Shown here: in pieces, positions 1 to 64,000 of the stretch | How the letters are laid out: the number at the start of each line of letters is the position of its first letter | Position numbering within the stretch: position 1 is the first letter of the stretch | Source: a virus | Taxonomy: Duplodnaviria; Heunggongvirae; Uroviricota; Caudoviricetes | DNA: 64,000 bases | Virus record (IMG/VR): IMGVR_UViG_3300020045_008999 | Location: 224,001 to 288,000 of that record | Reading direction: 5' to 3' (one strand) | Notes under the pieces: model-generated | Database searches by the model: none | Seen by the model: the letters and a program-made list of their open reading frames with translations, nothing else | Told to the model about the DNA's origin: nothing | Program-made: the position numbers and the translations under genes

Positions 1-45
1 AATTTAAAAGATATATATTTGTATTGTATAATTTAAAATCCAATT

Positions 46-177
46 ATGGAAAATCCAATAAAATGTAATGCAGTGTTATGTTCTTACTGCAGTAGAGAAA
101 AACCAATAGTACACCACAACGGAAATGTTTTGATTTGTGCAGAATGTCAAGAGCTATTAATCGATAGAGGGATGTAA
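46..177 (+). CDS. small zinc-finger protein (43 aa, not in ORF track)
   Basis: MENPIKCNAVLCSYCSREKPIVHHNGNVLICAECQELLIDRGM*; two CxxC pairs; downstream of TATATTTG at 14-21; stop abuts next ATG at 179. Confidence 0.6.
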   Translation: MENPIKCNAVLCSYCSREKPIVHHNGNVLICAECQELLIDRGM

Positions 178-178
178 T

Positions 179-556
179 ATGATAGAATTATTTTATAGCT
201 TCGGTATATTTGCTTTAGTTTACGAATTATGCACACTATGGGGCATCATTAAGTCACTCTGGTTAAGAGAACAATCTAGCATTAAAGCATTCATTAAACC
301 AAGAATGCTTTGGATAAAAATGTCATTTGGTATAATATATTGGGTTTGGATATATATTGGGTTATTCACATCTCAATGGTTATTATTTATTGCCATATTG
401 ATATTATCACTTATTAATAAGAAGCATCCGGTAATCAGGATTATAGATGCAATACTATCGATGATGGTCATAGTGATAATTTTATTAAATAAATATTATT
501 TACACCTCGAACTTTTTGATTATATTTTAGTATATGTTGATAAAATATTATTATAA
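179..556 (+). CDS. hypothetical membrane protein
   Basis: several hydrophobic segments. Confidence 0.6.
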   Translation: MIELFYSFGIFALVYELCTLWGIIKSLWLREQSSIKAFIKPRMLWIKMSFGIIYWVWIYIGLFTSQWLLFIAILILSLINKKHPVIRIIDAILSMMVIVIILLNKYYLHLELFDYILVYVDKILL

Positions 557-557
557 A

Positions 558-836
558 ATGAAGCAACTTATTAGATTATTAGCCAGTATCATAATACTAG
601 CACTTATTACATCATGTGCCGATAGTAAAGAATTTAAAATTGATGGTGAAGACGTTATAGTAGAACCATACGGTTGGGCAAATTCAGCGATAAAGAACGA
701 TAGTATTGTTTATACAATAAATGTTGGAAATTTGGTATGGGATATTCTTTTATCGGAAACTATTATCGTACCGGTGGTATTAACTGCTGATCAATTTTAT
801 GAACCAAGTCATAAAAAACCAAAGACTAATGAGTAA
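558..836 (+). CDS. putative lipoprotein
   Basis: MKQLIRLLASIIILALITS-C lipobox-like signal; start reassigned to ATG at 558. Confidence 0.6.
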   Translation: MKQLIRLLASIIILALITSCADSKEFKIDGEDVIVEPYGWANSAIKNDSIVYTINVGNLVWDILLSETIIVPVVLTADQFYEPSHKKPKTNE

Positions 837-1251
837 TACACCGGTTGTGTCTAATTGTGAGATAATACCATATAAGAAAAGAGATTTAGACCCTCATACT
901 ATAATAGAAGTGTATAAAAATTTACACAAAAATTGTTATTCGATTCGACAGTTAGGTAAAGTCATCGGACACACCACATCATTGTGCATGACCAGCTGCT
1001 ATTTTGTTGTTAATATAAATGGGAAACAGCGAGCAATTGCTACCAATCAAAAAAATGTACATGCATTCATAAAAGGATATTTTTTAGAAATAAGCAACTA
1101 TAATACAACGAACCAAACTTTATATAAAATAACATACGATCCTTATACTAATTCAACTTTTATGCTTGTTGATGGAGATAAAGAAGTCCCTATTCATAAG
1201 GCAACCTATTGCTTTTTTACCAAATCTGGTGCATATACTCACATCACATAA
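829..1251 (+). CDS. conserved phage hypothetical protein
   Basis: VYKNLHK..SI and KNVHAF motifs recalled from phage proteins; start overlaps upstream stop. Confidence 0.5.
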   Translation: MSNTPVVSNCEIIPYKKRDLDPHTIIEVYKNLHKNCYSIRQLGKVIGHTTSLCMTSCYFVVNINGKQRAIATNQKNVHAFIKGYFLEISNYNTTNQTLYKITYDPYTNSTFMLVDGDKEVPIHKATYCFFTKSGAYTHIT

Positions 1252-1306
1252 TTTTATTTAAAACTTTATTTAAATATTTCGATATAATTAACAACACTAA
1301 ATTAAA

Positions 1307-1873
1307 ATGAATAATTTCGGGAAAAAGAAACTCTCTACATCATTAGAACGCGAATGTATTGATGGATTTATATCTAGGTATAAGTATACGTTCAATACGA
1401 ATGTATTGATTGAAAATATTGAAAGAGAAGCATATTATAAAATTGATAACAATGCATCTAACGATATTTTAATCGAAGAACTTGTGAATCAATTTAGGAT
1501 AACATTAAAAAATGTTATAAAAATTGAAGCTAACGAAAAAATAACCACAGACGAAATAAGTAATATGAAGAAAATAAATATAGCAAACTCTGAAAATGTG
1601 AAAAATAATACGACCAAGTCAACGGATACTAGTATTCGACCAGAGCTAGTTTCAGCATTACATGAACTGATTTCAAATGCACCAGATGCGATTGAAATAG
1701 ACAAATGCAATAATACAAAGTCGACTGAATGCACGGCAGTGTTAGATAAAATTGATCAAATGCTCCAGCAGTATTATACACATTTAAAAATGCACCCAGA
1801 TGATAGTAATAAATTTACACGTGGCTCAATTGATGCGGTAGTAACATTGAGATCATTCATTGAGAAGATGTAA
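1307..1873 (+). CDS. hypothetical protein
   Basis: 188-aa ORF behind AAACTTT-N15-TATAAT promoter-like element. Confidence 0.55.
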   Translation: MNNFGKKKLSTSLERECIDGFISRYKYTFNTNVLIENIEREAYYKIDNNASNDILIEELVNQFRITLKNVIKIEANEKITTDEISNMKKINIANSENVKNNTTKSTDTSIRPELVSALHELISNAPDAIEIDKCNNTKSTECTAVLDKIDQMLQQYYTHLKMHPDDSNKFTRGSIDAVVTLRSFIEKM

Positions 1874-1875
1874 AA

Positions 1876-2526
1876 TTATTTGATGAGTACACCCATATTA
1901 TTGTATTTTAGTATTTCATTAATACTCACAACATCAGTAGTAATTATCTCACCATTAATATTAGAACCAATCCATGCATACGTTGCACCGTTAATAGTTA
2001 CTATTTTATAATAAGCAATCGGAATTCTAATTTTACTACCTGGAAGAAATTGTGGATCATTATAATTGTAAACTACACCGGTGATAATAATTGCTTTTAC
2101 TTTATTACTTTTTATCAAATCTTCTACCTGCTTTTCTAAACGGGCCCACTTTCCGCGATTAAAAGCTGCTAGTTGTGGTGATTGATTGAATAGACTAAAG
2201 GACATGTGGTTCAAAGTGTTGTCATAAGATGTAATGTGCGAAGGGGTTAAATGACCTAGATCATACCCACTTCTATTGAACTTAGATTTGGTATATTTGC
2301 CCTTATAAGTATCTTGGAACCATTGATCATTGCGTTCGTTATCCAATTTTCGATATTTAGAATAAGTAATTGTATGTTTGGAAACTGATGTACAAGTATC
2401 GTTGGTTAGGTACAAAATAATATCACCGTGATCTATGATCAATTTGTTAGATGTGACTACGCGGGTTTGTGCTAACAAAACGACCGGTGAAAATAATAAT
2501 AAAAATAATAATAGTAAGTGTTTCAT
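1876..2526 (-). CDS. secreted DNA/RNA non-specific endonuclease (NucA/EndoG His-Me family)
   Basis: signal peptide MKHLLLLFLLLFSPVVLLA; YDLGHLTP active-site motif; NQSPQ..FNRGKW..LE; IP..YYKIV. Confidence 0.85.
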   Translation of the reverse strand: MKHLLLLFLLLFSPVVLLAQTRVVTSNKLIIDHGDIILYLTNDTCTSVSKHTITYSKYRKLDNERNDQWFQDTYKGKYTKSKFNRSGYDLGHLTPSHITSYDNTLNHMSFSLFNQSPQLAAFNRGKWARLEKQVEDLIKSNKVKAIIITGVVYNYNDPQFLPGSKIRIPIAYYKIVTINGATYAWIGSNINGEIITTDVVSINEILKYNNMGVLIK

Positions 2527-2552
2527 TTACTATATATAAAAAAAGAAAATAA

Positions 2553-2862
2553 TATGAACACAAAAATAAATATCGATGATTATTCATCATACTCAAGTGT
2601 AGTCAGTACATTGCAAGGCGATAAAATATTAGGGAAAAATGCAATTGTCGAATTAGTAGATTTGTATTTTTCGAAAAAAACAGAACAATCACAACTTGAA
2701 GCTGCTTCAACTCGAGCATTGCTCGAAGCTGCCAGTTTAAAACATAGCATTGGTCATATTGCCTCTCACCTAAATATGACATATCCATTTACAATCGTCT
2801 TTGAGGATAGAGTTATACAATTTGACAAAGATGGCATTGTGGAAGTGAACAATGTATTTTAA
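2553..2862 (+). CDS. hypothetical protein
   Basis: ORF; likely start MNTKINID. Confidence 0.45.
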
Positions 2863-3028
2863 ATTACCACAATGGGAATGAAAATAACTGATTTGACCGG
2901 TGATGTATTACTAGATATAGAAGTATCTATTGAACTTATTGAATATTTTATAGATTGTAATGAAAAAAGTCACTCAGTGAATATAATTCATTTAAGTGAC
3001 CTTTAATATGTTATAATTTTACTTTTTT

Positions 3029-3313
3029 CTACAAGAGATTGAGCTCTTTCACCCGGCGGTATGTTTCCAAATAACACTCGCGGGATTCATGCTGAATGTC
3101 TCCAAATGTACCAGATAAATAGTTATTATCATTGTGACCATAAACAATTGCCGCAACCGGTGGTAATGAACCGTCTGGTAAATATATACCGAGATCATAA
3201 TTTTTCCCGGAACTATCAGTGAATGGACCTAAATAAATACAATATGACCACATCCACTCCCGAGCAGTTGGATAGAATAATTTAGCACCACACAATAAAT
3301 TTACACTTTTCAT
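3029..3313 (-). CDS. hypothetical protein
   Basis: ORF in minus-strand operon. Confidence 0.5.
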   Translation of the reverse strand: MKSVNLLCGAKLFYPTAREWMWSYCIYLGPFTDSSGKNYDLGIYLPDGSLPPVAAIVYGHNDNNYLSGTFGDIQHESRECYLETYRRVKELNLL

Positions 3314-3346
3314 AGATCAATTTGTTTATATACATTAAAGGGCCTA

Positions 3347-3874
3347 TTATTGGCCTTTCACTACCTCGTAATTGAATTTAACAACAGGCTTGATTTTGGC
3401 GATTACACCGAGTATTTTCACTTCCTCCTTAGTTACCCCACATAGTCGTATTGCTTCGGTCTCGGCAATTTTATAAGAATTGTGACGTACTTTAGATCCC
3501 ACACTACCATCTACAGAAATCATATAGAAATCACAACGATGTATATCGAAATCCACAACTGGACTAAGATGTTTAGATGGAAGTAACGTTTCACGCACAA
3601 TGTCCTGAAAACCATTGCTATAATCCAAAATTGGAAATTTATCAGAATCCAACATTTCAAGACTAGAACGCTCGGTCTTTTTTAAATACAGTAAGTGTTG
3701 TTCAACATCTTTATCGGATGCCAAAATGAATTTAGCAAACTCTGTATTTGGTATAAGTTTAGTTCCACCAAATCGACTTAAAACAATAGTAGTAGCAGAA
3801 TGATTTACATATTGATAGTACTCATTCCCAGGTGCAATTACCCATATACCGTATTTAATTGTATTCAAATTCAT
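3347..3874 (-). CDS. phage hypothetical protein
   Basis: C-terminal H.SY..AE.EA.RL motif recalled from phage proteins. Confidence 0.55.
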   Translation of the reverse strand: MNLNTIKYGIWVIAPGNEYYQYVNHSATTIVLSRFGGTKLIPNTEFAKFILASDKDVEQHLLYLKKTERSSLEMLDSDKFPILDYSNGFQDIVRETLLPSKHLSPVVDFDIHRCDFYMISVDGSVGSKVRHNSYKIAETEAIRLCGVTKEEVKILGVIAKIKPVVKFNYEVVKGQ

Positions 3875-3884
3875 ATATTCAAGT

Positions 3885-4259
3885 TTATATAGTTATTGAA
3901 ATTAGTTTAGATAAATTTTCAAGTTCACCTAATATAAGTTTTCCTAGTTCGTTTGGATCATCCAAGGTTTCAGTGGGATGGAATGACTTCAGTGAATATT
4001 TATCGCCGCTATATTTTGATCGGGGATCTAATTTATCCAAAGTTTTGTCATAGCTAACTGCTAGATTATAGTGTCGACCATCGTATGTTTTAACTTTCCA
4101 CTTCTCCAATAAAACAACGCGAAACCCCTTTTGTAAATAATCATTTATTTTTTTATAATAATAACTTTGATTATTTTTTGAGCGGTACACTGAGTTTTTA
4201 CAAATATCTTGAATTGATTTGAATTGAACCGTTTCTATATTTTTTTGGATGGTTTCCAT
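3885..4259 (-). CDS. hypothetical protein
   Basis: ORF downstream of TACGTTTG (4282-4289, minus). Confidence 0.55.
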   Translation of the reverse strand: METIQKNIETVQFKSIQDICKNSVYRSKNNQSYYYKKINDYLQKGFRVVLLEKWKVKTYDGRHYNLAVSYDKTLDKLDPRSKYSGDKYSLKSFHPTETLDDPNELGKLILGELENLSKLISITI

Positions 4260-4342
4260 TTACTAAAAGTTTTAGACAATACAAACGTATGAAAAAAAAA
4301 TGATTAAAACAAGAAATATTTTAATTTAATACACCCGATTAG

Positions 4343-4570
4343 TTATCGGCGGGTAAAATTTTGATAGTATTTAAATGCATCAAGAGCATTGGAAATAAAT
4401 GGATCATTTATTTCTCTAGTCGGTATTGGCAATAGACTAGATTTCAAATTAGGTTTAAAATGAACCGTGATGTTAGCAACACAATCCACCATTACTGAAT
4501 TTATATACTTAATTATAAATTCATGTTGTAGTGCTTTTAATTTTACCAAAAGTATTTTAAGCTGTTTCAT
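4343..4570 (-). CDS. hypothetical protein
   Basis: ORF downstream of TATATTTG (4584-4591, minus). Confidence 0.4.
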   Translation of the reverse strand: MKQLKILLVKLKALQHEFIIKYINSVMVDCVANITVHFKPNLKSSLLPIPTREINDPFISNALDAFKYYQNFTRR

Positions 4571-4659
4571 ATTTATTTTTTATCAAATATAATCATTAGA
4601 ATGTTAAAATTATATGATTTTAACATTTTTAACATTCAATTTGGTTAAGCTATTCTAAG

Positions 4660-4872
4660 TCAGAATTTAATATTTCCATTTTTATCAGCTCTTAACATCC
4701 CGCTCTTTAAGTACATTCGCTCGCCACATTTCGCACACAGTATTTCATTTGTATCGCCATGATGATTACATGGACCACACATCAAATAAAATCGTTTGTT
4801 ACTGACACGCGTCTTTTTATTACTACCACCGAAGTCGTAATCATTGCGTCCACCTTTTCCTTCGTATTCCAT
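4660..4872 (-). CDS. small zinc-ribbon protein
   Basis: CGPC and CAKC pairs. Confidence 0.5.
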   Translation of the reverse strand: MEYEGKGGRNDYDFGGSNKKTRVSNKRFYLMCGPCNHHGDTNEILCAKCGERMYLKSGMLRADKNGNIKF

Positions 4873-4922
4873 ATTACGGATTTTAGTTTTTTGAAAATCA
4901 ACACATTAGAACAATCTTGTAG

Positions 4923-5477
<555 letters not shown>

Positions 5478-5484
5478 CTATATA

Positions 5485-5991
5485 TTATTTTAATATTTTA
5501 CCAATGTTTTCTAGACGAAGTGAATCTTGGTCCAAATATCCATCCCAATTATGTAGGGAGAAGTGAGCATCATGTTGCTTAATAAGTTGTTCGATGAGTG
5601 ATTTTATCATATCGATGTTATTTGGATTTCCATCAAAAGTCATTGACTTACCATCAGAATAATAAGTAAAAGAGTTGTTGAAATAAACTGCGACTAATAT
5701 ACCCGGTCTATAAGCAATTAAATATTTGCTACCTTTATAAACTACCCATTTACCATATAATAAATAGGTATATATAACTCGTGGTGTGTCAAACAACGAA
5801 CCCAATTTAGTATTATGATAATAAATATTGCTAAATAAACCAAATATACCATATGTAATAATGCCAAAAAGCATCGCATAAAGGTATGACGTACCGTAAT
5901 AATTACATATTAATAAAAGTGCCAGTGCTATCATAAAATGAGCTAGAACACCAAATATTATAAATGTATATAATTTATTTTTCTGTGACAT
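5485..5991 (-). CDS. membrane protein with C-terminal R-x3-I-x2-IL tag
   Basis: two N-terminal TM segments; ends RLENIGKILK. Confidence 0.6.
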   Translation of the reverse strand: MSQKNKLYTFIIFGVLAHFMIALALLLICNYYGTSYLYAMLFGIITYGIFGLFSNIYYHNTKLGSLFDTPRVIYTYLLYGKWVVYKGSKYLIAYRPGILVAVYFNNSFTYYSDGKSMTFDGNPNNIDMIKSLIEQLIKQHDAHFSLHNWDGYLDQDSLRLENIGKILK

Positions 5992-5996
5992 AATTA

Positions 5997-6599
5997 TTAT
6001 CCCATTTTAGGTCGGAATGATGTTTTCAAATCAAATCCTTTGTTGATAATTTTATTTGAATTTGTAATTGGTGCAATATTTGATTGTTTCTCATCAATCA
6101 TACTAGAAATGTAATTGGAAATCATGTGATATACTTTTTCGGCATCTAAATAACTAAAAAGATTGAAATCAGTGAGACGAGGATATTTCGTATAATCACT
6201 AATTTGTCCATTCCATCTATAAAACCCAACTAAAATTGGTGCGCCTTCAATTTTATTAATATTAGATTTGTCTTCCACAATAAGCCCACTAACTCTATAA
6301 CAATCATTATCCACACGGACATTATAATACAAATCTGACCTAATATCAGCATGACTAAATGGTAGTGGACGCTTTGTTGGTATTTCACCAATTAGTGCCA
6401 GGTCATCGCCATAATAAAAATTTCCATTGATACACATCCCATCAATTTTAAATCCACCTATAATTAAACAGAAATGACGTGTGCTAGACGACAGGTCCGA
6501 AACACTACCAGTTGTACGATCAAGTACTATTAGTGGGTCAATGCCATAAATACCCATTAGGTAGTCGTAGCCATCTTTGTATTTTGATATGATTTTCAT
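5997..6599 (-). CDS. conserved phage hypothetical protein
   Basis: MKIISKYKDGYDY..GID N-terminus and KI..KGFD.K.SFR C-terminus recalled from large phages. Confidence 0.6.
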   Translation of the reverse strand: MKIISKYKDGYDYLMGIYGIDPLIVLDRTTGSVSDLSSSTRHFCLIIGGFKIDGMCINGNFYYGDDLALIGEIPTKRPLPFSHADIRSDLYYNVRVDNDCYRVSGLIVEDKSNINKIEGAPILVGFYRWNGQISDYTKYPRLTDFNLFSYLDAEKVYHMISNYISSMIDEKQSNIAPITNSNKIINKGFDLKTSFRPKMG

Positions 6600-6666
6600 A
6601 AAAATAATATTTGCTTACAAATATAGTATTTTTCAACACATAAAGAGTAAAAATATACAAAAATAT

Positions 6667-7002
6667 TTATATTTTCTTTTCAACATATGTAACCACTTCA
6701 CCCGTTGCAAATCCTTTTTCGATTAATAATGGTAGAGAGGTGTTTTTACACCAGGCATATACCAAATAATTTTTGTAATTATCACAGACATATTCCCATC
6801 GAGTATCCCACAACATGCGATAAATTCCTTGGCGGCGATAATCTATCGAAACCCAAGCATCCATTAATTTTAATCGGTTGTTTGGTTCGATATTCATGAA
6901 CACATGGCCAACAGTTTCATTAGTGGACAAATCTATGGCAAACCACATTTCTACATTTTGAGCGTTAGGTTTCAGATGGGATATTATTATTTGGGATTTC
7001 AT
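6667..7002 (-). CDS. GNAT acetyltransferase
   Basis: acetyl-CoA motif A V..DYRRQGI; KGF near C-terminus. Confidence 0.8.
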   Translation of the reverse strand: MKSQIIISHLKPNAQNVEMWFAIDLSTNETVGHVFMNIEPNNRLKLMDAWVSIDYRRQGIYRMLWDTRWEYVCDNYKNYLVYAWCKNTSLPLLIEKGFATGEVVTYVEKKI

Positions 7003-7080
7003 AGCGTATATATTATTTTTATTAACATCAAAAATACATCAAAATAATTAATTATTTGTTACATTTGTAAAAAATATAAT

Positions 7081-7878
7081 ATGAATATTCACTTTACTGA
7101 CGTTAAATTATTTGAAAACTTAAAAAAGGCAACCTTAGCCAAAGTTATCATCGGAAGTAAGATGTATGGGACCAGTGTAGATGGTCACTCAGATACTGAT
7201 TATCTATACATTTATGCTACCTCGGAAACCGAATTATTATCATGTATTCAAAGTCACCACCAATTACAGTTCAGTGAAAATAAAGTCGATCATATTTTTG
7301 TATCATTACACAGTTTTATCAAAAATACATTAAGTGGTGATTCCACTATAAATTTCGAAGTAATACATTCGAATTCGTTAAATGGGACTGTCCTAGAATG
7401 GATTTCAGAGAAGCGAAATATGTTTTTAACGTATAGTGTGATCCGAAGTTATATTGGATTATGTAGGCGTGATATTAAGCATTTTGGTAAATATTCATCA
7501 GAGTATGAAAAACGAAAACGATTTGGACATATTATCCGCGGGGTAATTTACACAAGATCATTTTTAAATGGTTCTTTTGATTTTCTTAAATCAAACTTAG
7601 AATTGGTTAATACATTAAAAGAAATCGATTTCAATTCCGGAAAATTACTTCGCGAATATACATCAGAAGTATCAAAATTTCGCGAATTACTTACCTCATA
7701 TTACAATGACAACACATTATTGATTGCTAAGAATGTAAATGTCGAAGATGCAATAATATTCAATAAATTATTGATCAAAATGTGCGAGTCTGAAGTATTT
7801 AAATCGAAACAACTCATATTAACTAATTTCGATATGAGACCATTCATCAACAGTTATGAAAACTGGATTTCCTATTAG
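7081..7878 (+). CDS. Pol-beta superfamily nucleotidyltransferase (RlaP-like), copy 1
   Basis: IGSKMYG...SDTDY signature; I.SY.G...RD. Confidence 0.75.
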   Translation: MNIHFTDVKLFENLKKATLAKVIIGSKMYGTSVDGHSDTDYLYIYATSETELLSCIQSHHQLQFSENKVDHIFVSLHSFIKNTLSGDSTINFEVIHSNSLNGTVLEWISEKRNMFLTYSVIRSYIGLCRRDIKHFGKYSSEYEKRKRFGHIIRGVIYTRSFLNGSFDFLKSNLELVNTLKEIDFNSGKLLREYTSEVSKFRELLTSYYNDNTLLIAKNVNVEDAIIFNKLLIKMCESEVFKSKQLILTNFDMRPFINSYENWISY

Positions 7879-8076
7879 CTACATGAACCAATAAATATCA
7901 AGTATTCCGAGCTGCAATCGTCGATGATTTCCATCATAGTAAAGTGATTGATAAGAGAAATTAAAACAAAATGATATGTCAAGAATCACAATGTTTGTCA
8001 AATCAGTTACCCAGGTAGAATGTGGGGTGGGATTTGTTGAATCACATATTTCCAACCCATATTTATATAGTTTCAT
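7879..8076 (-). CDS. hypothetical protein
   Basis: short ORF continuing minus-strand operon. Confidence 0.45.
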   Translation of the reverse strand: MKLYKYGLEICDSTNPTPHSTWVTDLTNIVILDISFCFNFSYQSLYYDGNHRRLQLGILDIYWFM

Positions 8077-8080
8077 AATT

Positions 8081-9175
8081 TTAATCTTTTATTTTTCTTT
8101 TAAATTTTTTTCGCATTTTCACAACCGCCTCATTGAGTTCAGATATGTTAACAATTTTAACAGATGGGTATAATTTGTAAACCCATCTCCAGTCTAAAAA
8201 AACATCATATACTAGTAGTGTAGGCTTACCCATCATCCCAGATAAATGGGCGGTCACTGTATCTACGGTGATGACAAAGTCAACTTTTTCAATTTCGTCA
8301 AATGTCTTTTCAAAATTAGAAATATCGGGATTCGACATCCATGGCAAGGAACTATCCATTTGTAATGATACAATTTCAGTATTACCATCATCGATTGCTA
8401 ATTTAAATGCATCTACTGATAATGTTCGAAGACCGGAACTTTTGGATATGGCATTAGCAGCCCATGTAATTCCAATTCGGAACCTATCTGTATTGAAATG
8501 TTTAGTTTTGAATGTTTTTAGCTCCATACCATTCGATTTCAAATATGATGAAAATACGTCACCACTACTAATCCAACAGTCATATTGCATCACCATTTCG
8601 TAACTAAGTTTATCAGAAGCGGTGAATGTAACATTATCACATTGATATTGAGAACTAAATAAATTTTGCATTTTTTCATATACCTGATACTGCACACGAG
8701 TGGCTACTTCGGCAAGTGCATAGATTCCCCTTGAGAACATAATTTCATCGCCATATCCTTGTTCATTCATTACTAAAACGTTCTTACCTCGACATTCCTC
8801 TATACTCAACACGTGCTCAATTGGTAGGTTAGGGAAATTATTACGATTGCCATAATAACGATACTGATAAAGATTCATCCCTTCTCTTAGCTTATTATTG
8901 TGTAGCATAGACATAGACAATTCATAACCGCAATTATGGTTGAAATAATTATAAAAGCCCGTCGCGAATGCAATTTCAGCATCTTCATAATTCATTAGCG
9001 AAAAGTGACATAATCCTATATTATAATAAATTATGCCCTTATCAGTAAATGAAGTATTTCTCAATGTTGATTCGTATAAGGTCTTGGCTATATTGTAATT
9101 CCCTCGTTCGTATTCAGATATTGCATTTGCTACTATATCGGATACTGACAATTTAGTTTCAATGTTATTTGACAT
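8081..9175 (-). CDS. TPR-containing GT-B glycosyltransferase (GT9/heptosyltransferase-like)
   Basis: N-terminal TPRs (YYNIGLCHF...YEDA); EQGYGDEIMFSR; VITVDTVTAHLSG.MGKPT; DWRW. Confidence 0.8.
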   Translation of the reverse strand: MSNNIETKLSVSDIVANAISEYERGNYNIAKTLYESTLRNTSFTDKGIIYYNIGLCHFSLMNYEDAEIAFATGFYNYFNHNCGYELSMSMLHNNKLREGMNLYQYRYYGNRNNFPNLPIEHVLSIEECRGKNVLVMNEQGYGDEIMFSRGIYALAEVATRVQYQVYEKMQNLFSSQYQCDNVTFTASDKLSYEMVMQYDCWISSGDVFSSYLKSNGMELKTFKTKHFNTDRFRIGITWAANAISKSSGLRTLSVDAFKLAIDDGNTEIVSLQMDSSLPWMSNPDISNFEKTFDEIEKVDFVITVDTVTAHLSGMMGKPTLLVYDVFLDWRWVYKLYPSVKIVNISELNEAVVKMRKKFKRKIKD

Positions 9176-9367
9176 AATATTATTTTATCGATTTCAATTC
9201 TTTTAATACATCCTTTAATATCATTATTCGCACTTTAAACGAAGTGATGTTCTCATAGGCAGAAAGATATTCAATCTTATCTTCAATTATTTTTATAGCA
9301 GCTTCCATATATGATATTTTTTACAAATATATGGTATTTACAACAATTATCCAAATCAACTATATTT

Positions 9368-9949
9368 TTATTTAACCGTATCCATAAGACGTTTGAAATT
9401 AGATAAATTCAATTGATCACCGTGCCAAATTGATGTACCATATTGTTTATTGATTATCTCACTTATATATTTACGGTTGTTCAATATTTCTACCGGTATA
9501 TTCTCACTCATAAGATATGATTTACATCCTGATGTGGCATATTTAGTGGTTTTAAGATATGGGTTATATCGAAAGTTATAATAACCTTTGACCTTAAATG
9601 GGCTATGTTCAAGAGTGTGCAACGAATTCGCAGAACAGTTGAAATTACCACCAACATTCTGGGGACAGCCCCAAAGTGTTGTTAAATTATTATCGTTCAC
9701 ATATACATTACCAACAACGGTATGTGGCATCCCAACCAAATCAATCAGTTGATTACCGGAACAGTCAAAATCGCCATTTACTTTACGAAATTTAATTGGA
9801 ATTTTTGTAAGGCCTTTACTATTCAGCCAAACACTCCCATTCACATCAATACTATAATCACCATTTATGGTATAATTTTGTATTTTATATTCAGTACATA
9901 ATTTTTCTATTTCTAAAATATCTTTAGTAAATTTCTCGAACATTTTCAT
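9368..9949 (-). CDS. leucine-rich-repeat-like phage protein with CTS-like N-terminus
   Basis: repeats N.L..L.G.P..V.G.F.C; starts MKMFEKF; late-type TTAATATATA upstream. Confidence 0.7.
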   Translation of the reverse strand: MKMFEKFTKDILEIEKLCTEYKIQNYTINGDYSIDVNGSVWLNSKGLTKIPIKFRKVNGDFDCSGNQLIDLVGMPHTVVGNVYVNDNNLTTLWGCPQNVGGNFNCSANSLHTLEHSPFKVKGYYNFRYNPYLKTTKYATSGCKSYLMSENIPVEILNNRKYISEIINKQYGTSIWHGDQLNLSNFKRLMDTVK

Positions 9950-10089
9950 CTATTAAGATTATATTTAATTCACTATATATTAAATGTGTATATGTTGTTT
10001 TTAATACGATAACATACAATTGAAGAAATGTTAATAAAAATATTCATTACACATGGTAGTTGTATTGTTTTTATTATTATATTTGTAGT

Positions 10090-10818
10090 ATGAATTATAC
10101 AATAGTAAAAGATGTCGATGAGTTGAAGCAGTTCATCGAATGGCTCCCAGATTTGAAGCGCACACAGAAATACTACGTATCTCTTTTTGCACGCAATAAA
10201 TACAAAGGTACCGAGGGACTTAAACAGGATAAAGCACAATTGAAACGTTTCACTAGTGATAAGGAAATGTTGTTGGAAAAAATTCTCAAATTAGAAGTAA
10301 GAGAGGGTTTATATACGATAGACGGCTTGGTGATAAACGAAAAATCTCTTGCACTATACATAACACCGAACCCACGTGACATGACACTCGCTACAAAACG
10401 TTTGGCAACTAAAATTGCAAAAAAAGTAGAAATGGATTATGTACTTGATAACCCACATTCATTAGCAATGAATGAAATTCAAACAGCTGGTACCAAATAT
10501 AGTAAATATTTCCAAGATGTAGATATTGACTTAACGGTAACTGGATTGGAGTGTGATCGTGGATTAATACATGCCGAAATTTTGGAATCTGTATTAAAAT
10601 TCATTAACACAGAGGCAATTACCGTTATAGAGACTCATGGTGGGTATCATTATTTAGTAAATAAATCCAAAGTTTCCAGCGAATTTAAAAACAAATGGTT
10701 TATGGGATTTAAATCTATGGAAACCACTTTGTATAAAATTACTATGAATGGCGATAATTTAATACCGGTTCCCGGATGTACTCAAGGTGGTAAATCTCCT
10801 AAAATACTATTCAAATAA
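10090..10818 (+). CDS. AEP/PrimPol-superfamily-like protein
   Basis: DVDID and ETHGGYH motifs; start reassigned to 10090 after TATATTTG. Confidence 0.5.
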   Translation: MNYTIVKDVDELKQFIEWLPDLKRTQKYYVSLFARNKYKGTEGLKQDKAQLKRFTSDKEMLLEKILKLEVREGLYTIDGLVINEKSLALYITPNPRDMTLATKRLATKIAKKVEMDYVLDNPHSLAMNEIQTAGTKYSKYFQDVDIDLTVTGLECDRGLIHAEILESVLKFINTEAITVIETHGGYHYLVNKSKVSSEFKNKWFMGFKSMETTLYKITMNGDNLIPVPGCTQGGKSPKILFK

Positions 10819-10830
10819 AAATATCATATT

Positions 10831-11325
10831 ATGACTAATGCCGAAATTTGTGTAATTTTTTTAGCTGGGTGTATAGTTGTTTTATTATACCTGTTGATCA
10901 AGAATATTAATAGTAATAGTGTTATCAAAGATTTAATTAATGATAATGTGAAATTGAAACGAGAAAACGATGATTTAAATCTGAAAATATTAAATTCTAA
11001 AAATAAAAAAATACTAGATAAATGGAGAACCGGTGCATCCTGTATTCACTCAATGGATTTAGTCAACAACAAAGGTACCGATACAGAAGTATGCTTCATT
11101 GCATCATACACATCCGAAATAATAGAAATATCCGAAACAAAACTTAAAATAGCACCAATCAGTGTAATAACCAATGTGAGCTCACAAAATACCCCCAGTA
11201 CACTTGCTGGTATTCTGGCTTATGGAAATGGTTTATGGATTAATAAATACGACGCTGAGTTAATATTAGATAATGCACAAAACCGAATTTCAAAAATACA
11301 CGATATACTATCAAATGATGAATAA
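10831..11325 (+). CDS. membrane-anchored coiled-coil protein with C-terminal tag
   Basis: N-terminal TM; ends RISKIHDILSNDE. Confidence 0.55.
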   Translation: MTNAEICVIFLAGCIVVLLYLLIKNINSNSVIKDLINDNVKLKRENDDLNLKILNSKNKKILDKWRTGASCIHSMDLVNNKGTDTEVCFIASYTSEIIEISETKLKIAPISVITNVSSQNTPSTLAGILAYGNGLWINKYDAELILDNAQNRISKIHDILSNDE

Positions 11326-11860
11326 ATTAGAAAAAACAAGTAGGTATTTAGCAAAATTACTGCGACACAAACCGGAAGATTTACTAATGGATGTTGATGG
11401 TTATGTAGTAGTTAGTGATTTGTTGAGAAAGTTGTCAATTAATAATGCCGACCTTGATTGGATCGTAGAAAATAATGATAAAAAACGATTTGTTTATAAT
11501 ATTGACAAAACACTAATTAGGGCCGCTCAGGGACACAGTAAAGGTTTGGACATTGATATAAAAATGCAAGAATCATCAAGAGTAAATGTTCTATACCATG
11601 GTACGGCAGCCATAAATGTCAAGTCCATTATAAGTCTTGGTTTGGTACCAAAAAGTCGAAAACATGTTCACCTATCATCTGATGCAGAAACGGCACGGAA
11701 AGTCGGGCTAAGACACGCAAATGACGTTGTGGTGTTACAAGTAAACAGTGCTCAGATGCGAGCGGATGGTATTAAAATTTTCATTTCGGAAAATAACGTA
11801 TATCTCACTAATCATGTTGACTCCAAATACATTACATTTCCAAAAAAACCGAGCAATTAA
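11315..11860 (+). CDS. kptA: RNA 2'-phosphotransferase (Tpt1/KptA)
   Basis: LLRH, DKKRF, IRAAQGHS, LYHGT, R.HVHLS, VYLT motifs. Confidence 0.95.
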   Translation: MMNKLEKTSRYLAKLLRHKPEDLLMDVDGYVVVSDLLRKLSINNADLDWIVENNDKKRFVYNIDKTLIRAAQGHSKGLDIDIKMQESSRVNVLYHGTAAINVKSIISLGLVPKSRKHVHLSSDAETARKVGLRHANDVVVLQVNSAQMRADGIKIFISENNVYLTNHVDSKYITFPKKPSN

Positions 11861-11875
11861 TGTTCGGTTTTTTTT
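11842..11875. terminator. bidirectional intrinsic terminator
   Basis: AAAAAAACCGAGCA-ATTAA-TGTTCGGTTTTTTTT between convergent genes. Confidence 0.75.
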
Positions 11876-12285
11876 ATTTTATGTCTAAGCATTACTACGT
11901 AATCGTAAATATGCCCATATCCATCACTGATGTCTATTCGATGACAATCTTCCTCAAAATTAGCATCACCACTTTCATCAATATAACCAGAATGCGACAT
12001 TAGTATATACAACCAATAATCGTGTATGAATATTTCAATTTGATCGCATTCACCGTCATCTATATCAGTACTAATATATAAATTATTGTCAACTAATTCA
12101 AATGGTACCACATCCACCACACCCTTCAAATTTTTAAGTATATTGTAAATATCATTAATTTCATCATCAGATAGAGCATCGGTTTCGTTTCCATGCGCCT
12201 CTGAAAATTCCTCATAGGATATTTGTTCAACATTTTGAGTATGTAAATTTTCAATAAACATTTTGAATTTTTGTATCATTGCCAT
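11857..12285 (-). CDS. tandem paralog family member 11 (putative capsid-internal protein)
   Basis: MIQKFKMFIEN; IFIHDYWLY; HRIDISDG; start reassigned to 12285. Confidence 0.8.
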   Translation of the reverse strand: MAMIQKFKMFIENLHTQNVEQISYEEFSEAHGNETDALSDDEINDIYNILKNLKGVVDVVPFELVDNNLYISTDIDDGECDQIEIFIHDYWLYILMSHSGYIDESGDANFEEDCHRIDISDGYGHIYDYVVMLRHKIKKTEH

Positions 12286-12295
12286 TTTATATATG

Positions 12296-12709
12296 TTATA
12301 GTTTATTTTCGCTACGATGCATATATGCCCGATATTCATCATCAATTATATCATGATATTTTAATAAAACATCAAATATGTCATTAGATATATCAATTTT
12401 ATAATATACTGATTCTGGATCGTAATCTGAGGTAAATATGTATTCTACATATAACCAATAATCATCATCAATAAAAATTACCATTCGATCATCGTTATTG
12501 GCTGTTATATCAAACCAAATTTCTGAATATCCCGAATACTCATGCGGGTCCTCGATATCATATAAATCACATATTGTGGCTGTAATTTCATCCGGGATAA
12601 TAATATCATTGAAACCAATGCTCTTATATTCAACATACTCAGGTTCCGTTAATTTAACTATTACTTCATTTTCTACGCTCTCGGTAAATAATTTAAATTT
12701 TTTTATCAT
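12296..12709 (-). CDS. tandem paralog family member 10
   Basis: MIKKFKLFTES; FIDDDYWLY; YKIDISND. Confidence 0.85.
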   Translation of the reverse strand: MIKKFKLFTESVENEVIVKLTEPEYVEYKSIGFNDIIIPDEITATICDLYDIEDPHEYSGYSEIWFDITANNDDRMVIFIDDDYWLYVEYIFTSDYDPESVYYKIDISNDIFDVLLKYHDIIDDEYRAYMHRSENKL

Positions 12710-12712
12710 GTA

Positions 12713-13120
12713 TTATATATTAACAATTATTGTTTGCAATTCGGTGTCTAAGAATTTAGACAAAAATTCCAGCGATTCACTAACATCAATTTGCGCATAT
12801 GTTGTCAAATATTCATCATAATATTGTTGTAAAGATTCTAACTTCACATATAAATAATAATCATCATCACTAAAAATGTACCCGGTTATTGTATGATTAT
12901 ACGTAAATATCATCAACTTACCACTAGGGATATATTTTAAACCGGGCGGAACACCTGCATTTTCAAAACTTTGTTTCACAATATCAAATAACGGGCGGAA
13001 CAATTTAGATTTCGCTGATCGTGCACTAGCTTTGAATATGCTTTCATATTCGGACTGTGTTATTATGGTGATATTTTCACTATTTACACTCTCTGTAAAC
13101 CGTATGTATTTTTTAATCAT
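12713..13120 (-). CDS. tandem paralog family member 9
   Basis: MIKKYIRFTES; FSDDDYYLY; AQIDVSES. Confidence 0.85.
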   Translation of the reverse strand: MIKKYIRFTESVNSENITIITQSEYESIFKASARSAKSKLFRPLFDIVKQSFENAGVPPGLKYIPSGKLMIFTYNHTITGYIFSDDDYYLYVKLESLQQYYDEYLTTYAQIDVSESLEFLSKFLDTELQTIIVNI

Positions 13121-13135
13121 TAGAATATTTTAGTT

Positions 13136-13546
13136 TTATAAAAATTGTATTGGGGGTATAGAGTTTATAAATTTCTCAACATTAATTACACCCTCACTAA
13201 TATCAATTTTAGCACAATCTGATTCATAGTGAGCATCATTACCATTATCAATTTTCCTTTCAACATTTACATAGATATAATAATCGGAATCCGAGAAAAT
13301 ATATACATAAATACTACGATCAGTTACCATGAATGTTATTCTTTCACCATCGCCAAATTCCATAACAGACATAGTTAATCCCTGCCGTTCTACGTAATCA
13401 GTGATAATGGAAAGTATAGCAGCACACAGATCACTATCGATTACTATCCGTGAATTTTGATAAAAATCGTCAAACTCTTGTTCAGATATTATCTCAATTT
13501 CATCATTACTTATGCTTTCAACAAATCTTATAAATTTTTTAATCAT
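13136..13546 (-). CDS. tandem paralog family member 8
   Basis: MIKKFIRFVES; FSDSDYYIY; AKIDISEG. Confidence 0.85.
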   Translation of the reverse strand: MIKKFIRFVESISNDEIEIISEQEFDDFYQNSRIVIDSDLCAAILSIITDYVERQGLTMSVMEFGDGERITFMVTDRSIYVYIFSDSDYYIYVNVERKIDNGNDAHYESDCAKIDISEGVINVEKFINSIPPIQFL

Positions 13547-13943
13547 TTATTTCGTTTATAATTTCGTTTATAATCACTGAAGCCTTTTTTACTGAATCGA
13601 ATCCATCACCTATGTCAATTTTATATGAATACTGAACTGCACTTGATGACGTGATTGAGATAACATACATCAGATATGCCCAATAGTCATCATCAACGCA
13701 CAGAAGAAGCATATCATCGGTTTCATTTATAAATGAAGATAATCTACTACCAACCCGCGTACTAGTACCAGACAATCTACATGCACTATATTCCGAGAAC
13801 ACTGCAATTACTTCATCACATAAGCTCTCAGGTATTATCACACCGTTTTGTATAGCATCTGAAAATTCCTGGTTAGTTATTTCAATTACTTCATCATCAC
13901 CTTTAGACTCTAAAAACATTTTAAATTTCTTAATCATTATCAC
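13539..13943 (-). CDS. tandem paralog family member 7
   Basis: MIKKFKMFLES; VDDDYWAY; YKIDIGDG. Confidence 0.85.
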   Translation of the reverse strand: MIMIKKFKMFLESKGDDEVIEITNQEFSDAIQNGVIIPESLCDEVIAVFSEYSACRLSGTSTRVGSRLSSFINETDDMLLLCVDDDYWAYLMYVISITSSSAVQYSYKIDIGDGFDSVKKASVIINEIINEIND

Positions 13944-14361
13944 TTATCAATTTTTTCAGGATATTCCAATATTCACTCATATTGCTATACCCGTCGGAGA
14001 TGTCTATTTTGTGATACCAGGCTCTCACACCCGGTTGTGGAACAAAACGTACATAACCATCAGATGTGGTGATGATTTTATATTCTGGGATAGTATAAGT
14101 AATATACAACCAATAGTCATCATCTATGAATAAGTAAATATTTTCCATCGTTTTAGATTCACCATGTAATTCACAATCACTATTGTCATAGTATAATACA
14201 ATTTTATTCATTTCACTAGTTATATCGACAAACATATCATGTTCAATTTTGACTTGAATATTGCCTCGGGCACGATCCCAATCATCGCGAGTGATTTGTA
14301 CTACATTTTCTTCGGGATTGTTATTTTCTAAAAATAGTTTAAACTTAGTAATCATCATCAA
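13930..14361 (-). CDS. tandem paralog family member 6
   Basis: MITKFKLFLEN; FIDDDYWLY; YHKIDISDG. Confidence 0.85.
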   Translation of the reverse strand: MMMITKFKLFLENNNPEENVVQITRDDWDRARGNIQVKIEHDMFVDITSEMNKIVLYYDNSDCELHGESKTMENIYLFIDDDYWLYITYTIPEYKIITTSDGYVRFVPQPGVRAWYHKIDISDGYSNMSEYWNILKKLISDND

Positions 14362-14782
14362 TATTTAATTTATCTCTAATAGCTTCTATAATATTTAAAT
14401 ATTCCGGAACGTTATCATAACCATTACCAATATCTATTTTGTGATACAATTCGGTTGGTTCGATAATCTCATCTAATCGGAATCCTGGTTTATACGACAT
14501 TGAATAATTTACATATAACCAGTAATCATTATCCATAAACAAATTCAGCTGGTCATAAAAATTCGATTCAGCGCTAATGCTAAACCTAGTATCATCATAA
14601 TCAAAATAAAATTCTCTTCTTGGATTAAAAACAGCACGAATTCCAATTAGTGAATTTTCTGGGAATACTATGCGATCATTAAGCCATGCATAATTCCAAT
14701 CACTTAAAGTGATCTCTATTACGACATCATCTGTATTAATATTTTCCAAAAATAATTTGAAATTAGTTATCATTTTGATCAT
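14345..14782 (-). CDS. tandem paralog family member 5
   Basis: MITNFKLFLEN; FMDNDYWLY; YHKIDIGNG. Confidence 0.85.
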   Translation of the reverse strand: MIKMITNFKLFLENINTDDVVIEITLSDWNYAWLNDRIVFPENSLIGIRAVFNPRREFYFDYDDTRFSISAESNFYDQLNLFMDNDYWLYVNYSMSYKPGFRLDEIIEPTELYHKIDIGNGYDNVPEYLNIIEAIRDKLNIDDDY

Positions 14783-14792
14783 TTTATAAAAT

Positions 14793-15170
14793 TTAGTTCT
14801 CGGCTGTTATGTTAATAATCTCACAGTATTTCTCAGTATACTCATATCCATTAGCAATATCTATTTTGTGATATTGGTAATTCGGGGACTCTTGACAATA
14901 TTTTACCCACATATAATAGTCTGTATCAATAAATATATACAGATTAATGTTACGATACTCGAATGACATTGAATTCGTTGCATCGCTTTCACATGGTGTG
15001 TATTTTATATCAATATACGGCCTGAATGCGTCGATTATTACATCAACATCAGATTGACCAAATGAAACACTTGATTCTTCAAAAGTTTCATAATATTCAT
15101 ACTCACTAACTTCTTCGACATACTCGTTTGCGTTATTATTTTCCAGAAATAATTTAAAATTAGTTATCAT
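14793..15170 (-). CDS. tandem paralog family member 4
   Basis: MITNFKLFLEN; FIDTDYYMW; YHKIDIANG. Confidence 0.85.
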   Translation of the reverse strand: MITNFKLFLENNNANEYVEEVSEYEYYETFEESSVSFGQSDVDVIIDAFRPYIDIKYTPCESDATNSMSFEYRNINLYIFIDTDYYMWVKYCQESPNYQYHKIDIANGYEYTEKYCEIINITAEN

Positions 15171-15594
15171 CCTCTCCCATTAATTTATATTCTTCCTCTA
15201 ACATCACTTTGGTTTTATCTAACAGCTGCATGTAATCCGAAATATAATTATACCCATCAGAAATATCAATTTTATGATAAAGCTCACATGGTTCATAATA
15301 AAAATCAAACTCATATCTTACCCACAAATAATAATCTGAATCAAAAAACATTTCATACCTACCCGGGTCATTTCCTATATCGAAGTTCAACATATGGACA
15401 ATATCCCCACCATCGTCATCATCGCGATTAAGTATGTGATATTTACTAAAACCGGATATGATTTTATCACAATCATCATCATTAATATGGATACTATTAG
15501 TTTTAAACTCATCCCAAAATTCTGCGATATTCACTTCAACAACATTATCTGAATCTGCGATACTTTCTAAAAATAATTTATATTTTTTTATCAT
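15160..15594 (-). CDS. tandem paralog family member 3
   Basis: MIKKYKLFLES; FFDSDYYLW; YHKIDISDG. Confidence 0.85.
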   Translation of the reverse strand: MIKKYKLFLESIADSDNVVEVNIAEFWDEFKTNSIHINDDDCDKIISGFSKYHILNRDDDDGGDIVHMLNFDIGNDPGRYEMFFDSDYYLWVRYEFDFYYEPCELYHKIDISDGYNYISDYMQLLDKTKVMLEEEYKLMGEDDN

Positions 15595-16091
15595 TATTCT
15601 CTATTTCTTTTTTGATCCACTATTTCTAAATATTCTGCAATATGGATAAACCCTTCACTAATATCGATTTTGTGGTAAATTGATAAGTAATTATCAGAAT
15701 CTTCATAATCCTCGTCGTCATATATTTGATCGTCATCCCAATAATCACCATCACCATCACCATCACCATCACCATCACCATCAATTTGATCGACATCCCA
15801 GTACTCGCGATCTACCATTCTAATATCATAATTTATATATAACCAATAATCACTATCCAAGAATAAATAAACACTGTCGTCTGGTCCGTTCATGGATGCC
15901 TCTTTACCACTACGCGCCCTAGAAAAGATTAAATCTGATTCAACAAGTGTATTGTTTATATCATCAACAAATGATTGATCTATGTGAATAGCATACAGAT
16001 TATATTGATCATTATACTCATCTGCACTAATTTCAACAATATTATCCTCGGTGTCTATACTTTCTAAAAATAGTTTATATTTTGTTATCAT
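15594..16091 (-). CDS. tandem paralog family member 2 (with DG-repeat loop)
   Basis: MITKYKLFLES; FLDSDYWLY; YHKIDISEG. Confidence 0.85.
   Translation of the reverse strand: MITKYKLFLESIDTEDNIVEISADEYNDQYNLYAIHIDQSFVDDINNTLVESDLIFSRARSGKEASMNGPDDSVYLFLDSDYWLYINYDIRMVDREYWDVDQIDGDGDGDGDGDGDYWDDDQIYDDEDYEDSDNYLSIYHKIDISEGFIHIAEYLEIVDQKRNRE
15745..15783. repeat. hexanucleotide microsatellite (TCACCA)x6.5 encoding poly(DG)
   Basis: direct reading of sequence. Confidence 0.95.
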
Positions 16092-16095
16092 TACT

Positions 16096-16506
16096 CTACT
16101 CTATGTTTCTTTTTTGATCCACTATTTTCAAATATTTTTCAATGTGAATGAGACCTTCACTGATGTCTATTTTGTGATATAATGAACTGTAATTTTCGTT
16201 GGGAGCACCACTAGCGGATACCGGCATAATATCGTAATTTACATATAACCAATAATCATTATCAATAAAAACGCTCATCAGCTCATCATTATGTGAATAA
16301 TTAAATGCGCTTATTTCACTGCTAGATATTTTCAAAATTGAATCAGATGAAGTTCTACCCAATGCAATATTCAATTCATGTAAAAAACCCGGATCCATAC
16401 AAATACTATCTAACTCAAACTGTGCATCGTATTCATCTACACTAATTTCAATGATATTATCTTCGGTGTCTATACTTTCCAAAAATAATTTAAATTTTTT
16501 TATCAT
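16096..16506 (-). CDS. tandem paralog family member 1
   Basis: MIKKFKLFLES; FIDNDYWLY; YHKIDISEG. Confidence 0.85.
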   Translation of the reverse strand: MIKKFKLFLESIDTEDNIIEISVDEYDAQFELDSICMDPGFLHELNIALGRTSSDSILKISSSEISAFNYSHNDELMSVFIDNDYWLYVNYDIMPVSASGAPNENYSSLYHKIDISEGLIHIEKYLKIVDQKRNIE

Positions 16507-16510
16507 AATC

Positions 16511-16520
16511 TATATATTAA
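16511..16520 (-). promoter_or_regulatory. putative late promoter (TTAATATATA) heading the paralog array
   Basis: 4 nt upstream of ATG; same motif precedes about 19 genes including the baseplate gene. Confidence 0.65.
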
Positions 16521-16536
16521 TAATATCTTTGTAAAT

Positions 16537-16875
16537 ATGAAAATAGTTAGATCTAAAGAACATCGTATATACCAAAAACATTTTTGGATAAAAAAACGGT
16601 TAGTTAGATTTCACCAAACATCACTAAGCAAATACCCCTCAAAAGATGCCTCTTCTATTTTACGAGATATGCATTGTTGGTATTTTCGAATAGGCACTAT
16701 ACCATATTTTATATTCAAATCTAATAAATGGGATAGTAAATTTGAAGATAAACCTAGATACGGTAAGAAGAAACGATCACACTATGTCGATAACCGGGAT
16801 TATGGTAAAACTTCGTCAAGAATATTAGATAAAAAAGAATTTAATCAGTTATTGAAATACTATGGACTTATGTAA
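16537..16875 (+). CDS. basic hypothetical protein
   Basis: K/R-rich ORF after TATCTTTG (16524-16531). Confidence 0.5.
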   Translation: MKIVRSKEHRIYQKHFWIKKRLVRFHQTSLSKYPSKDASSILRDMHCWYFRIGTIPYFIFKSNKWDSKFEDKPRYGKKKRSHYVDNRDYGKTSSRILDKKEFNQLLKYYGLM

Positions 16876-17407
16876 TATAATAAAAAATCTAGACGGTATG
16901 CTAGTCCTAAATAACCAAGTATTTGCATATACTCATTTCTCAAATATTAGAATATGCCATGTACATGATGATAATATATGGGTCACTCTTAATTTTAGCG
17001 TTATAAATGACATAAAGCGATTGGTGCGAATGTTGGACCGATTAAAAATAGAATATTATTACACATCTGTTGGTATTGATTTTAATGATGATCCACTGAG
17101 CAAAAAATCAATTGTGTTGCTAACCGAAAATGTAATAAATATTTTATGTATTGAAAAAAAGTTCAACAACATTCGATTTGGTGACATATCAAATGATCTT
17201 AGCATATATAAAAAATTCTTGGAAGTGTGTGTTAAATTTGACAAAGTACGATATGCAATCGAGACTATTGATGCAATGTTATATATTGACATAAAAAATA
17301 AGTCATCATCGGTAAGAAGGCGAATTCATCCTGTTTTAACATTAGAAAATATCAATGATTTAAAGGCAATTAGACGGCCGCTTGTTATACAAAGTTTATT
17401 AATATAA
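16862..17407 (+). CDS. hypothetical protein with C-terminal tag
   Basis: ends RPLVIQSLLI. Confidence 0.55.
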   Translation: MDLCNIIKNLDGMLVLNNQVFAYTHFSNIRICHVHDDNIWVTLNFSVINDIKRLVRMLDRLKIEYYYTSVGIDFNDDPLSKKSIVLLTENVINILCIEKKFNNIRFGDISNDLSIYKKFLEVCVKFDKVRYAIETIDAMLYIDIKNKSSSVRRRIHPVLTLENINDLKAIRRPLVIQSLLI

Positions 17408-17433
17408 ACTTTCCTCGTAAATATTTGTATAAT
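17406..17433 (+). promoter_or_regulatory. putative phage promoter AAACTTT-N15-TATAAT
   Basis: same spacing at 1261, 20991, 34147, 34128(-), 43011, 55891. Confidence 0.6.
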
Positions 17434-17449
17434 TACAAATATTTGATTT

Positions 17450-18433
17450 ATGAAAACAGTACTTATTGTCGATGGCAATTATATTTTAACTAAAAATGTA
17501 TTTAGTCTCGCTAAAAATAATGCATTATATCCATACTTAGAAATGACTTTGGATCAGGCCATTAAAAATTACCAAAGTTGGTATCATTTTGATAAAATTT
17601 TCGTAGTTTCGGATTCTAGAGAAAAGTCTTGGCGAAAAAGAATTGATGATTCCTATAAGGGAACTCGTAAAAAAGATACCACAATAGACTGGGATTTTGT
17701 ATATCAAACATATGCGACGTTCAAAGATAATGTTTCCAATGTAAGGAACGTTACTGTTCTTGAGGCACCTACGGTTGAGGGCGATGACTGGATTTCGTAT
17801 TTAGTACATGAGAATAATGCTAAAGGAATTTCCACCGTTACTATTACCAATGATTATGACATCAAGCAGTTGGTAAAATTCCAAATGAATCCTCGCTACA
17901 TTAATGTAATAACAAATGAAATGATGTCAAGACAACTTATTTTTCTACCTAAGAATTATGAAATATTCTTAGATAAAATAAGAAATGACTTCGATCCATA
18001 TGATATTTTCAATCAAAACACTGATATGAATTTTGTGAAAATGATCGACGGTTTGCTCCAAAAATGTAACTTAGTTGAAATAAACCCAATAGAATGTTTG
18101 TTGCTTAAAGTTATATCTGGTGATAAAAGTGATAATATATCATCTGTGCACGAAACATATAACAATGGAAAGAAACGCGGAATTGGTGATGCAGGGGCTA
18201 AAACAATTTTAGGATTATATATTGATGAATTTGGTGAACCAGATGGTTTGTCTGACGATTTAATTGATAATTTATCCGACGTTATTCTGGAAAAGAAAAA
18301 GTTAAATCGCCATGAATTCGGTGACATTGTGAAAAATATTAAAAAAAATATATCAATGGTCGATTTAAGTATGGAATCCATTCCAACCGATATAATCAAT
18401 ATAATGAAAGACGTCTATGATCAAAATAAATAA
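17450..18433 (+). CDS. rnh: T4-like RNase H / 5'-3' flap exonuclease
   Basis: IVDGN, SWRK...YKGTRK, EGDD, DYD, GDKSDNI motifs. Confidence 0.9.
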   Translation: MKTVLIVDGNYILTKNVFSLAKNNALYPYLEMTLDQAIKNYQSWYHFDKIFVVSDSREKSWRKRIDDSYKGTRKKDTTIDWDFVYQTYATFKDNVSNVRNVTVLEAPTVEGDDWISYLVHENNAKGISTVTITNDYDIKQLVKFQMNPRYINVITNEMMSRQLIFLPKNYEIFLDKIRNDFDPYDIFNQNTDMNFVKMIDGLLQKCNLVEINPIECLLLKVISGDKSDNISSVHETYNNGKKRGIGDAGAKTILGLYIDEFGEPDGLSDDLIDNLSDVILEKKKLNRHEFGDIVKNIKKNISMVDLSMESIPTDIINIMKDVYDQNK

Positions 18434-18872
18434 AGAGCATGCCAAATTCATGGAATTACATGGTGGGGAAATAATAAAAAAAAACATGCCAATCCAAGAT
18501 CCATTGAAAATAGCGAATCGTTTTTCAAATTATGAAATAGTTAGTTGGTTTTATGAAATATTAATGCTATATTTGAATCATAATTTAAATTCACATCGAA
18601 ATCAAGATCCTAGTTATCATCATAACGTTATGATTGACCTAAATAAGGCTATTCAAATACAACAACCAACAAGATCAAAAGTAATTGGTAAACATTTTAA
18701 TTATGATTTAAATGTATATGAATATGAACTGGAAAATGGCGATTTCATTCCAGTAGTACCTCAGAAAACATATAAATCAATTATTGATATTCGTATTTTT
18801 CCACTAGAGTTCATTAAACTTATAGATGTGGCAACCTATCGATCATTATCAATCGAACAAATAATTATATAA
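18417..18872 (+). CDS. hypothetical protein with C-terminal tag
   Basis: ends RSLSIEQIII. Confidence 0.55.
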   Translation: MIKINKEHAKFMELHGGEIIKKNMPIQDPLKIANRFSNYEIVSWFYEILMLYLNHNLNSHRNQDPSYHHNVMIDLNKAIQIQQPTRSKVIGKHFNYDLNVYEYELENGDFIPVVPQKTYKSIIDIRIFPLEFIKLIDVATYRSLSIEQIII

Positions 18873-18874
18873 AA

Positions 18875-19288
18875 ATGGCAGAATTACTAAAGGTATTCAA
18901 AGCAATGACGGAATACGGTGATGGGGACTGGAATAGTCTGGAAGATATTCACAAAGTGGAATGTTTTTTTATATTCAACCGATATTTCACCAAGATGTAT
19001 CCAGAAAAGGCACAATTGTTAAATGATAAAGAAATCGATAAAGTAGTTGCAATGGATTTATGGAGATTATTCATCAAAAGTGAAAAATATCCTAAAAATT
19101 TCTGGAGTAAGACATCCGATGTTAAAATAAAATTAGAAAAAGGGGAATACACGGAAAAGGACATTCAATTAATAATCAACAAATTGGATATCAAGATAGA
19201 TGAATTTAATTTATTGTATAACAACCATAAAGACATTCTTGACGAAGAATTAAAATATTATAAAAATTTAGAAAAAAATGACAAATAG
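18875..19288 (+). CDS. possible clamp-loader small subunit (gp62-like)
   Basis: F.FNR.F...P..A..LN pattern resembling gp62 family; size and context; weak. Confidence 0.35.
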   Translation: MAELLKVFKAMTEYGDGDWNSLEDIHKVECFFIFNRYFTKMYPEKAQLLNDKEIDKVVAMDLWRLFIKSEKYPKNFWSKTSDVKIKLEKGEYTEKDIQLIINKLDIKIDEFNLLYNNHKDILDEELKYYKNLEKNDK

Positions 19289-19826
19289 AATAGCCGAAGA
19301 AAAAAACGTGTGGTATACAATCCAAGTACAACCTAATCGCGAAAAAGGAATTGCCGAAAAAATAAATAATGAAATCGAAAAAGGTTTCTTAAAAGGGGTA
19401 AGTCAGACTTTGGTACCCACCGAAGTATCCATGACTATAAAAGATAATAAGCGTGTTAAACGTGAAAAAATCTTATATCCCGGTTATGTTTTCGTAGAAG
19501 CATCTTCATTGGGTGAATTACAATATGTAATTAAAAATACACCAGGTGCGAGTTCACTACTCAAAGACAGAAGTGGGGCGATATTACCAATCAGACAAAG
19601 TGAGATTGATCGCATGTCAGTTTATATGAAAACAGAAGAAGCCGCTATAAGTTCTATAAAATTCATAAAAGATGAGAAGGTATCGATCATAAGTGGTCCA
19701 TTTAACTCATTTAAAGGCACTATAAGCGAAGTACTCAATAATAAAGTAAAAGTATCTGTTTCCATATTCGGGCGTGTAACAGAAGTCGAATTAGACTCTA
19801 TACAGATTCAGAAATGTATTGATTAA
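19278..19826 (+). CDS. nusG: transcription elongation factor NusG
   Basis: WY.IQV..N.E; YPGYVFVE; KOW IISGPF..F.G.I.EV; VSIFGR.T.VEL. Confidence 0.95.
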   Translation: MTNRIAEEKNVWYTIQVQPNREKGIAEKINNEIEKGFLKGVSQTLVPTEVSMTIKDNKRVKREKILYPGYVFVEASSLGELQYVIKNTPGASSLLKDRSGAILPIRQSEIDRMSVYMKTEEAAISSIKFIKDEKVSIISGPFNSFKGTISEVLNNKVKVSVSIFGRVTEVELDSIQIQKCID

Positions 19827-19831
19827 TATTA

Positions 19832-20056
19832 CTAAGAACGATCCATGTTTAATATATCATGGATCGCTTCTTTTCGATTATATTCTACCATGTAAATTTC
19901 AAAAAGTTTCAGATCCTCGATCTGAAAGCGAGACACTTGATATTCACTGCCGCATATCCATCCACATAATACTACTTCGCCTTCAATACTCAATACTCGC
20001 ATCCTATTACCACCAGTATTTTTAATCACAATATCTTGTATATTAATACTAACCAT
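19832..20056 (-). CDS. YodC/DUF2158-like protein with C-terminal tag
   Basis: DIV...TGG.RM.V...V.CGW...F..EDL; ends RKEAIHDILNMDRS. Confidence 0.6.
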   Translation of the reverse strand: MVSINIQDIVIKNTGGNRMRVLSIEGEVVLCGWICGSEYQVSRFQIEDLKLFEIYMVEYNRKEAIHDILNMDRS

Positions 20057-20381
20057 TCCGATCTATATAATACGTATTGGTGGTTGATAACAACTCTAAA
20101 TTATCATGATGTAGTTGGCAGTTGTTAATAAATTGATCAACATCATCATTATTAAGATCAAACCACTCACCGGATACTCGCTTACTCGAATACAATCTAT
20201 GTAATGTAGATTCAATTTTAATTGCCCATACCGAGTTAAAAATGTTTACTATTTTAATCTCACATGCATTTCCGGTTTTAAGTTCGTTTAATCTCTTTTC
20301 AACTGGTCTTTTTGAGAATCCGATTTTATATAGTAGGTGATCACCAAAATCACATTTCAATAAATATACATTGCATTTCAT
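20049..20381 (-). CDS. GIY-YIG T5orf172/MUG113-family nuclease
   Basis: VYLL..YKIGFS..VEKRL.EL.TGN; E..LH; GEWF. Confidence 0.85.
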   Translation of the reverse strand: MKCNVYLLKCDFGDHLLYKIGFSKRPVEKRLNELKTGNACEIKIVNIFNSVWAIKIESTLHRLYSSKRVSGEWFDLNNDDVDQFINNCQLHHDNLELLSTTNTYYIDRNG

Positions 20382-20409
20382 TATCTATATATAAAGACAG
20401 TAGACTTCC

Positions 20410-20961
20410 CTATTCCAATTCTAATTCGAATTCATCTTCATCAGAATCTTCATCACCAAACATTTCATCTAGTTCAATTTTTAATTCAATTAAAAGTTCT
20501 TCGTTTATATCTTTAAGTGATATTTTCTTAGTAAATTGGCCAACTAGTACAGAGTCTGTATATTTTTTGAATTTCACCGTACAATCTTTCACATCATCCA
20601 TATTAAATGTTTCTTCAATATCTTCCGGGATCGCACTTGCTAAATCAATGATGATTATTAAATCGTAACGCGATTTATCATCGCTAAAAATTACCTTTAC
20701 ACTATCGTTTAATTTAGAATACCTGGTAAGTTCGGATGTTTGTAATACTAGACCCATATCAGCAAATGACATCCCACCATCCTTCTTCCTAGATTTGTTA
20801 TTTGCATCATTAAATGTATCAATTGTACCATCTTCTATTGAATTCGCAAACATTCGATCAATGTTTCGCTTCACCACACTCAAGGCTTGGTGAATCACTT
20901 CTTCCGGTGCATCATTAACAATTCCTTCAGTGATATATTGATCAAATTTAATTATTTTCAT
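20410..20961 (-). CDS. acidic putative virion/head protein with CTS-like N-terminus
   Basis: MKIIKFDQYITE; late-type motif 20980-20989. Confidence 0.55.
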   Translation of the reverse strand: MKIIKFDQYITEGIVNDAPEEVIHQALSVVKRNIDRMFANSIEDGTIDTFNDANNKSRKKDGGMSFADMGLVLQTSELTRYSKLNDSVKVIFSDDKSRYDLIIIIDLASAIPEDIEETFNMDDVKDCTVKFKKYTDSVLVGQFTKKISLKDINEELLIELKIELDEMFGDEDSDEDEFELELE

Positions 20962-21038
20962 ATAGAAGATTCTTTTTACTATATATTAAAAAACTTTATA
21001 TACTATTTATTATATAAAGAATAAAATAAAATAGTATT

Positions 21039-21299
21039 ATGCAATCATTAAAAGAAGAAGCTATACGTAGTTACATCGAACAAATAGATTTTAATGGCGA
21101 TTGGTCTTATGAAGTTATAGAAAAAGAAATTTCTAAATTTATAGGCGAACGTCCATCATTAGATGTGAAATATAAAAAAGATGTTCTATTAGTAGAGGGT
21201 AGTAAGAAAGCTAAAGAAATTCAAAAATTAGAAAAAATATCAATCATTTATACTGACTTGGATAATCAGATTAAGAAAATTGAAATTTTAATAGATTAA
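21039..21299 (+). CDS. hypothetical protein
   Basis: ORF behind AAACTTT-N15-TATAAA. Confidence 0.6.
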   Translation: MQSLKEEAIRSYIEQIDFNGDWSYEVIEKEISKFIGERPSLDVKYKKDVLLVEGSKKAKEIQKLEKISIIYTDLDNQIKKIEILID

Positions 21300-21301
21300 T
21301 T

Positions 21302-21565
21302 ATGTTAAATGTTAAAAATATAATAGAAACACACTCACTAGACTTAACCAAACTTTTTTTGGATATTAAGAATGGTATTATACTTGAATATCAGTTTACA
21401 ACAATTATTAATTTTTATGAACTAATGTTAAATAATAATACAAACTGTGTTCCTAGCGCAACCAAATCATATATGAATTCGTTATTAGCATCTGGATATT
21501 ACATCGATTATGCATCAATACACCGATCCAATGCGATAACTAAAATTTTGAAAGATGAGATTTAG
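21302..21565 (+). CDS. hypothetical protein with C-terminal tag
   Basis: ends RSNAITKILKDEI. Confidence 0.55.
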   Translation: MLNVKNIIETHSLDLTKLFLDIKNGIILEYQFTTIINFYELMLNNNTNCVPSATKSYMNSLLASGYYIDYASIHRSNAITKILKDEI

Positions 21566-21845
21566 TGTAAGTATTCTTGACTATTTGGGGAAATACCAAG
21601 ATGGGGTTTTAGTTCTGTTGACAATTAAGTATAATGATGTATATTATGATGCAACTTATTATTATAATAAAGAACACTTGTTATTGACTATCAATGAGAA
21701 TTTCGAAATCGAGCTGGGACATTTAATCACCGATGATTCAGATTATGTAGAACTTATCAGATACATTATCACAAAGGTAGTACCATACGATGAAATTTTC
21801 AACAGATTAGATGAATATGTGCCAAAAGAAAATCCACTTGATTAA
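21555..21845 (+). CDS. hypothetical protein
   Basis: coupled ORF. Confidence 0.55.
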   Translation: MRFSVSILDYLGKYQDGVLVLLTIKYNDVYYDATYYYNKEHLLLTINENFEIELGHLITDDSDYVELIRYIITKVVPYDEIFNRLDEYVPKENPLD

Positions 21846-21868
21846 TATAATTTAATCAAGTGGATTTT
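21829..21868. terminator. bidirectional intrinsic terminator
   Basis: AAAATCCACTTGATTAA...TTAATCAAGTGGATTTT. Confidence 0.8.
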
Positions 21869-22074
21869 TATAATCCGCTTTCTACAACCCAACCGTCATT
21901 TAGATAAGACTCTACCCAATCCATATATCTACCCTGTGTTACTAAACTAGTTCTTGTAACTTTTCCATTTTTCATAACATGGTTAATATTGATAAACCAA
22001 TCATCGGTTTGATCAGTTTCAAAATAAATTTTAGTACGGGCTTTAGGTTTGGTTAATATTATTTCTATTTTCAT
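21868..22074 (-). CDS. hypothetical protein
   Basis: short ORF with upstream AATATATA. Confidence 0.5.
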   Translation of the reverse strand: MKIEIILTKPKARTKIYFETDQTDDWFININHVMKNGKVTRTSLVTQGRYMDWVESYLNDGWVVESGL

Positions 22075-22092
22075 AGAATATATATTGAGTTT

Positions 22093-23229
22093 CTAAATCA
22101 CGATTTCATTAAGAAATTTACGAGCATTCTCTAAACGGATTGTTTCCGATAGTATTCGTTCTTCGATTTTTATATTAATATCAAACCCATTAATTACCGA
22201 CATGACATAATTAAAAGATACGTCTTTGTTATTTGCTCTGGCAAAGGCACCAATATCATATCCAGTTGCAACATATTTTTCATACAATATATTGATAGAT
22301 TTAAGACAGTTGGATTTGTATGTATTTATTTTATCAACAATTAAATCAACTTCTTTATTTTTCATTGGATCATTTAACACAGACAATATATCGTCAATCT
22401 CACCGGATAATATCAATCGGATTAAATCATTTTCACGATACAATGAATCAGTATATAAACCATGTCTATCAAAATACCATTGTGTCTTTTGCTTAACCAT
22501 TAATCCATTTGTGAATATTACCACAAATCCTTCAGAATCTACTTCGGTTTTAGCTAATTGTATAATCTCGTCTAATGTATAATCAAATGAAAGTCTGGTT
22601 TTTATAAAGGACGGGACCGAATCGAGTGACATATATTCACCACTTATATTATTACGAAGTTGTAGTAAAATAAGACTTCTACCTTTGTATTGTAGTACAA
22701 TTCTATTATCAATTGAAACATATTCAAATATTGGTATAATATTGTTGTCAATTGAGTTCTTAACAAATTCATATAAGTGGGCATCCGAATTGATTATATC
22801 ATTTGCGGCCACTGCTGGATCGGATATAAATGATCCCTTAGACTTAGCTACTATATTTCCATTTGGTAATTTTATGAACGAGGCTAATGAACCATCTTCT
22901 TTATAACTAACCGTATCAATTGTGAGATTTTTTATAATATCATACTGGGTTAATTCACTTTGATTAATATTAAAAAATTTTTTCAAAAGTAAATAACGAT
23001 TGTATAAAGTCCCGTCAGAATTCCACACAAAAGTAAGACCACGAAGTTCATGTGCTTTATAAGATTTACCAGGCACCGGCTCTTCAAAAGTATTTGGTGA
23101 TGCTAATTTATAATCAAAAATGGACACGTTAAACCCCTGTACTACATATTTCATTTCATAGAATAAAAACCCGTCAGTAACGGCACATATTTCTAAACAT
23201 TCTTCATAAGTTGGTAAAAACTGCACCAT
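22093..23229 (-). CDS. rnlA: T4 Rnl1-family RNA ligase
   Basis: ELRGLTF, KFFN, motif I KEDGSL, FEY, EGFVV, VKQKT.WY. Confidence 0.9.
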   Translation of the reverse strand: MVQFLPTYEECLEICAVTDGFLFYEMKYVVQGFNVSIFDYKLASPNTFEEPVPGKSYKAHELRGLTFVWNSDGTLYNRYLLLKKFFNINQSELTQYDIIKNLTIDTVSYKEDGSLASFIKLPNGNIVAKSKGSFISDPAVAANDIINSDAHLYEFVKNSIDNNIIPIFEYVSIDNRIVLQYKGRSLILLQLRNNISGEYMSLDSVPSFIKTRLSFDYTLDEIIQLAKTEVDSEGFVVIFTNGLMVKQKTQWYFDRHGLYTDSLYRENDLIRLILSGEIDDILSVLNDPMKNKEVDLIVDKINTYKSNCLKSINILYEKYVATGYDIGAFARANNKDVSFNYVMSVINGFDINIKIEERILSETIRLENARKFLNEIVI

Positions 23230-23759
23230 TATTCTTTTAAAATATTTCTTAAATTAGACATTCTCATTATGTATTTATCATCTAAGCCAAGTCGGGCTCC
23301 TTCGTATGTAGTTGCAAACGTCGTCCCATCCTTATTGCGAATGAGTATCGGAAATGCTTTATTGGTTAAAACAACATCAATTATGTGACAACTCTCACCC
23401 ATGCAGTCAAAATCCAATCCCACTACATTATCCGGAAATCCTAACCGCATCGAATCACGCGTATGCATTTCATAGTTTTTATCAGCAAGTGATTGTGATA
23501 TTAGGGTAATCACAATGTGCCCACTATACATAACCCTAAAATCATTTACATCAGCTTTAATCTTTTCTTCAATTTCTAAGATCCGAAAAAAATCTCGTAT
23601 CTCAGATAATAGATCTGGTTTAAATTTTTTTGGCAAAGTCAAATACACAGTTAAACATCCGGATTGTGTTCTAATTTTCAAAGATATATCGGTTTGCTCA
23701 AGTTTTGATAAGTCCTCAATATATTTAAATATTTTATCGTTTACTTTCTTCCGATTCAT
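23229..23759 (-). CDS. hypothetical protein with C-terminal tag
   Basis: ends RMSNLRNILKE. Confidence 0.55.
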   Translation of the reverse strand: MNRKKVNDKIFKYIEDLSKLEQTDISLKIRTQSGCLTVYLTLPKKFKPDLLSEIRDFFRILEIEEKIKADVNDFRVMYSGHIVITLISQSLADKNYEMHTRDSMRLGFPDNVVGLDFDCMGESCHIIDVVLTNKAFPILIRNKDGTTFATTYEGARLGLDDKYIMRMSNLRNILKE

Positions 23760-23771
23760 CGCTTTGTTAGT

Positions 23772-24044
23772 TTAGTAATAGTCGCCACCATTATTATCGT
23801 CATCATCTTCGTCATCATCTTCGTCATCATCGATATCCGTACATTCCAAAACATCATACTTACTAAGTTTATTGATCAGTGATTTAGTTTCGGCAATTGA
23901 AAGCCCAGTATCTTGAATCATAATTACATCAGTGTCAACCCCCTCGTAAGTAATTTTCGCATCTGACATCAAATCGTTCAATAACGCATATACCGTTTCA
24001 GGTTCGGTACACTCATCTAATGAGTAATATTTAAATAATTTCAT
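23772..24044 (-). CDS. small acidic protein
   Basis: poly-D tail. Confidence 0.55.
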   Translation of the reverse strand: MKLFKYYSLDECTEPETVYALLNDLMSDAKITYEGVDTDVIMIQDTGLSIAETKSLINKLSKYDVLECTDIDDDEDDDEDDDDNNGGDYY

Positions 24045-24050
24045 TTATTT

Positions 24051-25058
24051 TCATTTATTTTTAATATGATTACACTTATATTTTTCTTTTAATTCTTCAT
24101 AACTAAGGCTGTTATTAATTGATGCTATAACTAATCCTATTTGTGGTGCAACTGATACAATATGAAATTTATTAGCACTTGATCCAAAGTCCGCATTTGA
24201 TCCTTTCAATGAGTTACTAATGATAACTTTGGTCAATTGTGAATTAGAAATTCGTACAATTGCTGGCCCAGATAATACACCGTGTGTAATAACTGCAGTA
24301 ACACTTTTTGCTCCATCCGATATCAATGTGTCCGCGGCCCTGCACAGAGTTCCGGCGGTATCTAAAATGTCATCCATTATAATAACATCTTTCCCAACAA
24401 CATCACCAAGTACGAACATTTCATCTACTACATTAGCTTTAGATCTTGTTTTAGATATAGTCACATAGCGAATATTAATATCATAATCACATTTAAGTTG
24501 ATTAACCATACGCTTTACTCGTTTTGCTCCTCCAGGATCTGGACTACAAAGAATTTTATTTAAATCATATAGATTAGCAATATAATCCACAAATACATTT
24601 TTTCCCTCGATGTGATCAACAGGTATATTAAAAAACCCTTGAATTTGATCAGCATGGAAATCAAACCCTATAATAGAAGTTGCACCGGAATTTTCCAACA
24701 TCGATGCCATTAATTTAGCACCAATTGGTCCTCTAATTTGGTCTCGTTTATCACCACGACCATAAATGAAGTATGGGAGAATGGGAATTATTTCAACCGC
24801 CCTTGCTCTTTTAGCAGCATCTATTGCCAGATTCAAACGAATAATTTCATCAGAGTTATCAAAACTAGACAATAAGTATACTCGCTTCCCTTTAACATAA
24901 TCCTTAAAGGATGAGCTCATTTCATTGTCAGAAAATGTTTCATTTAAAATCTCACCACGTTTCAAACTATTAGCCAATCCTAATGAGTTAGTAGCATATA
25001 AAATTTCAGTAAGCAAATCTTCTCGGGATTCGCTTAATAAGTAAATAGTTGATTCCAT
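24051..25058 (-). CDS. prs: ribose-phosphate pyrophosphokinase (PRPP synthetase family)
   Basis: FSDNE, PYFIYGRGDK, DFHADQIQGFF, SPDPGGAKR, DDILDTAGT, THGVLSG. Confidence 0.92.
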   Translation of the reverse strand: MESTIYLLSESREDLLTEILYATNSLGLANSLKRGEILNETFSDNEMSSSFKDYVKGKRVYLLSSFDNSDEIIRLNLAIDAAKRARAVEIIPILPYFIYGRGDKRDQIRGPIGAKLMASMLENSGATSIIGFDFHADQIQGFFNIPVDHIEGKNVFVDYIANLYDLNKILCSPDPGGAKRVKRMVNQLKCDYDINIRYVTISKTRSKANVVDEMFVLGDVVGKDVIIMDDILDTAGTLCRAADTLISDGAKSVTAVITHGVLSGPAIVRISNSQLTKVIISNSLKGSNADFGSSANKFHIVSVAPQIGLVIASINNSLSYEELKEKYKCNHIKNK

Positions 25059-25169
25059 TATTTGATTTTTAGATTACAAAAGTAAGCTTTTTTATAATAC
25101 ACATCAAACTATTTATACATTATTATATGTTTTTCTTGACATAAATACCCACATTAAATATATAGTCAT

Positions 25170-26492
25170 ATGGGAAAGGGGAAATTAAAAACTACTACGC
25201 AATTTATAGAAGATTGCATACTAAAACATGGAAATAAATACGAATATGATAATACAATATATATTAATAGTCACACTAATATAATTATATTCTGTCCAAT
25301 ACATGGTTATTTTAACCAGACCCCAACAAATCATTTAAGAGGAAGTGGGTGTTATCAATGTAGTATAGCATCAAGTTATAAAAATAATGAAGAATTTATA
25401 GATGACTTGGTGAAAATACACAATAACAAATATGATTATTCTAAGACCATATACAAAGGTGGCAGAAATAAAATAATTATAATATGCCCCACTCATGGTG
25501 ATTTTGAACAAAATGCATATAACCACTCACTAGGATTTGGGTGCAGATCTTGTAAAAAAACAAATAAACGCAACGATAATAAATCACCTAAGGAAACTAA
25601 TACATTTAATGAATTTATAGTAGAGGCAACTGCTAAACATGACAATAAATATGATTATAGCAAAGTTGATTATAAATCAAAACATAAAAAAATTATTATT
25701 ATTTGTAAAGAACATACTCATTTTGAAATGACAGCGTTAACACACCTCAATGGTGGTGGTTGTAAATTATGCATCAATGAAGATAAGCGGAAAATAAGGG
25801 AAAATAAGTTCATTAATAAATCCCATATAATACATAATAATACATATGACTATTCTAAAGTTATATATAAAACCTCAGAGGAAAGGGTGATTATTATTTG
25901 TAAAACTCATAAAGAATTTGAACAGCTACCATACACACATCTACATGGGAAAGGCTGTCCGGAATGTCTCCATGAAGAAACGGGAATAAGTTATCAAAAA
26001 ACAATTCATCAATTCATTACCGATGCTAATAAAATTCACTTAAATCGGTACGTATACCCACACGAATATATCACATCGACAACTAAAATTCCTATATTTT
26101 GTATTAAGGGATCGCATACTTTCAAGCAATCACCTAAAGATCATTTAAGGGGTCATGGTTGTCCGTATTGTAAAATTTCAAAGGGTGAATATAAAATTTT
26201 AGATTTATTAACAACATACAAAATTAAGAACATACCACAATATTCATTTAAGGATTGTCTAAATATTGGTAGATTGTTTTTTGATTTTTATTTACCCGAT
26301 ATAAATACATGTATAGAATTTGATGGTATACAACATTTCAAGGTAATTGATTTTTTTGGTGGTGAAAAGGGATTTTTAGATAGACAGAAAAATGATCAAA
26401 TAAAAAACGACTATTGTTATAAAAATAATATTATCTTAATTAGAATTCGTTACGATGAGGACATAATAGAAAAATTAAAAGTCATATTATAA
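25170..26492 (+). mobile_element. free-standing putative homing endonuclease (5 Cys/His repeats + C-terminal Vsr/DUF559-like PD-(D/E)xK domain)
   Basis: 5x H..KYDYS...IIC..HG.F.Q...HL.G.GC..C; FDFYLP...IEFDGIQH...D.IK..YC...LIRI; antisense insertion between prs and NAMPT. Confidence 0.8.
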
Positions 26493-26509
26493 TATGACTT
26501 TTAATTTTT
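26470..26509. terminator. perfect 40-bp palindrome / bidirectional terminator
   Basis: AAAAATTAAAAGTCATATTA|TAATATGACTTTTAATTTTT. Confidence 0.8.
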
Positions 26510-26521
26510 ATAAAAAATTTA

Positions 26522-28159
26522 TTAAATTATTTTATTTGGTGCATACTCAATTAATAATGCTTTTTTAAGATCCATTACAGCATCACTACAAGGGAAATTA
26601 TGATTTTCAGGGGTTTCTAAAGTCAGAGGCATAGTCCTCATTTGTTCTTTAATGCGATTTTTAATTTCCAGAAACGTATCCGATTGACCTACACCAAAGG
26701 GTTCCCATATATTATTACCATCGAAATACGGAACTAAATTGTCATCACCATCTTCATGTGCAAATACAATGGTTTTGCATTCTTTGATGGATTTTGGATC
26801 ACGCAACAGCTTAAATGGTCCAGGTAATGTACCTTTGCCTATAGTTTCACTAAATTTAACCACCCCACGATCATCTGCACCCACCGCAGATAGTGCAAAC
26901 TTGGCAGATAAGTCATCACGTTTGTTGTTTCTTAGTGTACCACCCATGCCGAACAATCCCCAAGTATAAAAAGCATATCTGTTGGCAATCAATTCATCGA
27001 TGATATCAAACATTCCTTCAAATTTCTCACCATCACCATCAAGGAATTTTAAATAAGTACCGGTTTTCCATGTACCAGTGCTTGTTTCCATAATATCACT
27101 TAGACCATTTTCATGAGCCAAATTACAAATTTCTAGAACTTGATGTTTCATGGTATATTCCGGAGTACTAGAGTCTGGTCGGGCCACAACAATCTTACCA
27201 TTACCTTCATTCTTACTTCTTAATGCAAGAGGCAATATCATGGTTTTGGTACTATTTTTAGCATCATAACAATCATTTACCAATGAACATATTTCGTTAT
27301 CACCAATCGAATTATAAATAGCTTGATAGCAATCATTCTCTGATTTATACGATTGTACATTTCTATGAGCAAGTGCATTCACCGATGAAAAAATTCCAAT
27401 TTCTTCATTTGAATTTTTCCATGCCTGATAAGCTCCAGAGAACGTATCGGTCCCATTGAATGAATACAAGTGTACCATTCCTAGAATTTCAGATTCTTCA
27501 CTAGTTACCCCTGCACGATCACCAAAATCAGTTAACATGATAGATGCATACATATCAAGATCGGCTTCGGACATATCCGGATCCACTAATTTTATTTTTT
27601 GTTTTAATTTAACAATCACATGCTCTCCCTGTGTTGCTCTCTGAGTAGTAGCCCAGACATGCAATAACTTTGATTCAAACCAAGCACCAAGCACTCCCAT
27701 TCCCTTAACCGCCGAAATAACTTCAATTGCTGGTTCATTTGGATATATAACAGATCCTTCTCGAACTGCTCTAATTGAAATCGGTGGTCTTCCATTAAAC
27801 TCATCCACGACACGTCGCCATATTTCTTCGGGAAATTGATATTCAGTGAATCCGTTGCCGGAAACCTTGGCATGTGCCAAGAATCTCTTAGCTTCATCAA
27901 TTTCAGCATGAGTAATAGGCTCGTAAAATAGTTTTTCTAGTATATTGGGAAGACTCGTAAATACAATACGATCATCACCCTCATCATAAATAGTAGCATT
28001 TATTGCATGTAGTTTTCTACGAAATGTTAGATAATAAGTAGATTTTTCCCTGGCCTCTTCACTCTCGAATTTATCTGATCCAATTGTATATGCATCACCT
28101 TGAAGTAATCTAGGGGTTTTGTGTATTTTTCTTTTTGGTAATATTACTTTTTTACTCAT
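26522..28159 (-). CDS. nadV: nicotinamide phosphoribosyltransferase (NAMPT/NadV family)
   Basis: DAY, EGSVI.PNEP, FESKLL, DFGDRAG, HL..F.GTDT, AH, ARPDS, GDG, FGMGG.L, RDD...KFA. Confidence 0.88.
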   Translation of the reverse strand: MSKKVILPKRKIHKTPRLLQGDAYTIGSDKFESEEAREKSTYYLTFRRKLHAINATIYDEGDDRIVFTSLPNILEKLFYEPITHAEIDEAKRFLAHAKVSGNGFTEYQFPEEIWRRVVDEFNGRPPISIRAVREGSVIYPNEPAIEVISAVKGMGVLGAWFESKLLHVWATTQRATQGEHVIVKLKQKIKLVDPDMSEADLDMYASIMLTDFGDRAGVTSEESEILGMVHLYSFNGTDTFSGAYQAWKNSNEEIGIFSSVNALAHRNVQSYKSENDCYQAIYNSIGDNEICSLVNDCYDAKNSTKTMILPLALRSKNEGNGKIVVARPDSSTPEYTMKHQVLEICNLAHENGLSDIMETSTGTWKTGTYLKFLDGDGEKFEGMFDIIDELIANRYAFYTWGLFGMGGTLRNNKRDDLSAKFALSAVGADDRGVVKFSETIGKGTLPGPFKLLRDPKSIKECKTIVFAHEDGDDNLVPYFDGNNIWEPFGVGQSDTFLEIKNRIKEQMRTMPLTLETPENHNFPCSDAVMDLKKALLIEYAPNKII

Positions 28160-28217
28160 GATATTGTTTACTATTTAATGTTATTATTTATTTTTAGTCT
28201 ATTTGGTAAGAATTTAA

Positions 28218-29192
28218 TCACTTAACACTGTCAATAATGCCAGGTATCTTGTTATCGATATTACTCGAATAAATTTTACTAATTAATGTATTCATCATAT
28301 CACGATACTGTGGCATAATATTTTTATTGACCCCATCCAAATTACTAAACATATTAACGGGGAACCATCCCACCTCAGATATTCCATCACCAGCGTCTGC
28401 ACGTCCAAAAGCCATTTCCGCTAAATATACAGATGACAATAATACGTCGGTCTCTTTTGCATATCTTGGTTCATTTAAACGTTGACTGAATAAATACATA
28501 CATGAATTAATTTCACAATTAATTCCCACTTTTTCAGAAAACACACGCTTAGCACCTTGTTCATAATTCTCATCAGTTGTAACAATGTTTCCAGATGGAA
28601 GTCCCCATTGTTTTTCATGTGGTTTTTTCACCAATAATATTTCACCGGCAGAATTATAGGTACATATGTTCACAACCGGATACACATTTGGATCCTTGGC
28701 ATAGATTTCGTGAATAATACCTGATCGAAAATCCGGACTGTTTATTATTTCGCGAGAAACCATATCTCTTTTTTCGGTACCATTATCAGTGAGGCTTGCT
28801 GCTAATTCAATTGTTTTATACTTACCACTATAGTAAGGTATAAATGAATCCCGGCTTCCATATAAAACCGCCGCTTTATCACCAAATGGGATTGGAATTG
28901 ACGAATCTAATACCTGACTCCACATTTCATTGGAATCTTGATCTACTAATGGCAATATAACCGCATTTGGATATTTCTCTTGACACATTGCTTGTCTATT
29001 TGCATAATCAAGCGGATTGCGTCTGGTGTTTTGTATAGTTGATACACCTAAAAAAATGATTATTTTTTTGTGTCTACTCATTATATAATCAACTAATTCC
29101 ATGTGACCATTAGATAATTCAGGAACCTGAAATCTTGCTATCAGTACCCCGATATGGATGTCACTTACGTCTGTTTCCTCTTTTACTGCCAT
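28218..29192 (-). CDS. bifunctional NMN adenylyltransferase / Nudix (NadM-Nudix, NatV-like); Nudix box degenerate
   Basis: ARFQ...NGH, RNPLDY..R, YGSRDSF..YY, GT..R; C-terminal Nudix fold WGLPSG...AKRVFSEKVG. Confidence 0.85.
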   Translation of the reverse strand: MAVKEETDVSDIHIGVLIARFQVPELSNGHMELVDYIMSRHKKIIIFLGVSTIQNTRRNPLDYANRQAMCQEKYPNAVILPLVDQDSNEMWSQVLDSSIPIPFGDKAAVLYGSRDSFIPYYSGKYKTIELAASLTDNGTEKRDMVSREIINSPDFRSGIIHEIYAKDPNVYPVVNICTYNSAGEILLVKKPHEKQWGLPSGNIVTTDENYEQGAKRVFSEKVGINCEINSCMYLFSQRLNEPRYAKETDVLLSSVYLAEMAFGRADAGDGISEVGWFPVNMFSNLDGVNKNIMPQYRDMMNTLISKIYSSNIDNKIPGIIDSVK

Positions 29193-29343
29193 TGTGTTTT
29201 TCTTTGTTTACGTTTCTTTAGTCCTAATAACTTCTCGCGATATTCAGTAATAATATGTTCAGGGATATGGTCTTTACTTAACCATTCGCGATATTCTTCA
29301 AATATCACAATCTCCGCTTTACTTTTGGGTTTCATAATGTATT

Positions 29344-30081
29344 TTATAGATTTTCAAATTTACGATAGATTATGGTATGTGATAATGTTGGTATTTTTCC
29401 GTTAGACTCCCATACATTACTGATCACTATTTCGTCATCAATTAAAGTAATTCCAATATATTTATTATCACCAACTTTAAAATGGGCTCTACTATCACCG
29501 ATGAATGTTGCGGAAATTCTACCATCATCACCCGGATGTTTTGGAATATCACGGATGAATGAAAAACTATCACCACATTCAGTAAAACATTTGAATAATT
29601 TGGATTTAAATTTATTGGATTTTACCATCACTTCATTTTTTCGCACACCATGTACATCAGAATGCTTGAAACCTATGGTGATATGAAGATCAGTGTGGGA
29701 TAATCCTAAAATTTCCTTTGTTTCATCTATTTGTTCCGACTTTACCACTACAAAATATGATGTATTTTCATTTTTACAAGCTTTGCCCAATCCAAGTAAT
29801 TTAATATCATCAAACGAAATTTCAAACAATTCATTTACAATTTCGATAAATTTTTCAGGCCCCATCTGCTTCATCATTTTACCAACTTGGATTGTATTGC
29901 AAAAAGTCATGTGATATGTGCCCATATCTCGGTTAGTCTGATTTAAAACATATTCGGCATATTCATTACCCAAAATGTCTTTAAGTTCATTAAGGTATTT
30001 ACTCAACACATACATTGGGAATTCAATTCCAATGTAATTTTGTCCAAATACGTCTTTAATGTAATTTAGTTTATATTCCAT
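29344..30081 (-). CDS. 2H phosphoesterase
   Basis: two HxT motifs: YHMTF and LHITIGF; DVHG. Confidence 0.75.
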   Translation of the reverse strand: MEYKLNYIKDVFGQNYIGIEFPMYVLSKYLNELKDILGNEYAEYVLNQTNRDMGTYHMTFCNTIQVGKMMKQMGPEKFIEIVNELFEISFDDIKLLGLGKACKNENTSYFVVVKSEQIDETKEILGLSHTDLHITIGFKHSDVHGVRKNEVMVKSNKFKSKLFKCFTECGDSFSFIRDIPKHPGDDGRISATFIGDSRAHFKVGDNKYIGITLIDDEIVISNVWESNGKIPTLSHTIIYRKFENL

Positions 30082-30088
30082 TACTGTG

Positions 30089-31198
30089 TTAGATTTTTTT
30101 AAATTGAATACTTTCTAAACGACGTTGCTCATTACCCAATTCTTTACCAAGGAAGCCATTAATGATTAATGTTTCACATGAAACGCTTGGTCGGTATTTA
30201 ACAAATGCATCTAGATATGATGGGTAATTATCAAAAAGTGATAACCATTCACTTAACAACTCATCAGTGATATTTTTTGCGTTTCTAAATTTATAAATGT
30301 CTAACACATTATCCGGGTCAAAGTTAAAGATGTTATTCAAAAATATAATTTTATGAACCATAGAAGAATCCATTTTATGAACCTTTACCAAGTCATTTTC
30401 GATAGTGGTGTTGGTTTCAATATGTTGTAACAAAAACGCAAGATGAATTTCCAAAAATGTTGATTTTATTGGAAATTTATGTAGTTCGTATCCAGGGAAT
30501 ATGACTTCAAATATATTCAATTCCATCATTAATGACATGAATATACTAAAATCCCCACAATCATCAAATGCCGATTTAATTTCTTTTACGATTCGTTCTT
30601 TTACGATGATACTAAGCATATGTGAATTTTCACGAATAAGTGATTTAGTATCATCTGGTATTGTGAAATCATATCGTGCTGCAAATCGGATAATTCGCAT
30701 AATACGTAGCGGATCTTCGGTAATTCTCAATAATGATTCACCCACAAATTTACATATCCCCAATTCAATATCAGATTTGCCGCCGACATAATCAATGATT
30801 TCACCAAGTTCAATATCATAAAACATCGCATTTATTGTCAAGTCCCGGCGTGCACAATCATCTTCAATTGTTGTGAATTTTACTTTGGGATTTCTACTAA
30901 GACCAAGTTTCCCATCATATATGTCACTACGAAATGTCGCAATTTCAAATCCATCTGGGTAGTCCGGTGGAAAAACCACTACCACACCAAAATCCTTTCC
31001 GCGCTCATTACACTTATATCTGCCTTTAACAATCTTAATTATTTCATCGGGCAATGCATTTGTAGACAAGTCAAAATCTTTAGGAATGTGGCCGATCATG
31101 AAATCGCGCACCGCACCGCCAACCACATATAGTTTGCGATCATTGTCATTGAATAGTTTATTCAATGACAATATAGATGATGGTATAACTGTTTTCAT
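30089..31198 (-). CDS. cca: CCA-adding tRNA nucleotidyltransferase (class II)
   Basis: VGGAVRD..G..PKDFD, EIATFR, RRDLTINA, EDPLRIMR.IRFA, ERI..E. Confidence 0.9.
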   Translation of the reverse strand: MKTVIPSSILSLNKLFNDNDRKLYVVGGAVRDFMIGHIPKDFDLSTNALPDEIIKIVKGRYKCNERGKDFGVVVVFPPDYPDGFEIATFRSDIYDGKLGLSRNPKVKFTTIEDDCARRDLTINAMFYDIELGEIIDYVGGKSDIELGICKFVGESLLRITEDPLRIMRIIRFAARYDFTIPDDTKSLIRENSHMLSIIVKERIVKEIKSAFDDCGDFSIFMSLMMELNIFEVIFPGYELHKFPIKSTFLEIHLAFLLQHIETNTTIENDLVKVHKMDSSMVHKIIFLNNIFNFDPDNVLDIYKFRNAKNITDELLSEWLSLFDNYPSYLDAFVKYRPSVSCETLIINGFLGKELGNEQRRLESIQFKKI

Positions 31199-31205
31199 TT
31201 TTATA

Positions 31206-31472
31206 CTATTTAATTGTATCTTTGATTATTCTATTTGTGCTAAACTTTAGTTCTTCACCGACTTCAAATTTACCAATACTATCAACAAATACCATATACG
31301 TGACACCGTTCATATGATTATTAATGTCAACATAATAAGTTGATAGAAGTTTACTATTAGTTATAATTTTAGTCACTGTATATTTAGTCACTTTAGTGGG
31401 TTGCGACTCCGCACAACTATTAAAAAATATAAAGCAAATCGTTAATATAAATGCCCTGATAATATTTCGCAT
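31206..31472 (-). CDS. putative lipoprotein
   Basis: MRNIIRAFILTICFIFFNS-C. Confidence 0.6.
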   Translation of the reverse strand: MRNIIRAFILTICFIFFNSCAESQPTKVTKYTVTKIITNSKLLSTYYVDINNHMNGVTYMVFVDSIGKFEVGEELKFSTNRIIKDTIK

Positions 31473-31544
31473 GATATTTTATTTTATATCAACAAAAGTA
31501 TTTAAAATATATCATATAACCAAATTATTTTTAATATATAGTTT

Positions 31545-31769
31545 ATGAAATACTTAAGACTTTTCGAATCCGTATCGATCGAAGATATTATACGTTCGAT
31601 CGAATCAAATACGGCAATATATGTTACCGCGATAAAGACTCTGCCAGATCACAATCCAGAAGAGCCAGTTCGCGTAGTTTCGGTGGCTAATGACGGCACT
31701 ACTACCATTGAAGTAAATGGGGAATACTATGATGTTTCACTACGAAACGTAACTAAAATAGAAAGATAA
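31545..31769 (+). CDS. small protein with CTS-like N-terminus
   Basis: MKYLRLFES; TTAATATATA at 31531-31540. Confidence 0.65.
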   Translation: MKYLRLFESVSIEDIIRSIESNTAIYVTAIKTLPDHNPEEPVRVVSVANDGTTTIEVNGEYYDVSLRNVTKIER

Positions 31770-31773
31770 TCTA

Positions 31774-32139
31774 TTAATTATTACGAGTTTCATGACTACA
31801 CATGACTATTCTAGCGTTACTCGGCAGCGTTTCGCTAATTTTTCTTATTTTATGATAATAAACTGATTCAATTTTATTTTCAGCACTTTTACTATCAACT
31901 CTAGTATAAATATAAGCAGATGCATAATAATCAGATGGTTCGTATACTTTTACTATTTCATGCCATACATCACCAAACTCACCCTTCATATTTACCCACA
32001 TCCCTTTGGCCGGTGATGATTTTCTAATTTCAGCATCATTTTCTTTTGCACGAGATGTTAGATAATCATCATTGGATGTATCAAAAAATGATGAGCTTTG
32101 GCTTTCATTTAAAAATTCAACGAAATTTTTCACAATCAT
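31774..32139 (-). CDS. protein with CTS-like N-terminus
   Basis: MIVKNFVEFLNES; TTTATATATA at 32161-32170 (minus). Confidence 0.65.
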   Translation of the reverse strand: MIVKNFVEFLNESQSSSFFDTSNDDYLTSRAKENDAEIRKSSPAKGMWVNMKGEFGDVWHEIVKVYEPSDYYASAYIYTRVDSKSAENKIESVYYHKIRKISETLPSNARIVMCSHETRNN

Positions 32140-32228
32140 TATAAGTATTTTTATTTATGGTATATATAAATTTAAAAAAATAATATTGTACATATTGTTT
32201 CGTTAATGATTGGAAATTAAAAGCTAAA

Positions 32229-34079
32229 TTATTTCATAATAGCCTCTTTGCGTAGATCTGATTCATCACCGAACCAAACGTTCAAACTATCACTAGAAAG
32301 ATTATCTGTGGTAATCATAGTCAGTTTGGGATTTTTAATAATTTCAGCATATTCATCATCTACTAATGCTGCCAGACCTTTTTTATACTTTATCTCCCAG
32401 TCTTTAAGGTTTTTGCCCTTTTCCCACTTAGCATATTCTTGATTGGTGTATAAAGATGTTTTATTTTTTGTTTTAATATTTTTCACAACTATAACCGGGG
32501 TTTCAACCTTATAAATCATATTATATTCAAATAATTCGGGCCAGAATTTATAAAAGAAATTTAATAATAGTCCGGCGATCGCACTACCATCCTTATCAGA
32601 ATCCACGTATAATAAAATACTACCATATCTCATTTTTTCCTTCACTGCACGTTGTCCAAACTTCAAACCCATCGCGGCCATCACATTAACCGCTTCGGCA
32701 TTTTTACTCAATTTTTGAATACTTATATCCATACAGTTGATGAACTTCCCACGTAACGCAAATGCGCCCATGTTTTCATCCCGATGTGTTCTGAAATTAC
32801 CGATTGCTGAATCACCTTCATATAGACCTAATGAACATTTCCAGCGATTTGTTCCTTTTGCGTCAATCAATTTATCAACCTTTAAGTTAGAAACGGTCTT
32901 ATTTAATTCGCGGGCCAATTTATTATCATCTGCCAATTTCTTCTGATCAATCCAATCTAAGATAGATGCCACTATTTCAGATTTCAGTATAGATTGTATC
33001 ATTTTAGGACTAACTTCAAATGTTGTTCCAAAATCACGTACCTCGGTTATCAACTTTTCCTTTGTCTGAGATGAAAATGTAGAATTCACAATAGTAGTAT
33101 CTAAAAATAAAGTTATATGACTTTTGATCTCAGATGGCTTGATATCAACTTTATGTTTTTTGATGAAAAATTCTCTTAATTGGTCAACAATTTGCTTCAT
33201 AATATAATCAACATGAGTCCCACCATCATATGTATCGGTCGAATTAGCAAAACTTATTTGCTGAAACCCATTATCCGACCTACCAACACCAATAGACCAC
33301 GTTTTCGACTTATTAGTTTCATAGAAATATTCACTGGTATATAGTTTAACATAATCTTCAAATGAGTTTATATTAACCAACACACCATTGTAATATATTT
33401 TCAAATTTGGGTTACATCCAGCCAAATCATAAATGCGTTTTTCGATCATTTTACAGTGATTATCATCGATTCCTTTCATACCAAACCTCTCATAATCTGG
33501 CAAAAATGTGATCTCTGTATGTTTCTTAGTAGATTTAATTACTTTGGCGGTAGTTCTCGCGGACATATTATTCGAAAAAGTCTGTGAGAATTTATTTATC
33601 CCATCACAGGTTGATAAGATAAATTCCTTTGAAAATATATTAGTAATTGAGCTACCAACACCATTTGTACCAGCTAATACACGGTCTTCGTCATCATTGA
33701 AGTTACTACCAGCTTTCATATTAGAAAAAATCATTTCCGGTATCCACTCATTATATTCCTTATGTTTCAAAACTGGAATTCCACCATTGTCAAATATCTT
33801 AATTTTATCATTAACAATATCAACTTTTATTATATTAAGTTTAGAACCCACACGTTTACTTTCATCTACAGAATTTGTGATAATTTCATCGAAAATTTTC
33901 ATAAACCCGGGATTGTATTCAACTTCCTGTTTTGTCATCCTATTATCAGCTAATATCCATTTCAATGCCTTATGTGGTTTTACTGATCCAATATACATCG
34001 ACGGGCGATGTAATACGTGTTGTTCATCAGATAGTTTCTTATACTTATCCTCTATTGTCTTGTCTATTTTCTTAGCCAT
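32229..34079 (-). CDS. type IIA DNA topoisomerase ATPase/TOPRIM subunit (T4 gp39+60-like)
   Basis: HVLHRPSMYIGS, EIITNSVDE, DNGG, GTNGVG, GGTHV, EGDSA, LRGK, DSDKDG, KGLA. Confidence 0.95.
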   Translation of the reverse strand: MAKKIDKTIEDKYKKLSDEQHVLHRPSMYIGSVKPHKALKWILADNRMTKQEVEYNPGFMKIFDEIITNSVDESKRVGSKLNIIKVDIVNDKIKIFDNGGIPVLKHKEYNEWIPEMIFSNMKAGSNFNDDEDRVLAGTNGVGSSITNIFSKEFILSTCDGINKFSQTFSNNMSARTTAKVIKSTKKHTEITFLPDYERFGMKGIDDNHCKMIEKRIYDLAGCNPNLKIYYNGVLVNINSFEDYVKLYTSEYFYETNKSKTWSIGVGRSDNGFQQISFANSTDTYDGGTHVDYIMKQIVDQLREFFIKKHKVDIKPSEIKSHITLFLDTTIVNSTFSSQTKEKLITEVRDFGTTFEVSPKMIQSILKSEIVASILDWIDQKKLADDNKLARELNKTVSNLKVDKLIDAKGTNRWKCSLGLYEGDSAIGNFRTHRDENMGAFALRGKFINCMDISIQKLSKNAEAVNVMAAMGLKFGQRAVKEKMRYGSILLYVDSDKDGSAIAGLLLNFFYKFWPELFEYNMIYKVETPVIVVKNIKTKNKTSLYTNQEYAKWEKGKNLKDWEIKYKKGLAALVDDEYAEIIKNPKLTMITTDNLSSDSLNVWFGDESDLRKEAIMK

Positions 34080-34187
34080 TTGTCTCAATTATTTATAATA
34101 TTTATACCTAAAAACGTTTGAATTGTTTAAATAAAAATTTTTAATTAAACAATATCTAAATTATACACTATATAGTATAATAAAAAC

Positions 34188-35561
34188 TTGATTAATTTGA
34201 AACCAACAAAGAAAACAATTAATGAATTTCTTTCCACTGAATATAAGGAATTCGCACTTTACGTCATTGAAAACAGAGCAATCCCAAGTTATATCGACGG
34301 ATTTAAACCTGTGCACCGTAAAGTTGCACATGTGTCATCACATGTTTGGAAGACTGGAAATGAGAAAACGATTAAGATATACCAATTATCAGGGAAAGTA
34401 TCTGCCGATGTGCAGTACCATCACGGCGACTCAAGTCTTAACTCGGCCATTATTAATATGGCTCAGAAATTTAAAAACAATCTTCCATTAATGATGGATG
34501 AGGGACAATTCGGTACACTTAGATCACCACAACCAGGGGCCGCGAGATACATCGGAACTAAATTAAATTCCATATTTAGATATATTTATTTGGATGATAA
34601 TTTATTAGAATATAATGAAGAAGAGGGCGAGGTAATCGAACCGAAATATTTTCTTCCTATTATTCCGATGGTCCTCATTAATGGATCATCTGGTATTGCG
34701 GTGGGATTTGCTTCCAATATTTTAAACAGAGATCCAAATGATATCATTTTAGCATGTGAGAGTATCATCAAAGGTAAAAAAATTAAATCGGTAGCACCGA
34801 GGATTCCTAGTTTTAGCGGAACATGCATTCAAGATATTGACAATCACAAAAAATGGAATTTATTAGGTGCATTCAAACGTGTAAATACAACTACAATACA
34901 GATAACTGAATTACCGCCATCTATGACATTTGAGAAATATGAAAATATTTTGGAAAAATTGGTAGAAAATAAAACTATTGTTTCATACAACGATAAATGT
35001 GCGAGTGATATTAATTACGTGATAAAATTCACCCGCTCTAACTTAGATAAATTAACCGATGATAAGATTATAAAATTATTTTCACTCAGCGAATCACAAA
35101 CTGAAAATTTCAACACATTGGATGAAAATGGACAATTGAAAATTTTTCAAAGTGATATTGAAATTATAAAAGAATTTACCATTTTCCGATTATCATATTA
35201 TCAAAAACGTAAAGATGCTATTGTTGCAAAATTAGAACGGGAAAATTTAATATTAAATAATCGTCTAATTTTCGTAAAAGCAATTATTGATAATAAAATC
35301 GAAATCAAAAATAAATCAAAGGAAATTATTAATAAATTAATCACCGGGTTGAAAGTTGATCAAATTGATGGATCATATGATTACTTGCTCAGGATGCCTA
35401 TGTATTCAATCACCAAAGAGTATTATGAGAAAATGAAACTAGATATAAAGGACAAAGAAAATGAAATAATAGAAGTTGGTAAGAAAAATGTATCCGATAT
35501 GTATTTAGAAGATTTAATAACCCTGAAAAAGGAAATCAAAAAAATGGAAAAGATAGTATAA
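34188..35561 (+). CDS. type IIA DNA topoisomerase breakage-reunion subunit (T4 gp52-like)
   Basis: RAIP..IDGFKPVHRK, YHHGD.S, AARY catalytic Tyr, LINGSSGIAVGF; TTG start uncertain. Confidence 0.95.
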   Translation: MINLKPTKKTINEFLSTEYKEFALYVIENRAIPSYIDGFKPVHRKVAHVSSHVWKTGNEKTIKIYQLSGKVSADVQYHHGDSSLNSAIINMAQKFKNNLPLMMDEGQFGTLRSPQPGAARYIGTKLNSIFRYIYLDDNLLEYNEEEGEVIEPKYFLPIIPMVLINGSSGIAVGFASNILNRDPNDIILACESIIKGKKIKSVAPRIPSFSGTCIQDIDNHKKWNLLGAFKRVNTTTIQITELPPSMTFEKYENILEKLVENKTIVSYNDKCASDINYVIKFTRSNLDKLTDDKIIKLFSLSESQTENFNTLDENGQLKIFQSDIEIIKEFTIFRLSYYQKRKDAIVAKLERENLILNNRLIFVKAIIDNKIEIKNKSKEIINKLITGLKVDQIDGSYDYLLRMPMYSITKEYYEKMKLDIKDKENEIIEVGKKNVSDMYLEDLITLKKEIKKMEKIV

Positions 35562-35596
35562 AAAATGCCCAGTTTCAATGAACTGGGCATTTTTTT
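35560..35596. terminator. bidirectional intrinsic terminator
   Basis: AAAAAATGCCCAGTT-TCAATG-AACTGGGCATTTTTTT. Confidence 0.85.
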
Positions 35597-36269
35597 AAAA
35601 ATCTATTTCATTCATAATATCCATCATTATTTTATTACGGCGTTCATTTTCTACTTCATATGCTGCTTCGCCAAGTAATTTCATTTCAATTAAGTTTTGG
35701 TGATCGTGATTTTTCTCACTGGGTCTTCGCCAAGCTAAAAAATCTAGCTCCGCTCGCACAGATGAACGATCCATTTTTTCGGACCAGGTCAATTCCACTC
35801 GATTGTCCTTCAGGTTTTTATCACTTCTACTAATCGCATGTCTATTATAAAAACGATTTCGAATTTGAAGTTGTTTTTGATATCCTAACCACTGCTCACC
35901 AGATTCATTTATCTCAGCTAATATCAAATCAAGAACATTTGGTAAAAGTTTGATGGTACCTTTTGATGGTAAATTATCAGACATATTTTCTATAAATGTT
36001 GCTTGGTAATTGTTTTCTTTTTTGAATTGAATGAATTCAAATTTATAATCATTGCCATACAATCCACATTCAACCTTATCAAGTATTACATTGATGACAA
36101 TATGATCAACATCATAAAAGCTATTTAGACTACGATCAATATAGGTACATAAAATATCACCATTTTCATTTTCACCGACTTTAACCGCTTTTTTTAAATA
36201 AACAAGATGTGTAGATTCAAAGTGGTATTTTGTACATATTTCTGTTAAAATGTTACTAGTCTTTGACAT
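35595..36269 (-). CDS. hypothetical protein
   Basis: 224-aa ORF after TATATTTG (36297-36304, minus). Confidence 0.6.
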   Translation of the reverse strand: MSKTSNILTEICTKYHFESTHLVYLKKAVKVGENENGDILCTYIDRSLNSFYDVDHIVINVILDKVECGLYGNDYKFEFIQFKKENNYQATFIENMSDNLPSKGTIKLLPNVLDLILAEINESGEQWLGYQKQLQIRNRFYNRHAISRSDKNLKDNRVELTWSEKMDRSSVRAELDFLAWRRPSEKNHDHQNLIEMKLLGEAAYEVENERRNKIMMDIMNEIDF

Positions 36270-36395
36270 AAAAATTTTTATTAGATTATTACCTTACAAA
36301 TATAAGGAAAAAATTATCCATTTTCCTATTTTCCCCGTAGTATTTTCATTCATCAAAAAGTATATAAAAAATGCATTATTATACAAATAAATATG

Positions 36396-36403
36396 TATAT
36401 TTG
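36396..36403 (+). promoter_or_regulatory. Bacteroidota-type -7 promoter element TAnnTTTG (representative)
   Basis: TATATTTG; about 18 such sites directly upstream of operon heads in this window. Confidence 0.7.
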
Positions 36404-36434
36404 CATCTAAACTTATAATTAACTACATATTTTT

Positions 36435-37004
36435 ATGGAAAAATTAACCAAAGGTGTCAAGCTTATTTTATTGATAAATATTGCTGCTTTTATTTTTAGT
36501 TCGATATTCTCACAGTTCACCGCTGATTATTTAGCGTTGCATATTTATAGTAGTCCAAAATTTTATTTATGGGAATTCATCACTTCACTTTTTATACATG
36601 GTGGTTTAATTCATTTATTATTTAATATGATGACTTTAGTATTCTTAGGCCCATATGTTGAAAAATATTATGGTACAACACGTTTTTATATAATTTATAT
36701 CATCATGGGTATTATAGCGGGCCTATTACAAATATCATTGATGTCAATTGACATTCCACTTGTTGGGGCATCCGGATCATTATTTGGCGTACTTACATTA
36801 TATGTAATACAAAATTACAATACTAAAATGTTTTTAATGTTCATACCGATCGGTATCAAAGCCAAATATATACTAATTGGTTTAATTGCGATTGAACTCT
36901 ATTCAGCATTCTTTGTTTCTGATAACGTTGGACATTTTGCACATTTAGGTGGGGCAGCATCTGGTTTATTAATACATAAATATTATCATGGTGTACGTAA
37001 TTAA
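36435..37004 (+). CDS. rhomboid intramembrane serine protease
   Basis: HLLFNM, GASG, AHLGG; multiple TMs. Confidence 0.92.
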   Translation: MEKLTKGVKLILLINIAAFIFSSIFSQFTADYLALHIYSSPKFYLWEFITSLFIHGGLIHLLFNMMTLVFLGPYVEKYYGTTRFYIIYIIMGIIAGLLQISLMSIDIPLVGASGSLFGVLTLYVIQNYNTKMFLMFIPIGIKAKYILIGLIAIELYSAFFVSDNVGHFAHLGGAASGLLIHKYYHGVRN

Positions 37005-37335
37005 TCGATTAAGTACCCGATCAATAGCTATAAAATGTACCATACCTTTAGTTTTTACGGATGATTACAGTGTTGGTATGGTTAATCATTCAATTATATT
37101 TCGCTTGAATGATGACAATAATGTTTATTACATGAAGCACAAATCAAGTGATAAGTTACTCAATTTAGCTTCTGGTAAATATGGATTGCGAAAACATCAT
37201 ATGTATTATGATTATACCCATGTGGTTATTGATGCTATGGAATTTGTAATACCATGTAGAATCATAAGTATACCAAGCATAAAGGCCAGAAGACGAATAG
37301 TAATTAAACATTTATTGGATGATGGAAAGGATTAA
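36988..37335 (+). CDS. hypothetical protein with C-terminal tag
   Basis: ends RRIVIKHLLDDGKD. Confidence 0.5.
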   Translation: MVYVINRLSTRSIAIKCTIPLVFTDDYSVGMVNHSIIFRLNDDNNVYYMKHKSSDKLLNLASGKYGLRKHHMYYDYTHVVIDAMEFVIPCRIISIPSIKARRRIVIKHLLDDGKD

Positions 37336-37651
37336 CGCGGATCAGTATTCTGCATTAGTGTCATTTCCGATAGAAATAGAGGCCGGTGTTGTGATTGGTT
37401 TTATCACAAAGACTATCGAATTCAATAAAGATAACTATGGTGAATACCACGTAACATTTAATGATTTTCACTTATTGCGTGAAAGTATATCTGATGATTT
37501 CAATATACCATATGAACATATCGGGTTTAATGTTAAAGAAGTATACGATGATGTGGAACAAATAAAATATAATGATATTGCCAATGCTTATTATTTTGAA
37601 ATCCCGAAAGCGGTATTACGGAATTATAAAATAAAAATACTTTTAGAATAA
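37319..37651 (+). CDS. hypothetical protein with C-terminal tag
   Basis: ends RNYKIKILLE. Confidence 0.55.
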   Translation: MMERINADQYSALVSFPIEIEAGVVIGFITKTIEFNKDNYGEYHVTFNDFHLLRESISDDFNIPYEHIGFNVKEVYDDVEQIKYNDIANAYYFEIPKAVLRNYKIKILLE

Positions 37652-37674
37652 ATATGGATCATAATATCATAAAT

Positions 37675-37708
37675 AAAAAAGGCACTCGAATTTCCAAGTG
37701 CCTTTTTT
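37675..37708. terminator. bidirectional intrinsic terminator
   Basis: AAAAAAGGCACT...AGTGCCTTTTTT. Confidence 0.8.
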
Positions 37709-37709
37709 A

Positions 37710-38630
37710 TTATTTTTTTTCACGGTGATATTGCCAAGGAATTCCTTTTTCATAATCAGCAATTGCATTATCGATCAGTGTTTGTGTATCAATTAGTAAT
37801 AGTTGTGCTTCCTTTTCCAAAACATTACTAAGTCTACTTTCTAGATCAACTTTATATTGGTCCAATTCTTTACGTTCCTTTTGATTACTATATTCAACTT
37901 CAATGATCTTTGTATTGTGATTAGCATTTTCTAACTCAGCTGTTCTTACTTTATCTTCACGTTCCATTACTGCCTCGAGTCTTTTATTAATATCATTTAT
38001 GGTGGTGAGCATTTCTTCTTCAATTTCTTTATTATTTACAAAATTTGATTCTGTGGACTTAGCCAATCTCACTTCTAATGTTTTAATAGTTTGTTGTGAT
38101 TGTTCAATAACACCATTTAACGCTTCTATATCAGCAGACATAGAAGATACTTCGGTCATCAATGCTTCTATTCTTAGGATGTGTTTTTTATCATCGATTG
38201 ATTTCAAAGCCGTATTGCGTTCCATTGTATTATTGAAGTCAAGTTCTAAATGTGATAGTTTATCAATCGATTTATTGTACTCTAATTTCAAAGCGGCCAA
38301 TTCATTTTCCAATAAAATAACTTCCTTGGAATTACTATTTTGATTTAAATTATCCGATTTAAAATGTTCTTCGATGTAGGGTAGAATTTTTTTAGCGACC
38401 ACACTTGGTTGCGCGATCTTATTGGTTTTTAAAAAAAGAATGAAATCAGTTTTAAAATCAATAAATTGAAAATAATCTGGATTGTTTTCTACTACTATTG
38501 GATCCATCTTGACGCTGCCATCCTTCCCTACATATTTGTAGTCAATAATAAATGCCTTAGCTTTTAATATGACTATTTTTTTATCATCAGTTGTTAATTG
38601 AAAATCTTTTAAAATTTTATATTTTGACAT
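37710..38630 (-). CDS. coiled-coil protein (late)
   Basis: long heptad-rich region; TTTATATATA upstream. Confidence 0.65.
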   Translation of the reverse strand: MSKYKILKDFQLTTDDKKIVILKAKAFIIDYKYVGKDGSVKMDPIVVENNPDYFQFIDFKTDFILFLKTNKIAQPSVVAKKILPYIEEHFKSDNLNQNSNSKEVILLENELAALKLEYNKSIDKLSHLELDFNNTMERNTALKSIDDKKHILRIEALMTEVSSMSADIEALNGVIEQSQQTIKTLEVRLAKSTESNFVNNKEIEEEMLTTINDINKRLEAVMEREDKVRTAELENANHNTKIIEVEYSNQKERKELDQYKVDLESRLSNVLEKEAQLLLIDTQTLIDNAIADYEKGIPWQYHREKK

Positions 38631-38713
38631 GAGTGTATAATATTTATCTCTTATATATAAAAATTCTTGCTTAGTTGGGTTTTTTTGATTATTTTTGTTT
38701 AAATTATTTTTAT

Positions 38714-39172
38714 ATGGATAAAGTTAATTGTGTTTACCGACTTGGTTTATTTTTCAGTGAATATGTAGGAATGGATAATATTAAATTTCATTCACCAGAT
38801 TACCTATATGAAAAAATGGAAGTATTATTTAACATACCAGAGATGATATTAACACCATATGAACACGAATGGGGTTGTCATGAATTTATTATTAAATACG
38901 AAGGCACATGGGGGCCTATTACTGATACCTGTATTACTCGATTTATACTTTTTATATTCCATGCACGTGCACCTACTAGTGCAGAGAATTATATCAACAA
39001 CTTCGAAAAGTTTATATGTCCAATTCAAGATATAGTTTTAACTAATAACTATTTCCCAATGCATTTCAAAACTCTCAATTCTATTAATGAAATAATAGAA
39101 TTGTTAGAAAGATCTTCTGCCCACAAAAATATTATCCGATCATTATCAATAAAAAAACTTTTATCAAAATAA
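38714..39172 (+). CDS. hypothetical protein with C-terminal tag
   Basis: start reassigned to ATG 38714; ends RSLSIKKLLSK. Confidence 0.55.
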   Translation: MDKVNCVYRLGLFFSEYVGMDNIKFHSPDYLYEKMEVLFNIPEMILTPYEHEWGCHEFIIKYEGTWGPITDTCITRFILFIFHARAPTSAENYINNFEKFICPIQDIVLTNNYFPMHFKTLNSINEIIELLERSSAHKNIIRSLSIKKLLSK

Positions 39173-39180
39173 TTCGCTGG

Positions 39181-39467
39181 CTTGCTTAGTGGCTGATTAA
39201 AGACTAAAAATAACCAACACATACTAATCATTAAATTAAGAAAATACAAATGAATCAAGAAAATACAAATGAGCCATTAAGCAAGACTGCTGTTATAAGT
39301 CGGTTTTTATACGAAATGGCTGAAAAACATAATATTTCGGTAGATGGTATAGTAATAGGAATTGAAGAAATACATCCTAAAAGAGTTGATGGTAAAGTGA
39401 AATTACAGGTTATGAATTTAGATTTTCATAATTTAGAAGAGTTTTTGACTGAAAATGGCTTATGAAC
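39181..39467 (+). mobile_element. attC-like hairpin plus gene cassette relic 1 (ORF 39250-39465)
   Basis: IR CTTGCTTAGTGGCT/AGCCATTAAGCAAG; core GTTATAAGTCGGTTTT matches end AAAATGGCTTATGAAC. Confidence 0.5.
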
Positions 39468-39480
39468 ATACCAATTATCA

Positions 39481-39849
39481 ATGAGTAACGAAAATTCCAA
39501 ATACGAGGCACTTATGCCGATTTTAAAAGAAATTGATGCATTTGTTAATTTAATTGACAATTGGGATGGTTATGGTGCCATACCATTATTATCAGTGGTT
39601 CGTGATAATGCAATAATAGTGTTGAAATATTTCACCATACCACCCAGTGATTATTACCCAAATCCCCAGGGTACTATATCTATAAAATACGATTGTGATA
39701 TTCACCAACTGAATTTAGAAATTGGTACTACTCAATTCACATATTACACAACATTCAATGGTGTTCTACAAGAGAATGGAAGTTATCTGGATATTACCGA
39801 AATAAATTTAATGTGTTTAAAACTGCTAGTTCCTAATTTATTTTTATAG
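39481..39849 (+). CDS. hypothetical protein (NWDGYGA motif family)
   Basis: L.DNWDGYGA.P motif. Confidence 0.6.
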   Translation: MSNENSKYEALMPILKEIDAFVNLIDNWDGYGAIPLLSVVRDNAIIVLKYFTIPPSDYYPNPQGTISIKYDCDIHQLNLEIGTTQFTYYTTFNGVLQENGSYLDITEINLMCLKLLVPNLFL

Positions 39850-39859
39850 TTAGTAAAAT

Positions 39860-39893
39860 AAAAAAAAGGCGTGAAATATTTCACGCCTTTTTT
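39860..39893. terminator. bidirectional intrinsic terminator
   Basis: AAAAAAGGCGTGAAAT-ATTTCACGCCTTTTTT. Confidence 0.85.
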
Positions 39894-39914
39894 GTTTATA
39901 CTAATATAACACTA

Positions 39915-41309
39915 TTAAAATAAATTTTTAATTCTTTTGAACATGTTCACAAACCAATTATCGTTACTTGGTTTGATTTTACCTGGTTCGGAATTTTTAG
40001 GCAAAGTGATCATATCCAATATTTGTTTAGTAGTATCATCGCCATTACTTGGTTCGGGTGTAGAATCTAATCTAGATTTAGTGTTATATGAATTTGACCC
40101 CGCTTTCTGTTCAAATTCACTATCTTGTGAATATCCTAACTTAAGCATTTCAGAAACTAAAGCATGCCATTGCATTTCACCAGTGTAAATAAATTTACCA
40201 TCACTGAATATAGTTCCTAATGGTAGTGGTAATTTTGAATCATTTGCTTCTGATAACATATCACCATTAGCATCACCTATAGTAATAATATATTTACCAT
40301 TTTCAAATAATGAAACAAATGCATCACCATTAATACCCTTTATACCTGATACTTTATTTCTTATGGCAGCAATTACTTCCGGCTCAAACTGATACCCAGC
40401 GTCGGAATCTGTTATTGATTCAGAGACACTAAATAACATGCCATTTTTTTCAGGCGCAACCGCCATTTTATCAATTCGTAATTGTAAGTCGTCAATTTCC
40501 ACTTGTGCTTTTCTAATGCGTTCCGTAGCATTTTCTTGTTCTTGTTTCTTACGCTCTTGCATTTTCTTCAACTCAGCGGTAACTTGTTCATTTGTTTGCA
40601 ATATTGCTTGACCTAATTCATCACGGTGAATTACACCAGCATCAATTAATTCTTCTCTGGTTACTTTCAGATGATTTACAGAAGATTTTTGAGTTTGATC
40701 CACACCAGGGTTTGTTTCATCTGTAGTCACTTCATCTACATTTTCTGCCAATACCGGGGCTGTGCCCAGCGGCTTAGTATCTCTAACAATATCACCCAAT
40801 AAATCATTAATCGTTGCTAATGTCGCTGGTGATACTTCAACCGGATCAGTGTTGCCATATAATATATCTGATAATTTATCGATTGGTCTTTTTACGGACG
40901 AAAGTAAAATTAATGGTAAAAATTTATTTGTTATTTTACATTCAACTGTAGAAGTAAACTCAAAATCTGATGGATCGTACATCCCACCCAATTTACCAAT
41001 TTTAAGTTCAGCATCATAAAACTTTTCTAGAAGTCTTCCACGCATTGATTCATCGGTTTCACAAGTATCAACCTCTTCGAAATCAATAGTTTCATCATCA
41101 CGTATAGTAATTTTGAATATTAAGTGATCCAACATGCCTGACAGAAATCCACCCTTGATAAATGCTTCATCACTATTGATTTTTACATTTCCTCGAATTG
41201 TAGAAAATCCGATCACACCCGGCATCTTATACTTACCTAAAATTAGTGGTTTTGTTTCAACTGTGATGTTTTCATCTGTTATTTCTTCACTGTTATTATT
41301 TTCGGACAT
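39915..41309 (-). CDS. acidic hypothetical protein with central coiled coil
   Basis: 464-aa ORF after TATATTTG (41342-41349, minus). Confidence 0.7.
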   Translation of the reverse strand: MSENNNSEEITDENITVETKPLILGKYKMPGVIGFSTIRGNVKINSDEAFIKGGFLSGMLDHLIFKITIRDDETIDFEEVDTCETDESMRGRLLEKFYDAELKIGKLGGMYDPSDFEFTSTVECKITNKFLPLILLSSVKRPIDKLSDILYGNTDPVEVSPATLATINDLLGDIVRDTKPLGTAPVLAENVDEVTTDETNPGVDQTQKSSVNHLKVTREELIDAGVIHRDELGQAILQTNEQVTAELKKMQERKKQEQENATERIRKAQVEIDDLQLRIDKMAVAPEKNGMLFSVSESITDSDAGYQFEPEVIAAIRNKVSGIKGINGDAFVSLFENGKYIITIGDANGDMLSEANDSKLPLPLGTIFSDGKFIYTGEMQWHALVSEMLKLGYSQDSEFEQKAGSNSYNTKSRLDSTPEPSNGDDTTKQILDMITLPKNSEPGKIKPSNDNWFVNMFKRIKNLF

Positions 41310-41425
41310 AGTTTATAAATTAATTAAAGTTATTTTGTTTACAAATATATAAAAAAGTACGGATATTTGAATCAAAAATAATAATTATTTTTAAAAAGAT
41401 AGTGTGATTTTTTTATATATACCAT

Positions 41426-41641
41426 ATGGGAAATGATATTAAAAAATTTGAACAATTCATAACAGAGTCTAATAATGTGTCTAGCGATATATTTGACTTC
41501 ATATCTGAGCATGGATTTGATGTAACTCGTGATTATGTCACTAAGGAAGAAGCGGAAAATATCTTAATAGATATTAGTGATTTGGTAGATGATGAGAAAT
41601 ATCACTGGACCGAAATTGAACTTAAAAAAATAACAAAATAA
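41426..41641 (+). CDS. small acidic protein with CTS-like N-terminus
   Basis: MGNDIKKFEQFITES; TTTATATATA at 41412-41421. Confidence 0.65.
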   Translation: MGNDIKKFEQFITESNNVSSDIFDFISEHGFDVTRDYVTKEEAENILIDISDLVDDEKYHWTEIELKKITK

Positions 41642-41643
41642 TA

Positions 41644-42282
41644 ATGAACCAAGATATTATAATGAACATCAATCGAATTGATTCTGAATTGAAAAATTTA
41701 TTCGACACCGTTTCGATTACTGAAAAAAGCAATAATAAAGGATTCTATTTTGAGATTATAGCGGAATCTACTATTAATAATAAAAAATTCACACTAGTTA
41801 CCGAATTAAATCAAACGGATTTATTAGGAAATGTAATTAATTGGAATTATTTATCGGATCCAAGTATTTCTAATTCACTTACCGTAGAACGCACATCTAA
41901 TTTAGAAACAATACACTCAGATATGTTTGAAATTGTTACTAAAAAAAGGTTTGATAAAGACTATTTAAATAAATTAACTGAAAATTTAGAAGTAATTAAT
42001 GAATCTAATAATGGTCTAGAAGATGAAAATATAATTAATAAAATAAATAATATATTTATATATCATGATGTTGCACCTTTTTCCGATATAAAAAAAGAAA
42101 TTTCTTACAATGAAAATGTCAATATTTTTATTAAAACCCCATATAAATTAAAATTCACATTAAATGAACAGGTAAAGGATTCAACTAAGATTGCAATTGA
42201 ACAACAAGTAATGAAAATAGATTATATAGATTATATATCATTTAAACTTGACAACTCTGTAGAAATATCAGTAACTGAATAA
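41644..42282 (+). CDS. putative late/head-associated protein
   Basis: co-transcribed with CTS gene; multiple [IL]xE sites. Confidence 0.5.
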   Translation: MNQDIIMNINRIDSELKNLFDTVSITEKSNNKGFYFEIIAESTINNKKFTLVTELNQTDLLGNVINWNYLSDPSISNSLTVERTSNLETIHSDMFEIVTKKRFDKDYLNKLTENLEVINESNNGLEDENIINKINNIFIYHDVAPFSDIKKEISYNENVNIFIKTPYKLKFTLNEQVKDSTKIAIEQQVMKIDYIDYISFKLDNSVEISVTE

Positions 42283-42286
42283 AAAC

Positions 42287-42312
42287 AAAACTCACCAAAC
42301 GGTGAGTTTTTT
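42287..42312. terminator. bidirectional intrinsic terminator
   Basis: AAAACTCACC-AAAC-GGTGAGTTTTTT. Confidence 0.8.
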
Positions 42313-42313
42313 A

Positions 42314-43003
42314 TTAAAATATAAATTGTCGAATATTATTACCGGCATACATTTTATGAAGTAATGAATCAGTTGAATTGTAAATGGGGTAATTATTTAA
42401 CGTTTTAGAGTCGTATAGTTTAATTGCTTCAATTCTTATACGCGCTTCCCATCCCATTAAAGAATCTTTATTTAAATCATAGGATATGTCCTGTATATTT
42501 GATAACTCTGGTAGGATATTTTCAAGTAATTTTTGCGCAATTACCAAACTACGATGTGCTAATTTTAATTTTTTTGGATCGTTATTTCGTAAATCTCGTT
42601 TAGCCACACCACAATATGATTTGATAATTTTAAAAGTTCTACACATGCTTAATATGCTTTCGGAATCCCAATTGCCACTAAATATTACAATATCTGAATA
42701 TATAGTACCATCTGCTAAAAACAAATTACTATAAAATTGTCGCTCAGTAGTCCATATATATTCAGTGTTACTATCAATGTCTGCATATTTAAATGAATGT
42801 AAATTAGGTAGATATGTTTGATCGCTTTCATCAAAAATTGAATCCCATTTATACATTCTTAAATAATCATAATCACTATTTTCATGATTGGTCCCAAATA
42901 ATCGAGAACCAAATTTAAATTCTTTGTAATCAGAACCACATAATCGCTGATGTTCGGCTAATGTAATTTCCATATTCATAATAGTAAAATTTAATTCATA
43001 CAA
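42314..43003 (-). CDS. Pol-beta superfamily nucleotidyltransferase (RlaP-like), copy 2
   Basis: FGSRLFG....SDYDY; IIKSYCG.AKRD. Confidence 0.75.
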   Translation of the reverse strand: MYELNFTIMNMEITLAEHQRLCGSDYKEFKFGSRLFGTNHENSDYDYLRMYKWDSIFDESDQTYLPNLHSFKYADIDSNTEYIWTTERQFYSNLFLADGTIYSDIVIFSGNWDSESILSMCRTFKIIKSYCGVAKRDLRNNDPKKLKLAHRSLVIAQKLLENILPELSNIQDISYDLNKDSLMGWEARIRIEAIKLYDSKTLNNYPIYNSTDSLLHKMYAGNNIRQFIF

Positions 43004-43063
43004 ATAAAGTAAACTTTTATCTAATATTATAATATATTTCTATAAAAAATAAATATAATAAAT

Positions 43064-43408
43064 ATGGAAACACGTACTATTACTGAAGTTAAGACATTTA
43101 AGCTAATATTAAACCCAATTCATGAAAGATGCGAACATGGCCAAATCGTAGTAATTTCAACAGATCGTGATAAAATAATAGAGTTTTATAATAATGAATT
43201 AGTTCCGGGTGGATATACTGATGAGGGTATCAATGCTTGGGACAATAGTGTAAAAATATGGCATAAGCAATTTCGAAGAAATGGACCACTCGAATGGTTT
43301 AACCCGGTAAGTGATATACTAAATGGATTAGACATGCACCACCATGGTATATCGTATGAATGGATTGAAGAAGACACATATCATAATACCACTATCGTTA
43401 AAGTATAA
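43064..43408 (+). CDS. hypothetical protein
   Basis: ORF behind AAACTTT-N15-TATATT. Confidence 0.55.
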   Translation: METRTITEVKTFKLILNPIHERCEHGQIVVISTDRDKIIEFYNNELVPGGYTDEGINAWDNSVKIWHKQFRRNGPLEWFNPVSDILNGLDMHHHGISYEWIEEDTYHNTTIVKV

Positions 43409-43520
43409 AAATATTTAATAAATTCGACAAAAATATGTATTGAAAATAAAAATAAAAAAAAAACATAAATTGATTACAAACTAAAAATATTTGTATAACT
43501 TTGTGAAAAATAATTAACAT

Positions 43521-44993
43521 ATGATCGAACTAAAGAACAGCCACGAGAAATTAACTGCAACGATTCAGCATATGCTGATCGATACTAAGTATTCGCTACC
43601 ATATTATGGTAACTTCAACCTTTTTATAAATTTTCACGCAAATAGTAATATGCCAACGGCTGGGGTTAATATGACTACTGCCGGGATGAATTTCTATTAC
43701 AATCCAGCATTCATCGATCGACTAAGTCAAAAAGAAGTAAATTTTCTTACCTTACACGAGGATTTTCATTTATTATGGGATCACCCTAAGAGAACATTAA
43801 GTGGTCAATATGATCACAAAATGTCTAATATCGTACAAGACATGATTATAAACCATGTTATATGGGAAGATATTAGTCATGATTTTGTTGAAATCCCGAA
43901 AGATGAAAGTGGTCGTAATATGGCACTCTTTGTTCCTAAAGAATATACTGGTAAATTGATTTTTGAAGTGTTATATGAGTGGCTGCGCGATAAGCGTGAA
44001 GAACACAATAAAAAGAAAAAAGAAAATCAGAGTTCTTGTAGTTCATGTGGTGGATCTGGTGAGAAAGAGAAAGAGAAAGGCGATAAAGGTAAACAAGAGG
44101 GTAACGGCGACGGAAAGTCTGATGAAGAGGGTCAGGGAAGTGGAAACGGAAGTGAACAATCTGATGGCGAATCTGAAAGCTGTCCAGATTGCAAGGGAAG
44201 TGGTAAAGACCAATCAACTGATTCATCTGGAAATCCATCATATGGTCCATTTGGACAAAACCCAAAAGGCCCTGGATCTATAGACACGTATTCATTAGAT
44301 CAAATTTTTGATAACATGGATAACAACAATGGAGAATACCTAGATCAACATATAAGTGATGAGGTTCCGGAAGAAATGAGAGAGGGCATGATTAAGGAAG
44401 CTCTTGATAAATTACAAGCAAGAGGATTATGTCCGGGTGACATTGAGGAAACACTAGGTAAGTTAAGGAAAAAGAAAAAAGATTACTTAAAACATATCAA
44501 AAGATGTATTGCAAACCAATTATTTGGGACTAAAAAAGTTAAATCAATTACTAGACCGAATCGTCGTGGTATTTTAGGGGTCAAAGGTTCCCGTAAAATT
44601 AAAAATAGAATCAATATCATTCTTGATGTGAGTGGTTCCATGTCTGGTTTAGTCGAGAGAGTATTGGAATATGTATATAAAAATGACGTTGAAATTACGT
44701 TGATCGAAGCAGACACACAGGTAAATTTTGTAAAGCATCTCAAAAATACTAAAGGCTTGGATAAAGTTCCAATTAAAGGAATGGGTGGGACTGTTTTACA
44801 ACCCGCCATCGATTATGTTATTGAAAATCTGAATTCCTATTCAACACTAATACTGACCGATGGATATTGCGACACATTAATTACCAGAGAATTAAAACAC
44901 CCAGTACTTATTATTTCAGCTGGTGTTGAAGTCCCGTTAGCCGAGACGAATAATAAAACCAAACAAATTGTTGTTGATAATGAAACAAGATAA
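43521..44993 (+). CDS. DUF2201-like metallopeptidase + VWA domain protein
   Basis: TAGV, HEDFH (HExxH), N...D..IN; MIDAS DVSGS, GGT, LTDG. Confidence 0.85.
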   Translation: MIELKNSHEKLTATIQHMLIDTKYSLPYYGNFNLFINFHANSNMPTAGVNMTTAGMNFYYNPAFIDRLSQKEVNFLTLHEDFHLLWDHPKRTLSGQYDHKMSNIVQDMIINHVIWEDISHDFVEIPKDESGRNMALFVPKEYTGKLIFEVLYEWLRDKREEHNKKKKENQSSCSSCGGSGEKEKEKGDKGKQEGNGDGKSDEEGQGSGNGSEQSDGESESCPDCKGSGKDQSTDSSGNPSYGPFGQNPKGPGSIDTYSLDQIFDNMDNNNGEYLDQHISDEVPEEMREGMIKEALDKLQARGLCPGDIEETLGKLRKKKKDYLKHIKRCIANQLFGTKKVKSITRPNRRGILGVKGSRKIKNRINIILDVSGSMSGLVERVLEYVYKNDVEITLIEADTQVNFVKHLKNTKGLDKVPIKGMGGTVLQPAIDYVIENLNSYSTLILTDGYCDTLITRELKHPVLIISAGVEVPLAETNNKTKQIVVDNETR

Positions 44994-44996
44994 ATT

Positions 44997-45028
44997 AAAA
45001 AAGACTGGTGTTACATCAGTCTTTTTTT
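44997..45028 (+). terminator. intrinsic terminator
   Basis: AAAAAAGACTGGTG-TTA-CATCAGTCTTTTTTT. Confidence 0.8.
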
Positions 45029-45240
45029 AATATTTTTATTTACATTTTTTAAGAGATGGATAACCATATGCATATTTATTAAGATGCCCTTATCGCCTAC
45101 ACTTCTACTGTATTAATCAGTAATAAAAATATTATAAAAAAATATAAATATTAGCTTGTAAATATTAAAATATTATTTACATTTGTGAACGAATTGATTT
45201 AATAATAAAAATAACTTAAATAACTTAAATTACCTTATCT

Positions 45241-46371
45241 ATGAGTACTAAAAAACAATCTACATTAACCCCTGAGTTGATTGCAAAACTTCAAACAATG
45301 TCTCCTCGTGAACAAAAATATTTCAGAATTATGTGGCCAAAGTCTGGTGTATTATATATTACTGCTAAACCAGGTATTGCGAAGTCTGCCATTGCAAAAA
45401 CAATAGCCAAAAAAATGGGATTTGCATACATTGATCAACGTTTGTCAATGAATGATGAAACCGATTTTAAATTTCCTTTCCTTACGGATGAATCGTATGA
45501 TGGCAACATTTTCAAAGTATCCGACACTGCCGTACCAAAATGGGCATTTGATGCTAATAAGCAACCAACTATTATCCACTTTGAAGAATTGAACCGTGCC
45601 CCGACCTTTGTAAGAAATGCTGCTTTGCAAATTTTACTAGAGCGTCAAATTGGTGACTTTAAGTTCAATGATAATGTATTGATGATGGCATCTGGAAACC
45701 TTGGTGAGGAAGATGGGGCTGATGTTGAAGAATTTGACTCTGCATTAAACAATAGACTTATCCACATATCACACACCCTAAGTCCAAAAGAGTGGATTGA
45801 AAATTACGCAGTGGATAATATACACCCATTGGTTTGTGACTATATCAGTACACACGGTGAGAAATTGGCACAAGATAAAAATGAAAACTCAAAAGCATAC
45901 GCAACCCCTCGTTCATGGACTTTCCTAAGCGATTGGATTGTTGAAAACTTTGGATATGATTCATCTGCTAGAGATTTCATCCCGGCCTTAACCGAAATTG
46001 CACATGGCTATATTGGGGCTGGTGCCAAGCGTTTTGTCCAATATTGTGAGGATATGGTAAACATTTCAATATTTGATGTAATTAATAATTACGATGGTAT
46101 TGTTAAGGAATTGGCAAAATACAATCGTGACAAAAAAGAAGAATTGTTACAATCACTTAAAGGGCATAAGTTAGGGGAATTAAATACTGCACAATTAGAC
46201 AATGTTGCAAAATTTCTAAAATCAATTTCCGACGATGCATTAACTGCCTATTTAATTTATGTAGTTGAAGAGTCAAAAGAAGTTGGTGTACAAACGGTTA
46301 AAGATTTCATGCGTACCCATTTTAGAGAAGAATTGATTCAACTTAACGACCGAACTATTGCGCAAAGTTAA
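45241..46371 (+). CDS. MoxR-like AAA+ ATPase
   Basis: Walker A KPGIAKS, Walker B IIHFEELNRA, ASGN, ALNNRL, TPRSW. Confidence 0.88.
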   Translation: MSTKKQSTLTPELIAKLQTMSPREQKYFRIMWPKSGVLYITAKPGIAKSAIAKTIAKKMGFAYIDQRLSMNDETDFKFPFLTDESYDGNIFKVSDTAVPKWAFDANKQPTIIHFEELNRAPTFVRNAALQILLERQIGDFKFNDNVLMMASGNLGEEDGADVEEFDSALNNRLIHISHTLSPKEWIENYAVDNIHPLVCDYISTHGEKLAQDKNENSKAYATPRSWTFLSDWIVENFGYDSSARDFIPALTEIAHGYIGAGAKRFVQYCEDMVNISIFDVINNYDGIVKELAKYNRDKKEELLQSLKGHKLGELNTAQLDNVAKFLKSISDDALTAYLIYVVEESKEVGVQTVKDFMRTHFREELIQLNDRTIAQS

Positions 46372-46380
46372 TACCAAATA

Positions 46381-46599
46381 ATGGTAATTAATATTGTTAT
46401 TATGCACCACTTGGGTGTATTCAAATCAAGTGAAATCACAATCGAATATGATGACTATCAAGAACTAATTGCGGTTTCTGATGGGTTTCACCTAAATGGA
46501 TATAACATGGCCTTAGAAAGTGGTGGCCATGTTATAATTCCACCGGGGGTGATAAAAGAATCTATAATGGTAATAAATATAATAAAACACGATGAGTAG
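46381..46599 (+). CDS. hypothetical protein
   Basis: short ORF in operon. Confidence 0.5.
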   Translation: MVINIVIMHHLGVFKSSEITIEYDDYQELIAVSDGFHLNGYNMALESGGHVIIPPGVIKESIMVINIIKHDE

Positions 46600-47164
46600 A
46601 ACAAAATTAGTCATATTAGGGGTTTCGTATAATCATTCTGATAATGGTTCATGCATATTAGTATTATCCGAGGTACATGGTGAGCGTAAAATACCAGTAG
46701 TCATTACAACTAATGATGCAATCATATTAACTGAACTGTTAGAAGCTATTGATGATAATGTGCCAATTCTAAATGTATATACTACCTTTACTGAAGCTCT
46801 TAGTATGTTCAATGCTGACGTAAGGGAAGTTGTAATAACAGATTTCAGTGAGGGCATATTTAAATCATTGCTTGTGGTTGGTAATTACATTGAGGATTAC
46901 ACCGTCAACTCTAAGTTAGGTGATGCATTAATTTTGGCTACTTTAAATAAAATTCCAATTTATGCGAATGTGGATGTTCTTGATCGTACTGGTATACTCA
47001 TGTCAAATGAGGGAAATATTACTATGGAAGAGGATAAAGTAAATCGCCGGGAGCGTGGACCTTATTTACCTCAACAAGATTTAGAACAACAATTAGCGGA
47101 TGCAATAACCGCAGAAGATTTTGAAAAGGCGGCCCAAATTCGAGATCAAATAAATAATATGTAA
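46592..47164 (+). CDS. bifunctional nuclease (DUF151/BFN) with C-terminal UVR domain
   Basis: LVL.E..G.RKIPV.I; V.I....EGIF; DAL.LA....PIY; L..AI..EDFEKAAQIRDQI. Confidence 0.85.
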   Translation: MSRTKLVILGVSYNHSDNGSCILVLSEVHGERKIPVVITTNDAIILTELLEAIDDNVPILNVYTTFTEALSMFNADVREVVITDFSEGIFKSLLVVGNYIEDYTVNSKLGDALILATLNKIPIYANVDVLDRTGILMSNEGNITMEEDKVNRRERGPYLPQQDLEQQLADAITAEDFEKAAQIRDQINNM

Positions 47165-47190
47165 AGTTAGGTTAGATTAGGTTTATATGT

Positions 47191-47224
47191 AAAAAATGCA
47201 CTGATATTATCAGTGCATTTTTTT
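47191..47224. terminator. bidirectional intrinsic terminator
   Basis: AAAAAATGCACTGATA-T-TATCAGTGCATTTTTTT. Confidence 0.85.
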
Positions 47225-47225
47225 A

Positions 47226-48713
47226 TTATTTTAAATTCCAGAACTCATAGTTCGTTGCGTGACTCATTTTGAAAATAGTTTCAAGAATCTGAATGTAGCT
47301 CGTGATGAATTTATCCACTTGATCACCCCCCACATTACTTATTTCGGTTTTCGAAAGTATATATAAATATCCGCCATCTTTTTGTAAATAGCCAATCGCA
47401 CGTTTTTTATTAATTGATGCTATATTCATCGTTGGTATAAATATTTCAGTATATAACACGAATGCTGCATCATCATTAACAAATGTAAAGTCTAAATCTA
47501 AGTGACTTACCCATTTATTATAGATTGAAATCCATTTTGGTAGGTCCTTGTAATTCTGTTCTTTAATTTTGGCTCGCTGTTCCAAATATTTGGCATTACT
47601 TGCTGCCTCTTTTTCCGCTGCTACAATTTTTTCACTACGAGGTATCCAATTTTCAATATCGACATTGTCTTTGATAGAATCCCATCTATCAGATATATCC
47701 TGGATGACTTCACTTATCTTATCATTAGATTGTGATTTAAATATGATATTTCCCTTTTCAGTCTTTATATAAATATTAATAAAATTCTCATCTACGGTTT
47801 TATAGGCCTTGTGGAATTTTTGTCCCACTTTTTTATCATTGTAATAGGATTGGTCTTTTTCAAAACCAATATTGACCGACCTACCGGCCAGACTATAAAA
47901 CGTTGCATGTGATGATGGTTTAGAATCTTTTGCTATTAATTTATCGTCCATGTATGCAAAAATGGCAACCGCTAATTTTCTGGAGATTGTAGTCTGTTCA
48001 GGACTGAAAGAATTATGGGTAGTTTTGACATTATGTTTCATTTTAATCACCTCAATGACATCAAATCCTTTTCGATTTAAAAAACATATTTGTTCAGGTT
48101 CGCGACTATTGATGACCGCAGTGGTATCCTTACGACTTTCATCTTCTATCGCATCATAGCCAGCTTTTAATAAAATATTACTTTGATCTGTACCACTCAA
48201 TATTTCATATTCACCAAAGTCAGATGAGAATATATCTACTTGAAGATTTTGAAAAAACATTCTTCCCCAATATCCAGAATTGCGTTTACCCAAACGTTCT
48301 GGGAAATATTTCTTTGTCAATACAAATGCTTCTTGTGACTCATAATATGTATAATTCAAAACACTTTGCATTTGTCGATAACAATCTTCTTCGGTGTTAA
48401 TTAAACTAAGGTATAATGTCTTACATCGATTATTTTTTTGCAAAATTCTGATATTTTCTGTATTTTGACCATACCAAAGATCAGAGGGGTAATTTAATAC
48501 ATATGCCAACGGATATGCATAATTACCAACCGGGTCACTATGATTTGGGCTATCATAGGCCGTTTTATCTAGCAAATCCCCTTTATGATTACTAAATTGA
48601 ACATAATATGACTTATCTTTAATAAGCTTTGCATATTTGCGTTTAAATTCGGTGAATTTTTTTGGGAATTTGTCAACATAATGCAATTCCTCATACATTT
48701 TTATATACTTCAT
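47226..48713 (-). CDS. large protein with CTS-like N-terminus; possible ADP-ribosyltransferase-like domain
   Basis: MKYIKMYEE; P.G.YAYP, GYDAIED, EPEQICF; late motif 48718-48727. Confidence 0.5.
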   Translation of the reverse strand: MKYIKMYEELHYVDKFPKKFTEFKRKYAKLIKDKSYYVQFSNHKGDLLDKTAYDSPNHSDPVGNYAYPLAYVLNYPSDLWYGQNTENIRILQKNNRCKTLYLSLINTEEDCYRQMQSVLNYTYYESQEAFVLTKKYFPERLGKRNSGYWGRMFFQNLQVDIFSSDFGEYEILSGTDQSNILLKAGYDAIEDESRKDTTAVINSREPEQICFLNRKGFDVIEVIKMKHNVKTTHNSFSPEQTTISRKLAVAIFAYMDDKLIAKDSKPSSHATFYSLAGRSVNIGFEKDQSYYNDKKVGQKFHKAYKTVDENFINIYIKTEKGNIIFKSQSNDKISEVIQDISDRWDSIKDNVDIENWIPRSEKIVAAEKEAASNAKYLEQRAKIKEQNYKDLPKWISIYNKWVSHLDLDFTFVNDDAAFVLYTEIFIPTMNIASINKKRAIGYLQKDGGYLYILSKTEISNVGGDQVDKFITSYIQILETIFKMSHATNYEFWNLK

Positions 48714-50482
48714 TTAGTATATATTAAATTTCTTTTCAAAGTAATATTACCATATATTATGGATGTAATTTCAGTTGGTGCGTCAACGAAATCTAGAAGC
48801 ATGTTTGTATATTTTTTACATAACTGCCACGACCGGATGTGTGATGGGATAAAGCTATTTGGCACCACAATGCCAATTTGATAATTAGGACTTGATTCAA
48901 CTAGCTCAAAAACTCGTCGATAATTACTTCTGGATAAGTATATATTATCATAATCTTGTAGGTTAATATATTCTGGTCTTACATTGACAATAATTAAATC
49001 ATCTTCGCTAGGCATTAGTGTTATTTTATAGTTTGGAAAAAAATGACAATACTCAATTTTATCAGAATATAACATGTTATCCCATATCTTATAATTATCT
49101 TCTATTTCAGTAGCATCATCTACAATATAATTAATTATAATTAGTGCACTTTCAAATTTTTCTTTAGATTGAATGCTGCTGAATTCCATACTATGTCTAA
49201 TAGATAGCATGTGATTTCTCAATAATTCAATGGTGTTTGGATTTATTGATCCATACCCACTTACTGCTGACACAAAAGACCCCACTTCGATCGCATCATA
49301 ATTAAATTTATCCAAATATTTCACAATCATATCGGGGTGTATTTTGTCTAAAAAGTGCAATTTTGTGGAGTGGATGTTTCGACCAAACCCATTGTGGCCA
49401 ATTAATTTATAAGATAAATTAATTCCTAATTCAGTATCGATATCAGTGTCTAACACATCACCAGTATAATATCTCGTCAATGCTAGTGCAATTATACTCG
49501 TAATTCTTCGATGATCCAACCTACCAAAACTTAGCAATTTTATCACGAATTTCTTAATATCGGATACGTCACAGCCCGTAGCAAATTGTTCATATTTTGT
49601 GTAAGCAGTCTTATCATTTAATTTAGATAAAGGTATCTGTTTAATTGATGGTCGATATATCAAATTGAATAAATTGATATTGCATTTATTCAGTAATTTA
49701 CTAACTTCATTATGCCAATATGTATTTATTTTATTATAAGCGGAATGTACCACACCATCTCGCTCAACGGTGATTCCGATTTTAGAACTCGGGTCGTATG
49801 AGTCAAGTGAAAAATCATACCAAACAAATTGAATTCGGTTATTTGTATAATATTTATAATTGCTTTTACTGGTGACGATACACCAAGATGTATCATGTGC
49901 TAATTCTATAATGTCATTCTGGCTATCTACTTGCACTATCAACTGATGACCATCTTGATAAACAATGTGTGTATTGGTCAAATTGTTAATAACCGCAAGT
50001 ACTTTATCTAAGTCATGTACACTGTCTTTTAGAAAAAGAATAGCAGAATTACACATTTCATAAATAGTTTTGTATTTTGATATCTTATCAGTAAAGGTAC
50101 TTAAATGTGGATGTTTGCTCAATTCCAGTAAAATAGGATAATACGTTTTTATAGTACTTTTAGACAGTGACTTATAATCCGTTTTCAATACACTAGGAAG
50201 TATTGATATTACTTTATTGATAAATAAATCATCCTCAACGATTTGTATTAGATCTATAAGTTTTTCATACCCATGTTTGTATATATCTATCTTAATAGAT
50301 TTATCATTTAAGTTTCGGATTCTTGTGTATAAACTTTTAAAATCTTCAATATCAATATCATTTGAGAAAAGATATTCGGTAAATTTACCAATATAACCGG
50401 GGTGGTCTGAACATAACTCTTTCAAATGTTCAAATATGGTTAATTTCTTTTTAATGATAGATGCTGCCTGTTTTATACTCAT
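48710..50482 (-). CDS. jumbo-phage protein with T.WCI motif
   Basis: TSWCI....Y.YY...QF.WYDF motif. Confidence 0.55.
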   Translation of the reverse strand: MSIKQAASIIKKKLTIFEHLKELCSDHPGYIGKFTEYLFSNDIDIEDFKSLYTRIRNLNDKSIKIDIYKHGYEKLIDLIQIVEDDLFINKVISILPSVLKTDYKSLSKSTIKTYYPILLELSKHPHLSTFTDKISKYKTIYEMCNSAILFLKDSVHDLDKVLAVINNLTNTHIVYQDGHQLIVQVDSQNDIIELAHDTSWCIVTSKSNYKYYTNNRIQFVWYDFSLDSYDPSSKIGITVERDGVVHSAYNKINTYWHNEVSKLLNKCNINLFNLIYRPSIKQIPLSKLNDKTAYTKYEQFATGCDVSDIKKFVIKLLSFGRLDHRRITSIIALALTRYYTGDVLDTDIDTELGINLSYKLIGHNGFGRNIHSTKLHFLDKIHPDMIVKYLDKFNYDAIEVGSFVSAVSGYGSINPNTIELLRNHMLSIRHSMEFSSIQSKEKFESALIIINYIVDDATEIEDNYKIWDNMLYSDKIEYCHFFPNYKITLMPSEDDLIIVNVRPEYINLQDYDNIYLSRSNYRRVFELVESSPNYQIGIVVPNSFIPSHIRSWQLCKKYTNMLLDFVDAPTEITSIIYGNITLKRNLIYTK

Positions 50483-50552
50483 AAGATAAAATTAAGCTAC
50501 AAATATAGCAAATATAATATATAAATGATATACCTTTACCCAAAATATAAAT

Positions 50553-51731
50553 ATGAAAATAGATATAAATAAAGTAAAGACAACCCCTGGTGATATGGGA
50601 TTCAATTTTTGTGTATTTGGTAACCCTTCCAGTGAAATCATAGACTGGGCACAGCATTGGGATTTTCAATTGGAAATGTCAGGTCCATATACTAATATTA
50701 TGTTAAATGATTCATTAAAAATTAGCGAAATTTTTAATGAACCAACCCAATACACCTATGTTGATGGGTTTAGTCCAAACTTAAATAAGAATTTACATGT
50801 TGGGCATTTTTCAAATCTAATTATTGCAAATGCTTTTCAGAAATTAGGAATAGGTGAGAAATTTATCGCAATTTTTGGCGACACTCTTAATGGTACGACT
50901 AATAAAGAAGAGGCATTGCAACAATACAATGAATACTGTTCGGAATTTGGGTACAACGTGGATGCTACATTCTTTGCATCACAGATGGTAATTGATGATG
51001 ACAGTATATTGAAGCCCGGTGAGGGTACTTATGAGGGCTCAAGGGTATTTGATCTGGGTGATGAAAAAATTGTAGGGATAAAGAGTTCTGGTGTAACTAC
51101 ATATTTTTACCAAGATGTTGCCTTGGCGAACAATTTGAATTCATCAACATTATATTTAACTGGACTTGAGCAAGAAAACCATTTCAATTCTCTTAAAAAA
51201 ATATACCCACACACGAATCACGTGGGATTAGGGTTAGTATTATTAGATGGTAACAAAATGTCAAGTAGTGAGGGCAATGTCATATATATGAAAAATTTCA
51301 TCAACGACCTATTACCATTGTTCGATAATAACATAAAACTGGTATATAATATTATTGCCGGCCAAATATTAAAATCACAAACTGGGTCTAATAAATCAAT
51401 TGATCAATCACTTATAAATAATCCTAAAATATCGCTTGGTCTTTACATGAGTTATACAATGGCCCATATAAAAAGCTGTGGTGTAGTCACTGTAGTTAAT
51501 GAAAATTTCATTTCAAAAGAATTGGAATTTGCCTACTTTAAAAGTAAGTTTAATTTAGCACCGTGCTTATTATTTATGCAATTGGTGAACCATTGTAAAA
51601 AGATTAATAAATTATATGAACAACTGCATATTAAAGGGAATGATGAACATATTAAAATATTTTCTGATTTAATATCTGATTTAGAATTAGGAATGTCTAA
51701 ATTAGGAATGTTTTCAATTGATAAGGTCTAA
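50553..51731 (+). CDS. argS: shortened arginyl-tRNA synthetase-like protein (class I)
   Basis: SPNLNKNLHVGH (HIGH), TYFYQD, EQ..HF, KMSS.EGN, GLY.SY..A...S. Confidence 0.75.
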   Translation: MKIDINKVKTTPGDMGFNFCVFGNPSSEIIDWAQHWDFQLEMSGPYTNIMLNDSLKISEIFNEPTQYTYVDGFSPNLNKNLHVGHFSNLIIANAFQKLGIGEKFIAIFGDTLNGTTNKEEALQQYNEYCSEFGYNVDATFFASQMVIDDDSILKPGEGTYEGSRVFDLGDEKIVGIKSSGVTTYFYQDVALANNLNSSTLYLTGLEQENHFNSLKKIYPHTNHVGLGLVLLDGNKMSSSEGNVIYMKNFINDLLPLFDNNIKLVYNIIAGQILKSQTGSNKSIDQSLINNPKISLGLYMSYTMAHIKSCGVVTVVNENFISKELEFAYFKSKFNLAPCLLFMQLVNHCKKINKLYEQLHIKGNDEHIKIFSDLISDLELGMSKLGMFSIDKV

Positions 51732-51817
51732 TTAGAAAAGCAGACAATGTGTCATGTTTTCTCTATATGGTATAAAATTGGTATAACATCAAATATAAAA
51801 AATAAACTTAAATAAAT

Positions 51818-53677
51818 ATGAACAACGAAAGTAAAATTATTGGGATTGACCTTGGGAGTTACAACTCATCAGTGTCCGTTTATGAAGGTAATGAAATTAA
51901 GGTAATTGCAAATTCCGAGGGTGGATTGACAACACCATCGTATGTGGCATTTACTGCGGATGGGATTAAAGTTGGTGAGGCAGCAAAACGACAAGCAGCA
52001 ACTAATCCAGCGAACACTATTTTCAATATTAAACGTTTGATGGGGAAAACATATGATCAGGTTAAGGATATTAAAAGACCATATGAAATAGTTGATTCGA
52101 GTGGGAGAGCAGCGGTAAAAATTGATGATAAAGTATATTCCCCAGAAGAAATTTCGGCGATGATACTACAGAAAATGAAGAAAACAGCTGAGGACTTTCT
52201 TGGTCATGAAATTAAGAAAGCGGTGATCACTGTACCGGCACACTATAACAGCGACGAGCGTCAAAGTGTTATACTAGCTGGACAGATTGCTGGTTTAGAA
52301 GTAGAGCGAGTTATCGCAGAGCCAACCGCCGCAGTACTTAATGTCGATGCCAAAAGTGAAAAAAAATATGCAGTCTTTGATTTTGGCGGTCAGACTACTG
52401 ATTTTTCGATTGTCGATGTTGCAGATGGGGTTTTCGAAATACTATCAACAGATGGCGACCTAGACTTAGGTGGTAGTAGTATTGACGAATTGTTAGTGAA
52501 CTACCTTGCAGATGATTTTAAGGCCTCTGAGGGAATTGATTTGAGAAAAGATGTTATGGCACTACAGCGTCTGTTTGAAGCCGCTGAGAAGGCTAAAATT
52601 GAGCTATCTGGATCTGCAACTGTTGACATTAACATTCCATATGTTACTGCAACTGAAACCGGTCCTAAGCATCTAGTTGCGAAACTGACAAAGTCTAAAT
52701 TTGACCAACTTATTGCGGACATTGTAGCGAGAGCCATGGTAAAAGCAAAAAGTGCATTGACAAGTTCTGGACTTGGAGTTGATGAAATTGATGAGGTATT
52801 ATTAGTTGGTGGATCATCTAGAATTCCTTTGGTGCAAGAGGAATTGGAAAAGATATTCAATAAAAAACCATCCAAGTCACTGAACCCAGATACTTGTGTA
52901 TCTACCGGAGCAACTATACAAGGTGGGGTTTTATCTGGTGGAAATACTGATATTTTACTTTTGGATTTACTACCAATATCAATTGGTATTGAAACTTCTG
53001 GTGGGATCATGACCAATTTAATTGAGTCCAATACTACCATACCAGCAACTAAATCACAGGTTTTCAGCACAGCGGTGGATAATCAACCAAGTGTGGAAAT
53101 ACATGTATTACAAGGTGAGCGTCCTATGGCGAAAGATAATAAGTCCTTGGGTGTATTCACGCTTGAAATTCCGCCGGCACCAAGAGGGGTTCCACAAATT
53201 CAAATATCTATTGATGTAGATAGTAATGGAATTTTAAATGTTACTGCCGAGGATAAAGGAACTGGTAAGAAAAACAATATTAGCATTTCTGGCTCTACTA
53301 CACTATCAGAAGAAGAAGTAGAACGCATGAAATCAGAGGCCATGGAAAACGCGGAATCTGACAAGGTAGAGATGGATAAAGTAATTGCATTAAATAATGT
53401 TGAGGCAGTTATATTTCAGACTGAGAAAGACCTTAAAGAATTCTCAGATAAGATGACCGAGGATGAAATAGCAACTTTGAATAGTACTATTGATAAATTG
53501 AGATCGTTGCACACGGATAAGAAAACTGATCTAATTGAGGATGCCATCAAATCTGCAAATGATTCATGGGCTATTATTTCCGGACGATTATATTCAGAAA
53601 ATCAAGCGAATGCTGCCGATACATCATCTGATGTTAGTGAAGAAGTTGAATTTGAAGAAGTGAATGAAGATAAATAA
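51818..53677 (+). CDS. dnaK: Hsp70 chaperone DnaK
   Basis: IIGIDLG..NS, TTPS.VAF, AVITVPA, EPTAA, LVGGSSRIP, QGERPMA.DN, PAPRGVPQI. Confidence 0.97.
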   Translation: MNNESKIIGIDLGSYNSSVSVYEGNEIKVIANSEGGLTTPSYVAFTADGIKVGEAAKRQAATNPANTIFNIKRLMGKTYDQVKDIKRPYEIVDSSGRAAVKIDDKVYSPEEISAMILQKMKKTAEDFLGHEIKKAVITVPAHYNSDERQSVILAGQIAGLEVERVIAEPTAAVLNVDAKSEKKYAVFDFGGQTTDFSIVDVADGVFEILSTDGDLDLGGSSIDELLVNYLADDFKASEGIDLRKDVMALQRLFEAAEKAKIELSGSATVDINIPYVTATETGPKHLVAKLTKSKFDQLIADIVARAMVKAKSALTSSGLGVDEIDEVLLVGGSSRIPLVQEELEKIFNKKPSKSLNPDTCVSTGATIQGGVLSGGNTDILLLDLLPISIGIETSGGIMTNLIESNTTIPATKSQVFSTAVDNQPSVEIHVLQGERPMAKDNKSLGVFTLEIPPAPRGVPQIQISIDVDSNGILNVTAEDKGTGKKNNISISGSTTLSEEEVERMKSEAMENAESDKVEMDKVIALNNVEAVIFQTEKDLKEFSDKMTEDEIATLNSTIDKLRSLHTDKKTDLIEDAIKSANDSWAIISGRLYSENQANAADTSSDVSEEVEFEEVNEDK

Positions 53678-53691
53678 TTGATAATAAATAT

Positions 53692-53729
53692 AAAAAAATG
53701 GTGTTGAATATTCAACACCATTTTTTTTT
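53692..53729 (+). terminator. intrinsic terminator after dnaK
   Basis: AAAAAAATGGTGTTGAAT-ATTCAACACCATTTTTTTTT. Confidence 0.85.
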
Positions 53730-53856
53730 AATAATTCAATGGATATTTAAACCGGTCATCGCATAAAAGAAAAAGATTAAAAGAAGAATCTGAGCGTAAG
53801 AAATTTGAAAAACTTTCTTTGAAATACAAAACGTAGTCTTGTTACTAACTACTTTA

Positions 53857-54375
53857 TTATATTCTTGGTTTATTTTTTTCTTGCATATATTTAACAACAT
53901 CTTCATATTTAACATTCCCCGGTGATTTAAATAAGATTTCAGAATTCCCAGTTGGTTTCAATTCCTTTTGAGTTGTTGCCTGATCGACCACCATATCTTT
54001 GGCATCTCTTACAACCTTTTCATTTTCCAACATTGTTCTGATAATAAATCCTAAGTAAGAATCAATTCCAACTGATTTATATTTATCATTATTGAATTTG
54101 ATAATGTATTCCACCTCTTCACAATAAGTAGCAATTGATTCATCGCGAATATAGTAATCTATATAAAAGTTCACATTACCAACATTACCAACACGATTAG
54201 CAGTCGTGTTATACTTGGTATTATAATAGTGTAAAAATGGATCTTTTGTACTAAAAATCCGGTCGCCCGATTTTTTATCGGTAATGGTTGCTGAAAAACC
54301 CAAATTGGATTTATAATATTTACTTTTTTTTATCTTTTCGAGAACTGCGGGCCCGGTTACTATATTTATGTTCAT
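53857..54375 (-). CDS. hypothetical protein (late operon)
   Basis: coupled ORF. Confidence 0.6.
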   Translation of the reverse strand: MNINIVTGPAVLEKIKKSKYYKSNLGFSATITDKKSGDRIFSTKDPFLHYYNTKYNTTANRVGNVGNVNFYIDYYIRDESIATYCEEVEYIIKFNNDKYKSVGIDSYLGFIIRTMLENEKVVRDAKDMVVDQATTQKELKPTGNSEILFKSPGNVKYEDVVKYMQEKNKPRI

Positions 54376-54857
54376 TATTCGGTGGTATTGTTATTGTTTA
54401 GATTCGCATAATCCACAAATATCTTCGATATGGATTGATTATATATATCAATTTCACCACTCCCCGTAATGGCATATGTATCTATTAGAGTTGTAACATA
54501 ATATTCTTGTCCCGATTGATGAATTTTTCCCAAATATGCATTATTACTTAATTTAAAGACATTTAGACCAATAGTATAGAATCCTAGTTTATTTTGCATT
54601 AAAGTCATGTTGTCTTGAAAATAACTCTTGGTATGTAGGCGAACGATATCAAATGTATTGCGTTTGATTCCATCAACATCCTTAAATTGCTGAATATCAA
54701 TATTGTAATAATGTAGCATGACTTCATACAATATATCAAATTCATTATTATCGATGATTGAATCTATAATTTTTTTATAATTCAATATACCATCTTTACC
54801 AGTTTTCGCAATTGCATCAATCTTCCGATATGTTTTCTTAATTATCTTCTTATTCAT
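54375..54857 (-). CDS. hypothetical protein (late operon)
   Basis: coupled ORF. Confidence 0.6.
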   Translation of the reverse strand: MNKKIIKKTYRKIDAIAKTGKDGILNYKKIIDSIIDNNEFDILYEVMLHYYNIDIQQFKDVDGIKRNTFDIVRLHTKSYFQDNMTLMQNKLGFYTIGLNVFKLSNNAYLGKIHQSGQEYYVTTLIDTYAITGSGEIDIYNQSISKIFVDYANLNNNNTTE

Positions 54858-54859
54858 GA

Positions 54860-55858
54860 TTATAATGTTGTATCGGATTTTGTTTCATCTTCTTCGCCTG
54901 TCGTTGAATTAGGCTCATCTAACTTAGCTTTTATGGCATCATCCTTGTCAGTAGAAACGATCTTACCTTTCAGAATTGGGAACGCTTTTGATGAATCATC
55001 TTTCGTAGTAGTTACTAATAATTCATCTTCTTTCAAAGCCCTGCTCAATTTTGCATCATCTACATCCACATAAAATGCATCAGTTACACTTTTATTCCCA
55101 TTTGACCAATATTTAACTGCTTCCCCGGTAGTGAATTTATATTCACCATTAGAAAATTTAGAGTTCCATATATATTTTTCATCTTTTTCGGCTGCATCGA
55201 CATCAAACTCGGTAGGTGTAGACGTTTCTACCCCATTCGCTGGGTCTGTATTTTTTGCTTCGATATTTTTCTCAATATCTATTTTTTTTGTACTAACTTC
55301 CTTGGCTTTATCCATTAATGATTTAGCCATTTTTTGTAGTGTTGGTGATTTTTCAATCTGTTCCGCACTCAATCCAATTCCATTGTTTATCATATCCAAT
55401 TCCGTTTGTAAAAATTCTTGTGTCATGTCAAATTTCTTCAGCACTATATAATCTTTAACAAATGGGCTGCTTTCGTTTTTTATGATGAGGTCCATTTCTT
55501 TATCATATTTTGCCTTGGCATTTGCAATTTGTTTATCGATTGTGCTGTCTGCTTTTTGGTATTTAATTACTAAATTTTTCATTTCGTTTTGATCACCAAC
55601 ACCACCATTATCAATAGACAGTTGTAATTCACCAATGGCTTTTATAGTAGCAATTTTAGGCTCACGTATTTTAATTAATTCAAGTCGATATTTTTTTAAA
55701 AGATTATCTATTTCTGCTACAGATCCGATTGATTTGGAAATATTTATTGCAATTTTAGATTTTATGTTGTTGAATAAATTTTTAAAAACACCACCCAATA
55801 GTTCTTCATTTACAATAGTTAACTTGGTGTGTGATGTTCTGGGTTTTATATATCTCAT
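54860..55858 (-). CDS. putative virion protein
   Basis: MRYIK...VNEE N-terminus; TTAATATATA at 55879-55888; helical. Confidence 0.55.
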   Translation of the reverse strand: MRYIKPRTSHTKLTIVNEELLGGVFKNLFNNIKSKIAINISKSIGSVAEIDNLLKKYRLELIKIREPKIATIKAIGELQLSIDNGGVGDQNEMKNLVIKYQKADSTIDKQIANAKAKYDKEMDLIIKNESSPFVKDYIVLKKFDMTQEFLQTELDMINNGIGLSAEQIEKSPTLQKMAKSLMDKAKEVSTKKIDIEKNIEAKNTDPANGVETSTPTEFDVDAAEKDEKYIWNSKFSNGEYKFTTGEAVKYWSNGNKSVTDAFYVDVDDAKLSRALKEDELLVTTTKDDSSKAFPILKGKIVSTDKDDAIKAKLDEPNSTTGEEDETKSDTTL

Positions 55859-55938
55859 CGGAAAAATATGTTTTTTATTATATATTAAAAAAACCTTTTC
55901 ATGTTATTTGAGTATAATGCTAAAGTAAAACACTTATT

Positions 55939-56406
55939 ATGAGAAAAGAAATAGAAATGGTTGGAGATTTTCAGCGTCAATTTGAAGCACCTGTATTAGA
56001 AACACCAACAATACCAGACACACAGAGGTGTGAATTGAAAATAAGTCTAATACAAGAAGAGTTAAATGAAATTAAAGCGGGGATCCAAGAAAATAACATG
56101 ATCGAAGTGATGGATGGTGTCGCAGATTTATTATACGTTACATTTGGTTTGATCAATGAATTTGGTTTAAATAAATCCATTGTGGATATATTCAATGAGG
56201 TACATCGTAGTAACATGACCAAAGCATGTAATACATTCGAGGAAGCCGAACAAACGGTATCTTTTTATAAAGAGAAAGACAACACTGATTCATATATCAA
56301 AGTAGTAGGGGATACATACGTGGTATATAGAAGTGGTGATAATAAAGTATTAAAATCAATAAATTATTCACCAGCTAATATTGCACAACATTATGAAATT
56401 ATCTAA
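55939..56406 (+). CDS. MazG-like nucleotide pyrophosphohydrolase (PRA-PH family)
   Basis: LIQEELNE, DGVADLLYV..G, EVHRSNMTK, KVLKS.NY. Confidence 0.85.
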   Translation: MRKEIEMVGDFQRQFEAPVLETPTIPDTQRCELKISLIQEELNEIKAGIQENNMIEVMDGVADLLYVTFGLINEFGLNKSIVDIFNEVHRSNMTKACNTFEEAEQTVSFYKEKDNTDSYIKVVGDTYVVYRSGDNKVLKSINYSPANIAQHYEII

Positions 56407-56704
56407 ATATATTGTAAAATTTGAAGTAGTATCGGAAAATCAATCAACTAACAGAATCATCGGAATTGATACCATATTAGGTAATTTTCCAAATGAAATA
56501 GAATCTGATTCTCCAATAGATTTGTTTTTTAGTGAACAACTCATATTTGCTGGTGTTTTATATACAATAAGTAATACAAAATCAGAAATATCACTCAAAG
56601 ATGATGAACTTTGTCATATCAAGCATATTACTTTGTCTATTCCAGATGATGGTGTGGACCCATATTATGATCCAGAAACATTTGATTTTTGTGATTTTCT
56701 TTAA
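56393..56704 (+). CDS. hypothetical protein
   Basis: coupled ORF, ATG at 56393. Confidence 0.5.
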   Translation: MKLSKYIVKFEVVSENQSTNRIIGIDTILGNFPNEIESDSPIDLFFSEQLIFAGVLYTISNTKSEISLKDDELCHIKHITLSIPDDGVDPYYDPETFDFCDFL

Positions 56705-56718
56705 TTAAATAAACGTAA

Positions 56719-57897
56719 ATGTCAATTAAAATAATATTAACACAAATAATGAAAAATGAGACCAAAGTTATTGAGCGCATGCTTAATACTACACTTGGCT
56801 TCATTGATGGTATTGCCATGGTTGACACTGGTTCTACGGACAATTCAATTCAATTGGTTCGGGATTGGGGGGAAATTCATGGGGTTGAGACATATATAAT
56901 ATCTAGACCATTTGATAATTATGAAAATTCTAGAAATGCCGCCATTGATTTAGCAAATAAGAATTTTCTTTCGAAAAATGATAACCATGATTATTTTGGT
57001 TTTTGGTTGGATGCGGATGAAGAATTATGTATTGATGGGGATTTTGACAAAACTAAAATAACAAAAGATTTATACCAGTTGACTACCAAGATGGGTAACA
57101 TGGTTTATACTAGGAATGAATTGTATCGCTTATCTAAACCATTTAGGTTTTATGGAATTTTACATGAATATTTAGTATGTTCTGACACAACAATATCTAC
57201 CGGCTTATTAAATGGCATCAGTGTGAATGTTAATTCCGATGGTGCATCATGGACAAATGGGTCAATCGCAGATAAATATAAAAAACATGCCGCATTACTA
57301 GAGGACCACCTAGATAACAACAGTCGAGATCCAAGGTGGGTTTTTTATACGGGACAATCATATTTTGATTCTGCATCATTAGTTAATAATCGAGTGGAAA
57401 ATGATGAACGATTAACCAGAGCTATCAAGTATTATAAAGAACGTGTAGGTATTAAATCGGGCTATGTTGAAGAGCGATTTTATTCACAATTCAGAATAGG
57501 ATTGTGTATGAGTAAATTAGAACGACCATGGAAAGACACTATGGAAGAATACCTTAAAGCATATTCACTCGATTCAAATAGAGCTGAACCACTTAAAGAA
57601 ATTATTGAATATTATGTTAGTGTGAAGGAATGGAATTTAGCTTATATCTATAGTAAGTTCGCCAAAATAAATCACCATGGTAAGTCACCCTATCCAAGTA
57701 GGGTATTGTTTGTCAGTCCGGATTTGTATGCTTGGAAATTATTAGAATATCATTCTGTTGTGTGTTATTACAGCAACCGGAAAGAAGAATCAAAATCGGT
57801 CTATAAAGACTTGATGAATATTTTAAAAGAATCACCTCAATTATTTTCGATGGAAGACCGTCTGAAAATAACTGCAAATGCTAAATACTTTTTATAA
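56719..57897 (+). CDS. GT2-family glycosyltransferase with TPR-like C-terminus
   Basis: IMKNE..VIER.L, DTGSTD, SRN, LDADE, LHEYL; R.VFY.GQSY. Confidence 0.85.
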   Translation: MSIKIILTQIMKNETKVIERMLNTTLGFIDGIAMVDTGSTDNSIQLVRDWGEIHGVETYIISRPFDNYENSRNAAIDLANKNFLSKNDNHDYFGFWLDADEELCIDGDFDKTKITKDLYQLTTKMGNMVYTRNELYRLSKPFRFYGILHEYLVCSDTTISTGLLNGISVNVNSDGASWTNGSIADKYKKHAALLEDHLDNNSRDPRWVFYTGQSYFDSASLVNNRVENDERLTRAIKYYKERVGIKSGYVEERFYSQFRIGLCMSKLERPWKDTMEEYLKAYSLDSNRAEPLKEIIEYYVSVKEWNLAYIYSKFAKINHHGKSPYPSRVLFVSPDLYAWKLLEYHSVVCYYSNRKEESKSVYKDLMNILKESPQLFSMEDRLKITANAKYFL

Positions 57898-58457
57898 TGT
57901 TGATATCGATAATTGGCGCGCCCTCTAGTGGGAAATCCACCTTAGCAACCTCGGTACAGTATTCCATGAAAAAAAGTGGAATGAATTCAGTATTTGTAAC
58001 TGAGGCCGCCACCGACTATATCGCAGAGTATGGGATACCTAATTCTGCTATTGAACAAATGGTTATTTTTTATAAGCAATTGAATAGAGAGAAGATGTAT
58101 ATGGAAAGTAAGGATTATATAATTTGTGATTCCAGTTCATTGTTAAATTATTTTTACTTCCGGACAATGTTTCCGCAGAAACCCTCTGGTAAGGATATTG
58201 CAACCATCAACCACGTTCAAAAGGAAATATTAAAATCGATCAACCAATGGGACTATATTTTTTACATACCCCCGATGGATATAGATCCTAATGATGGAAT
58301 ACGCTTCCATAATCATTCAGAAATAACGGAATTAGACATTCGTATAAAATCATATCTGAATATGGAAAATATTAATTATATTGATCTAAGTAATGTTCCA
58401 TTGGATGATCGTGATGCATTTATAATTAACACTATATCAAAAAGTCCCATTAAGTAG
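57897..58457 (+). CDS. P-loop kinase/ATPase (NadR-kinase/AAA_28-like)
   Basis: IIGAPSSGKSTLA; V.E.A; IICDSS; DGIR. Confidence 0.7.
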   Translation: MLISIIGAPSSGKSTLATSVQYSMKKSGMNSVFVTEAATDYIAEYGIPNSAIEQMVIFYKQLNREKMYMESKDYIICDSSSLLNYFYFRTMFPQKPSGKDIATINHVQKEILKSINQWDYIFYIPPMDIDPNDGIRFHNHSEITELDIRIKSYLNMENINYIDLSNVPLDDRDAFIINTISKSPIK

Positions 58458-58521
58458 TGGGATTTTTTGGTTAAGTCGTTTTTTATACATATATTTGTAC
58501 TATTAATCAAAAATATTTATT

Positions 58522-58785
58522 ATGGTAACTAAGAAAAATAAAACCGTGGAACCATTTCGTCCAATTAGTGTCATAGCAAATGAAATTGTAGCAGACTGGG
58601 GTGCTAATGTAAATTTTGGTGCGGTGCCTCATCTGAATGCGTTATTACAACTTGATAAAATTTCAGATTCGTATGGTCTAGATAGTGCTGAATTAACTAT
58701 CGCGTACTTTCTTTCAAATGCATCAACCTGGCGAGGTGAGACTGCCCGACGCATTAAGTTAGAGTTAAATCGAATGATCAAATAA
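58522..58785 (+). CDS. conserved phage hypothetical protein
   Basis: YG.DS....YFL.NA.TWRGE.AR.IK.EL motif. Confidence 0.6.
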   Translation: MVTKKNKTVEPFRPISVIANEIVADWGANVNFGAVPHLNALLQLDKISDSYGLDSAELTIAYFLSNASTWRGETARRIKLELNRMIK

Positions 58786-58790
58786 TGATT

Positions 58791-59249
58791 AAACGTTTGT
58801 CGCCTGTGGTAGTTGGGAAAATAAAGCCCAAAACACCGAATAATTACTAATCATAAAAACACAAAACAATGTCAAAGTTAAAGACCGAAACCCAATTACC
58901 ACAAGCAATTGTTAGCCGTTCGGTTGATGATTTTGATTATACGTGTTTCAAATGTAAAACTTATAAAACAAATAATTTAGATAATTTATTCGACCATCGC
59001 CAATATTGTAAAATAAAAACAAATAAAATAAAAAAAATATGGAATCAATTAATGCAAATGCTATCTGTTTAGATTGTGGAACTGCAAAAGAAAATCCTGA
59101 AAATGGTTTTTGTATGAATGGTCACGATAACTGGCTTGAAGAAATGGATAAAATAGAAAGATTTTCAGAGGCTTCAATTAAATTTAATAAAACAACTTCT
59201 GAATTGATGTTTCATATTCAGCAGAATGTTTCTATAACTGAAGGCTAAC
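58791..59249 (+). mobile_element. attC-like hairpin plus gene cassette relic 2 (ORFs 58869-59072 and 59039-59248, both Cys-containing)
   Basis: IR CCTGTGGTAGTTGGG/CCCAATTACCACAAG; core GTTAGCCGTTCGGTT matches end AACTGAAGGCTAAC. Confidence 0.55.
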
Positions 59250-59659
59250 AATATACTTTGGTAGAAGCTATGGTAATTATTGAACAACCAAATAGCGATG
59301 GGTATATGTTCTTATAAAAGAATGTAATTTACCAGTAGACATTGTAAAAGCGTTGGTTAAAAATTATTCGGTATTTCTGGCCCCGATGAGTCCGGATAGT
59401 TGGGATTTTAAAATTTATAATAGATTGGGTGTTATAGAAAATAAAAATTGGTCACCAATTAATGAATGTACAATAAAAACAAATTGAAATCATATGGGAA
59501 ATGTAGTAAAATTTAAAGTATCCGTATCTAATTTAGAACAGCGTAGTTTAAATAGAGTAAGGGAAATTAATTTGAAAAAATTAAATGATATGAAACTTCA
59601 AGGAAAGACTAAAGAAATGTGTTATCCTAAGTTTACCAAAATATTTGTAGATAATAACT

Positions 59660-60016
59660 ATGGGACATAGACAAGAAATGACCAAAGAGCAGCGGATGGA
59701 CTGGGACCTGAGACAATATCAAGCTAAACTAGATGCGAATAAAGGTAGTAATTTTGAATATTGGTCTAGTAAGCACGATGAAATGATTGAGAATGATTGG
59801 GATTTATATATTTTCATAAATGATAGGAGGCAAAATATGGGATTGTCATGTGAAGAATATTATACAAATAGTGAATGCCAAGCAAAGGAGATAGTTGAAT
59901 CATTGAGATCTAATAATAATTTTGCAAGAATTATATCTGGATATAGACAAACGGTTCAACGAGTTAAATCATTTTCGATCATATATAAACCAAAGAAAAC
60001 GAAAAAATCCACCTAA
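59660..60016 (+). CDS. hypothetical protein
   Basis: ORF. Confidence 0.55.
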   Translation: MGHRQEMTKEQRMDWDLRQYQAKLDANKGSNFEYWSSKHDEMIENDWDLYIFINDRRQNMGLSCEEYYTNSECQAKEIVESLRSNNNFARIISGYRQTVQRVKSFSIIYKPKKTKKST

Positions 60017-60027
60017 TGGTGGATTTT
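60002..60027. terminator. bidirectional intrinsic terminator
   Basis: AAAAAATCCACC-TAAT-GGTGGATTTT. Confidence 0.8.
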
Positions 60028-60028
60028 A

Positions 60029-60673
60029 TTATTTAGATAAAAGATGTATTAGATCTTCGGTCAATTTAGAAATCATTTTTTTACCACCTATATTGATTGA
60101 TGGAATATTTTTTACCATAGAATAGTTTTTATCACCATCCACTGCAATACTGTTTATTTGATTTATAATTTCATCATCGCTGCCATATTTAGTAATATAG
60201 TAAGACTTCAGCTCAGTGATAAAGTGTGATAGATTAACCCCTTTTTTATAGTTGTATTTGAGCATTTGTAGCTCATTATCCTGTTTTTCGATCATTATGT
60301 ACCACACCGAGCTTTTAGGCACCTTAACGCTCTCTAAATAGTTGAGACTGGCAGCCGCTTTTGTTCCCTTTGGCAATTGGACAACCTTGCCATAGTAACG
60401 CGGACCAAGGTCTTCTTGTATTTTTTTGGTTTTGTCATCCGACTCATTTTCCACAGTGGGCTTAATTGGCAATATACTCTTAGTATCTGCATCCACCATA
60501 GAAACTGAACTTGTTTGTGGCAAATTTGGATTACATGGCAATTCCTCTCCGGTAAGCGGTTCCAATCCAATTTCAATAGCTTCTCCTTGTTTTACTTTAG
60601 TTTTAGCTATATCGGAGAATTTCTTAAATGATTTAATTTTACTATCATTAGTTTCACCGGACTTTCTTATCAT
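60029..60673 (-). CDS. putative virion protein (late)
   Basis: KIKSFKKFSD near N-terminus; TTAATATATA at 60697-60706. Confidence 0.55.
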   Translation of the reverse strand: MIRKSGETNDSKIKSFKKFSDIAKTKVKQGEAIEIGLEPLTGEELPCNPNLPQTSSVSMVDADTKSILPIKPTVENESDDKTKKIQEDLGPRYYGKVVQLPKGTKAAASLNYLESVKVPKSSVWYIMIEKQDNELQMLKYNYKKGVNLSHFITELKSYYITKYGSDDEIINQINSIAVDGDKNYSMVKNIPSINIGGKKMISKLTEDLIHLLSK

Positions 60674-60722
60674 GTTAAATTGTTATTTTATAATAGTATA
60701 TATTAAATTTTAATATTTGTTT

Positions 60723-60977
60723 TTAATTACTATGTTTATAATAGTATTTATCTACCATATAATTTCTATAATTTTTGATAATATTGAATTTATCAAAGAA
60801 AATAGAAACCAAGGGCTGCATTTTATCTAAAAACATTGCCATTATTTTATTATTATACAAATAAGGGGATAAGGTCTTATTTAAAATATTTTTCTCATAA
60901 TCGACATAATTAGTTTGATTATCATTCCGGTGTTTAAGTTTGTGAAGTTCTGGAATATCTTTGCTTTCGTATAACAT
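60723..60977 (-). CDS. small putative baseplate-associated protein
   Basis: translationally coupled downstream of gp6-like gene. Confidence 0.45.
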   Translation of the reverse strand: MLYESKDIPELHKLKHRNDNQTNYVDYEKNILNKTLSPYLYNNKIMAMFLDKMQPLVSIFFDKFNIIKNYRNYMVDKYYYKHSN

Positions 60978-62692
60978 TAAATTTTAGTTTTATTTTTAAT
61001 AGACACAACCCCTTTTTTGATGATGTTCACCGAGCGCAATCCAGACCCTTCGATGCCGGCTGAATAGTAAATTGAATTACGATCATACCAACCGCCTCGA
61101 ATAATTGGTAGTTCTTGTGCATCAAATATAATATCACCCAAAATTGGATCAATGCCGATGCTCTTAGATTTATCATGAGTTGATGCAATTACTTCGTACT
61201 TTATTGTATCGGAATTAGCATATTCATTTTTCTTATTAATATCATTTAAAATTGCGGTTCTATGATAATCTTCGTTATTTCTGGATACAAATGATATGTC
61301 AACGGAATGTACATCACTGAGTCCGACTATTTTTGCGATTAAATCTGCCTTAGGAATACGATCCATTGTGGTTAAATTTAAAAAATATTCAGAGATTATG
61401 TCGTATATTTGTGTATTCACATCCGCATCTATTGCATTGTCATAGGTTACTATAAACACATTCATTATATAATATGATAACTTCGGTGAATCTATGCGAA
61501 ATCTTTTAGAGAGCACTATATTACCACCAGCCTTTATATATTTGATGAGTTTGGTTTTTTCATAATTATCTAACTCAAATGCACTGGTACTAATGTCAAA
61601 GTAACTAGTATTTTTATTCTTAAAGAGTTTAATATTGGGTGTAGCAACGATATAGATACCACCATCTGACTCATATGCATTTACATGTGAAAATACACCT
61701 AATTTCTTAATGTGATATGCAAATTGTTTTGGCATACCAATTACGAAATTATTACTCACTATCGGAAGTACATTTCTGGTAAATTCGATTGGTTCCTTAT
61801 CCGCCCCAAAATTGATATCAGTATAAATTTGTGTATCAAATACACGAGTTGGATCAATAGAATTACCAAACCCATCAATTGCATAGGTGATGAAATTCCA
61901 ATCGTTAGTAGTTCTTCTGAAAATAGATCCAGATCCACCATTTGATAATAAATAAGTAATACTTATGTTTGCACCAATTGCTGGACATTGTCCATACCCA
62001 CCATTGCCAAATATTATATCAATTCCACCATTAAAGCCTGTTCGTACAATGCATGCTTTTTCATCAGGTAACATAGAATATAAATCGGTTTTGGTTTCCC
62101 AAAATTCACCATCAACCGTAACCTCATAATTGAAATTTTCTATGTCTACATTTTCCCGAATATTGACCTGTAGGGTTTGGTTAATTTGACCAGTTCCGGT
62201 GAATGTTGTAGTAGCCCATTTCCCCTGAATGATAGGGATAAAAATCACACTATTATTAGATACGTTGTATGTTATTTTATCGGATCCAATATTTATGGAA
62301 TATTCCAAACCGTTAGTTTTGTTTCGAAGTGGTGTTCTATTATAAATAGTCATGCGACTACCTGGAACTTCATCTTCCACATCTCCACCCGCTTTAAATG
62401 TGAATTTCAAAGTACCGGTGGCCGATATTGCCCGGCTTGGTATATGGCCCGCAAATATTGCTCCATTTCTAATGATATTTTCATTTCTACCATTGTTCTG
62501 ACTCAAATCGAGATATTTCAGGGACTGCTTTAAGTATGCCAATGATAATTGGTGTAAGTTTTCAACAACATATAAAATTTGACCATATGGTGAAGCATTG
62601 GAAAATACCATGTCTACTTTGTTGTATTGAGTCTTTAGGTATTGTTCAATATCAGCTTTAATTTGTGTGAATGTTAGTTCAGTTAATTTCAT
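60977..62692 (-). CDS. baseplate wedge subunit (T4 gp6-like)
   Basis: L.F.QIK.DI..YL N-terminus; IIFGNG.YG..P..GA.I.ITY....G; GAD.E. Confidence 0.75.
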   Translation of the reverse strand: MKLTELTFTQIKADIEQYLKTQYNKVDMVFSNASPYGQILYVVENLHQLSLAYLKQSLKYLDLSQNNGRNENIIRNGAIFAGHIPSRAISATGTLKFTFKAGGDVEDEVPGSRMTIYNRTPLRNKTNGLEYSINIGSDKITYNVSNNSVIFIPIIQGKWATTTFTGTGQINQTLQVNIRENVDIENFNYEVTVDGEFWETKTDLYSMLPDEKACIVRTGFNGGIDIIFGNGGYGQCPAIGANISITYLLSNGGSGSIFRRTTNDWNFITYAIDGFGNSIDPTRVFDTQIYTDINFGADKEPIEFTRNVLPIVSNNFVIGMPKQFAYHIKKLGVFSHVNAYESDGGIYIVATPNIKLFKNKNTSYFDISTSAFELDNYEKTKLIKYIKAGGNIVLSKRFRIDSPKLSYYIMNVFIVTYDNAIDADVNTQIYDIISEYFLNLTTMDRIPKADLIAKIVGLSDVHSVDISFVSRNNEDYHRTAILNDINKKNEYANSDTIKYEVIASTHDKSKSIGIDPILGDIIFDAQELPIIRGGWYDRNSIYYSAGIEGSGLRSVNIIKKGVVSIKNKTKI

Positions 62693-62895
62693 TGGGGTGT
62701 ATCGCAATTTTCTTATATATTAATTTACGATCTGTTCTTAGTGAATAATATAAATGTTGCGATGGGACTTATCTCGGTTTATTATCTACTTTATATTTAT
62801 TTGGTACAATAGTTTATTATCATCCCTATATATGTTCAATGGCCGCCGATCTGGTTTGAGTTTTTAATATATAGTATAGAAAAATAAAAGATTAG

Positions 62896-63612
62896 ATGAC
62901 TATAGCAGAATTACTGCCTTTATTTGAAAAATATGGAATTGGTGGGGTATTAATATTTGGGGTAATATACGTATTATTTACTATATTTAAAAATAAACTA
63001 ACACTTGATGGAATAAGTACATTTATTACAACAAAGATATTTAAAAGCTCTAAATCAAATAGCAGCGGTAGACATATATCAGAATCTGATATATTAAATC
63101 ATGATTTGTTTAGTTTCATTGACCTTTGGATGTATAGTAAAATTCCAACAATAACATTTCACACTGAATTTAGAACAGTGGTATTTCGTAAATACCTAGT
63201 GTTATACTTGGCCAAACATAAGACTGAAATATTTAAATATGTTCAATCAACTGATTACAAAGAAATGGATGATTCCCAATTGTGGCAAAGTATCCTTAAG
63301 TTAATCAATGATGTGATATTCGAATATGAAAAGGACATGATATTGGCCGGAATACCTAGTGTCGTTATTGAAAAAATGAAAGGTAGAAACAACGAATCAG
63401 TATCACTTATGATTGATTTGATAGAGGGAATATGTACTTCTAGCTTCTATGATTCGAGTGATAATTTATTAAAAGTGTACAGCATATTAAATATAATTTT
63501 ATCTATATTACAAAGCACTATATATGGATCTGAAAAAACATGCACATCAATTAATGGACAGCTAAAAGGGCAAACTTTTGTAAAAGATGGCATTACTTAT
63601 AAAGAACCATAA
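62896..63612 (+). CDS. late membrane-anchored protein (possible holin)
   Basis: single N-terminal TM; TTAATATATA at 62864-62873. Confidence 0.4.
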   Translation: MTIAELLPLFEKYGIGGVLIFGVIYVLFTIFKNKLTLDGISTFITTKIFKSSKSNSSGRHISESDILNHDLFSFIDLWMYSKIPTITFHTEFRTVVFRKYLVLYLAKHKTEIFKYVQSTDYKEMDDSQLWQSILKLINDVIFEYEKDMILAGIPSVVIEKMKGRNNESVSLMIDLIEGICTSSFYDSSDNLLKVYSILNIILSILQSTIYGSEKTCTSINGQLKGQTFVKDGITYKEP

Positions 63613-64000
63613 ATTTCAGAGACATTAAACATTGGGTCGGTTATTTCGATATCATAGTCTGTAAAGTCTTTGAAATCAAAAGCATCCGACTCAATTCGTC
63701 GGTCTATTGAATCATTATTATCATTTCTTTTTTCTAGTCTTTTGCGGCGAATAGACTCATCAATATTAACATATATAACGGTGCATGCATTTCTCTCTTC
63801 GGTGGTAAGAGAATTGATTTCCATTGGTGTCATTATACATACTTGACACTTTTCAAATTCTTGTTTATGTATACCATAATACCATAGTTTTTCCATACCA
63901 TCAAATAAAAATTCAAACTTTTGATATACTACCATATTGTCCAAATCGGACACAAATGATTCATTGTCCATGTAATTATAAGTTACCCCGCGAATTTCAC
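63597..64000 (-). CDS. guanylate kinase-like protein (5' end beyond window)
   Basis: open frame continues to window edge (EIRGVTYNY); W.YG; IMTP; R..RL..R.D..D.I.RR...D. Confidence 0.7.
   Translation of the reverse strand, partial: EIRGVTYNYMDNESFVSDLDNMVVYQKFEFLFDGMEKLWYYGIHKQEFEKCQVCIMTPMEINSLTTEERNACTVIYVNIDESIRRKRLEKRNDNNDSIDRRIESDAFDFKDFTDYDIEITDPMFNVSEIYGSL

Follow-up and report, generated by a model that had tools for sequence, protein, structure and literature searches.

Why should ten otherwise unrelated proteins encoded in one stretch of phage DNA end in the same few residues? The window, i.e., the whole stretch of 64,000 nucleotides analysed here, belongs to a 596,785-bp IMG/VR phage in which a T4-type capsid gene is present. 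An earlier note on its sequence had listed ten C-termini with the pattern R-x3-[IL]-x2-[IL][IL]. All ten ORFs exist with the endings described (Table 1), the positions quoted in the note being the low coordinates of the carrier ORFs, and in every one of them the motif ends one to five residues before the stop, as was claimed. The window found no match among deposited phages by megablast. A published description of the tag was not found in the searchable literature, in accord with the note, which knew of none.

Table 1. Tagged ORFs of the window and neighboring genes referred to in the text.
Feature	Position	Strand	Remarks
Carrier ORF, 168 aa	5485..5991	-	N-terminal part TM-like; tag lies within the last 10 residues; codons of the tail at 5488-5547
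Carrier ORF, 164 aa	10831..11325	+	TM-like segment; tag ends 4 residues from stop
Carrier ORF, 181 aa	16862..17407	+	No match to a family; one residue between tag and stop
Carrier ORF, 151 aa	18417..18872	+	Missing from syntenic slot of relative L013
Carrier ORF, 74 aa	19832..20056	-	Weak DUF2158/YodC-like match, residues 6-48
Carrier ORF, 87 aa	21302..21565	+	Tag ends 4 residues from stop
Carrier ORF, 176 aa	23229..23759	-	Adjoins RNA ligase gene
Carrier ORF, 115 aa	36988..37335	+	Variable slot 5' of metallopeptidase-vWA gene
Carrier ORF, 110 aa	37319..37651	+	17-nt overlap with carrier 36988..37335; same slot upstream of metallopeptidase-vWA gene
Carrier ORF, 165 aa	38675..39172	+	Variable slot upstream of metallopeptidase-vWA gene
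DUF2201 metallopeptidase-vWA protein	43521..44993	+	Context only; candidate reader
AAA+ (MoxR-like), weak match	45241..46371	+	Context; partner of vWA protein; conserved in 483-kb relative
DnaK/Hsp70, phage-encoded	51818..53677	+	Context only; candidate reader

The 868 ORFs of the whole genome contain the pattern 114 times. In 72 of them it is terminal, with 0-6 residues between it and the stop (one residue in 35 cases and two in 19). The internal rate predicts 1.5 terminal occurrences (Poisson P ~1e-92). Counting against shuffled termini, a check suggested in the earlier note, gave ~1.6 terminal motifs (maximum 6) when whole proteins were shuffled and 2.5 (maximum 8) when only the last 20 residues were. 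The reversed motif stands at a protein end only three times in the genome. Of the 97 window ORFs with 50 aa or more, 10 are tagged, compared with 0.145 (maximum 2) in 200 within-protein shuffles. Taken together, the internal-position, shuffle and reversed-motif controls rule out a chance origin. No comparable enrichment was observed at the N-terminus, where the motif starts within the first 8 residues in six ORFs. The label is indeed phage-wide, as had been supposed from the ten cases, and marks about one protein in twelve here and up to one in seven in relatives (8-15% of the proteome).

In its fullest form the consensus covers ~14 residues: K at -4, an invariant R, [IL] at +4, [IL][IL] at +7/+8, one to five further residues and the stop. 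It ends with either I-L-[KN] (IL-type) or L-G-I (GI-type). Among the fixed residues, R is encoded by five codons, I by three and L by five; since their codon use equals the genome-wide synonymous use, selection acts on the peptide. The amphipathic helix that had been proposed for it fares less well. The helical hydrophobic moment of the tails is 0.26 against 0.30 for other C-termini, and in the best non-LRR model five tail residues only are helical, with low confidence. A membrane-targeting helix is likewise unlikely, given the frequent acidic or amide residues at +5/+6, the invariant R and a moment that is not raised. A prohead-protease site (I-x-E) was also rejected as the function of the tail, as E occupies +6 in only 14 of the 72 tails.

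Once the tails are removed, BLAST divides the 75 carriers into 49 groups unrelated to one another, 45 of them singleton bodies; one family accounts for 20 carriers. The ten bodies of the window are all singletons in all-against-all BLASTP, which bears out the statement that they have no other similarity, and simple paralogy of the carriers is ruled out by this clustering. The carriers are 66 to 345 aa long and their genes are tightly packed in operons, with a median gap of -0.5 nt to the upstream gene. Pfam and PHROGs searches gave almost no matches for the 75 carriers; the single Pfam match was DUF4893, and a replication or transcription domain was found by Pfam on none of them. TM-like segments were observed in six carriers genome-wide, two of them in the window (5485-5991 and 10831-11325). 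The 11 acidic paralogues encoded at 11857-16506 are all without the tail.

The tag is portable: it has been grafted onto a leucine-rich-repeat (LRR) scaffold and onto a YodC-like domain, and it has been gained or lost by orthologues. Among the 122 LRR paralogues, 20 bear the tag in place of the family's native ending and 98 have their own native tail, which occurs nowhere else; three Flavobacterium chromosomal LRR homologues likewise have the native tail. The tag-bearing members stand in 8 groups of the LRR tree, 3 of them within a 92-tip clade (support 0.87), a tree too weak for counting exchange events. In the case of the YodC-like protein, the domain match ends at residue 48, so that the tag sits on an appended extension of ~25 residues, as the earlier note had described. 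Its full-length homologues of 70-74 aa among the representatives fit the motif in three of four cases, the fourth being a tag-like variant, and one further homologue from a word search fits it too; YodC-like domains that occur as repeats in giant proteins are without the tail. The family encoded at 39915-41309 has the tail in the three relatives L056, L059 and L061 and lacks it here and in L001, L015 and L057. The LRR family was considered as the reader of the tag and rejected, because it is missing from the 483-kb relative and gives a single weak match in the 642-kb relative, both of which are tagged.

The comparison with these relatives takes the observation beyond the earlier note: the tag spans the genome, is shared by a clade of huge phages and has a second terminal variant, L-G-I. 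Terminal enrichment is found in both relatives. The 483-kb relative has 36 IL-type and 9 GI-type tails, and the 642-kb relative LR756502.1 has 101 and 47 (15% of ORFs), while GI-type tails are missing from the 597-kb genome. Exact ending at the carboxy-terminus was observed in 40 of the 47 GI-type tails. In the 597-kb genome, homologues of three GI-type proteins of the 642-kb phage end in the IL form; of 18 carriers in the 642-kb phage, 15 have tagged homologues in the 483-kb phage. Both relatives have D at +1 and K at +3, whereas these positions vary in the 597-kb genome. These data show that the consensus changes in concert between genomes and that tails are retained in orthologues whose bodies diverge. 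Weak homologues of the 18417..18872 protein in the 642-kb and 483-kb relatives have likewise tag-like tails. The 23229..23759 protein matched only itself in a word-based search of 5.8 billion proteins; by BLASTP, a weak homologue in the 483-kb relative (27% identity) also ends in the tag. Relatives have other tag carriers in the variable slot that precedes the metallopeptidase-vWA gene, and in them carriers are clustered directly upstream of this gene. When genes of the 597-kb genome were subtracted from those common to both relatives, 182 remained as candidate GI-specific readers, too many for naming one.

Further afield, a 20-column tail profile proved too insensitive for six-frame searches of the relatives and gave chance matches only against the PDB. 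Among 80 bacterial loci with the DNA pattern of the tag, the pattern lies at a real ORF end in three only, the rest being mostly out-of-frame chance matches, which gives no hint that any host protein family uses the tail. Two tagged genes were found in a Flavobacterium prophage of temperate type (small-phage terminase_3, resolvase).

Models of two carrier families give different pictures of the tail. A 250-aa family keeps it in 119 of 120 homologues (36-100% identity), and in the AlphaFold2 model the body has pLDDT of 90-98, the last 10 residues 62 and the final residue 53. A tail that is kept and yet predicted to be unpacked is what one typically sees in short linear docking motifs. In the LRR carrier model, the tail lies within the C-terminal helix 105-129 (pLDDT ~97); being inside such a long and very confident helix, it may also act as a structural cap in these carriers. 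Foldseek gave no significant match for either model. The tail has the general features of short linear motifs, being short, more conserved than its flanks, outside the folded core and present on unrelated proteins.

We therefore consider it probable that the tail, as a portable short linear motif, labels proteins in trans for an address or for docking, and that one shared receptor grips many carriers by it. Such a receptor would co-evolve with the phage lineage and hold small, fast-evolving accessory proteins by the tail; we infer its existence as a single species as well as its identity. The leading though tentative candidate is the phage's own Clp unfoldase together with two ClpP. The unfoldase is a two-ring protein of 699 aa with AAA, AAA_lid_9, AAA_2 and D2-small domains and without Clp_N, and all three proteins are conserved in a relative with 55-60% identity. 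The tail could then act as a terminal degron or tether in two parts, similar to ssrA, and would time the removal of the accessory proteins or deliver what they bind. Pore-engaged degrons end exactly at the carboxy-terminus, as GI-type tails mostly do; IL-type tails tolerate one to five trailing residues, hence the free carboxylate may not be strictly read. Clp, DnaK and vWA/MoxR are conserved in every relative examined, and phylogenetic profiling thus cannot choose among them. Rather speculative is the fuller proposal of a sorting code of the megaphage clade, with interchangeable IL and L-G-I tags read by the phage (most plausibly by Clp/ClpP) for the scheduled destruction of accessory proteins or of the host targets that they hold.

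A reader supplied by the host has also to be weighed. The tail might dock onto a conserved Bacteroidota protein such as RNA polymerase, ClpXP, the ribosome or a part of the divisome; small orphan carriers in dense operons do resemble host-takeover genes, and for the Flavobacterium prophage, with its small-phage terminase and two tagged proteins, a host-encoded reader fits better than a megaphage-encoded one. This explanation is nevertheless unlikely as the concerted shift of the consensus and the wholesale loss of a variant favor a phage-encoded reader, unless the hosts differ, and as the DNA pattern so rarely lies at bacterial ORF ends. Quite unlikely, in our view, is that the tail is a peptide for loading cargo, binding capsid, scaffold or core in the prohead interior in the manner of encapsulin targeting peptides; dozens of small proteins would then be packaged and, together with the DNA, injected as a ready-made anti-defense set. 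The capsid protein is gp23-like (HK97 fold), the carriers resemble T4 internal proteins in being small, fast-evolving and accessory, and in relatives they adjoin the metallopeptidase-vWA/MoxR pair, for which a role in virion assembly was proposed (Iyer et al.). The L-G-I end of GI-type tails is found within the consensus of the short C-terminal peptides of encapsulin cargo (PMC8346489), but IL-type tails are unlike it, and the encapsulin pocket uses an N-terminal helix in place of which most other HK97-fold proteins have an extended N-arm (PMC8346489). Moreover, the carrier genes are dispersed across 597 kb away from the shell gene (444.6-446.3 kb), six carriers have TM-like segments, and the promoter-like ATATATAG motif found ahead of the capsid gene lies upstream of only 7 of 75 carriers compared with 49 of 193 core genes.

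The remaining explanations dispense with a common reader. An intrinsic element, i.e., a helix that caps or self-associates each protein for its own fold or oligomerization, is suggested by the LRR carriers, in which the tail replaces the native C-terminal cap, but it is improbable overall: the invariant tail is the lowest-confidence part of the confident 250-aa family model, the carriers have different folds (LRR, YodC-like beta domain, TM proteins), orthologues differ in whether they have the tail, and a fold-specific cap would not shift in concert across unrelated proteins. A nucleic-acid signal at gene ends, or descent from one very divergent family, could be read from the A/T-rich tails, the close coupling of carriers to their neighbors and the one family that comprises 20 carriers. 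Both are largely refuted by the codon choice at fixed residues, the 45 singleton bodies, the range of lengths and the grafting of the tag onto families whose other members are without it, and we give them hardly any credence.

If a single receptor does read the tail, 72 proteins here, 148 in the 642-kb relative and many metagenomic ones would form one functional class, isolated orphans would become clients of one machine, and the tag would mark LRR binders wired to it. This would give experimenters a way into the dark matter that the largest known phages encode. The concerted switch between the two tag variants amounts to an experiment run by nature, from which comparative genomics could identify the receptor. 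If served by a dedicated reader, a portable tag of ten residues could be useful as a tool as well.

Several known systems invite comparison. Clamp-binding C-terminal tails occur in T4 gp43, gp33 and gp55 and as the PIP box, and like the tag they equip several clients of a single hub, unrelated to one another, with a terminal h-x-x-h-h core. The clamp, one of the phage proteins that the earlier note proposed to screen, is however an unlikely partner, because the DNA polymerase of the phage has a clamp tail of another, T4-like hydrophobic-acidic kind. Microcompartment targeting is ruled out, as BMC shell proteins (PF00936) had no match in the genome while control genomes matched. Family 1 encapsulin peptides and T4 capsid-targeting sequences are short terminal addresses that bring unrelated proteins to one HK97-fold shell. 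The T4 sequence, however, is an N-terminal leader removed by the prohead protease, whereas the tag is C-terminal; an encapsulin cargo gene adjoins the shell gene, whereas tag carriers are scattered and mostly without the capsid-type promoter motif; and the GI-type tail has only L-G-I in common with the family 1 consensus containing G-S-L-G-I-G-S-L-K.

Poxvirus ankyrin-repeat proteins with PRANC/F-box-like ends are likewise a large paralogous family of repeat binders with a common C-terminal handle, comparable to the 20 tagged LRR proteins. Such a handle could plug a bound target into a degradation machine. PRANC is, however, a folded domain read by host Skp1, whereas the tag is a motif of 10-14 residues; most LRR paralogues here have no tag, and Pfam detected no PRANC or F-box domain among the 75 carriers. 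The C-terminal degrons or tethers of Clp proteases (ssrA with SspB, or the ClpX-binding tail of SspB) are also transferable peptides of ~10 residues with two recognizable halves, and for them a cognate AAA+ unfoldase and ClpP are available in the same genome here. The tag ends in I-L-[KN] or L-G-I and lacks the ClpX/ClpA degron signature (terminal L-A-A type or basic MuA type). Whereas ssrA is added by tmRNA and ends in L-A-A, the tag is gene-encoded, unrelated in sequence and present on 8-15% of the proteome. The sorting code, if true, would give a virus its own counterpart of ssrA or ubiquitin-style tagging.

All ten window ORFs whose C-termini the earlier note had quoted as sharing the tag R-x3-[IL]-x2-[IL][IL] end exactly as it wrote. 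ORFs of at least 50 aa were called greedily over the whole genome (n = 868), and this regular expression occurs 114 times in them; 72 of the 114 occurrences end 0–6 residues from the stop, with a sharp peak at 1 and 2 residues. The internal positions would predict 1.5 terminal matches, so the terminal excess on which the earlier note had made its proposal depend is borne out. Shuffles gave 1.6, or 2.5 when the last 20 residues alone were shuffled, and the reversed motif, taken as control, is terminal three times. Within the window, the tag was found on 10 of 97 ORFs vs 0.145 in shuffles. A position matrix from the tails retrieved 74–77 terminal carriers (ORFs ending in the tag) vs 11–19 internal sites. 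The extended consensus in this genome, counted from the invariant R, is K/R at −4, A at −3, R, I at +4, N at +5, D/E at +6, I at +7 and L at +8, followed by K and the stop. In the tails, arginine is encoded by five codons, isoleucine by three and leucine by five, in genome-wide proportions, and therefore the conserved object is the peptide.

When 75 carriers were compared by BLASTP with their tails removed, 49 groups were obtained (one each of 20, 5, 3 and 2 members, and 45 singletons), all ten window carriers being singletons. Pfam matches were observed on one of the 75 and PHROG matches on five, none of them informative. For the window carrier near 23 kb, word matching against 5.8 billion proteins returned no match besides itself, and BLASTP gave one weak homologue in a 483-kb relative (see below). 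On the YodC-like carrier the tag had been described as an appended extension, a description which holds: a weak DUF2158/YodC-like domain (residues 6–48) is accompanied by the extension. The motif fits three of its four full-length homologues (70–74 aa) among representatives, the remaining one ending in a tag-like variant, and also a fifth homologue from the word search; proteins of 950–2,700 aa with a repeated YodC-like domain match this ORF in the domain only.

IMG/VR contigs recovered with a degenerate nucleotide pattern of the tail proved to share genes with the genome under study. The loci of the metallopeptidase-vWA gene in eight relatives hold 0–5 tagged genes each, often in a slot syntenic with positions 36988–39172 of the window. 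Two relatives, the 483-kb IMG/VR record and the 642-kb LR756502.1, were analysed as whole genomes. The former has 36 carriers of this IL type (0.9 expected) and nine of a second, GI type, while the latter has 101 and 47, respectively, amounting to 15% of its ORFs. The GI type, R-[DNE]-x-K-L-x2-[LI]-G-I-COOH, has its upstream half in common with the IL type (K at −4, R, D/N/E, x, K, L) and forms the exact carboxy-terminus in 40 of the 47 cases. In the genome under study no GI tail occurs, and its homologues of three proteins that are GI-type in the 642-kb phage bear the IL ending. The two relatives likewise share one orthologue pair in which the tail types disagree. Positions +1/+3 are D/K in both relatives and variable in the genome under study. 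Therefore, tails on unrelated proteins change their consensus together. A 5-kb stretch of the Nitrosopumilus MAG OZ250174.1 also has six hits to the degenerate pattern, all in register; no ORF of 40 aa or more ends in any of them, and a tandem repeat with no connection to the tag is their probable source.

Carriers have cross-genome homologues far more rarely than other proteins, both in the genome under study (3/72 vs 193/796) and in the 642-kb relative (20/148 vs 367/816). Among 18 carriers with homologues between the 642-kb and 483-kb phages, the tail is kept in 15, the remainder mostly missing the regular expression by little. The family of the window ORF near 40 kb has the tail in three relatives and lacks it in the genome under study and three other relatives. 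One conserved family (250 aa, 156 homologues in metagenomes) ends in S-R-N-x-R-I-D-D-I-L-N and keeps this tail in 119 of 120 homologues among the matches listed, at 36–100% overall identity. In its AlphaFold2 model, obtained with 67 homologues, pLDDT is 90–98 over most of the body, 62 over the last ten residues and 53 at the final one, and the helix there comprises five residues only. Linear motifs that fold on a partner typically stand out as best conserved yet least packed, and the modelled tail, as the best-conserved and least-packed part, would fit this pattern.

The group of 20 carriers belongs to a 122-member leucine-rich-repeat (LRR) family with mutually exclusive C-termini, 98 members ending in a family-specific tail and 20 in the tag. 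The family-specific tail was found nowhere else in the proteome of the genome under study. The family also occurs in a few Flavobacterium genomes, where three chromosomal homologues end in the family-specific tail; the copy in a Flavobacterium azizsancarii prophage, 50% identical to the megaphage paralogues, ends in the tag, as does its neighbour two genes upstream. In the model of an LRR carrier the tail lies inside a long C-terminal helix (pLDDT ~97) and may double as a solenoid cap. Neither this model nor that of the 250-aa family has a significant PDB neighbour.

The IMG/VR record (596,785 bp, 31.9% GC) is 98% complete by CheckV, and the window spans its bases 224,001–288,000. The standard code fits, because ORFs cover 92% of the genome and TAA is the main stop. 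A T4 gp23-type capsid protein, a gp44-like clamp loader, DnaK and the metallopeptidase-vWA protein with its AAA+ neighbour are encoded. A family B DNA polymerase profile matches two ORFs ~110 kb apart, its N-terminal part at 442 kb and its C-terminal part at 333 kb, with one in-frame TAA at the start of the latter match; this suggests a polymerase split across both. In the window, a NusG-domain protein adjoins a 5′-3′ exonuclease gene. A family conserved among the relatives is also present in the uncultured phage records LR745206.1 (634,780 bp) and LR756502.1 (642,428 bp). The Mahaphage clade, which infects Bacteroidetes, includes some of the largest genomes (Al-Shayeb et al. 2020, PMC7162821). 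No description of such a tail was found in the literature on the motif strings, phage Clp systems and huge phages; the MoxR and metallopeptidase-vWA pair and phage ClpP were described without a shared tail (Iyer et al. 2021, PMC7824862). Among indexed windows of other genomes, no stretch resembling the IL motif or its GI variant was seen.

Coordinates of features in the window, the whole genome and a Flavobacterium contig
Feature	Sequence	Position	Strand	Remark
5′-3′ exonuclease gene	window	17450-18433		
NusG-domain protein	window	19278-19826	+	PF02357, E 2.4e-16
YodC-like carrier	window	19832-20056		
Carrier near 23 kb	window	23229-23759		
Syntenic slot of tagged genes	window	36988-39172		
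ORF near 40 kb	window	39915-41309		
LRR family	genome	33.7-179.6 kb and 188-218 kb		outside window
ClpP paralogue	genome	326015-326686	-	
Polymerase match, 333 kb	genome	333267-334724	+	
Polymerase match, 442 kb	genome	442722-444281	-	
Capsid gene, T4 gp23-type	genome	444612-446285	-	
ClpP paralogue	genome	465015-465734	-	
Two-ring Clp unfoldase	genome	531557-533656	+	699 aa, without Clp_N
F. azizsancarii prophage-like stretch	NZ_JAMZNK010000005.1	locus positions 3117-7907		large terminase and serine resolvase, then two small tagged genes

We consider it probable that the tag acts in trans through a common reader. Loading of tagged cargo into the capsid or prohead is an improbable form of this. 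The motif (T)AATATATAG is enriched 7–9 fold within 10–39 nt 5′ of start codons genome-wide (79 genes for ATATATAG). The promoter-like ATATATAG lies 10–39 nt upstream in 76 of the 79 genes having it, the capsid gene included, whose (T)AATATATAG motif is 38 nt upstream. (T)AATATATAG is a candidate late-type promoter favouring core genes, and 7 of 75 carriers vs 49 of 193 core genes stand behind ATATATAG, which is suggestive, not decisive, against capsid loading. A host hub as reader, to which the tagged genes in the small Flavobacterium prophage point, is unlikely too. Other candidates were rejected: the sliding clamp, as the DNA polymerase ends in a different tail (which we take to be reminiscent of T4 gp43); a microcompartment, as the genome has no shell genes; and the LRR family, of which the 483-kb relative has no member and the 642-kb one just one weak match.

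Within the common-reader proposal, the phage Clp machine is the leading candidate, though a tentative one. The set of unfoldase and both ClpP paralogues is complete, conserved at 55–60% identity and retained in the relatives; the 642-kb relative adds a third ClpP-like ORF. The unfoldase lacks the adaptor-binding N-domain; therefore, recognition of the tag would be direct, as for terminal degrons. SspB and ClpX/ClpA each recognise a different part of ssrA, and the tag resembles it in being two-part as well.

Follow-up and report, generated by a model that had tools for sequence, protein, structure and literature searches.

What are eleven tandem genes for small acidic paralogs doing in the 597-kb genome (596,785 bp) of an uncultured phage, and could their products travel inside its head? 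The genes lie consecutively on the minus strand between positions 11857 and 16506 of the window (the 64-kb stretch of this genome that was analyzed) and encode proteins of 125 to 165 aa (Table 1). The sequence-only reading had described them as tightly coupled, and the open reading frame coordinates bear this out, with gaps of −11 to +19 nt between neighboring copies. Given that each copy starts with a conserved tag resembling the one used for head loading in T4, the eleven proteins are probably late-made head cargo.

Table 1. Paralog array and flanking elements; coordinates refer to the 64-kb window
Feature	Coordinates	Strand	Length (aa)	Remarks
TTAATATATA motif	16511-16520	-		4 nt before ATG of copy 1; interpreted as late-type promoter
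Copy 1	16096-16506	-	136	Promoter-proximal; ortholog in contig L011, 69% identity
Copy 2	15594-16091	-	165	45-residue acidic insert, including a (DG) repeat, in second variable loop; net charge −36
Copy 3	15160-15594	-	144	Ortholog in L011, 43% identity
Copy 4	14793-15170	-	125	Shortest; minimal loops
Copy 5	14345-14773	-	142	
Copy 6	13930-14355	-	141	
Copy 7	13539-13937	-	132	Orthologs: P0015 and partial gene at start of L014
Copy 8	13136-13546	-	136	No counterpart in related contig L014
Copy 9	12713-13120	-	135	Least acidic (net charge −6); ortholog, N-terminal half of L014 fused gene
TTAATATATA motif, second	12714-12723	-		4 nt before ATG of copy 10
Copy 10	12296-12709	-	137	Own promoter motif; ortholog, C-terminal half of L014 fused gene
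Copy 11	11857-12279	-	140	Last copy; 3′ end overlaps convergent Tpt1/KptA gene by 4 nt
Terminator-like hairpin	11842-11874			Flanked by A and T runs; located between copy 11 and convergent Tpt1/KptA

One lineage-specific family of acidic proteins

All eleven copies align as one family in which M1, I2, F8, E10, D84, Y85, I113, and D114 are invariant and F80, D82, and I115 nearly so. A family profile run against the whole 596,785-bp genome matches exactly 11 places, those of the array, with E values of 5e-33 to 6e-44, so the resemblance is not due to chance. The motifs previously read from the sequence, MI(K/T/Q)(K/N)(F/Y)xxFxE(S/N) at the N terminus, a core of F.D.DY(W/Y)xY, and (K/R/Q)ID(I/V)(S/G/A), were all found, the first D of the core being missing in copy 11. 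The two length-variable segments claimed alongside them are also apparent among the 22 family members compared, spanning 14 to 37 residues before the core and 4 to 45 residues between the core and the KIDIS motif. The copies are strongly acidic, with a mature pI of 4.05 to 4.64 (genome median for proteins of 100 to 200 aa, 5.46) and net charges of −6 to −36; their aromatic content is 9 to 19% (median, 11%). No match to the family was obtained in Pfam, PHROGs, or the PDB sequence profile search, and members occur in only a few related metagenomic phages.

A common fold, which the sequence-only reading had proposed to check with AlphaFold, emerged from the two copies modeled: the AF2 models of copy 1 (pLDDT 79) and copy 4 (pLDDT 86; pTM 0.78) agree in two N-terminal helices, a five-stranded meander, and then a helix. 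The array encodes a single family of small, acidic alpha+beta proteins that is specific to this lineage. Its fold has no convincing relative in Foldseek searches of PDB and BFVD or in a wide VIA-align search. The weak structural matches that recur are class I T3SS chaperones (SycN-YscB, Z 5.8; VecA and SycH, Z 5.1 each; Spa15 and SicP, Z 4.3 to 4.9), superposed over 75 to 94 residues with an rmsd of 2.9 to 5.7 Å and reaching a Foldseek TM score of about 0.4. Taken at face value, they would make the copies small acidic chaperones that keep other leader-bearing cargo fit for packaging or ejection, a role to which a length of 125 to 165 aa and a pI of about 4 would be suited. We find this hardly credible, as every one of these Z scores (4.3 to 5.8) stays below the tool's noise guide of 8, unrelated folds such as Mediator Med17 and hibernation factors score as high or higher, the helix-helix-meander-helix topology departs from the chaperone order, and the copies are not paired with partner genes. 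Among known inhibitors, no sequence or fold relative of the family was found; the DNA mimics Ocr, ArdA, and Arn do not appear among the matches listed, by fold or by sequence. [quoted passage not shown]

The leader peptide within and beyond the family

By far the most conserved segment of the family is its 11-residue leader, whose mean column entropy (residues 1 to 11) is 0.71 bits, compared with 1.6 to 3.0 bits elsewhere. All eleven copies start with M-I-x-x-(F/Y)-x-x-F-x-E, and between orthologs the leader remains 64 to 100% identical while the second variable loop drops to identities of 4 to 62%. Its invariant residues are encoded by synonymous codons—including both serine codon families—so it is the peptide that is under selection. 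In the most distant homologs (P0018, P0019, and P0023), FKLFxE(S/N) is retained, although its spacing from the Met has shifted, and in L014, where two copies are fused in frame, the leader of the second copy has been replaced, yet I-N-E-S remains precisely at the junction. Both AF2 models predict the leader to be disordered (residues 1 to 14 in copy 1). In these respects the N-terminal peptide acts as a module of its own, under strong constraint and with hydrophobic-x-Glu at its end, which lends circumstantial support to a capsid-targeting role.

About 45 proteins outside the family, encoded in the same genome, carry a similar leader with the hydrophobic-x-Glu ending. The leader rule is matched by 55 proteins in 37 unrelated clusters, a set that is defined by a regular expression and includes false positives such as an M23 peptidase, whose L015 ortholog lacks the motif. 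[ILFVM]-N-E starting at residues 4 to 14 is present in 30 non-family proteins versus 7.7 expected (p 8e-10). Three permuted residue orders are not enriched (ratios, 0.8 to 1.0), and the two that are mildly enriched (2.0 and 2.4) both overlap the leader itself. The pattern recurs in 381 kb of the relative LR745206, with 25 occurrences versus 7.4 expected and a leader on 63 of 525 genes.

Late-type promoter motifs and head machinery

Late-type motifs had been placed at 16511 and 12714, and both are present, as TTAATATATA on the minus strand. Within the 64-kb window this sequence has 11 matches, versus 3.0 expected, and upstream of genes the motif is 11- to 16-fold enriched. Motifs of the TAATATATA type also precede homologs of the capsid protein, protease, terminase, baseplate gp25, and uvsW, and in L011, L017, and L015 the motif is likewise conserved ahead of the family gene that comes first or stands alone, bringing the number of phage lineages to four. 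The TAATATATA-type motif precedes 16 of 45 leader genes but 131 of 818 other genes (Fisher p 0.002), while the reverse holds for the host-type motif TAnnTTTG (1 of 45 versus 123 of 818; p 0.014), which is absent from the array. From this motif association alone, we infer late timing for the array and the leader genes.

Late expression would also suit cytoplasmic proteins that are never packaged, with the N-terminal peptide serving another purpose in a large group of late proteins. It might tag them for sorting, for an assembly factory, or for recognition by chaperones, act as a stability signal, or be required as a peptide for translation on nearly leaderless late mRNAs. This alternative draws on the sheer size of the class, since 6 to 12% of all genes (in this genome and LR745206) would be many for capsid cargo, and on its composition, since such cargo would be mostly acidic (median pI of leader-bearing proteins, 4.76, versus 5.46 for other proteins). 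In addition, in many late genes, copies 1 and 10 included, just 4 nt separate the promoter motif from the start codon, so that the first codons may matter for initiation. We nevertheless consider it somewhat unlikely: the leader motif depends on residue order rather than on composition, is kept through synonymous changes, and is independent of the 4-nt spacing (of the leader genes with the promoter motif, 5 have it at the near distance and 11 at the far one). Moreover, the leader ends according to the hydrophobic-x-Glu rule of gp21-class proteases, the phage has such a protease, and the same rule is conserved in its capsid propeptide.

The head machinery in question comprises a Gp23-family capsid protein (PF07068; E 7e-25) and a gp21-like protease, whose Pfam match (PF03420; E 1e-5) scores 23.4 bits and thus falls below the cutoff of 27 bits, and which matches T4 gp21 by BLASTP with an E value of 2e-6. 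A hydrophobic-x-E-N site, the presumable point of cleavage, is conserved in the capsid propeptides of six related huge phages, and the N terminus of the phage protease reads L-I-V-E, followed by N, where the aligned T4 protein has L-L-I-E. The P3 position of the cleavage site proposed for the family is Phe in all copies, unlike the I, M, or L of the capsid propeptide site in this clade; T4 sites carry Leu or Ile there.

In the explanation that we favor overall, with a probability of about one half, the copies are late-expressed head-internal proteins that carry a tag resembling the T4 capsid targeting sequence (CTS), are trimmed by the protease, and enter the host. Targeting, cleavage, retention, and ejection are inferred, and the pathway would run as follows. 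The array would be transcribed together with the late structural genes from the TTAATATATA-type promoters 4 nt before the starts of copies 1 and 10. The disordered leader of about 10 residues might then act like the CTS and recruit each protein into the assembling prohead core, where a gp21-type prohead protease would remove it after the invariant Glu10 (F-x-E, followed by S or N). The mature domains, of about 115 to 155 residues, would stay inside the head as internal proteins and then probably pass into the host together with the DNA. In T4, the CTS of about 10 residues is cut once, and whatever protein is fused to it is carried into the head (PMC8442874, PMC3012670). The capsid-targeting role suggested from the sequence thus finds circumstantial support in the leader module, its sharing among unrelated proteins, the late-type motif, the gp23 and gp21 homologs, and the varying copy number in one genomic slot, but sits poorly with the charge of the proteins: the internal proteins of T4, which contact DNA, are highly basic (PMC8442874, PMC3012670), whereas net charges of −6 to −36 should be unfavorable next to packed DNA.

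Copy-number history, host role, and known systems

The slot between the exonuclease block and Tpt1/KptA holds one family copy in L017 and eleven here; copy numbers across this and related phages are 1, at least 6, and 11, and no copy is present in the closest complete relatives. Make-up differs as well, with L014 lacking copy 8 and having one extra copy and two copy-11-like genes. What had been called an accordion-like expansion stands insofar as copy number and loops vary between relatives, but its recentness was overstated. Copies 1 to 3 have one-to-one orthologs in a relative (69, 62, and 43% identity) and diverge no faster than the flanking genes, which are about 67% identical in that relative (range, 42 to 90%). 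The similar ends of copies 1 and 2, taken as a sign of recent duplication, are only 72 to 78% identical at the nucleotide level, and each of these copies has its own ortholog in a related contig; the duplication is old.

Alternatively, the copies could be accessories of the prohead core or scaffold, that is, acidic filler of a very large core that is targeted by the leader and afterwards degraded and expelled like T4 gp22, gp67, and gp68, with no delivery to the host. T4 core proteins are acidic as well, gp67 having a long Asp/Glu tail to which the insert of copy 2 is comparable, and leader, late motif, and protease would speak for such a role as they do for cargo. Mature copies also contain 2 to 3 internal [ILFM]-x-E motifs each on average, although these cleavage-like sites are neither depleted nor enriched relative to chance. 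We strongly doubt this alternative, because a structural need should fix the copy number, which instead ranges down to one in the slot of a relative and none in the closest complete relatives, and because the domain is predicted to be compact (pLDDT 79 to 86) rather than an extended helical scaffold.

That relatives gain and lose copies suggests a dispensable role facing the host, as a binder. On the cargo reading, each domain would combine a conserved five-stranded sheet packed by helices with two segments free in length and sequence, and might bind host proteins for takeover or counterdefense, the target being speculative. It is tempting to go further and to see in the array a capsid-delivered repertoire of binders on a fixed alpha+beta scaffold, in which two hypervariable loops tune each paralog to a different host protein of defense or takeover, and in the leader a clade-wide tag on 6 to 12% of the genes of Mahaphage-type megaphages; we put this forward tentatively and against the odds. 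If true, it would be the largest prepackaged protein arsenal known for a phage. Should the leader prove a working targeting and cleavage tag, sequence alone would give an inventory of what the largest known phages bring into Bacteroidota cells: dozens of cargo proteins per genome, nearly all without known function, with the 11-copy family as the largest block. Phages of 0.6 Mb would then have retained T4-style head loading on a much larger scale, and acidic cargo would be possible. In itself, the family provides a small scaffold that folds well and has two loops with natural variation, and its targets could reveal host defenses or takeover points in Bacteroidota.

With T7 Ocr, ArdA, and T4 Arn, the copies share a composition only, being small with a pI close to 4 and a strongly negative net charge, which in copy 9 is only −6. 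No fold or sequence similarity to them was found among the matches listed, and those proteins are produced early, before or during DNA entry, whereas the array is preceded by a late-type promoter and lacks a host-type motif.

The likeness to T4 internal proteins goes further. In both, the Met is followed by a stretch of about 10 residues that has aromatic and hydrophobic residues spaced 3 apart, ends in hydrophobic-x-Glu, and is common to otherwise unrelated proteins of a phage with a gp23-type capsid protein and a gp21-type protease; in both, the genes lie outside the head cluster at a locus whose content differs between relatives. However, no significant sequence homology was found, P3 is Phe instead of Ile or Leu, and a single family in 11 tandem copies stands against unrelated T4 proteins with only the tag in common. 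The leader class is also far larger here (about 45 to 63 genes per genome), and the family is known from genes alone. In charge, the two are opposites, the family being strongly acidic (pI 4.05 to 4.64) and the T4 proteins highly basic (PMC8442874). In T4 IPI*, as in the family, helices at the N and C termini flank a small sheet (PMC3012670).

The third comparison is with the head paralogs of giant phages, namely the 20-member family B of SPN3US (gps 138 to 154) and the inner-body family A shared with phiKZ (PF12699). These differ from our family, which matches neither PF12699 (0 of 11 copies, even at E values up to 1) nor any other Pfam or PHROG family, in relying on an S80-type protease with an (S/A/G)-x-E rule and in having been found in virions by mass spectrometry, where ours is known from its genes. 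Nonetheless, they too form tandem arrays of head proteins of unknown function, with member numbers that vary widely between related phages, from 2 to 20, and the paralogs gp53 and gp54 have identical N-terminal propeptides while the rest has diverged (PMC5694885).

Gene array, variable loops and predicted fold

Eleven paralogous minus-strand genes of 125-165 codons each make up the array, as the sequence-only reading had described, and are separated by intergenic distances of -11 to +19 nt. The phage record, an IMG/VR entry whose bases 224001-288000 form the window, comprises 596,785 bp at about 32% G+C and is rated 98% complete; it was matched by the family profile at exactly these eleven places (E 5e-33 to 6e-44). 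An alignment of the 11 copies recovered the motifs named in that reading, and comparing 22 family members bore out its two length-variable segments, which span 14-37 and 4-45 residues. The longest, in copy 2, is an insert of 45 residues that is rich in Asp and contains a (DG) repeat. The copy 2 ortholog on L011, a related contig, has an acidic insert that is about as long but differs in sequence, so the loop changes via insertion and repeat slippage. The acidic composition also held: mature parts, i.e., copies without the N-terminal leader, have a pI of 4.05-4.64 and a net charge of -6 to -36, compared to a genome median pI of 5.46.

In the 30-nt spacer upstream of copy 1, a host-type element (TAnnTTTG) and a late-type motif (TTAATATATA-type word) stand back to back, so that early and late units would diverge from one spot. 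Matches to sigma-70-type promoters within the array were at chance level (48 versus 42 expected).

Coordinates of the array, its borders and other loci discussed (window positions unless a genome or contig is given; G000 is the phage record)
Feature	Position (strand)	Remarks
Tpt1/KptA RNA 2'-phosphotransferase gene		Left boundary of array, convergent; PF01885, E 6e-40
Hairpin	11842-11874	Left end of array, by Tpt1/KptA gene
Paralog array	11857-16506 (-)	Copy 1 promoter-proximal
Late-type motif, copy 10	12710-12723, including the 4-nt gap	4 nt before the gene
Asp-rich insert with (DG)6 run	15700-15800	In copy 2
Late-type motif, copy 1	16507-16520, including the 4-nt gap	4 nt before the gene
Host-type element, back to back with late-type motif	16521-16540	Spacer from copy 1 to divergent gene
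Divergent gene	starts 16537	Right boundary of array; host-type TAnnTTTG 5 nt before ATG
Terminase ORFs	G000:C1:377263-377778, 377803-380037 (+)	Large subunit homolog
Protease gene	G000:C1:446370-448412 (-)	Adjoins capsid gene
Leader-bearing examples	G000:C1:499333-501632, 505344-509194, 341478-343253, 387728-389962, 391967-394180, 467557-469398	Outside array
Fused family gene	L014:338-1165 (+)	Orthologs of copies 9 and 10
Leader-bearing protein of LR745206.1	L044:1045-1683	Unrelated to the family

AlphaFold2 models of copy 1 (pLDDT 79) and copy 4 (pLDDT 86) agree with each other. In both, the protein opens with 12 to 14 disordered residues; a short strand and two helices come next, then an antiparallel sheet of five strands, and a helix forms the C-terminus. 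Foldseek searches of PDB and BFVD gave no match at E <= 0.001, and shape and feature searches of the ESM Atlas gave no usable match (TM <= 0.5). A wide, exhaustive structural comparison of the two models with VIA-align peaked at Mediator Med17 (Z 6.2-6.7), and the TriTu immunity protein, type III secretion chaperones and hibernation factors scored Z about 5; the tool rates all of these values as background. At the sequence level, Pfam and PHROGs searches with all copies returned nothing significant, only scattered single-copy matches (E 0.005-0.09). A profile search of PDB sequences likewise found nothing significant, and its best match, a TetR protein at E 0.015, was taken as chance.

Relatives of the family and age of the copies

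Among 1.84 billion representative proteins, the family profile found only 21 matches, all of which trace to this genome or to a few contigs from metagenomes. No family match appeared in GenBank phages by blastn or tblastn, and pattern scans of viral and metagenome contig collections confirmed no relative of the array family. The five nearest complete huge-phage genomes contain no member, the sole match being an unrelated leader-bearing protein. Three related contigs include family members. L011, a syntenic 28.8-kb Logan contig, terminates inside the array. L014, a 3.3-kb JGI contig, spans the far end of the array and then Tpt1/KptA; its family genes are a copy-7-like one, an in-frame fusion of copies 9 and 10 that encodes a 275-aa protein, an additional copy and two that resemble copy 11; copy 8 is missing. 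L017, an 11-kb contig from GCA_040384045.1, has just one copy, a highly diverged one, in the same slot, between a block of 113-aa, 183-aa and 5'-3'-exonuclease genes and Tpt1/KptA. Because copy counts and content differ among these contigs and the five complete relatives have none, the family is young and narrow, with copies gained and lost one by one.

The sequence-only reading had also taken the similar ends of copies 1 and 2 as a sign that they duplicated recently. We reject this, since the ends share only 72-78% nucleotide identity and the two copies have separate orthologs: the first three copies of L011 are one-to-one orthologs of copies 1-3, with protein identities of 69, 62 and 43%, a range (43-69%) at which synonymous sites are saturated. 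Flanking genes of L011 show 42-90% identity (median near 67%). Most copies in this genome predate the split from L011. Copy gain and loss together with loop variability are compatible with the proposed anti-defence role, with DNA mimicry and with one loop variant per defence allele, while singling out none of these.

A leader shared with unrelated proteins

Within the family, conservation peaks at residues 1-11 (mean entropy 0.71 bits versus 1.6-3.0 elsewhere), and the same is true of every ortholog pair. This conservation is maintained despite synonymous codon changes, position 11 even using both Ser codon families. The most distant homologs retain F-K-L-F-x-E-(S/N), with the distance to Met shifted by 1-3 residues.

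The same type of leader (Met, basic, aromatic, then hydrophobic-x-Glu, then Ser or Asn) is found on many unrelated proteins. Across the 874 called genes, with the array family excluded and the expectation taken from residues 25-100, [ILFVM]-N-E starts at residues 4-14 in 30 cases versus 7.7 expected (p 8e-10). Three permuted residue orders were not enriched, and two were mildly so (2.0 and 2.4), overlapping the leader itself. A stricter rule yielded 55 proteins in 37 clusters, other tandem families among them. About 45 leader proteins in 37 clusters lie outside the array, with an MK(H/Y)(I/L)KxF(N)E-type N-terminus; two more arrays of tandem paralogs belong to this set, as does a family of proteins of 591-744 aa, one of them with ankyrin repeats. 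As a class, leader-bearing proteins are acidic (median pI 4.76 versus 5.46, p 0.001), in a set that is defined by regular expression and noisy. Pfam and PHROGs searches with 20 of the others matched only an M23 peptidase, which is probably a false leader case, the ankyrin protein and, below threshold, a third protein (two matches).

The pattern repeats in bases 1-381000 of the huge-phage relative LR745206.1 (635 kb), with 25 occurrences versus 7.4 expected. There the leader is carried by 63 of 525 called genes, 36 of which have a TAATATATA-type motif at most 45 nt upstream, so the class is even larger than in our phage. One unrelated protein of ~212 aa starts M-I-K-K-W-V-K-F-L-E-S, nearly the leader of the array. 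The leader class is very large in Mahaphage-type genomes.

Proposed late timing, head machinery and the cleavage rule

By a match at E 7e-25, the capsid protein is a member of the T4 Gp23 family. Its nearest GenBank relatives (51-67% identity) come from LR745206, LR756502, LR756504 and LR756501, huge phages of 634-735 kb, and by this kinship the phage falls within the Mahaphage clade; Lak phage capsid proteins are about 30% identical. Bacteroidetes are the predicted hosts of Mahaphages (PMC7162821), and the host-type element upstream of about 143 genes fits such a host. The 680-aa gene product encoded next to the capsid gene starts with a gp21-like protease domain (E 1e-5 against PF03420, under the Pfam cut-off; E 2e-6 against T4 gp21 by BLASTP). 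This domain fills only the first ~160 residues, T4 gp21 having 212 aa, and the long C-terminal part could be a fused scaffold. The large terminase subunit homolog occupies two adjacent ORFs matching T4 gp17 (E 5e-14 and 4e-27), either a split gene or one with an interruption of about 25 nt.

The top-enriched upstream word is TTAATATATA(G) (11- to 16-fold); about 137 start codons have it upstream at a distance of either 4 nt or 17-24 nt. Since it precedes the genes for capsid, terminase, a gp25 baseplate homolog and uvsW, as well as the operon head before the protease, we read it as a late promoter that corresponds to TATAAATA in T4. In 44 genes genome-wide, exactly 4 nt separate the end of the word from the ATG, and distances of 17-24 nt form a second peak; the frequent close spacing suggests little or no 5' untranslated leader on many late mRNAs. 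The motifs noted earlier before copies 1 and 10 were confirmed, and L011, L017 and L015, another related contig, also have the motif ahead of their sole or leading family gene. The motif is more frequent among leader-bearing genes than among others (16/45 versus 131/818, p 0.002), and the host-type element is almost absent from them (1/45 versus 123/818, p 0.014).

T4 gp21 cuts directly behind (L/I)-x-Glu, and the tag of T4 proteins is cleaved off a single time (PMC8442874). In this clade, six capsid proteins retain (I/M/L)-x-E-N at residues 42-45, directly ahead of the conserved body, and the protease N-terminus has L-I-V-E-N in alignment with L-L-I-E-T of T4. The fused gene of L014 has lost the second leader and kept I-N-E-S at the exact leader-end position. 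Internal cleavage-like motifs are neither depleted nor enriched in mature domains (6 observed versus 5.2 expected).

Leader conservation, genome-wide spread, timing and cleavage-rule results are best explained together by a T4-like head-loading tag, in which case the paralogs would be internal proteins of the head that are made late, a reading to which we give roughly even odds. Its weak points are Phe at P3 of the putative site, acidic cargo where that of T4 is basic, the sub-threshold protease match and the noise in the leader set. The closest known systems are the T4 internal proteins with a capsid targeting sequence and giant-phage head paralog families such as those of SPN3US (PMC5694885), neither of which is a homolog of the array.

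Follow-up and report, generated by a model that had tools for sequence, protein, structure and literature searches.

Positions 58795-59249 of the window, by which we mean the whole 64,000-nt stretch of phage DNA analyzed here, probably represent a single, solo gene cassette that belongs to an integron-like system carried by phages, as judged by comparative sequence analysis. The hairpin at the left of this interval (element B) would form the 5' end of a small mobile cassette, and it comes from a large family that is apparently undescribed as such. The window belongs to a 596,785-bp phage genome (32% G+C), the nearest GenBank relatives of which are uncultured phages of 634-642 kb. In the scheme that we propose, a unit would begin with a 5' folded-DNA recombination site, made of a spacer, a stem of 15-23 bp in which one C.A and one G.T are fixed, and a loop of ~70 nt that is conserved; there would follow a TGTTA core, a cassette-specific 8-nt box, one or two small ORFs, and the reverse complement of the box, ending in TAAC. 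Units would be inserted or exchanged by site-specific recombination inside the AAC/GTT cores, most likely by a short tyrosine recombinase of Xer type that uses the folded strand in the way that IntI uses attC. Single-stranded DNA would be the substrate, one strand folding into the site, and in a circularized unit the two boxes would meet and give the hairpin a 12-bp base. The A-rich loop would supply a start codon and ~15 leader codons, the cargo being read as a fusion from the GTT codon.

All of the parts assigned to element B from the letters of the window, namely AAC, arms, loop, ATG, GTT box and end, were found in place. The features of the unit are as follows.

58790 to 58794, plus strand: left core TAAAC (AAC at 58792-58794), the junction side where units of the family are seen inserted.
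58795 to 58801, plus strand: unpaired 5' spacer GTTTGTC; the family range is 5-7 nt here versus 1-4 nt on the 3' side.
58802 to 58817, plus strand: 5' arm GCCTGTGGTAGTTGGG; G58812, opposite T58896, forms the G.T that is fixed in the family, and C58804 lies opposite A58904 (C.A).
58818 to 58890, plus strand: A-rich 73-nt loop with TACTAATCAT at 58845-58854 and the ATG at 58869; its sequence is conserved across phages.
58891 to 58906, plus strand: 3' arm CCCAATTACCACAAGC, which doubles as leader-peptide codons 8-13 (TQLPQA).
58910 to 58922, plus strand: T, right core GTTA and cassette-specific R' box (GTTAGCCGTTCG), the boundary of hairpin module and cargo.
58869 to 59072, plus strand: 67-aa ORF, its leader MSKLKTETQLPQAIV encoded by the hairpin and its body rich in Cys and His; it matches no Pfam family.
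59039 to 59248, plus strand: 69-aa ORF (CxxC...CxxxH) with a weak, below-cut-off match to DUF7564; its TAA stop (59246-59248) lies within the end box.
59238 to 59249, plus strand: end box CTGAAGGCTAAC, the R'' partner of the R' box at 58911 and right end of the unit.

The arms as first listed, CCTGTGGTAGTTGGG (58803-58817) and CCCAATTACCACAAG (58891-58905, followed by AATT and then by GTTAGCCGTTCGGTT from 58911), are paired at 13 of 15 positions, and inclusion of G58802-C58906 makes a stem of 16 bp that contains a single C.A mismatch and a single G.T. A search of the window for the 15-mer, allowing up to three mismatches, found these two arms and nothing else (0.31 matches expected). The predicted fold closes the stem around the 73-nt loop (z = -2.0), and a covariance model of the family, described below, scored the element at E = 1e-20. 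As had been claimed, two small Cys-containing ORFs of 67 and 69 aa follow, both open and Cys-rich, and AACTGAAGGCTAAC at 59236-59249 holds the TAA stop of the second. A CALIN is a cluster of at least two attC sites within a few kb and with no integrase; element B stands alone by this definition, with no second element within 1.5 kb and the nearest copy (element A) 19.5 kb away.

To search the 597-kb genome, we used a motif-plus-stem scan and then covariance models built from two (R1) and eleven (R2) copies; MAFFT alignments were out of structural register, and copies B and F served as the seed of the model, which was then re-aligned. The genome holds at least 14 copies, 11 strong and three or four weaker, all co-oriented with local genes. 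Among the 11 strong copies, 19 of 21 stem pairs are altered on both sides, and 84% of cells pair, versus 30-46% when the partner columns were slid as a control; one G.T is present in 11/11. The copies are scattered and mostly solo, with no adjacent recombinase; six further solo copies have partner boxes of 9-10 nt at 159-406 nt downstream, while the groups R-E-F (585.5-586.3 kb) and J-P (87.4-87.9 kb) would count as CALINs. Their downstream ORFs are single-copy orphans of 47-127 aa, and those that start in the loop have a common leader such as MxxxKxxTQLPQxxV and then diverge. No Rfam family matched elements A, B, C, E or F.

Element A, proposed as a first cassette of the same kind, proved real (39176-39295): its geometry is like that of B, and its leader EPLSKTAVISRF parallels the B leader.

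39170 to 39295, plus strand: element A hairpin, with arms 39176-39198 and 39268-39290, a 69-nt loop, T39291, and GTTA at 39292-39295.
39250 to 39849, plus strand: element A cargo, a 71-aa ORF (leader MNQENTNEPLSKTAV, start in the loop) and a 122-aa ORF.

The TAA stop of the upstream gene occupies 39170-39172, the loop holds TACTAATCAT at 39222 and an ATG at 39250, the model score is 87 bits, and the predicted fold, like that of B, is a long stem around a loop of ~70 nt. A terminator (39855-39898) comes after the cargo; the search for an end box gave none that is convincing, the best run being 6, at 39899-39910. Two candidate explanations of such sequences were discarded: TACTAATCAT as a promoter or general motif, with 6 exact copies in the genome versus 5.5 expected and just 3 of these within elements, and translational bypass or splicing across the hairpin, for which upstream and downstream frames are inconsistent. 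The two megaphage relatives LR756502 and LR745206 carry small arrays, including variants with the flanks of the family and loops of 5-45 nt (loop length among relatives ranges from 5 to 75 nt), which indicates that the loop is dispensable for the core element. A search of these relatives for an empty site of copy H found its region to be without synteny.

A covariance-model scan beyond this genome found the family in arrays in many phages, including the cultured Flavobacterium phage 11b, in which four copies lie at 1707-2774; these copies tie the family to Bacteroidota. A first scan of IMG/VR gave at least five complete phage genomes of 35-53 kb with 2-9 copies each, in arrays and with scores up to 112 bits, and a second gave at least 207 more matches in at least 77 loci. 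Among the matches listed, arrays of 2-12 occur in many phage contigs of 30-170 kb, and more than 250 further copies, as a lower bound, exist beyond the 597-kb phage. The copies from these scans, hereafter the foreign elements, lie in IMG/VR loci picked by pattern and then scored with R2. The anatomy is constant: (T)AAC-G, a spacer of 5-7 nt, an arm of 15-23 nt, the A-rich loop, the other arm, 1-4 nt of which the last is T, and GTTA. Covariation extends to 20 of 21 stem pairs in 86 foreign copies, with 88.8% of cells paired; the fixed imperfections G.T and C.A are present in 85/86 and 65/86, respectively, and TGTTA in 86/86. Of 193 foreign elements, 186 have a T before the AAC of the left core, and 189 have a G after it. 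The family does not keep the full RYYYAAC/GTTRRRY consensus (position 5 is T or G), and its fixed stem features are mismatches rather than extrahelical bases, with an asymmetric spacer and a long loop that is conserved in sequence. Some of the longer cassette ORFs resemble DNA methyltransferases (contigs G004, at 42567; G005, at 129; and G002, at 33153 and 34026; phage 11b, at 34950-35600); one has a motif like LSLFDGMSCG, and phage 11b has an annotated N6_N4 methylase. A search for homologous cargo ORFs between arrays found very few.

In arrays, two 12-nt boxes are reverse complements of each other: R', which starts with the GTTA after one hairpin, and R'', which ends with the TAAC ahead of the next hairpin. 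Runs of at least 9 between these two boxes were observed in 46 of 54 neighbors less than 400 nt apart and in 31 of 45 at 400-800 nt; boxes around a single hairpin had such a run in 4 of 193, otherwise matching only in the 4-nt core. The start/end complementarity that the sequence-only reading ascribed to the cassettes is thus general, although at element B it is less complete than claimed: an exact 7-nt run (GTTAGCC/GGCTAAC) lies at the position given by the family rule, but only 9 of 12 positions match ungapped. Taken alone, this is weakly above chance, as best runs of 4-8 are common in the background; it is the family signature, weaker than usual. Complementarity of R' and R'' is the product expected of an integron-type crossover inside the core, and no other mechanism known to us would provide every ORF with an inverted end-box pair of its own.

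Which end of the unit carries the hairpin was evident from two kinds of data. Terminal elements of arrays are followed in 33 of 36 cases by cargo and a partner box with no hairpin detected beyond, whereas just 15 of 36 first elements have a hairpin-less partner upstream. Moreover, two related phage contigs with flanks ~90% identical, L225 and L240, present an empty and an occupied site. L225 reads ...CTACAAC followed directly by AACTAATAG; in L240, G, hairpin, R', two ORFs and an R'' ending in TAAC, ~596 nt in all, are inserted between CAAC and AAC. Altogether, these data indicate that the inserting unit has its hairpin at the 5' end, with the junction between TAAC and G. The opposite strand has canonical attC geometry, so the ORFs are inverted relative to those of ordinary integron cassettes; the polarity of attC sites, with the site 3' of the ORF and crossover between G and TT of the 3' core, is not that of this family. 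Hence, of the integron-style capture element first proposed, the cores, complementary ends and arrays hold, whereas the polarity differs and the junction is at TAAC and G, not only at G and TT. With the hairpin at the 5' end, the unit of element B is 58795-59249; its hairpin-less TAAC end at 59249, earlier taken as a sign of truncated downstream sites, is what most terminal or solo units have (33/36), and that claim does not stand. The L240 unit (L240:11103-11698, minus strand; empty site at L225:409/410) interrupts a conserved gene at codon 7, between MIHKLQ and QLIDRK..., and since this parts the start codon from the gene body, insertion can disrupt or re-start genes of the host phage.

We then compared hairpins irrespective of cargo. 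Among 79 pairs that are at least 85% identical and lie in different loci, the upstream flank is common to none, R' only to 10, and neither to 69. The segment of element B from AAC to GTT is 85-86% identical to hairpins of contigs G005 and G004, unrelated phages of 41-44 kb, with flanks at the background level of 52-65%. Near-identical leaders (MSKLKTETQLPQAIV, MNKLKTETQLPQTIV and MNKLKTDTQLPQMIV) are fused to unrelated proteins of 67, 82 and 276 aa, the switch occurring at the GTT codon. Variable ORFs switching at this codon, in TGTTA, are therefore a property of the family, and neither of the outcomes that the sequence-only reading had named as refuting it was observed. In addition, a soil-metagenome contig carries the B cargo (1 difference in 95 nt) fused in frame to a different hairpin arm, exactly at T58910. 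Modular homology, fused leaders and the soil contig together support that hairpin module and cargo are separable at TGTTA. Of 185 foreign elements, 92 have a loop ATG from which an ORF of 50 aa or more starts, and the leader is read over one CTGTTA in frames ending ...KTAV (46) or ...KPLL (40), frame 1 being almost unused (6). The idea that the site donates start and leader thus fits half of the family, B included, at the level of sequence, expression itself being a prediction. Homology breaks at both cores, and exchange at both, which a single integron-type crossover does not predict, speaks against the cassette reading; perhaps the site, being nearly symmetrical, can recombine by either strand.

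The B cargo also occurs, at 95-99% identity, in contigs from four unrelated metagenome studies (groundwater, aquaculture, soil and biofilter), and a metagenome contig of 396 nt aligns, through its letters 1-394, with 58856-59249. Four sequencing runs gave nearly no cover of the flanks (58300-58840 and 59250-59800), a lack that does not argue for their absence. A BLAST search of GenBank phages with element B found no match. When an empty site for B was sought, LR756502 and LR745206 were found to be without the entire block between the genes of 186 and 214 aa, and 25 IMG/VR relatives had other content and no element at the locus. No recombination event, circle or empty site was found for B itself, which counts against the cassette reading. 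The space between these convergent genes (58458-60028; the 186-aa product is P-loop-like) is a hot spot: the gap measures 10 to 2280 nt in the 25 IMG/VR relatives and 115-670 nt in LR756502 and LR745206, and the six small ORFs that the window has there are absent from all of them. A decayed second hairpin after 59249 (59245-59360) was considered and rejected; RNAfold draws one, but by local alignment it is unlike the hairpins of B (p = 0.68) and G005 (p = 0.74), and the covariance model gave no element at 59245-59360.

As the sequence-only reading noted, no integrase is encoded in the window; tyrosine recombinases linked to arrays, which it suggested looking for, exist in other phages. A tyrosine recombinase is present in 13 of 34 array-bearing contigs, and in 10 of the 26 that are at least 90% complete. 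Nine of the genomes examined carry a short Xer-like recombinase (266-309 aa), eight of them with an open frame of 267-309 aa and contig G001 with one of 266 aa; in all nine, the gene is encoded downstream of the array on the strand of the elements, within ~1 kb of the last one. The linkage of array and recombinase is strong. The G001 enzyme scored best against XerA/XerC/XerD models; with the integron-integrase model TIGR02249, two stretches match, far below the cut-off. In the 597-kb genome, the single PF00589 match is a divergent, catalytic-domain-only protein of 183 aa (genome 108146-108697; L029:8146-8697), which lies among leucine-rich-repeat genes and beside no array and is 23% identical to the array-linked type. 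A peptide-pattern scan of IMG/VR found no close relatives of it, and a search of the two megaphage relatives found no tyrosine recombinase. A complete integron, with an IntI that has its extra domain, an attI and a cassette promoter, was not found. Of the integron-style enzyme, what holds is a tyrosine recombinase linked to arrays, but this is a short Xer-type protein and not IntI, and none lies beside B. The 16 of 26 near-complete array-bearing genomes without any tyrosine recombinase count against the cassette reading; since most arrays lack an enzyme in cis, any activity that they have must often depend on one supplied by the host or in trans. The system may be active in the 597-kb megaphage, whose scattered, mostly solo copies with no recombinase next to them look like captured cassettes rather than an active array. 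Accordingly, the earlier view of relics of capture from a Bacteroidota or phage pool survives in that B looks captured and the family occurs in Bacteroidota phages, but not as regards truncation.

Several alternatives were weighed against these data. Arbiol et al. reportedly proposed in 2010 that PeSL (promoter-early stem-loop) cassettes of T4-type phages are shuffled via circles, and the present elements could likewise be mobile regulatory cassettes, intergenic repeats that shuffle ORFs by homologous recombination. The likeness is real, in that both combine a repeated stem-loop bearing expression signals with small variable ORFs in plastic regions of large phage genomes: our elements lie between small orphan ORFs of hyperplastic regions, 25 relatives vary in the gap that separates the 186-aa from the 214-aa gene, and the hairpin module is a conserved repeat of 120-130 nt. 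PeSL cassettes, however, reportedly use homologous recombination, whereas here the stems covary freely, junctions are fixed at 3-4 nt, units have their own end boxes, and a recombinase is linked. Homologous recombination yields neither cassette-specific inverted boxes nor sharp breaks at 3-4-nt cores, would not place a unit in a site with only AAC in common, and would find little homology in stems that vary widely between copies of one genome. We consider this explanation improbable.

A slightly lower probability attaches to a role in RNA alone, in which an mRNA hairpin presents or hides a translation start, or forms an RNase III-type processing site, and has spread by duplication. Hairpins at the start regions of T4 genes e, 49 and 25 are precedents for it, all copies are co-oriented with flanking genes, and half have an A-rich leader and ATG in the loop. 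The fixed G.T is a wobble solely on the sense strand, and G.T exceeds A.C by 59 to 20 in foreign copies; in the 597-kb genome, however, the two are equal (14 versus 15), and the short-loop variants (5-45 nt) of the relatives hold no start codon. This explanation also leaves without account the cassette-specific boxes complementary across each ORF, the precise insertion between CAAC and AAC, the recombinase at the array end, and near-identical hairpins with unrelated flanks in unrelated phages. A conserved A-rich loop with a start codon does argue that the module also has an expression role, which would make that role part of the same cassette device, not a rival to it.

That the GTTA.../...TAAC boxes are the terminal inverted repeats of a non-autonomous, MITE-like transposon, with its transposase elsewhere, is very unlikely. 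Inverted repeats of 10-12 bp do bound each ORF unit, and there is one clean insertion; yet the repeats are unit-specific beyond the 4-nt core and so unrecognizable to any transposase, no target duplication is seen apart from the common AAC, and the array-linked gene is of Xer type. Finally, a functionless chance inverted repeat in AT-rich DNA, with which the modest single-sequence fold z-scores (-2.0 and -2.5) and the lack of enrichment of TACTAATCAT would agree, is refuted by the E value of element B and by the further copies with full covariation.

The cassette reading, which we prefer, invites comparison with integrons, regarded as a bacterial device defined by IntI. Like attC, the phage site is an imperfect palindrome with ...AAC and GTT... 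cores and an unpaired spacer; fixed stem imperfections that would mark polarity and a variable terminal part may be further points in common. Like integron cassettes, the units are small and promoter-less, carry mostly orphan ORFs in same-strand arrays, have a start complementary to the box before their hairpin-side end, and insert into secondary sites with only the core in common; as with integrons and CALINs, a tyrosine recombinase gene lies at one end of an array, and many arrays have none. The differences are equally specific. On the coding strand, the phage hairpin is 5' of the ORF, and the ORFs are inverted; the boxes, 12 nt long, are cassette-specific and do not follow RYYYAAC/GTTRRRY; where attC has extrahelical bases, the phage stem (15-23 bp) has a mismatch and a wobble; and the conserved, unpaired loop of ~70 nt, with its start codon and leader, has no counterpart in attC. 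Homology in the phage family breaks at both cores, and the linked enzyme, of 266-309 aa and Xer type, is encoded downstream of the array on the same strand. The phage cassette system is integron-like, yet it falls outside the integrons by two tests of membership, integrase type and ORF/site polarity. A further parallel is the attP of CTX-phi, a folded single-stranded site used with XerCD, by which the whole phage genome integrates at the host dif. Here, too, a Xer-family recombinase would act, presumably on a one-strand hairpin, but single genes move between phage genomes and arrays accumulate.

The closest precedent that our literature search found is the report of 17 CALINs in 10,705 phage genomes, detected in virulent phages with IntegronFinder/HattCI models (Qi et al. 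2023, PMC9892861). In that study, Polaribacter phage P12002L has two attC sites with methyltransferase cassettes, one of which recombined with attI1 under IntI1 (PMC9892861). This CALIN resembles the present arrays in having attC-like sites amid small ORFs and orphan DNA methyltransferases in marine Bacteroidota phages with no phage integrase; the P12002L site nevertheless represents a different site family, matching R2 weakly (32.5 and 27.9 bits). The hairpin family, its arrays, the start codon within the site and the Xer-type partner are not described in PMC9892861, where the terms 'start codon', 'Xer' and 'Flavobacter' are absent. Until now, phages were credited with only a handful of attC clusters, recognized via bacterial attC models (PMC9892861). 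What is new here is a distinct and abundant site family (>250 copies) with its own recombinase type and with a site-supplied start codon and leader, which integrons lack.

To a wider proposal we give an even chance of being right: that Bacteroidota phages, from 35-kb siphoviruses to 600-kb megaphages, trade cassettes via a second, independently built integron-like system, with a short Xer-type recombinase that has no IntI insert, a hairpin recombined at both AAC/GTT cores, and the hairpin serving as a portable translation-initiation module (A-rich leader, ATG and ~15-codon leader) that expresses captured ORF fragments lacking a start of their own as in-frame fusions. If true, virulent phages would have a route by which small accessory genes, including DNA methyltransferases and probably further counter-defense genes, pass between very distant lineages and between habitats, and the system would bear on the origin of integron integrases from Xer recombinases. 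Flavobacterium phage 11b offers a cultured system that carries the family.

Further features of the genome deserve mention. At 58441-58500, the 186-aa gene ends in a terminator-like hairpin, beyond which lies GTTAAGTCGTTTTTTATAC, a near-match of GTTATAAGTCGGTTTTTATAC (39292-39312), which comes after the hairpin of element A; a Bacteroidota-type -7 box, TATATTTG, comes after GTTAAGTCGTTTTTTATAC. This hairpin may be a short-loop relative of the family, but its score of 14.6 falls in the range of shuffled genomes. On the minus strand of the window, 11900-16530 contains ~7-10 small paralogous genes in tandem, repeating every ~400-420 nt (repeat families D1-D9), in which the conserved parts are the ends and starts of the genes. 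Lastly, in one sub-type of the hairpin family, a second small hairpin with a loop like TGTGGTGGG or TGGCGGTTTAT comes after the GTTA box, as seen at 586295-586330 of the genome (after hairpin F), in copies of contigs G001 and G003, and at 590131-590170 of LR745206. This second hairpin is kept together with both end boxes (GTTATAGCTTGT and ATAAGCTATAAC) in three phages, with intervening ORFs that have no detectable similarity.
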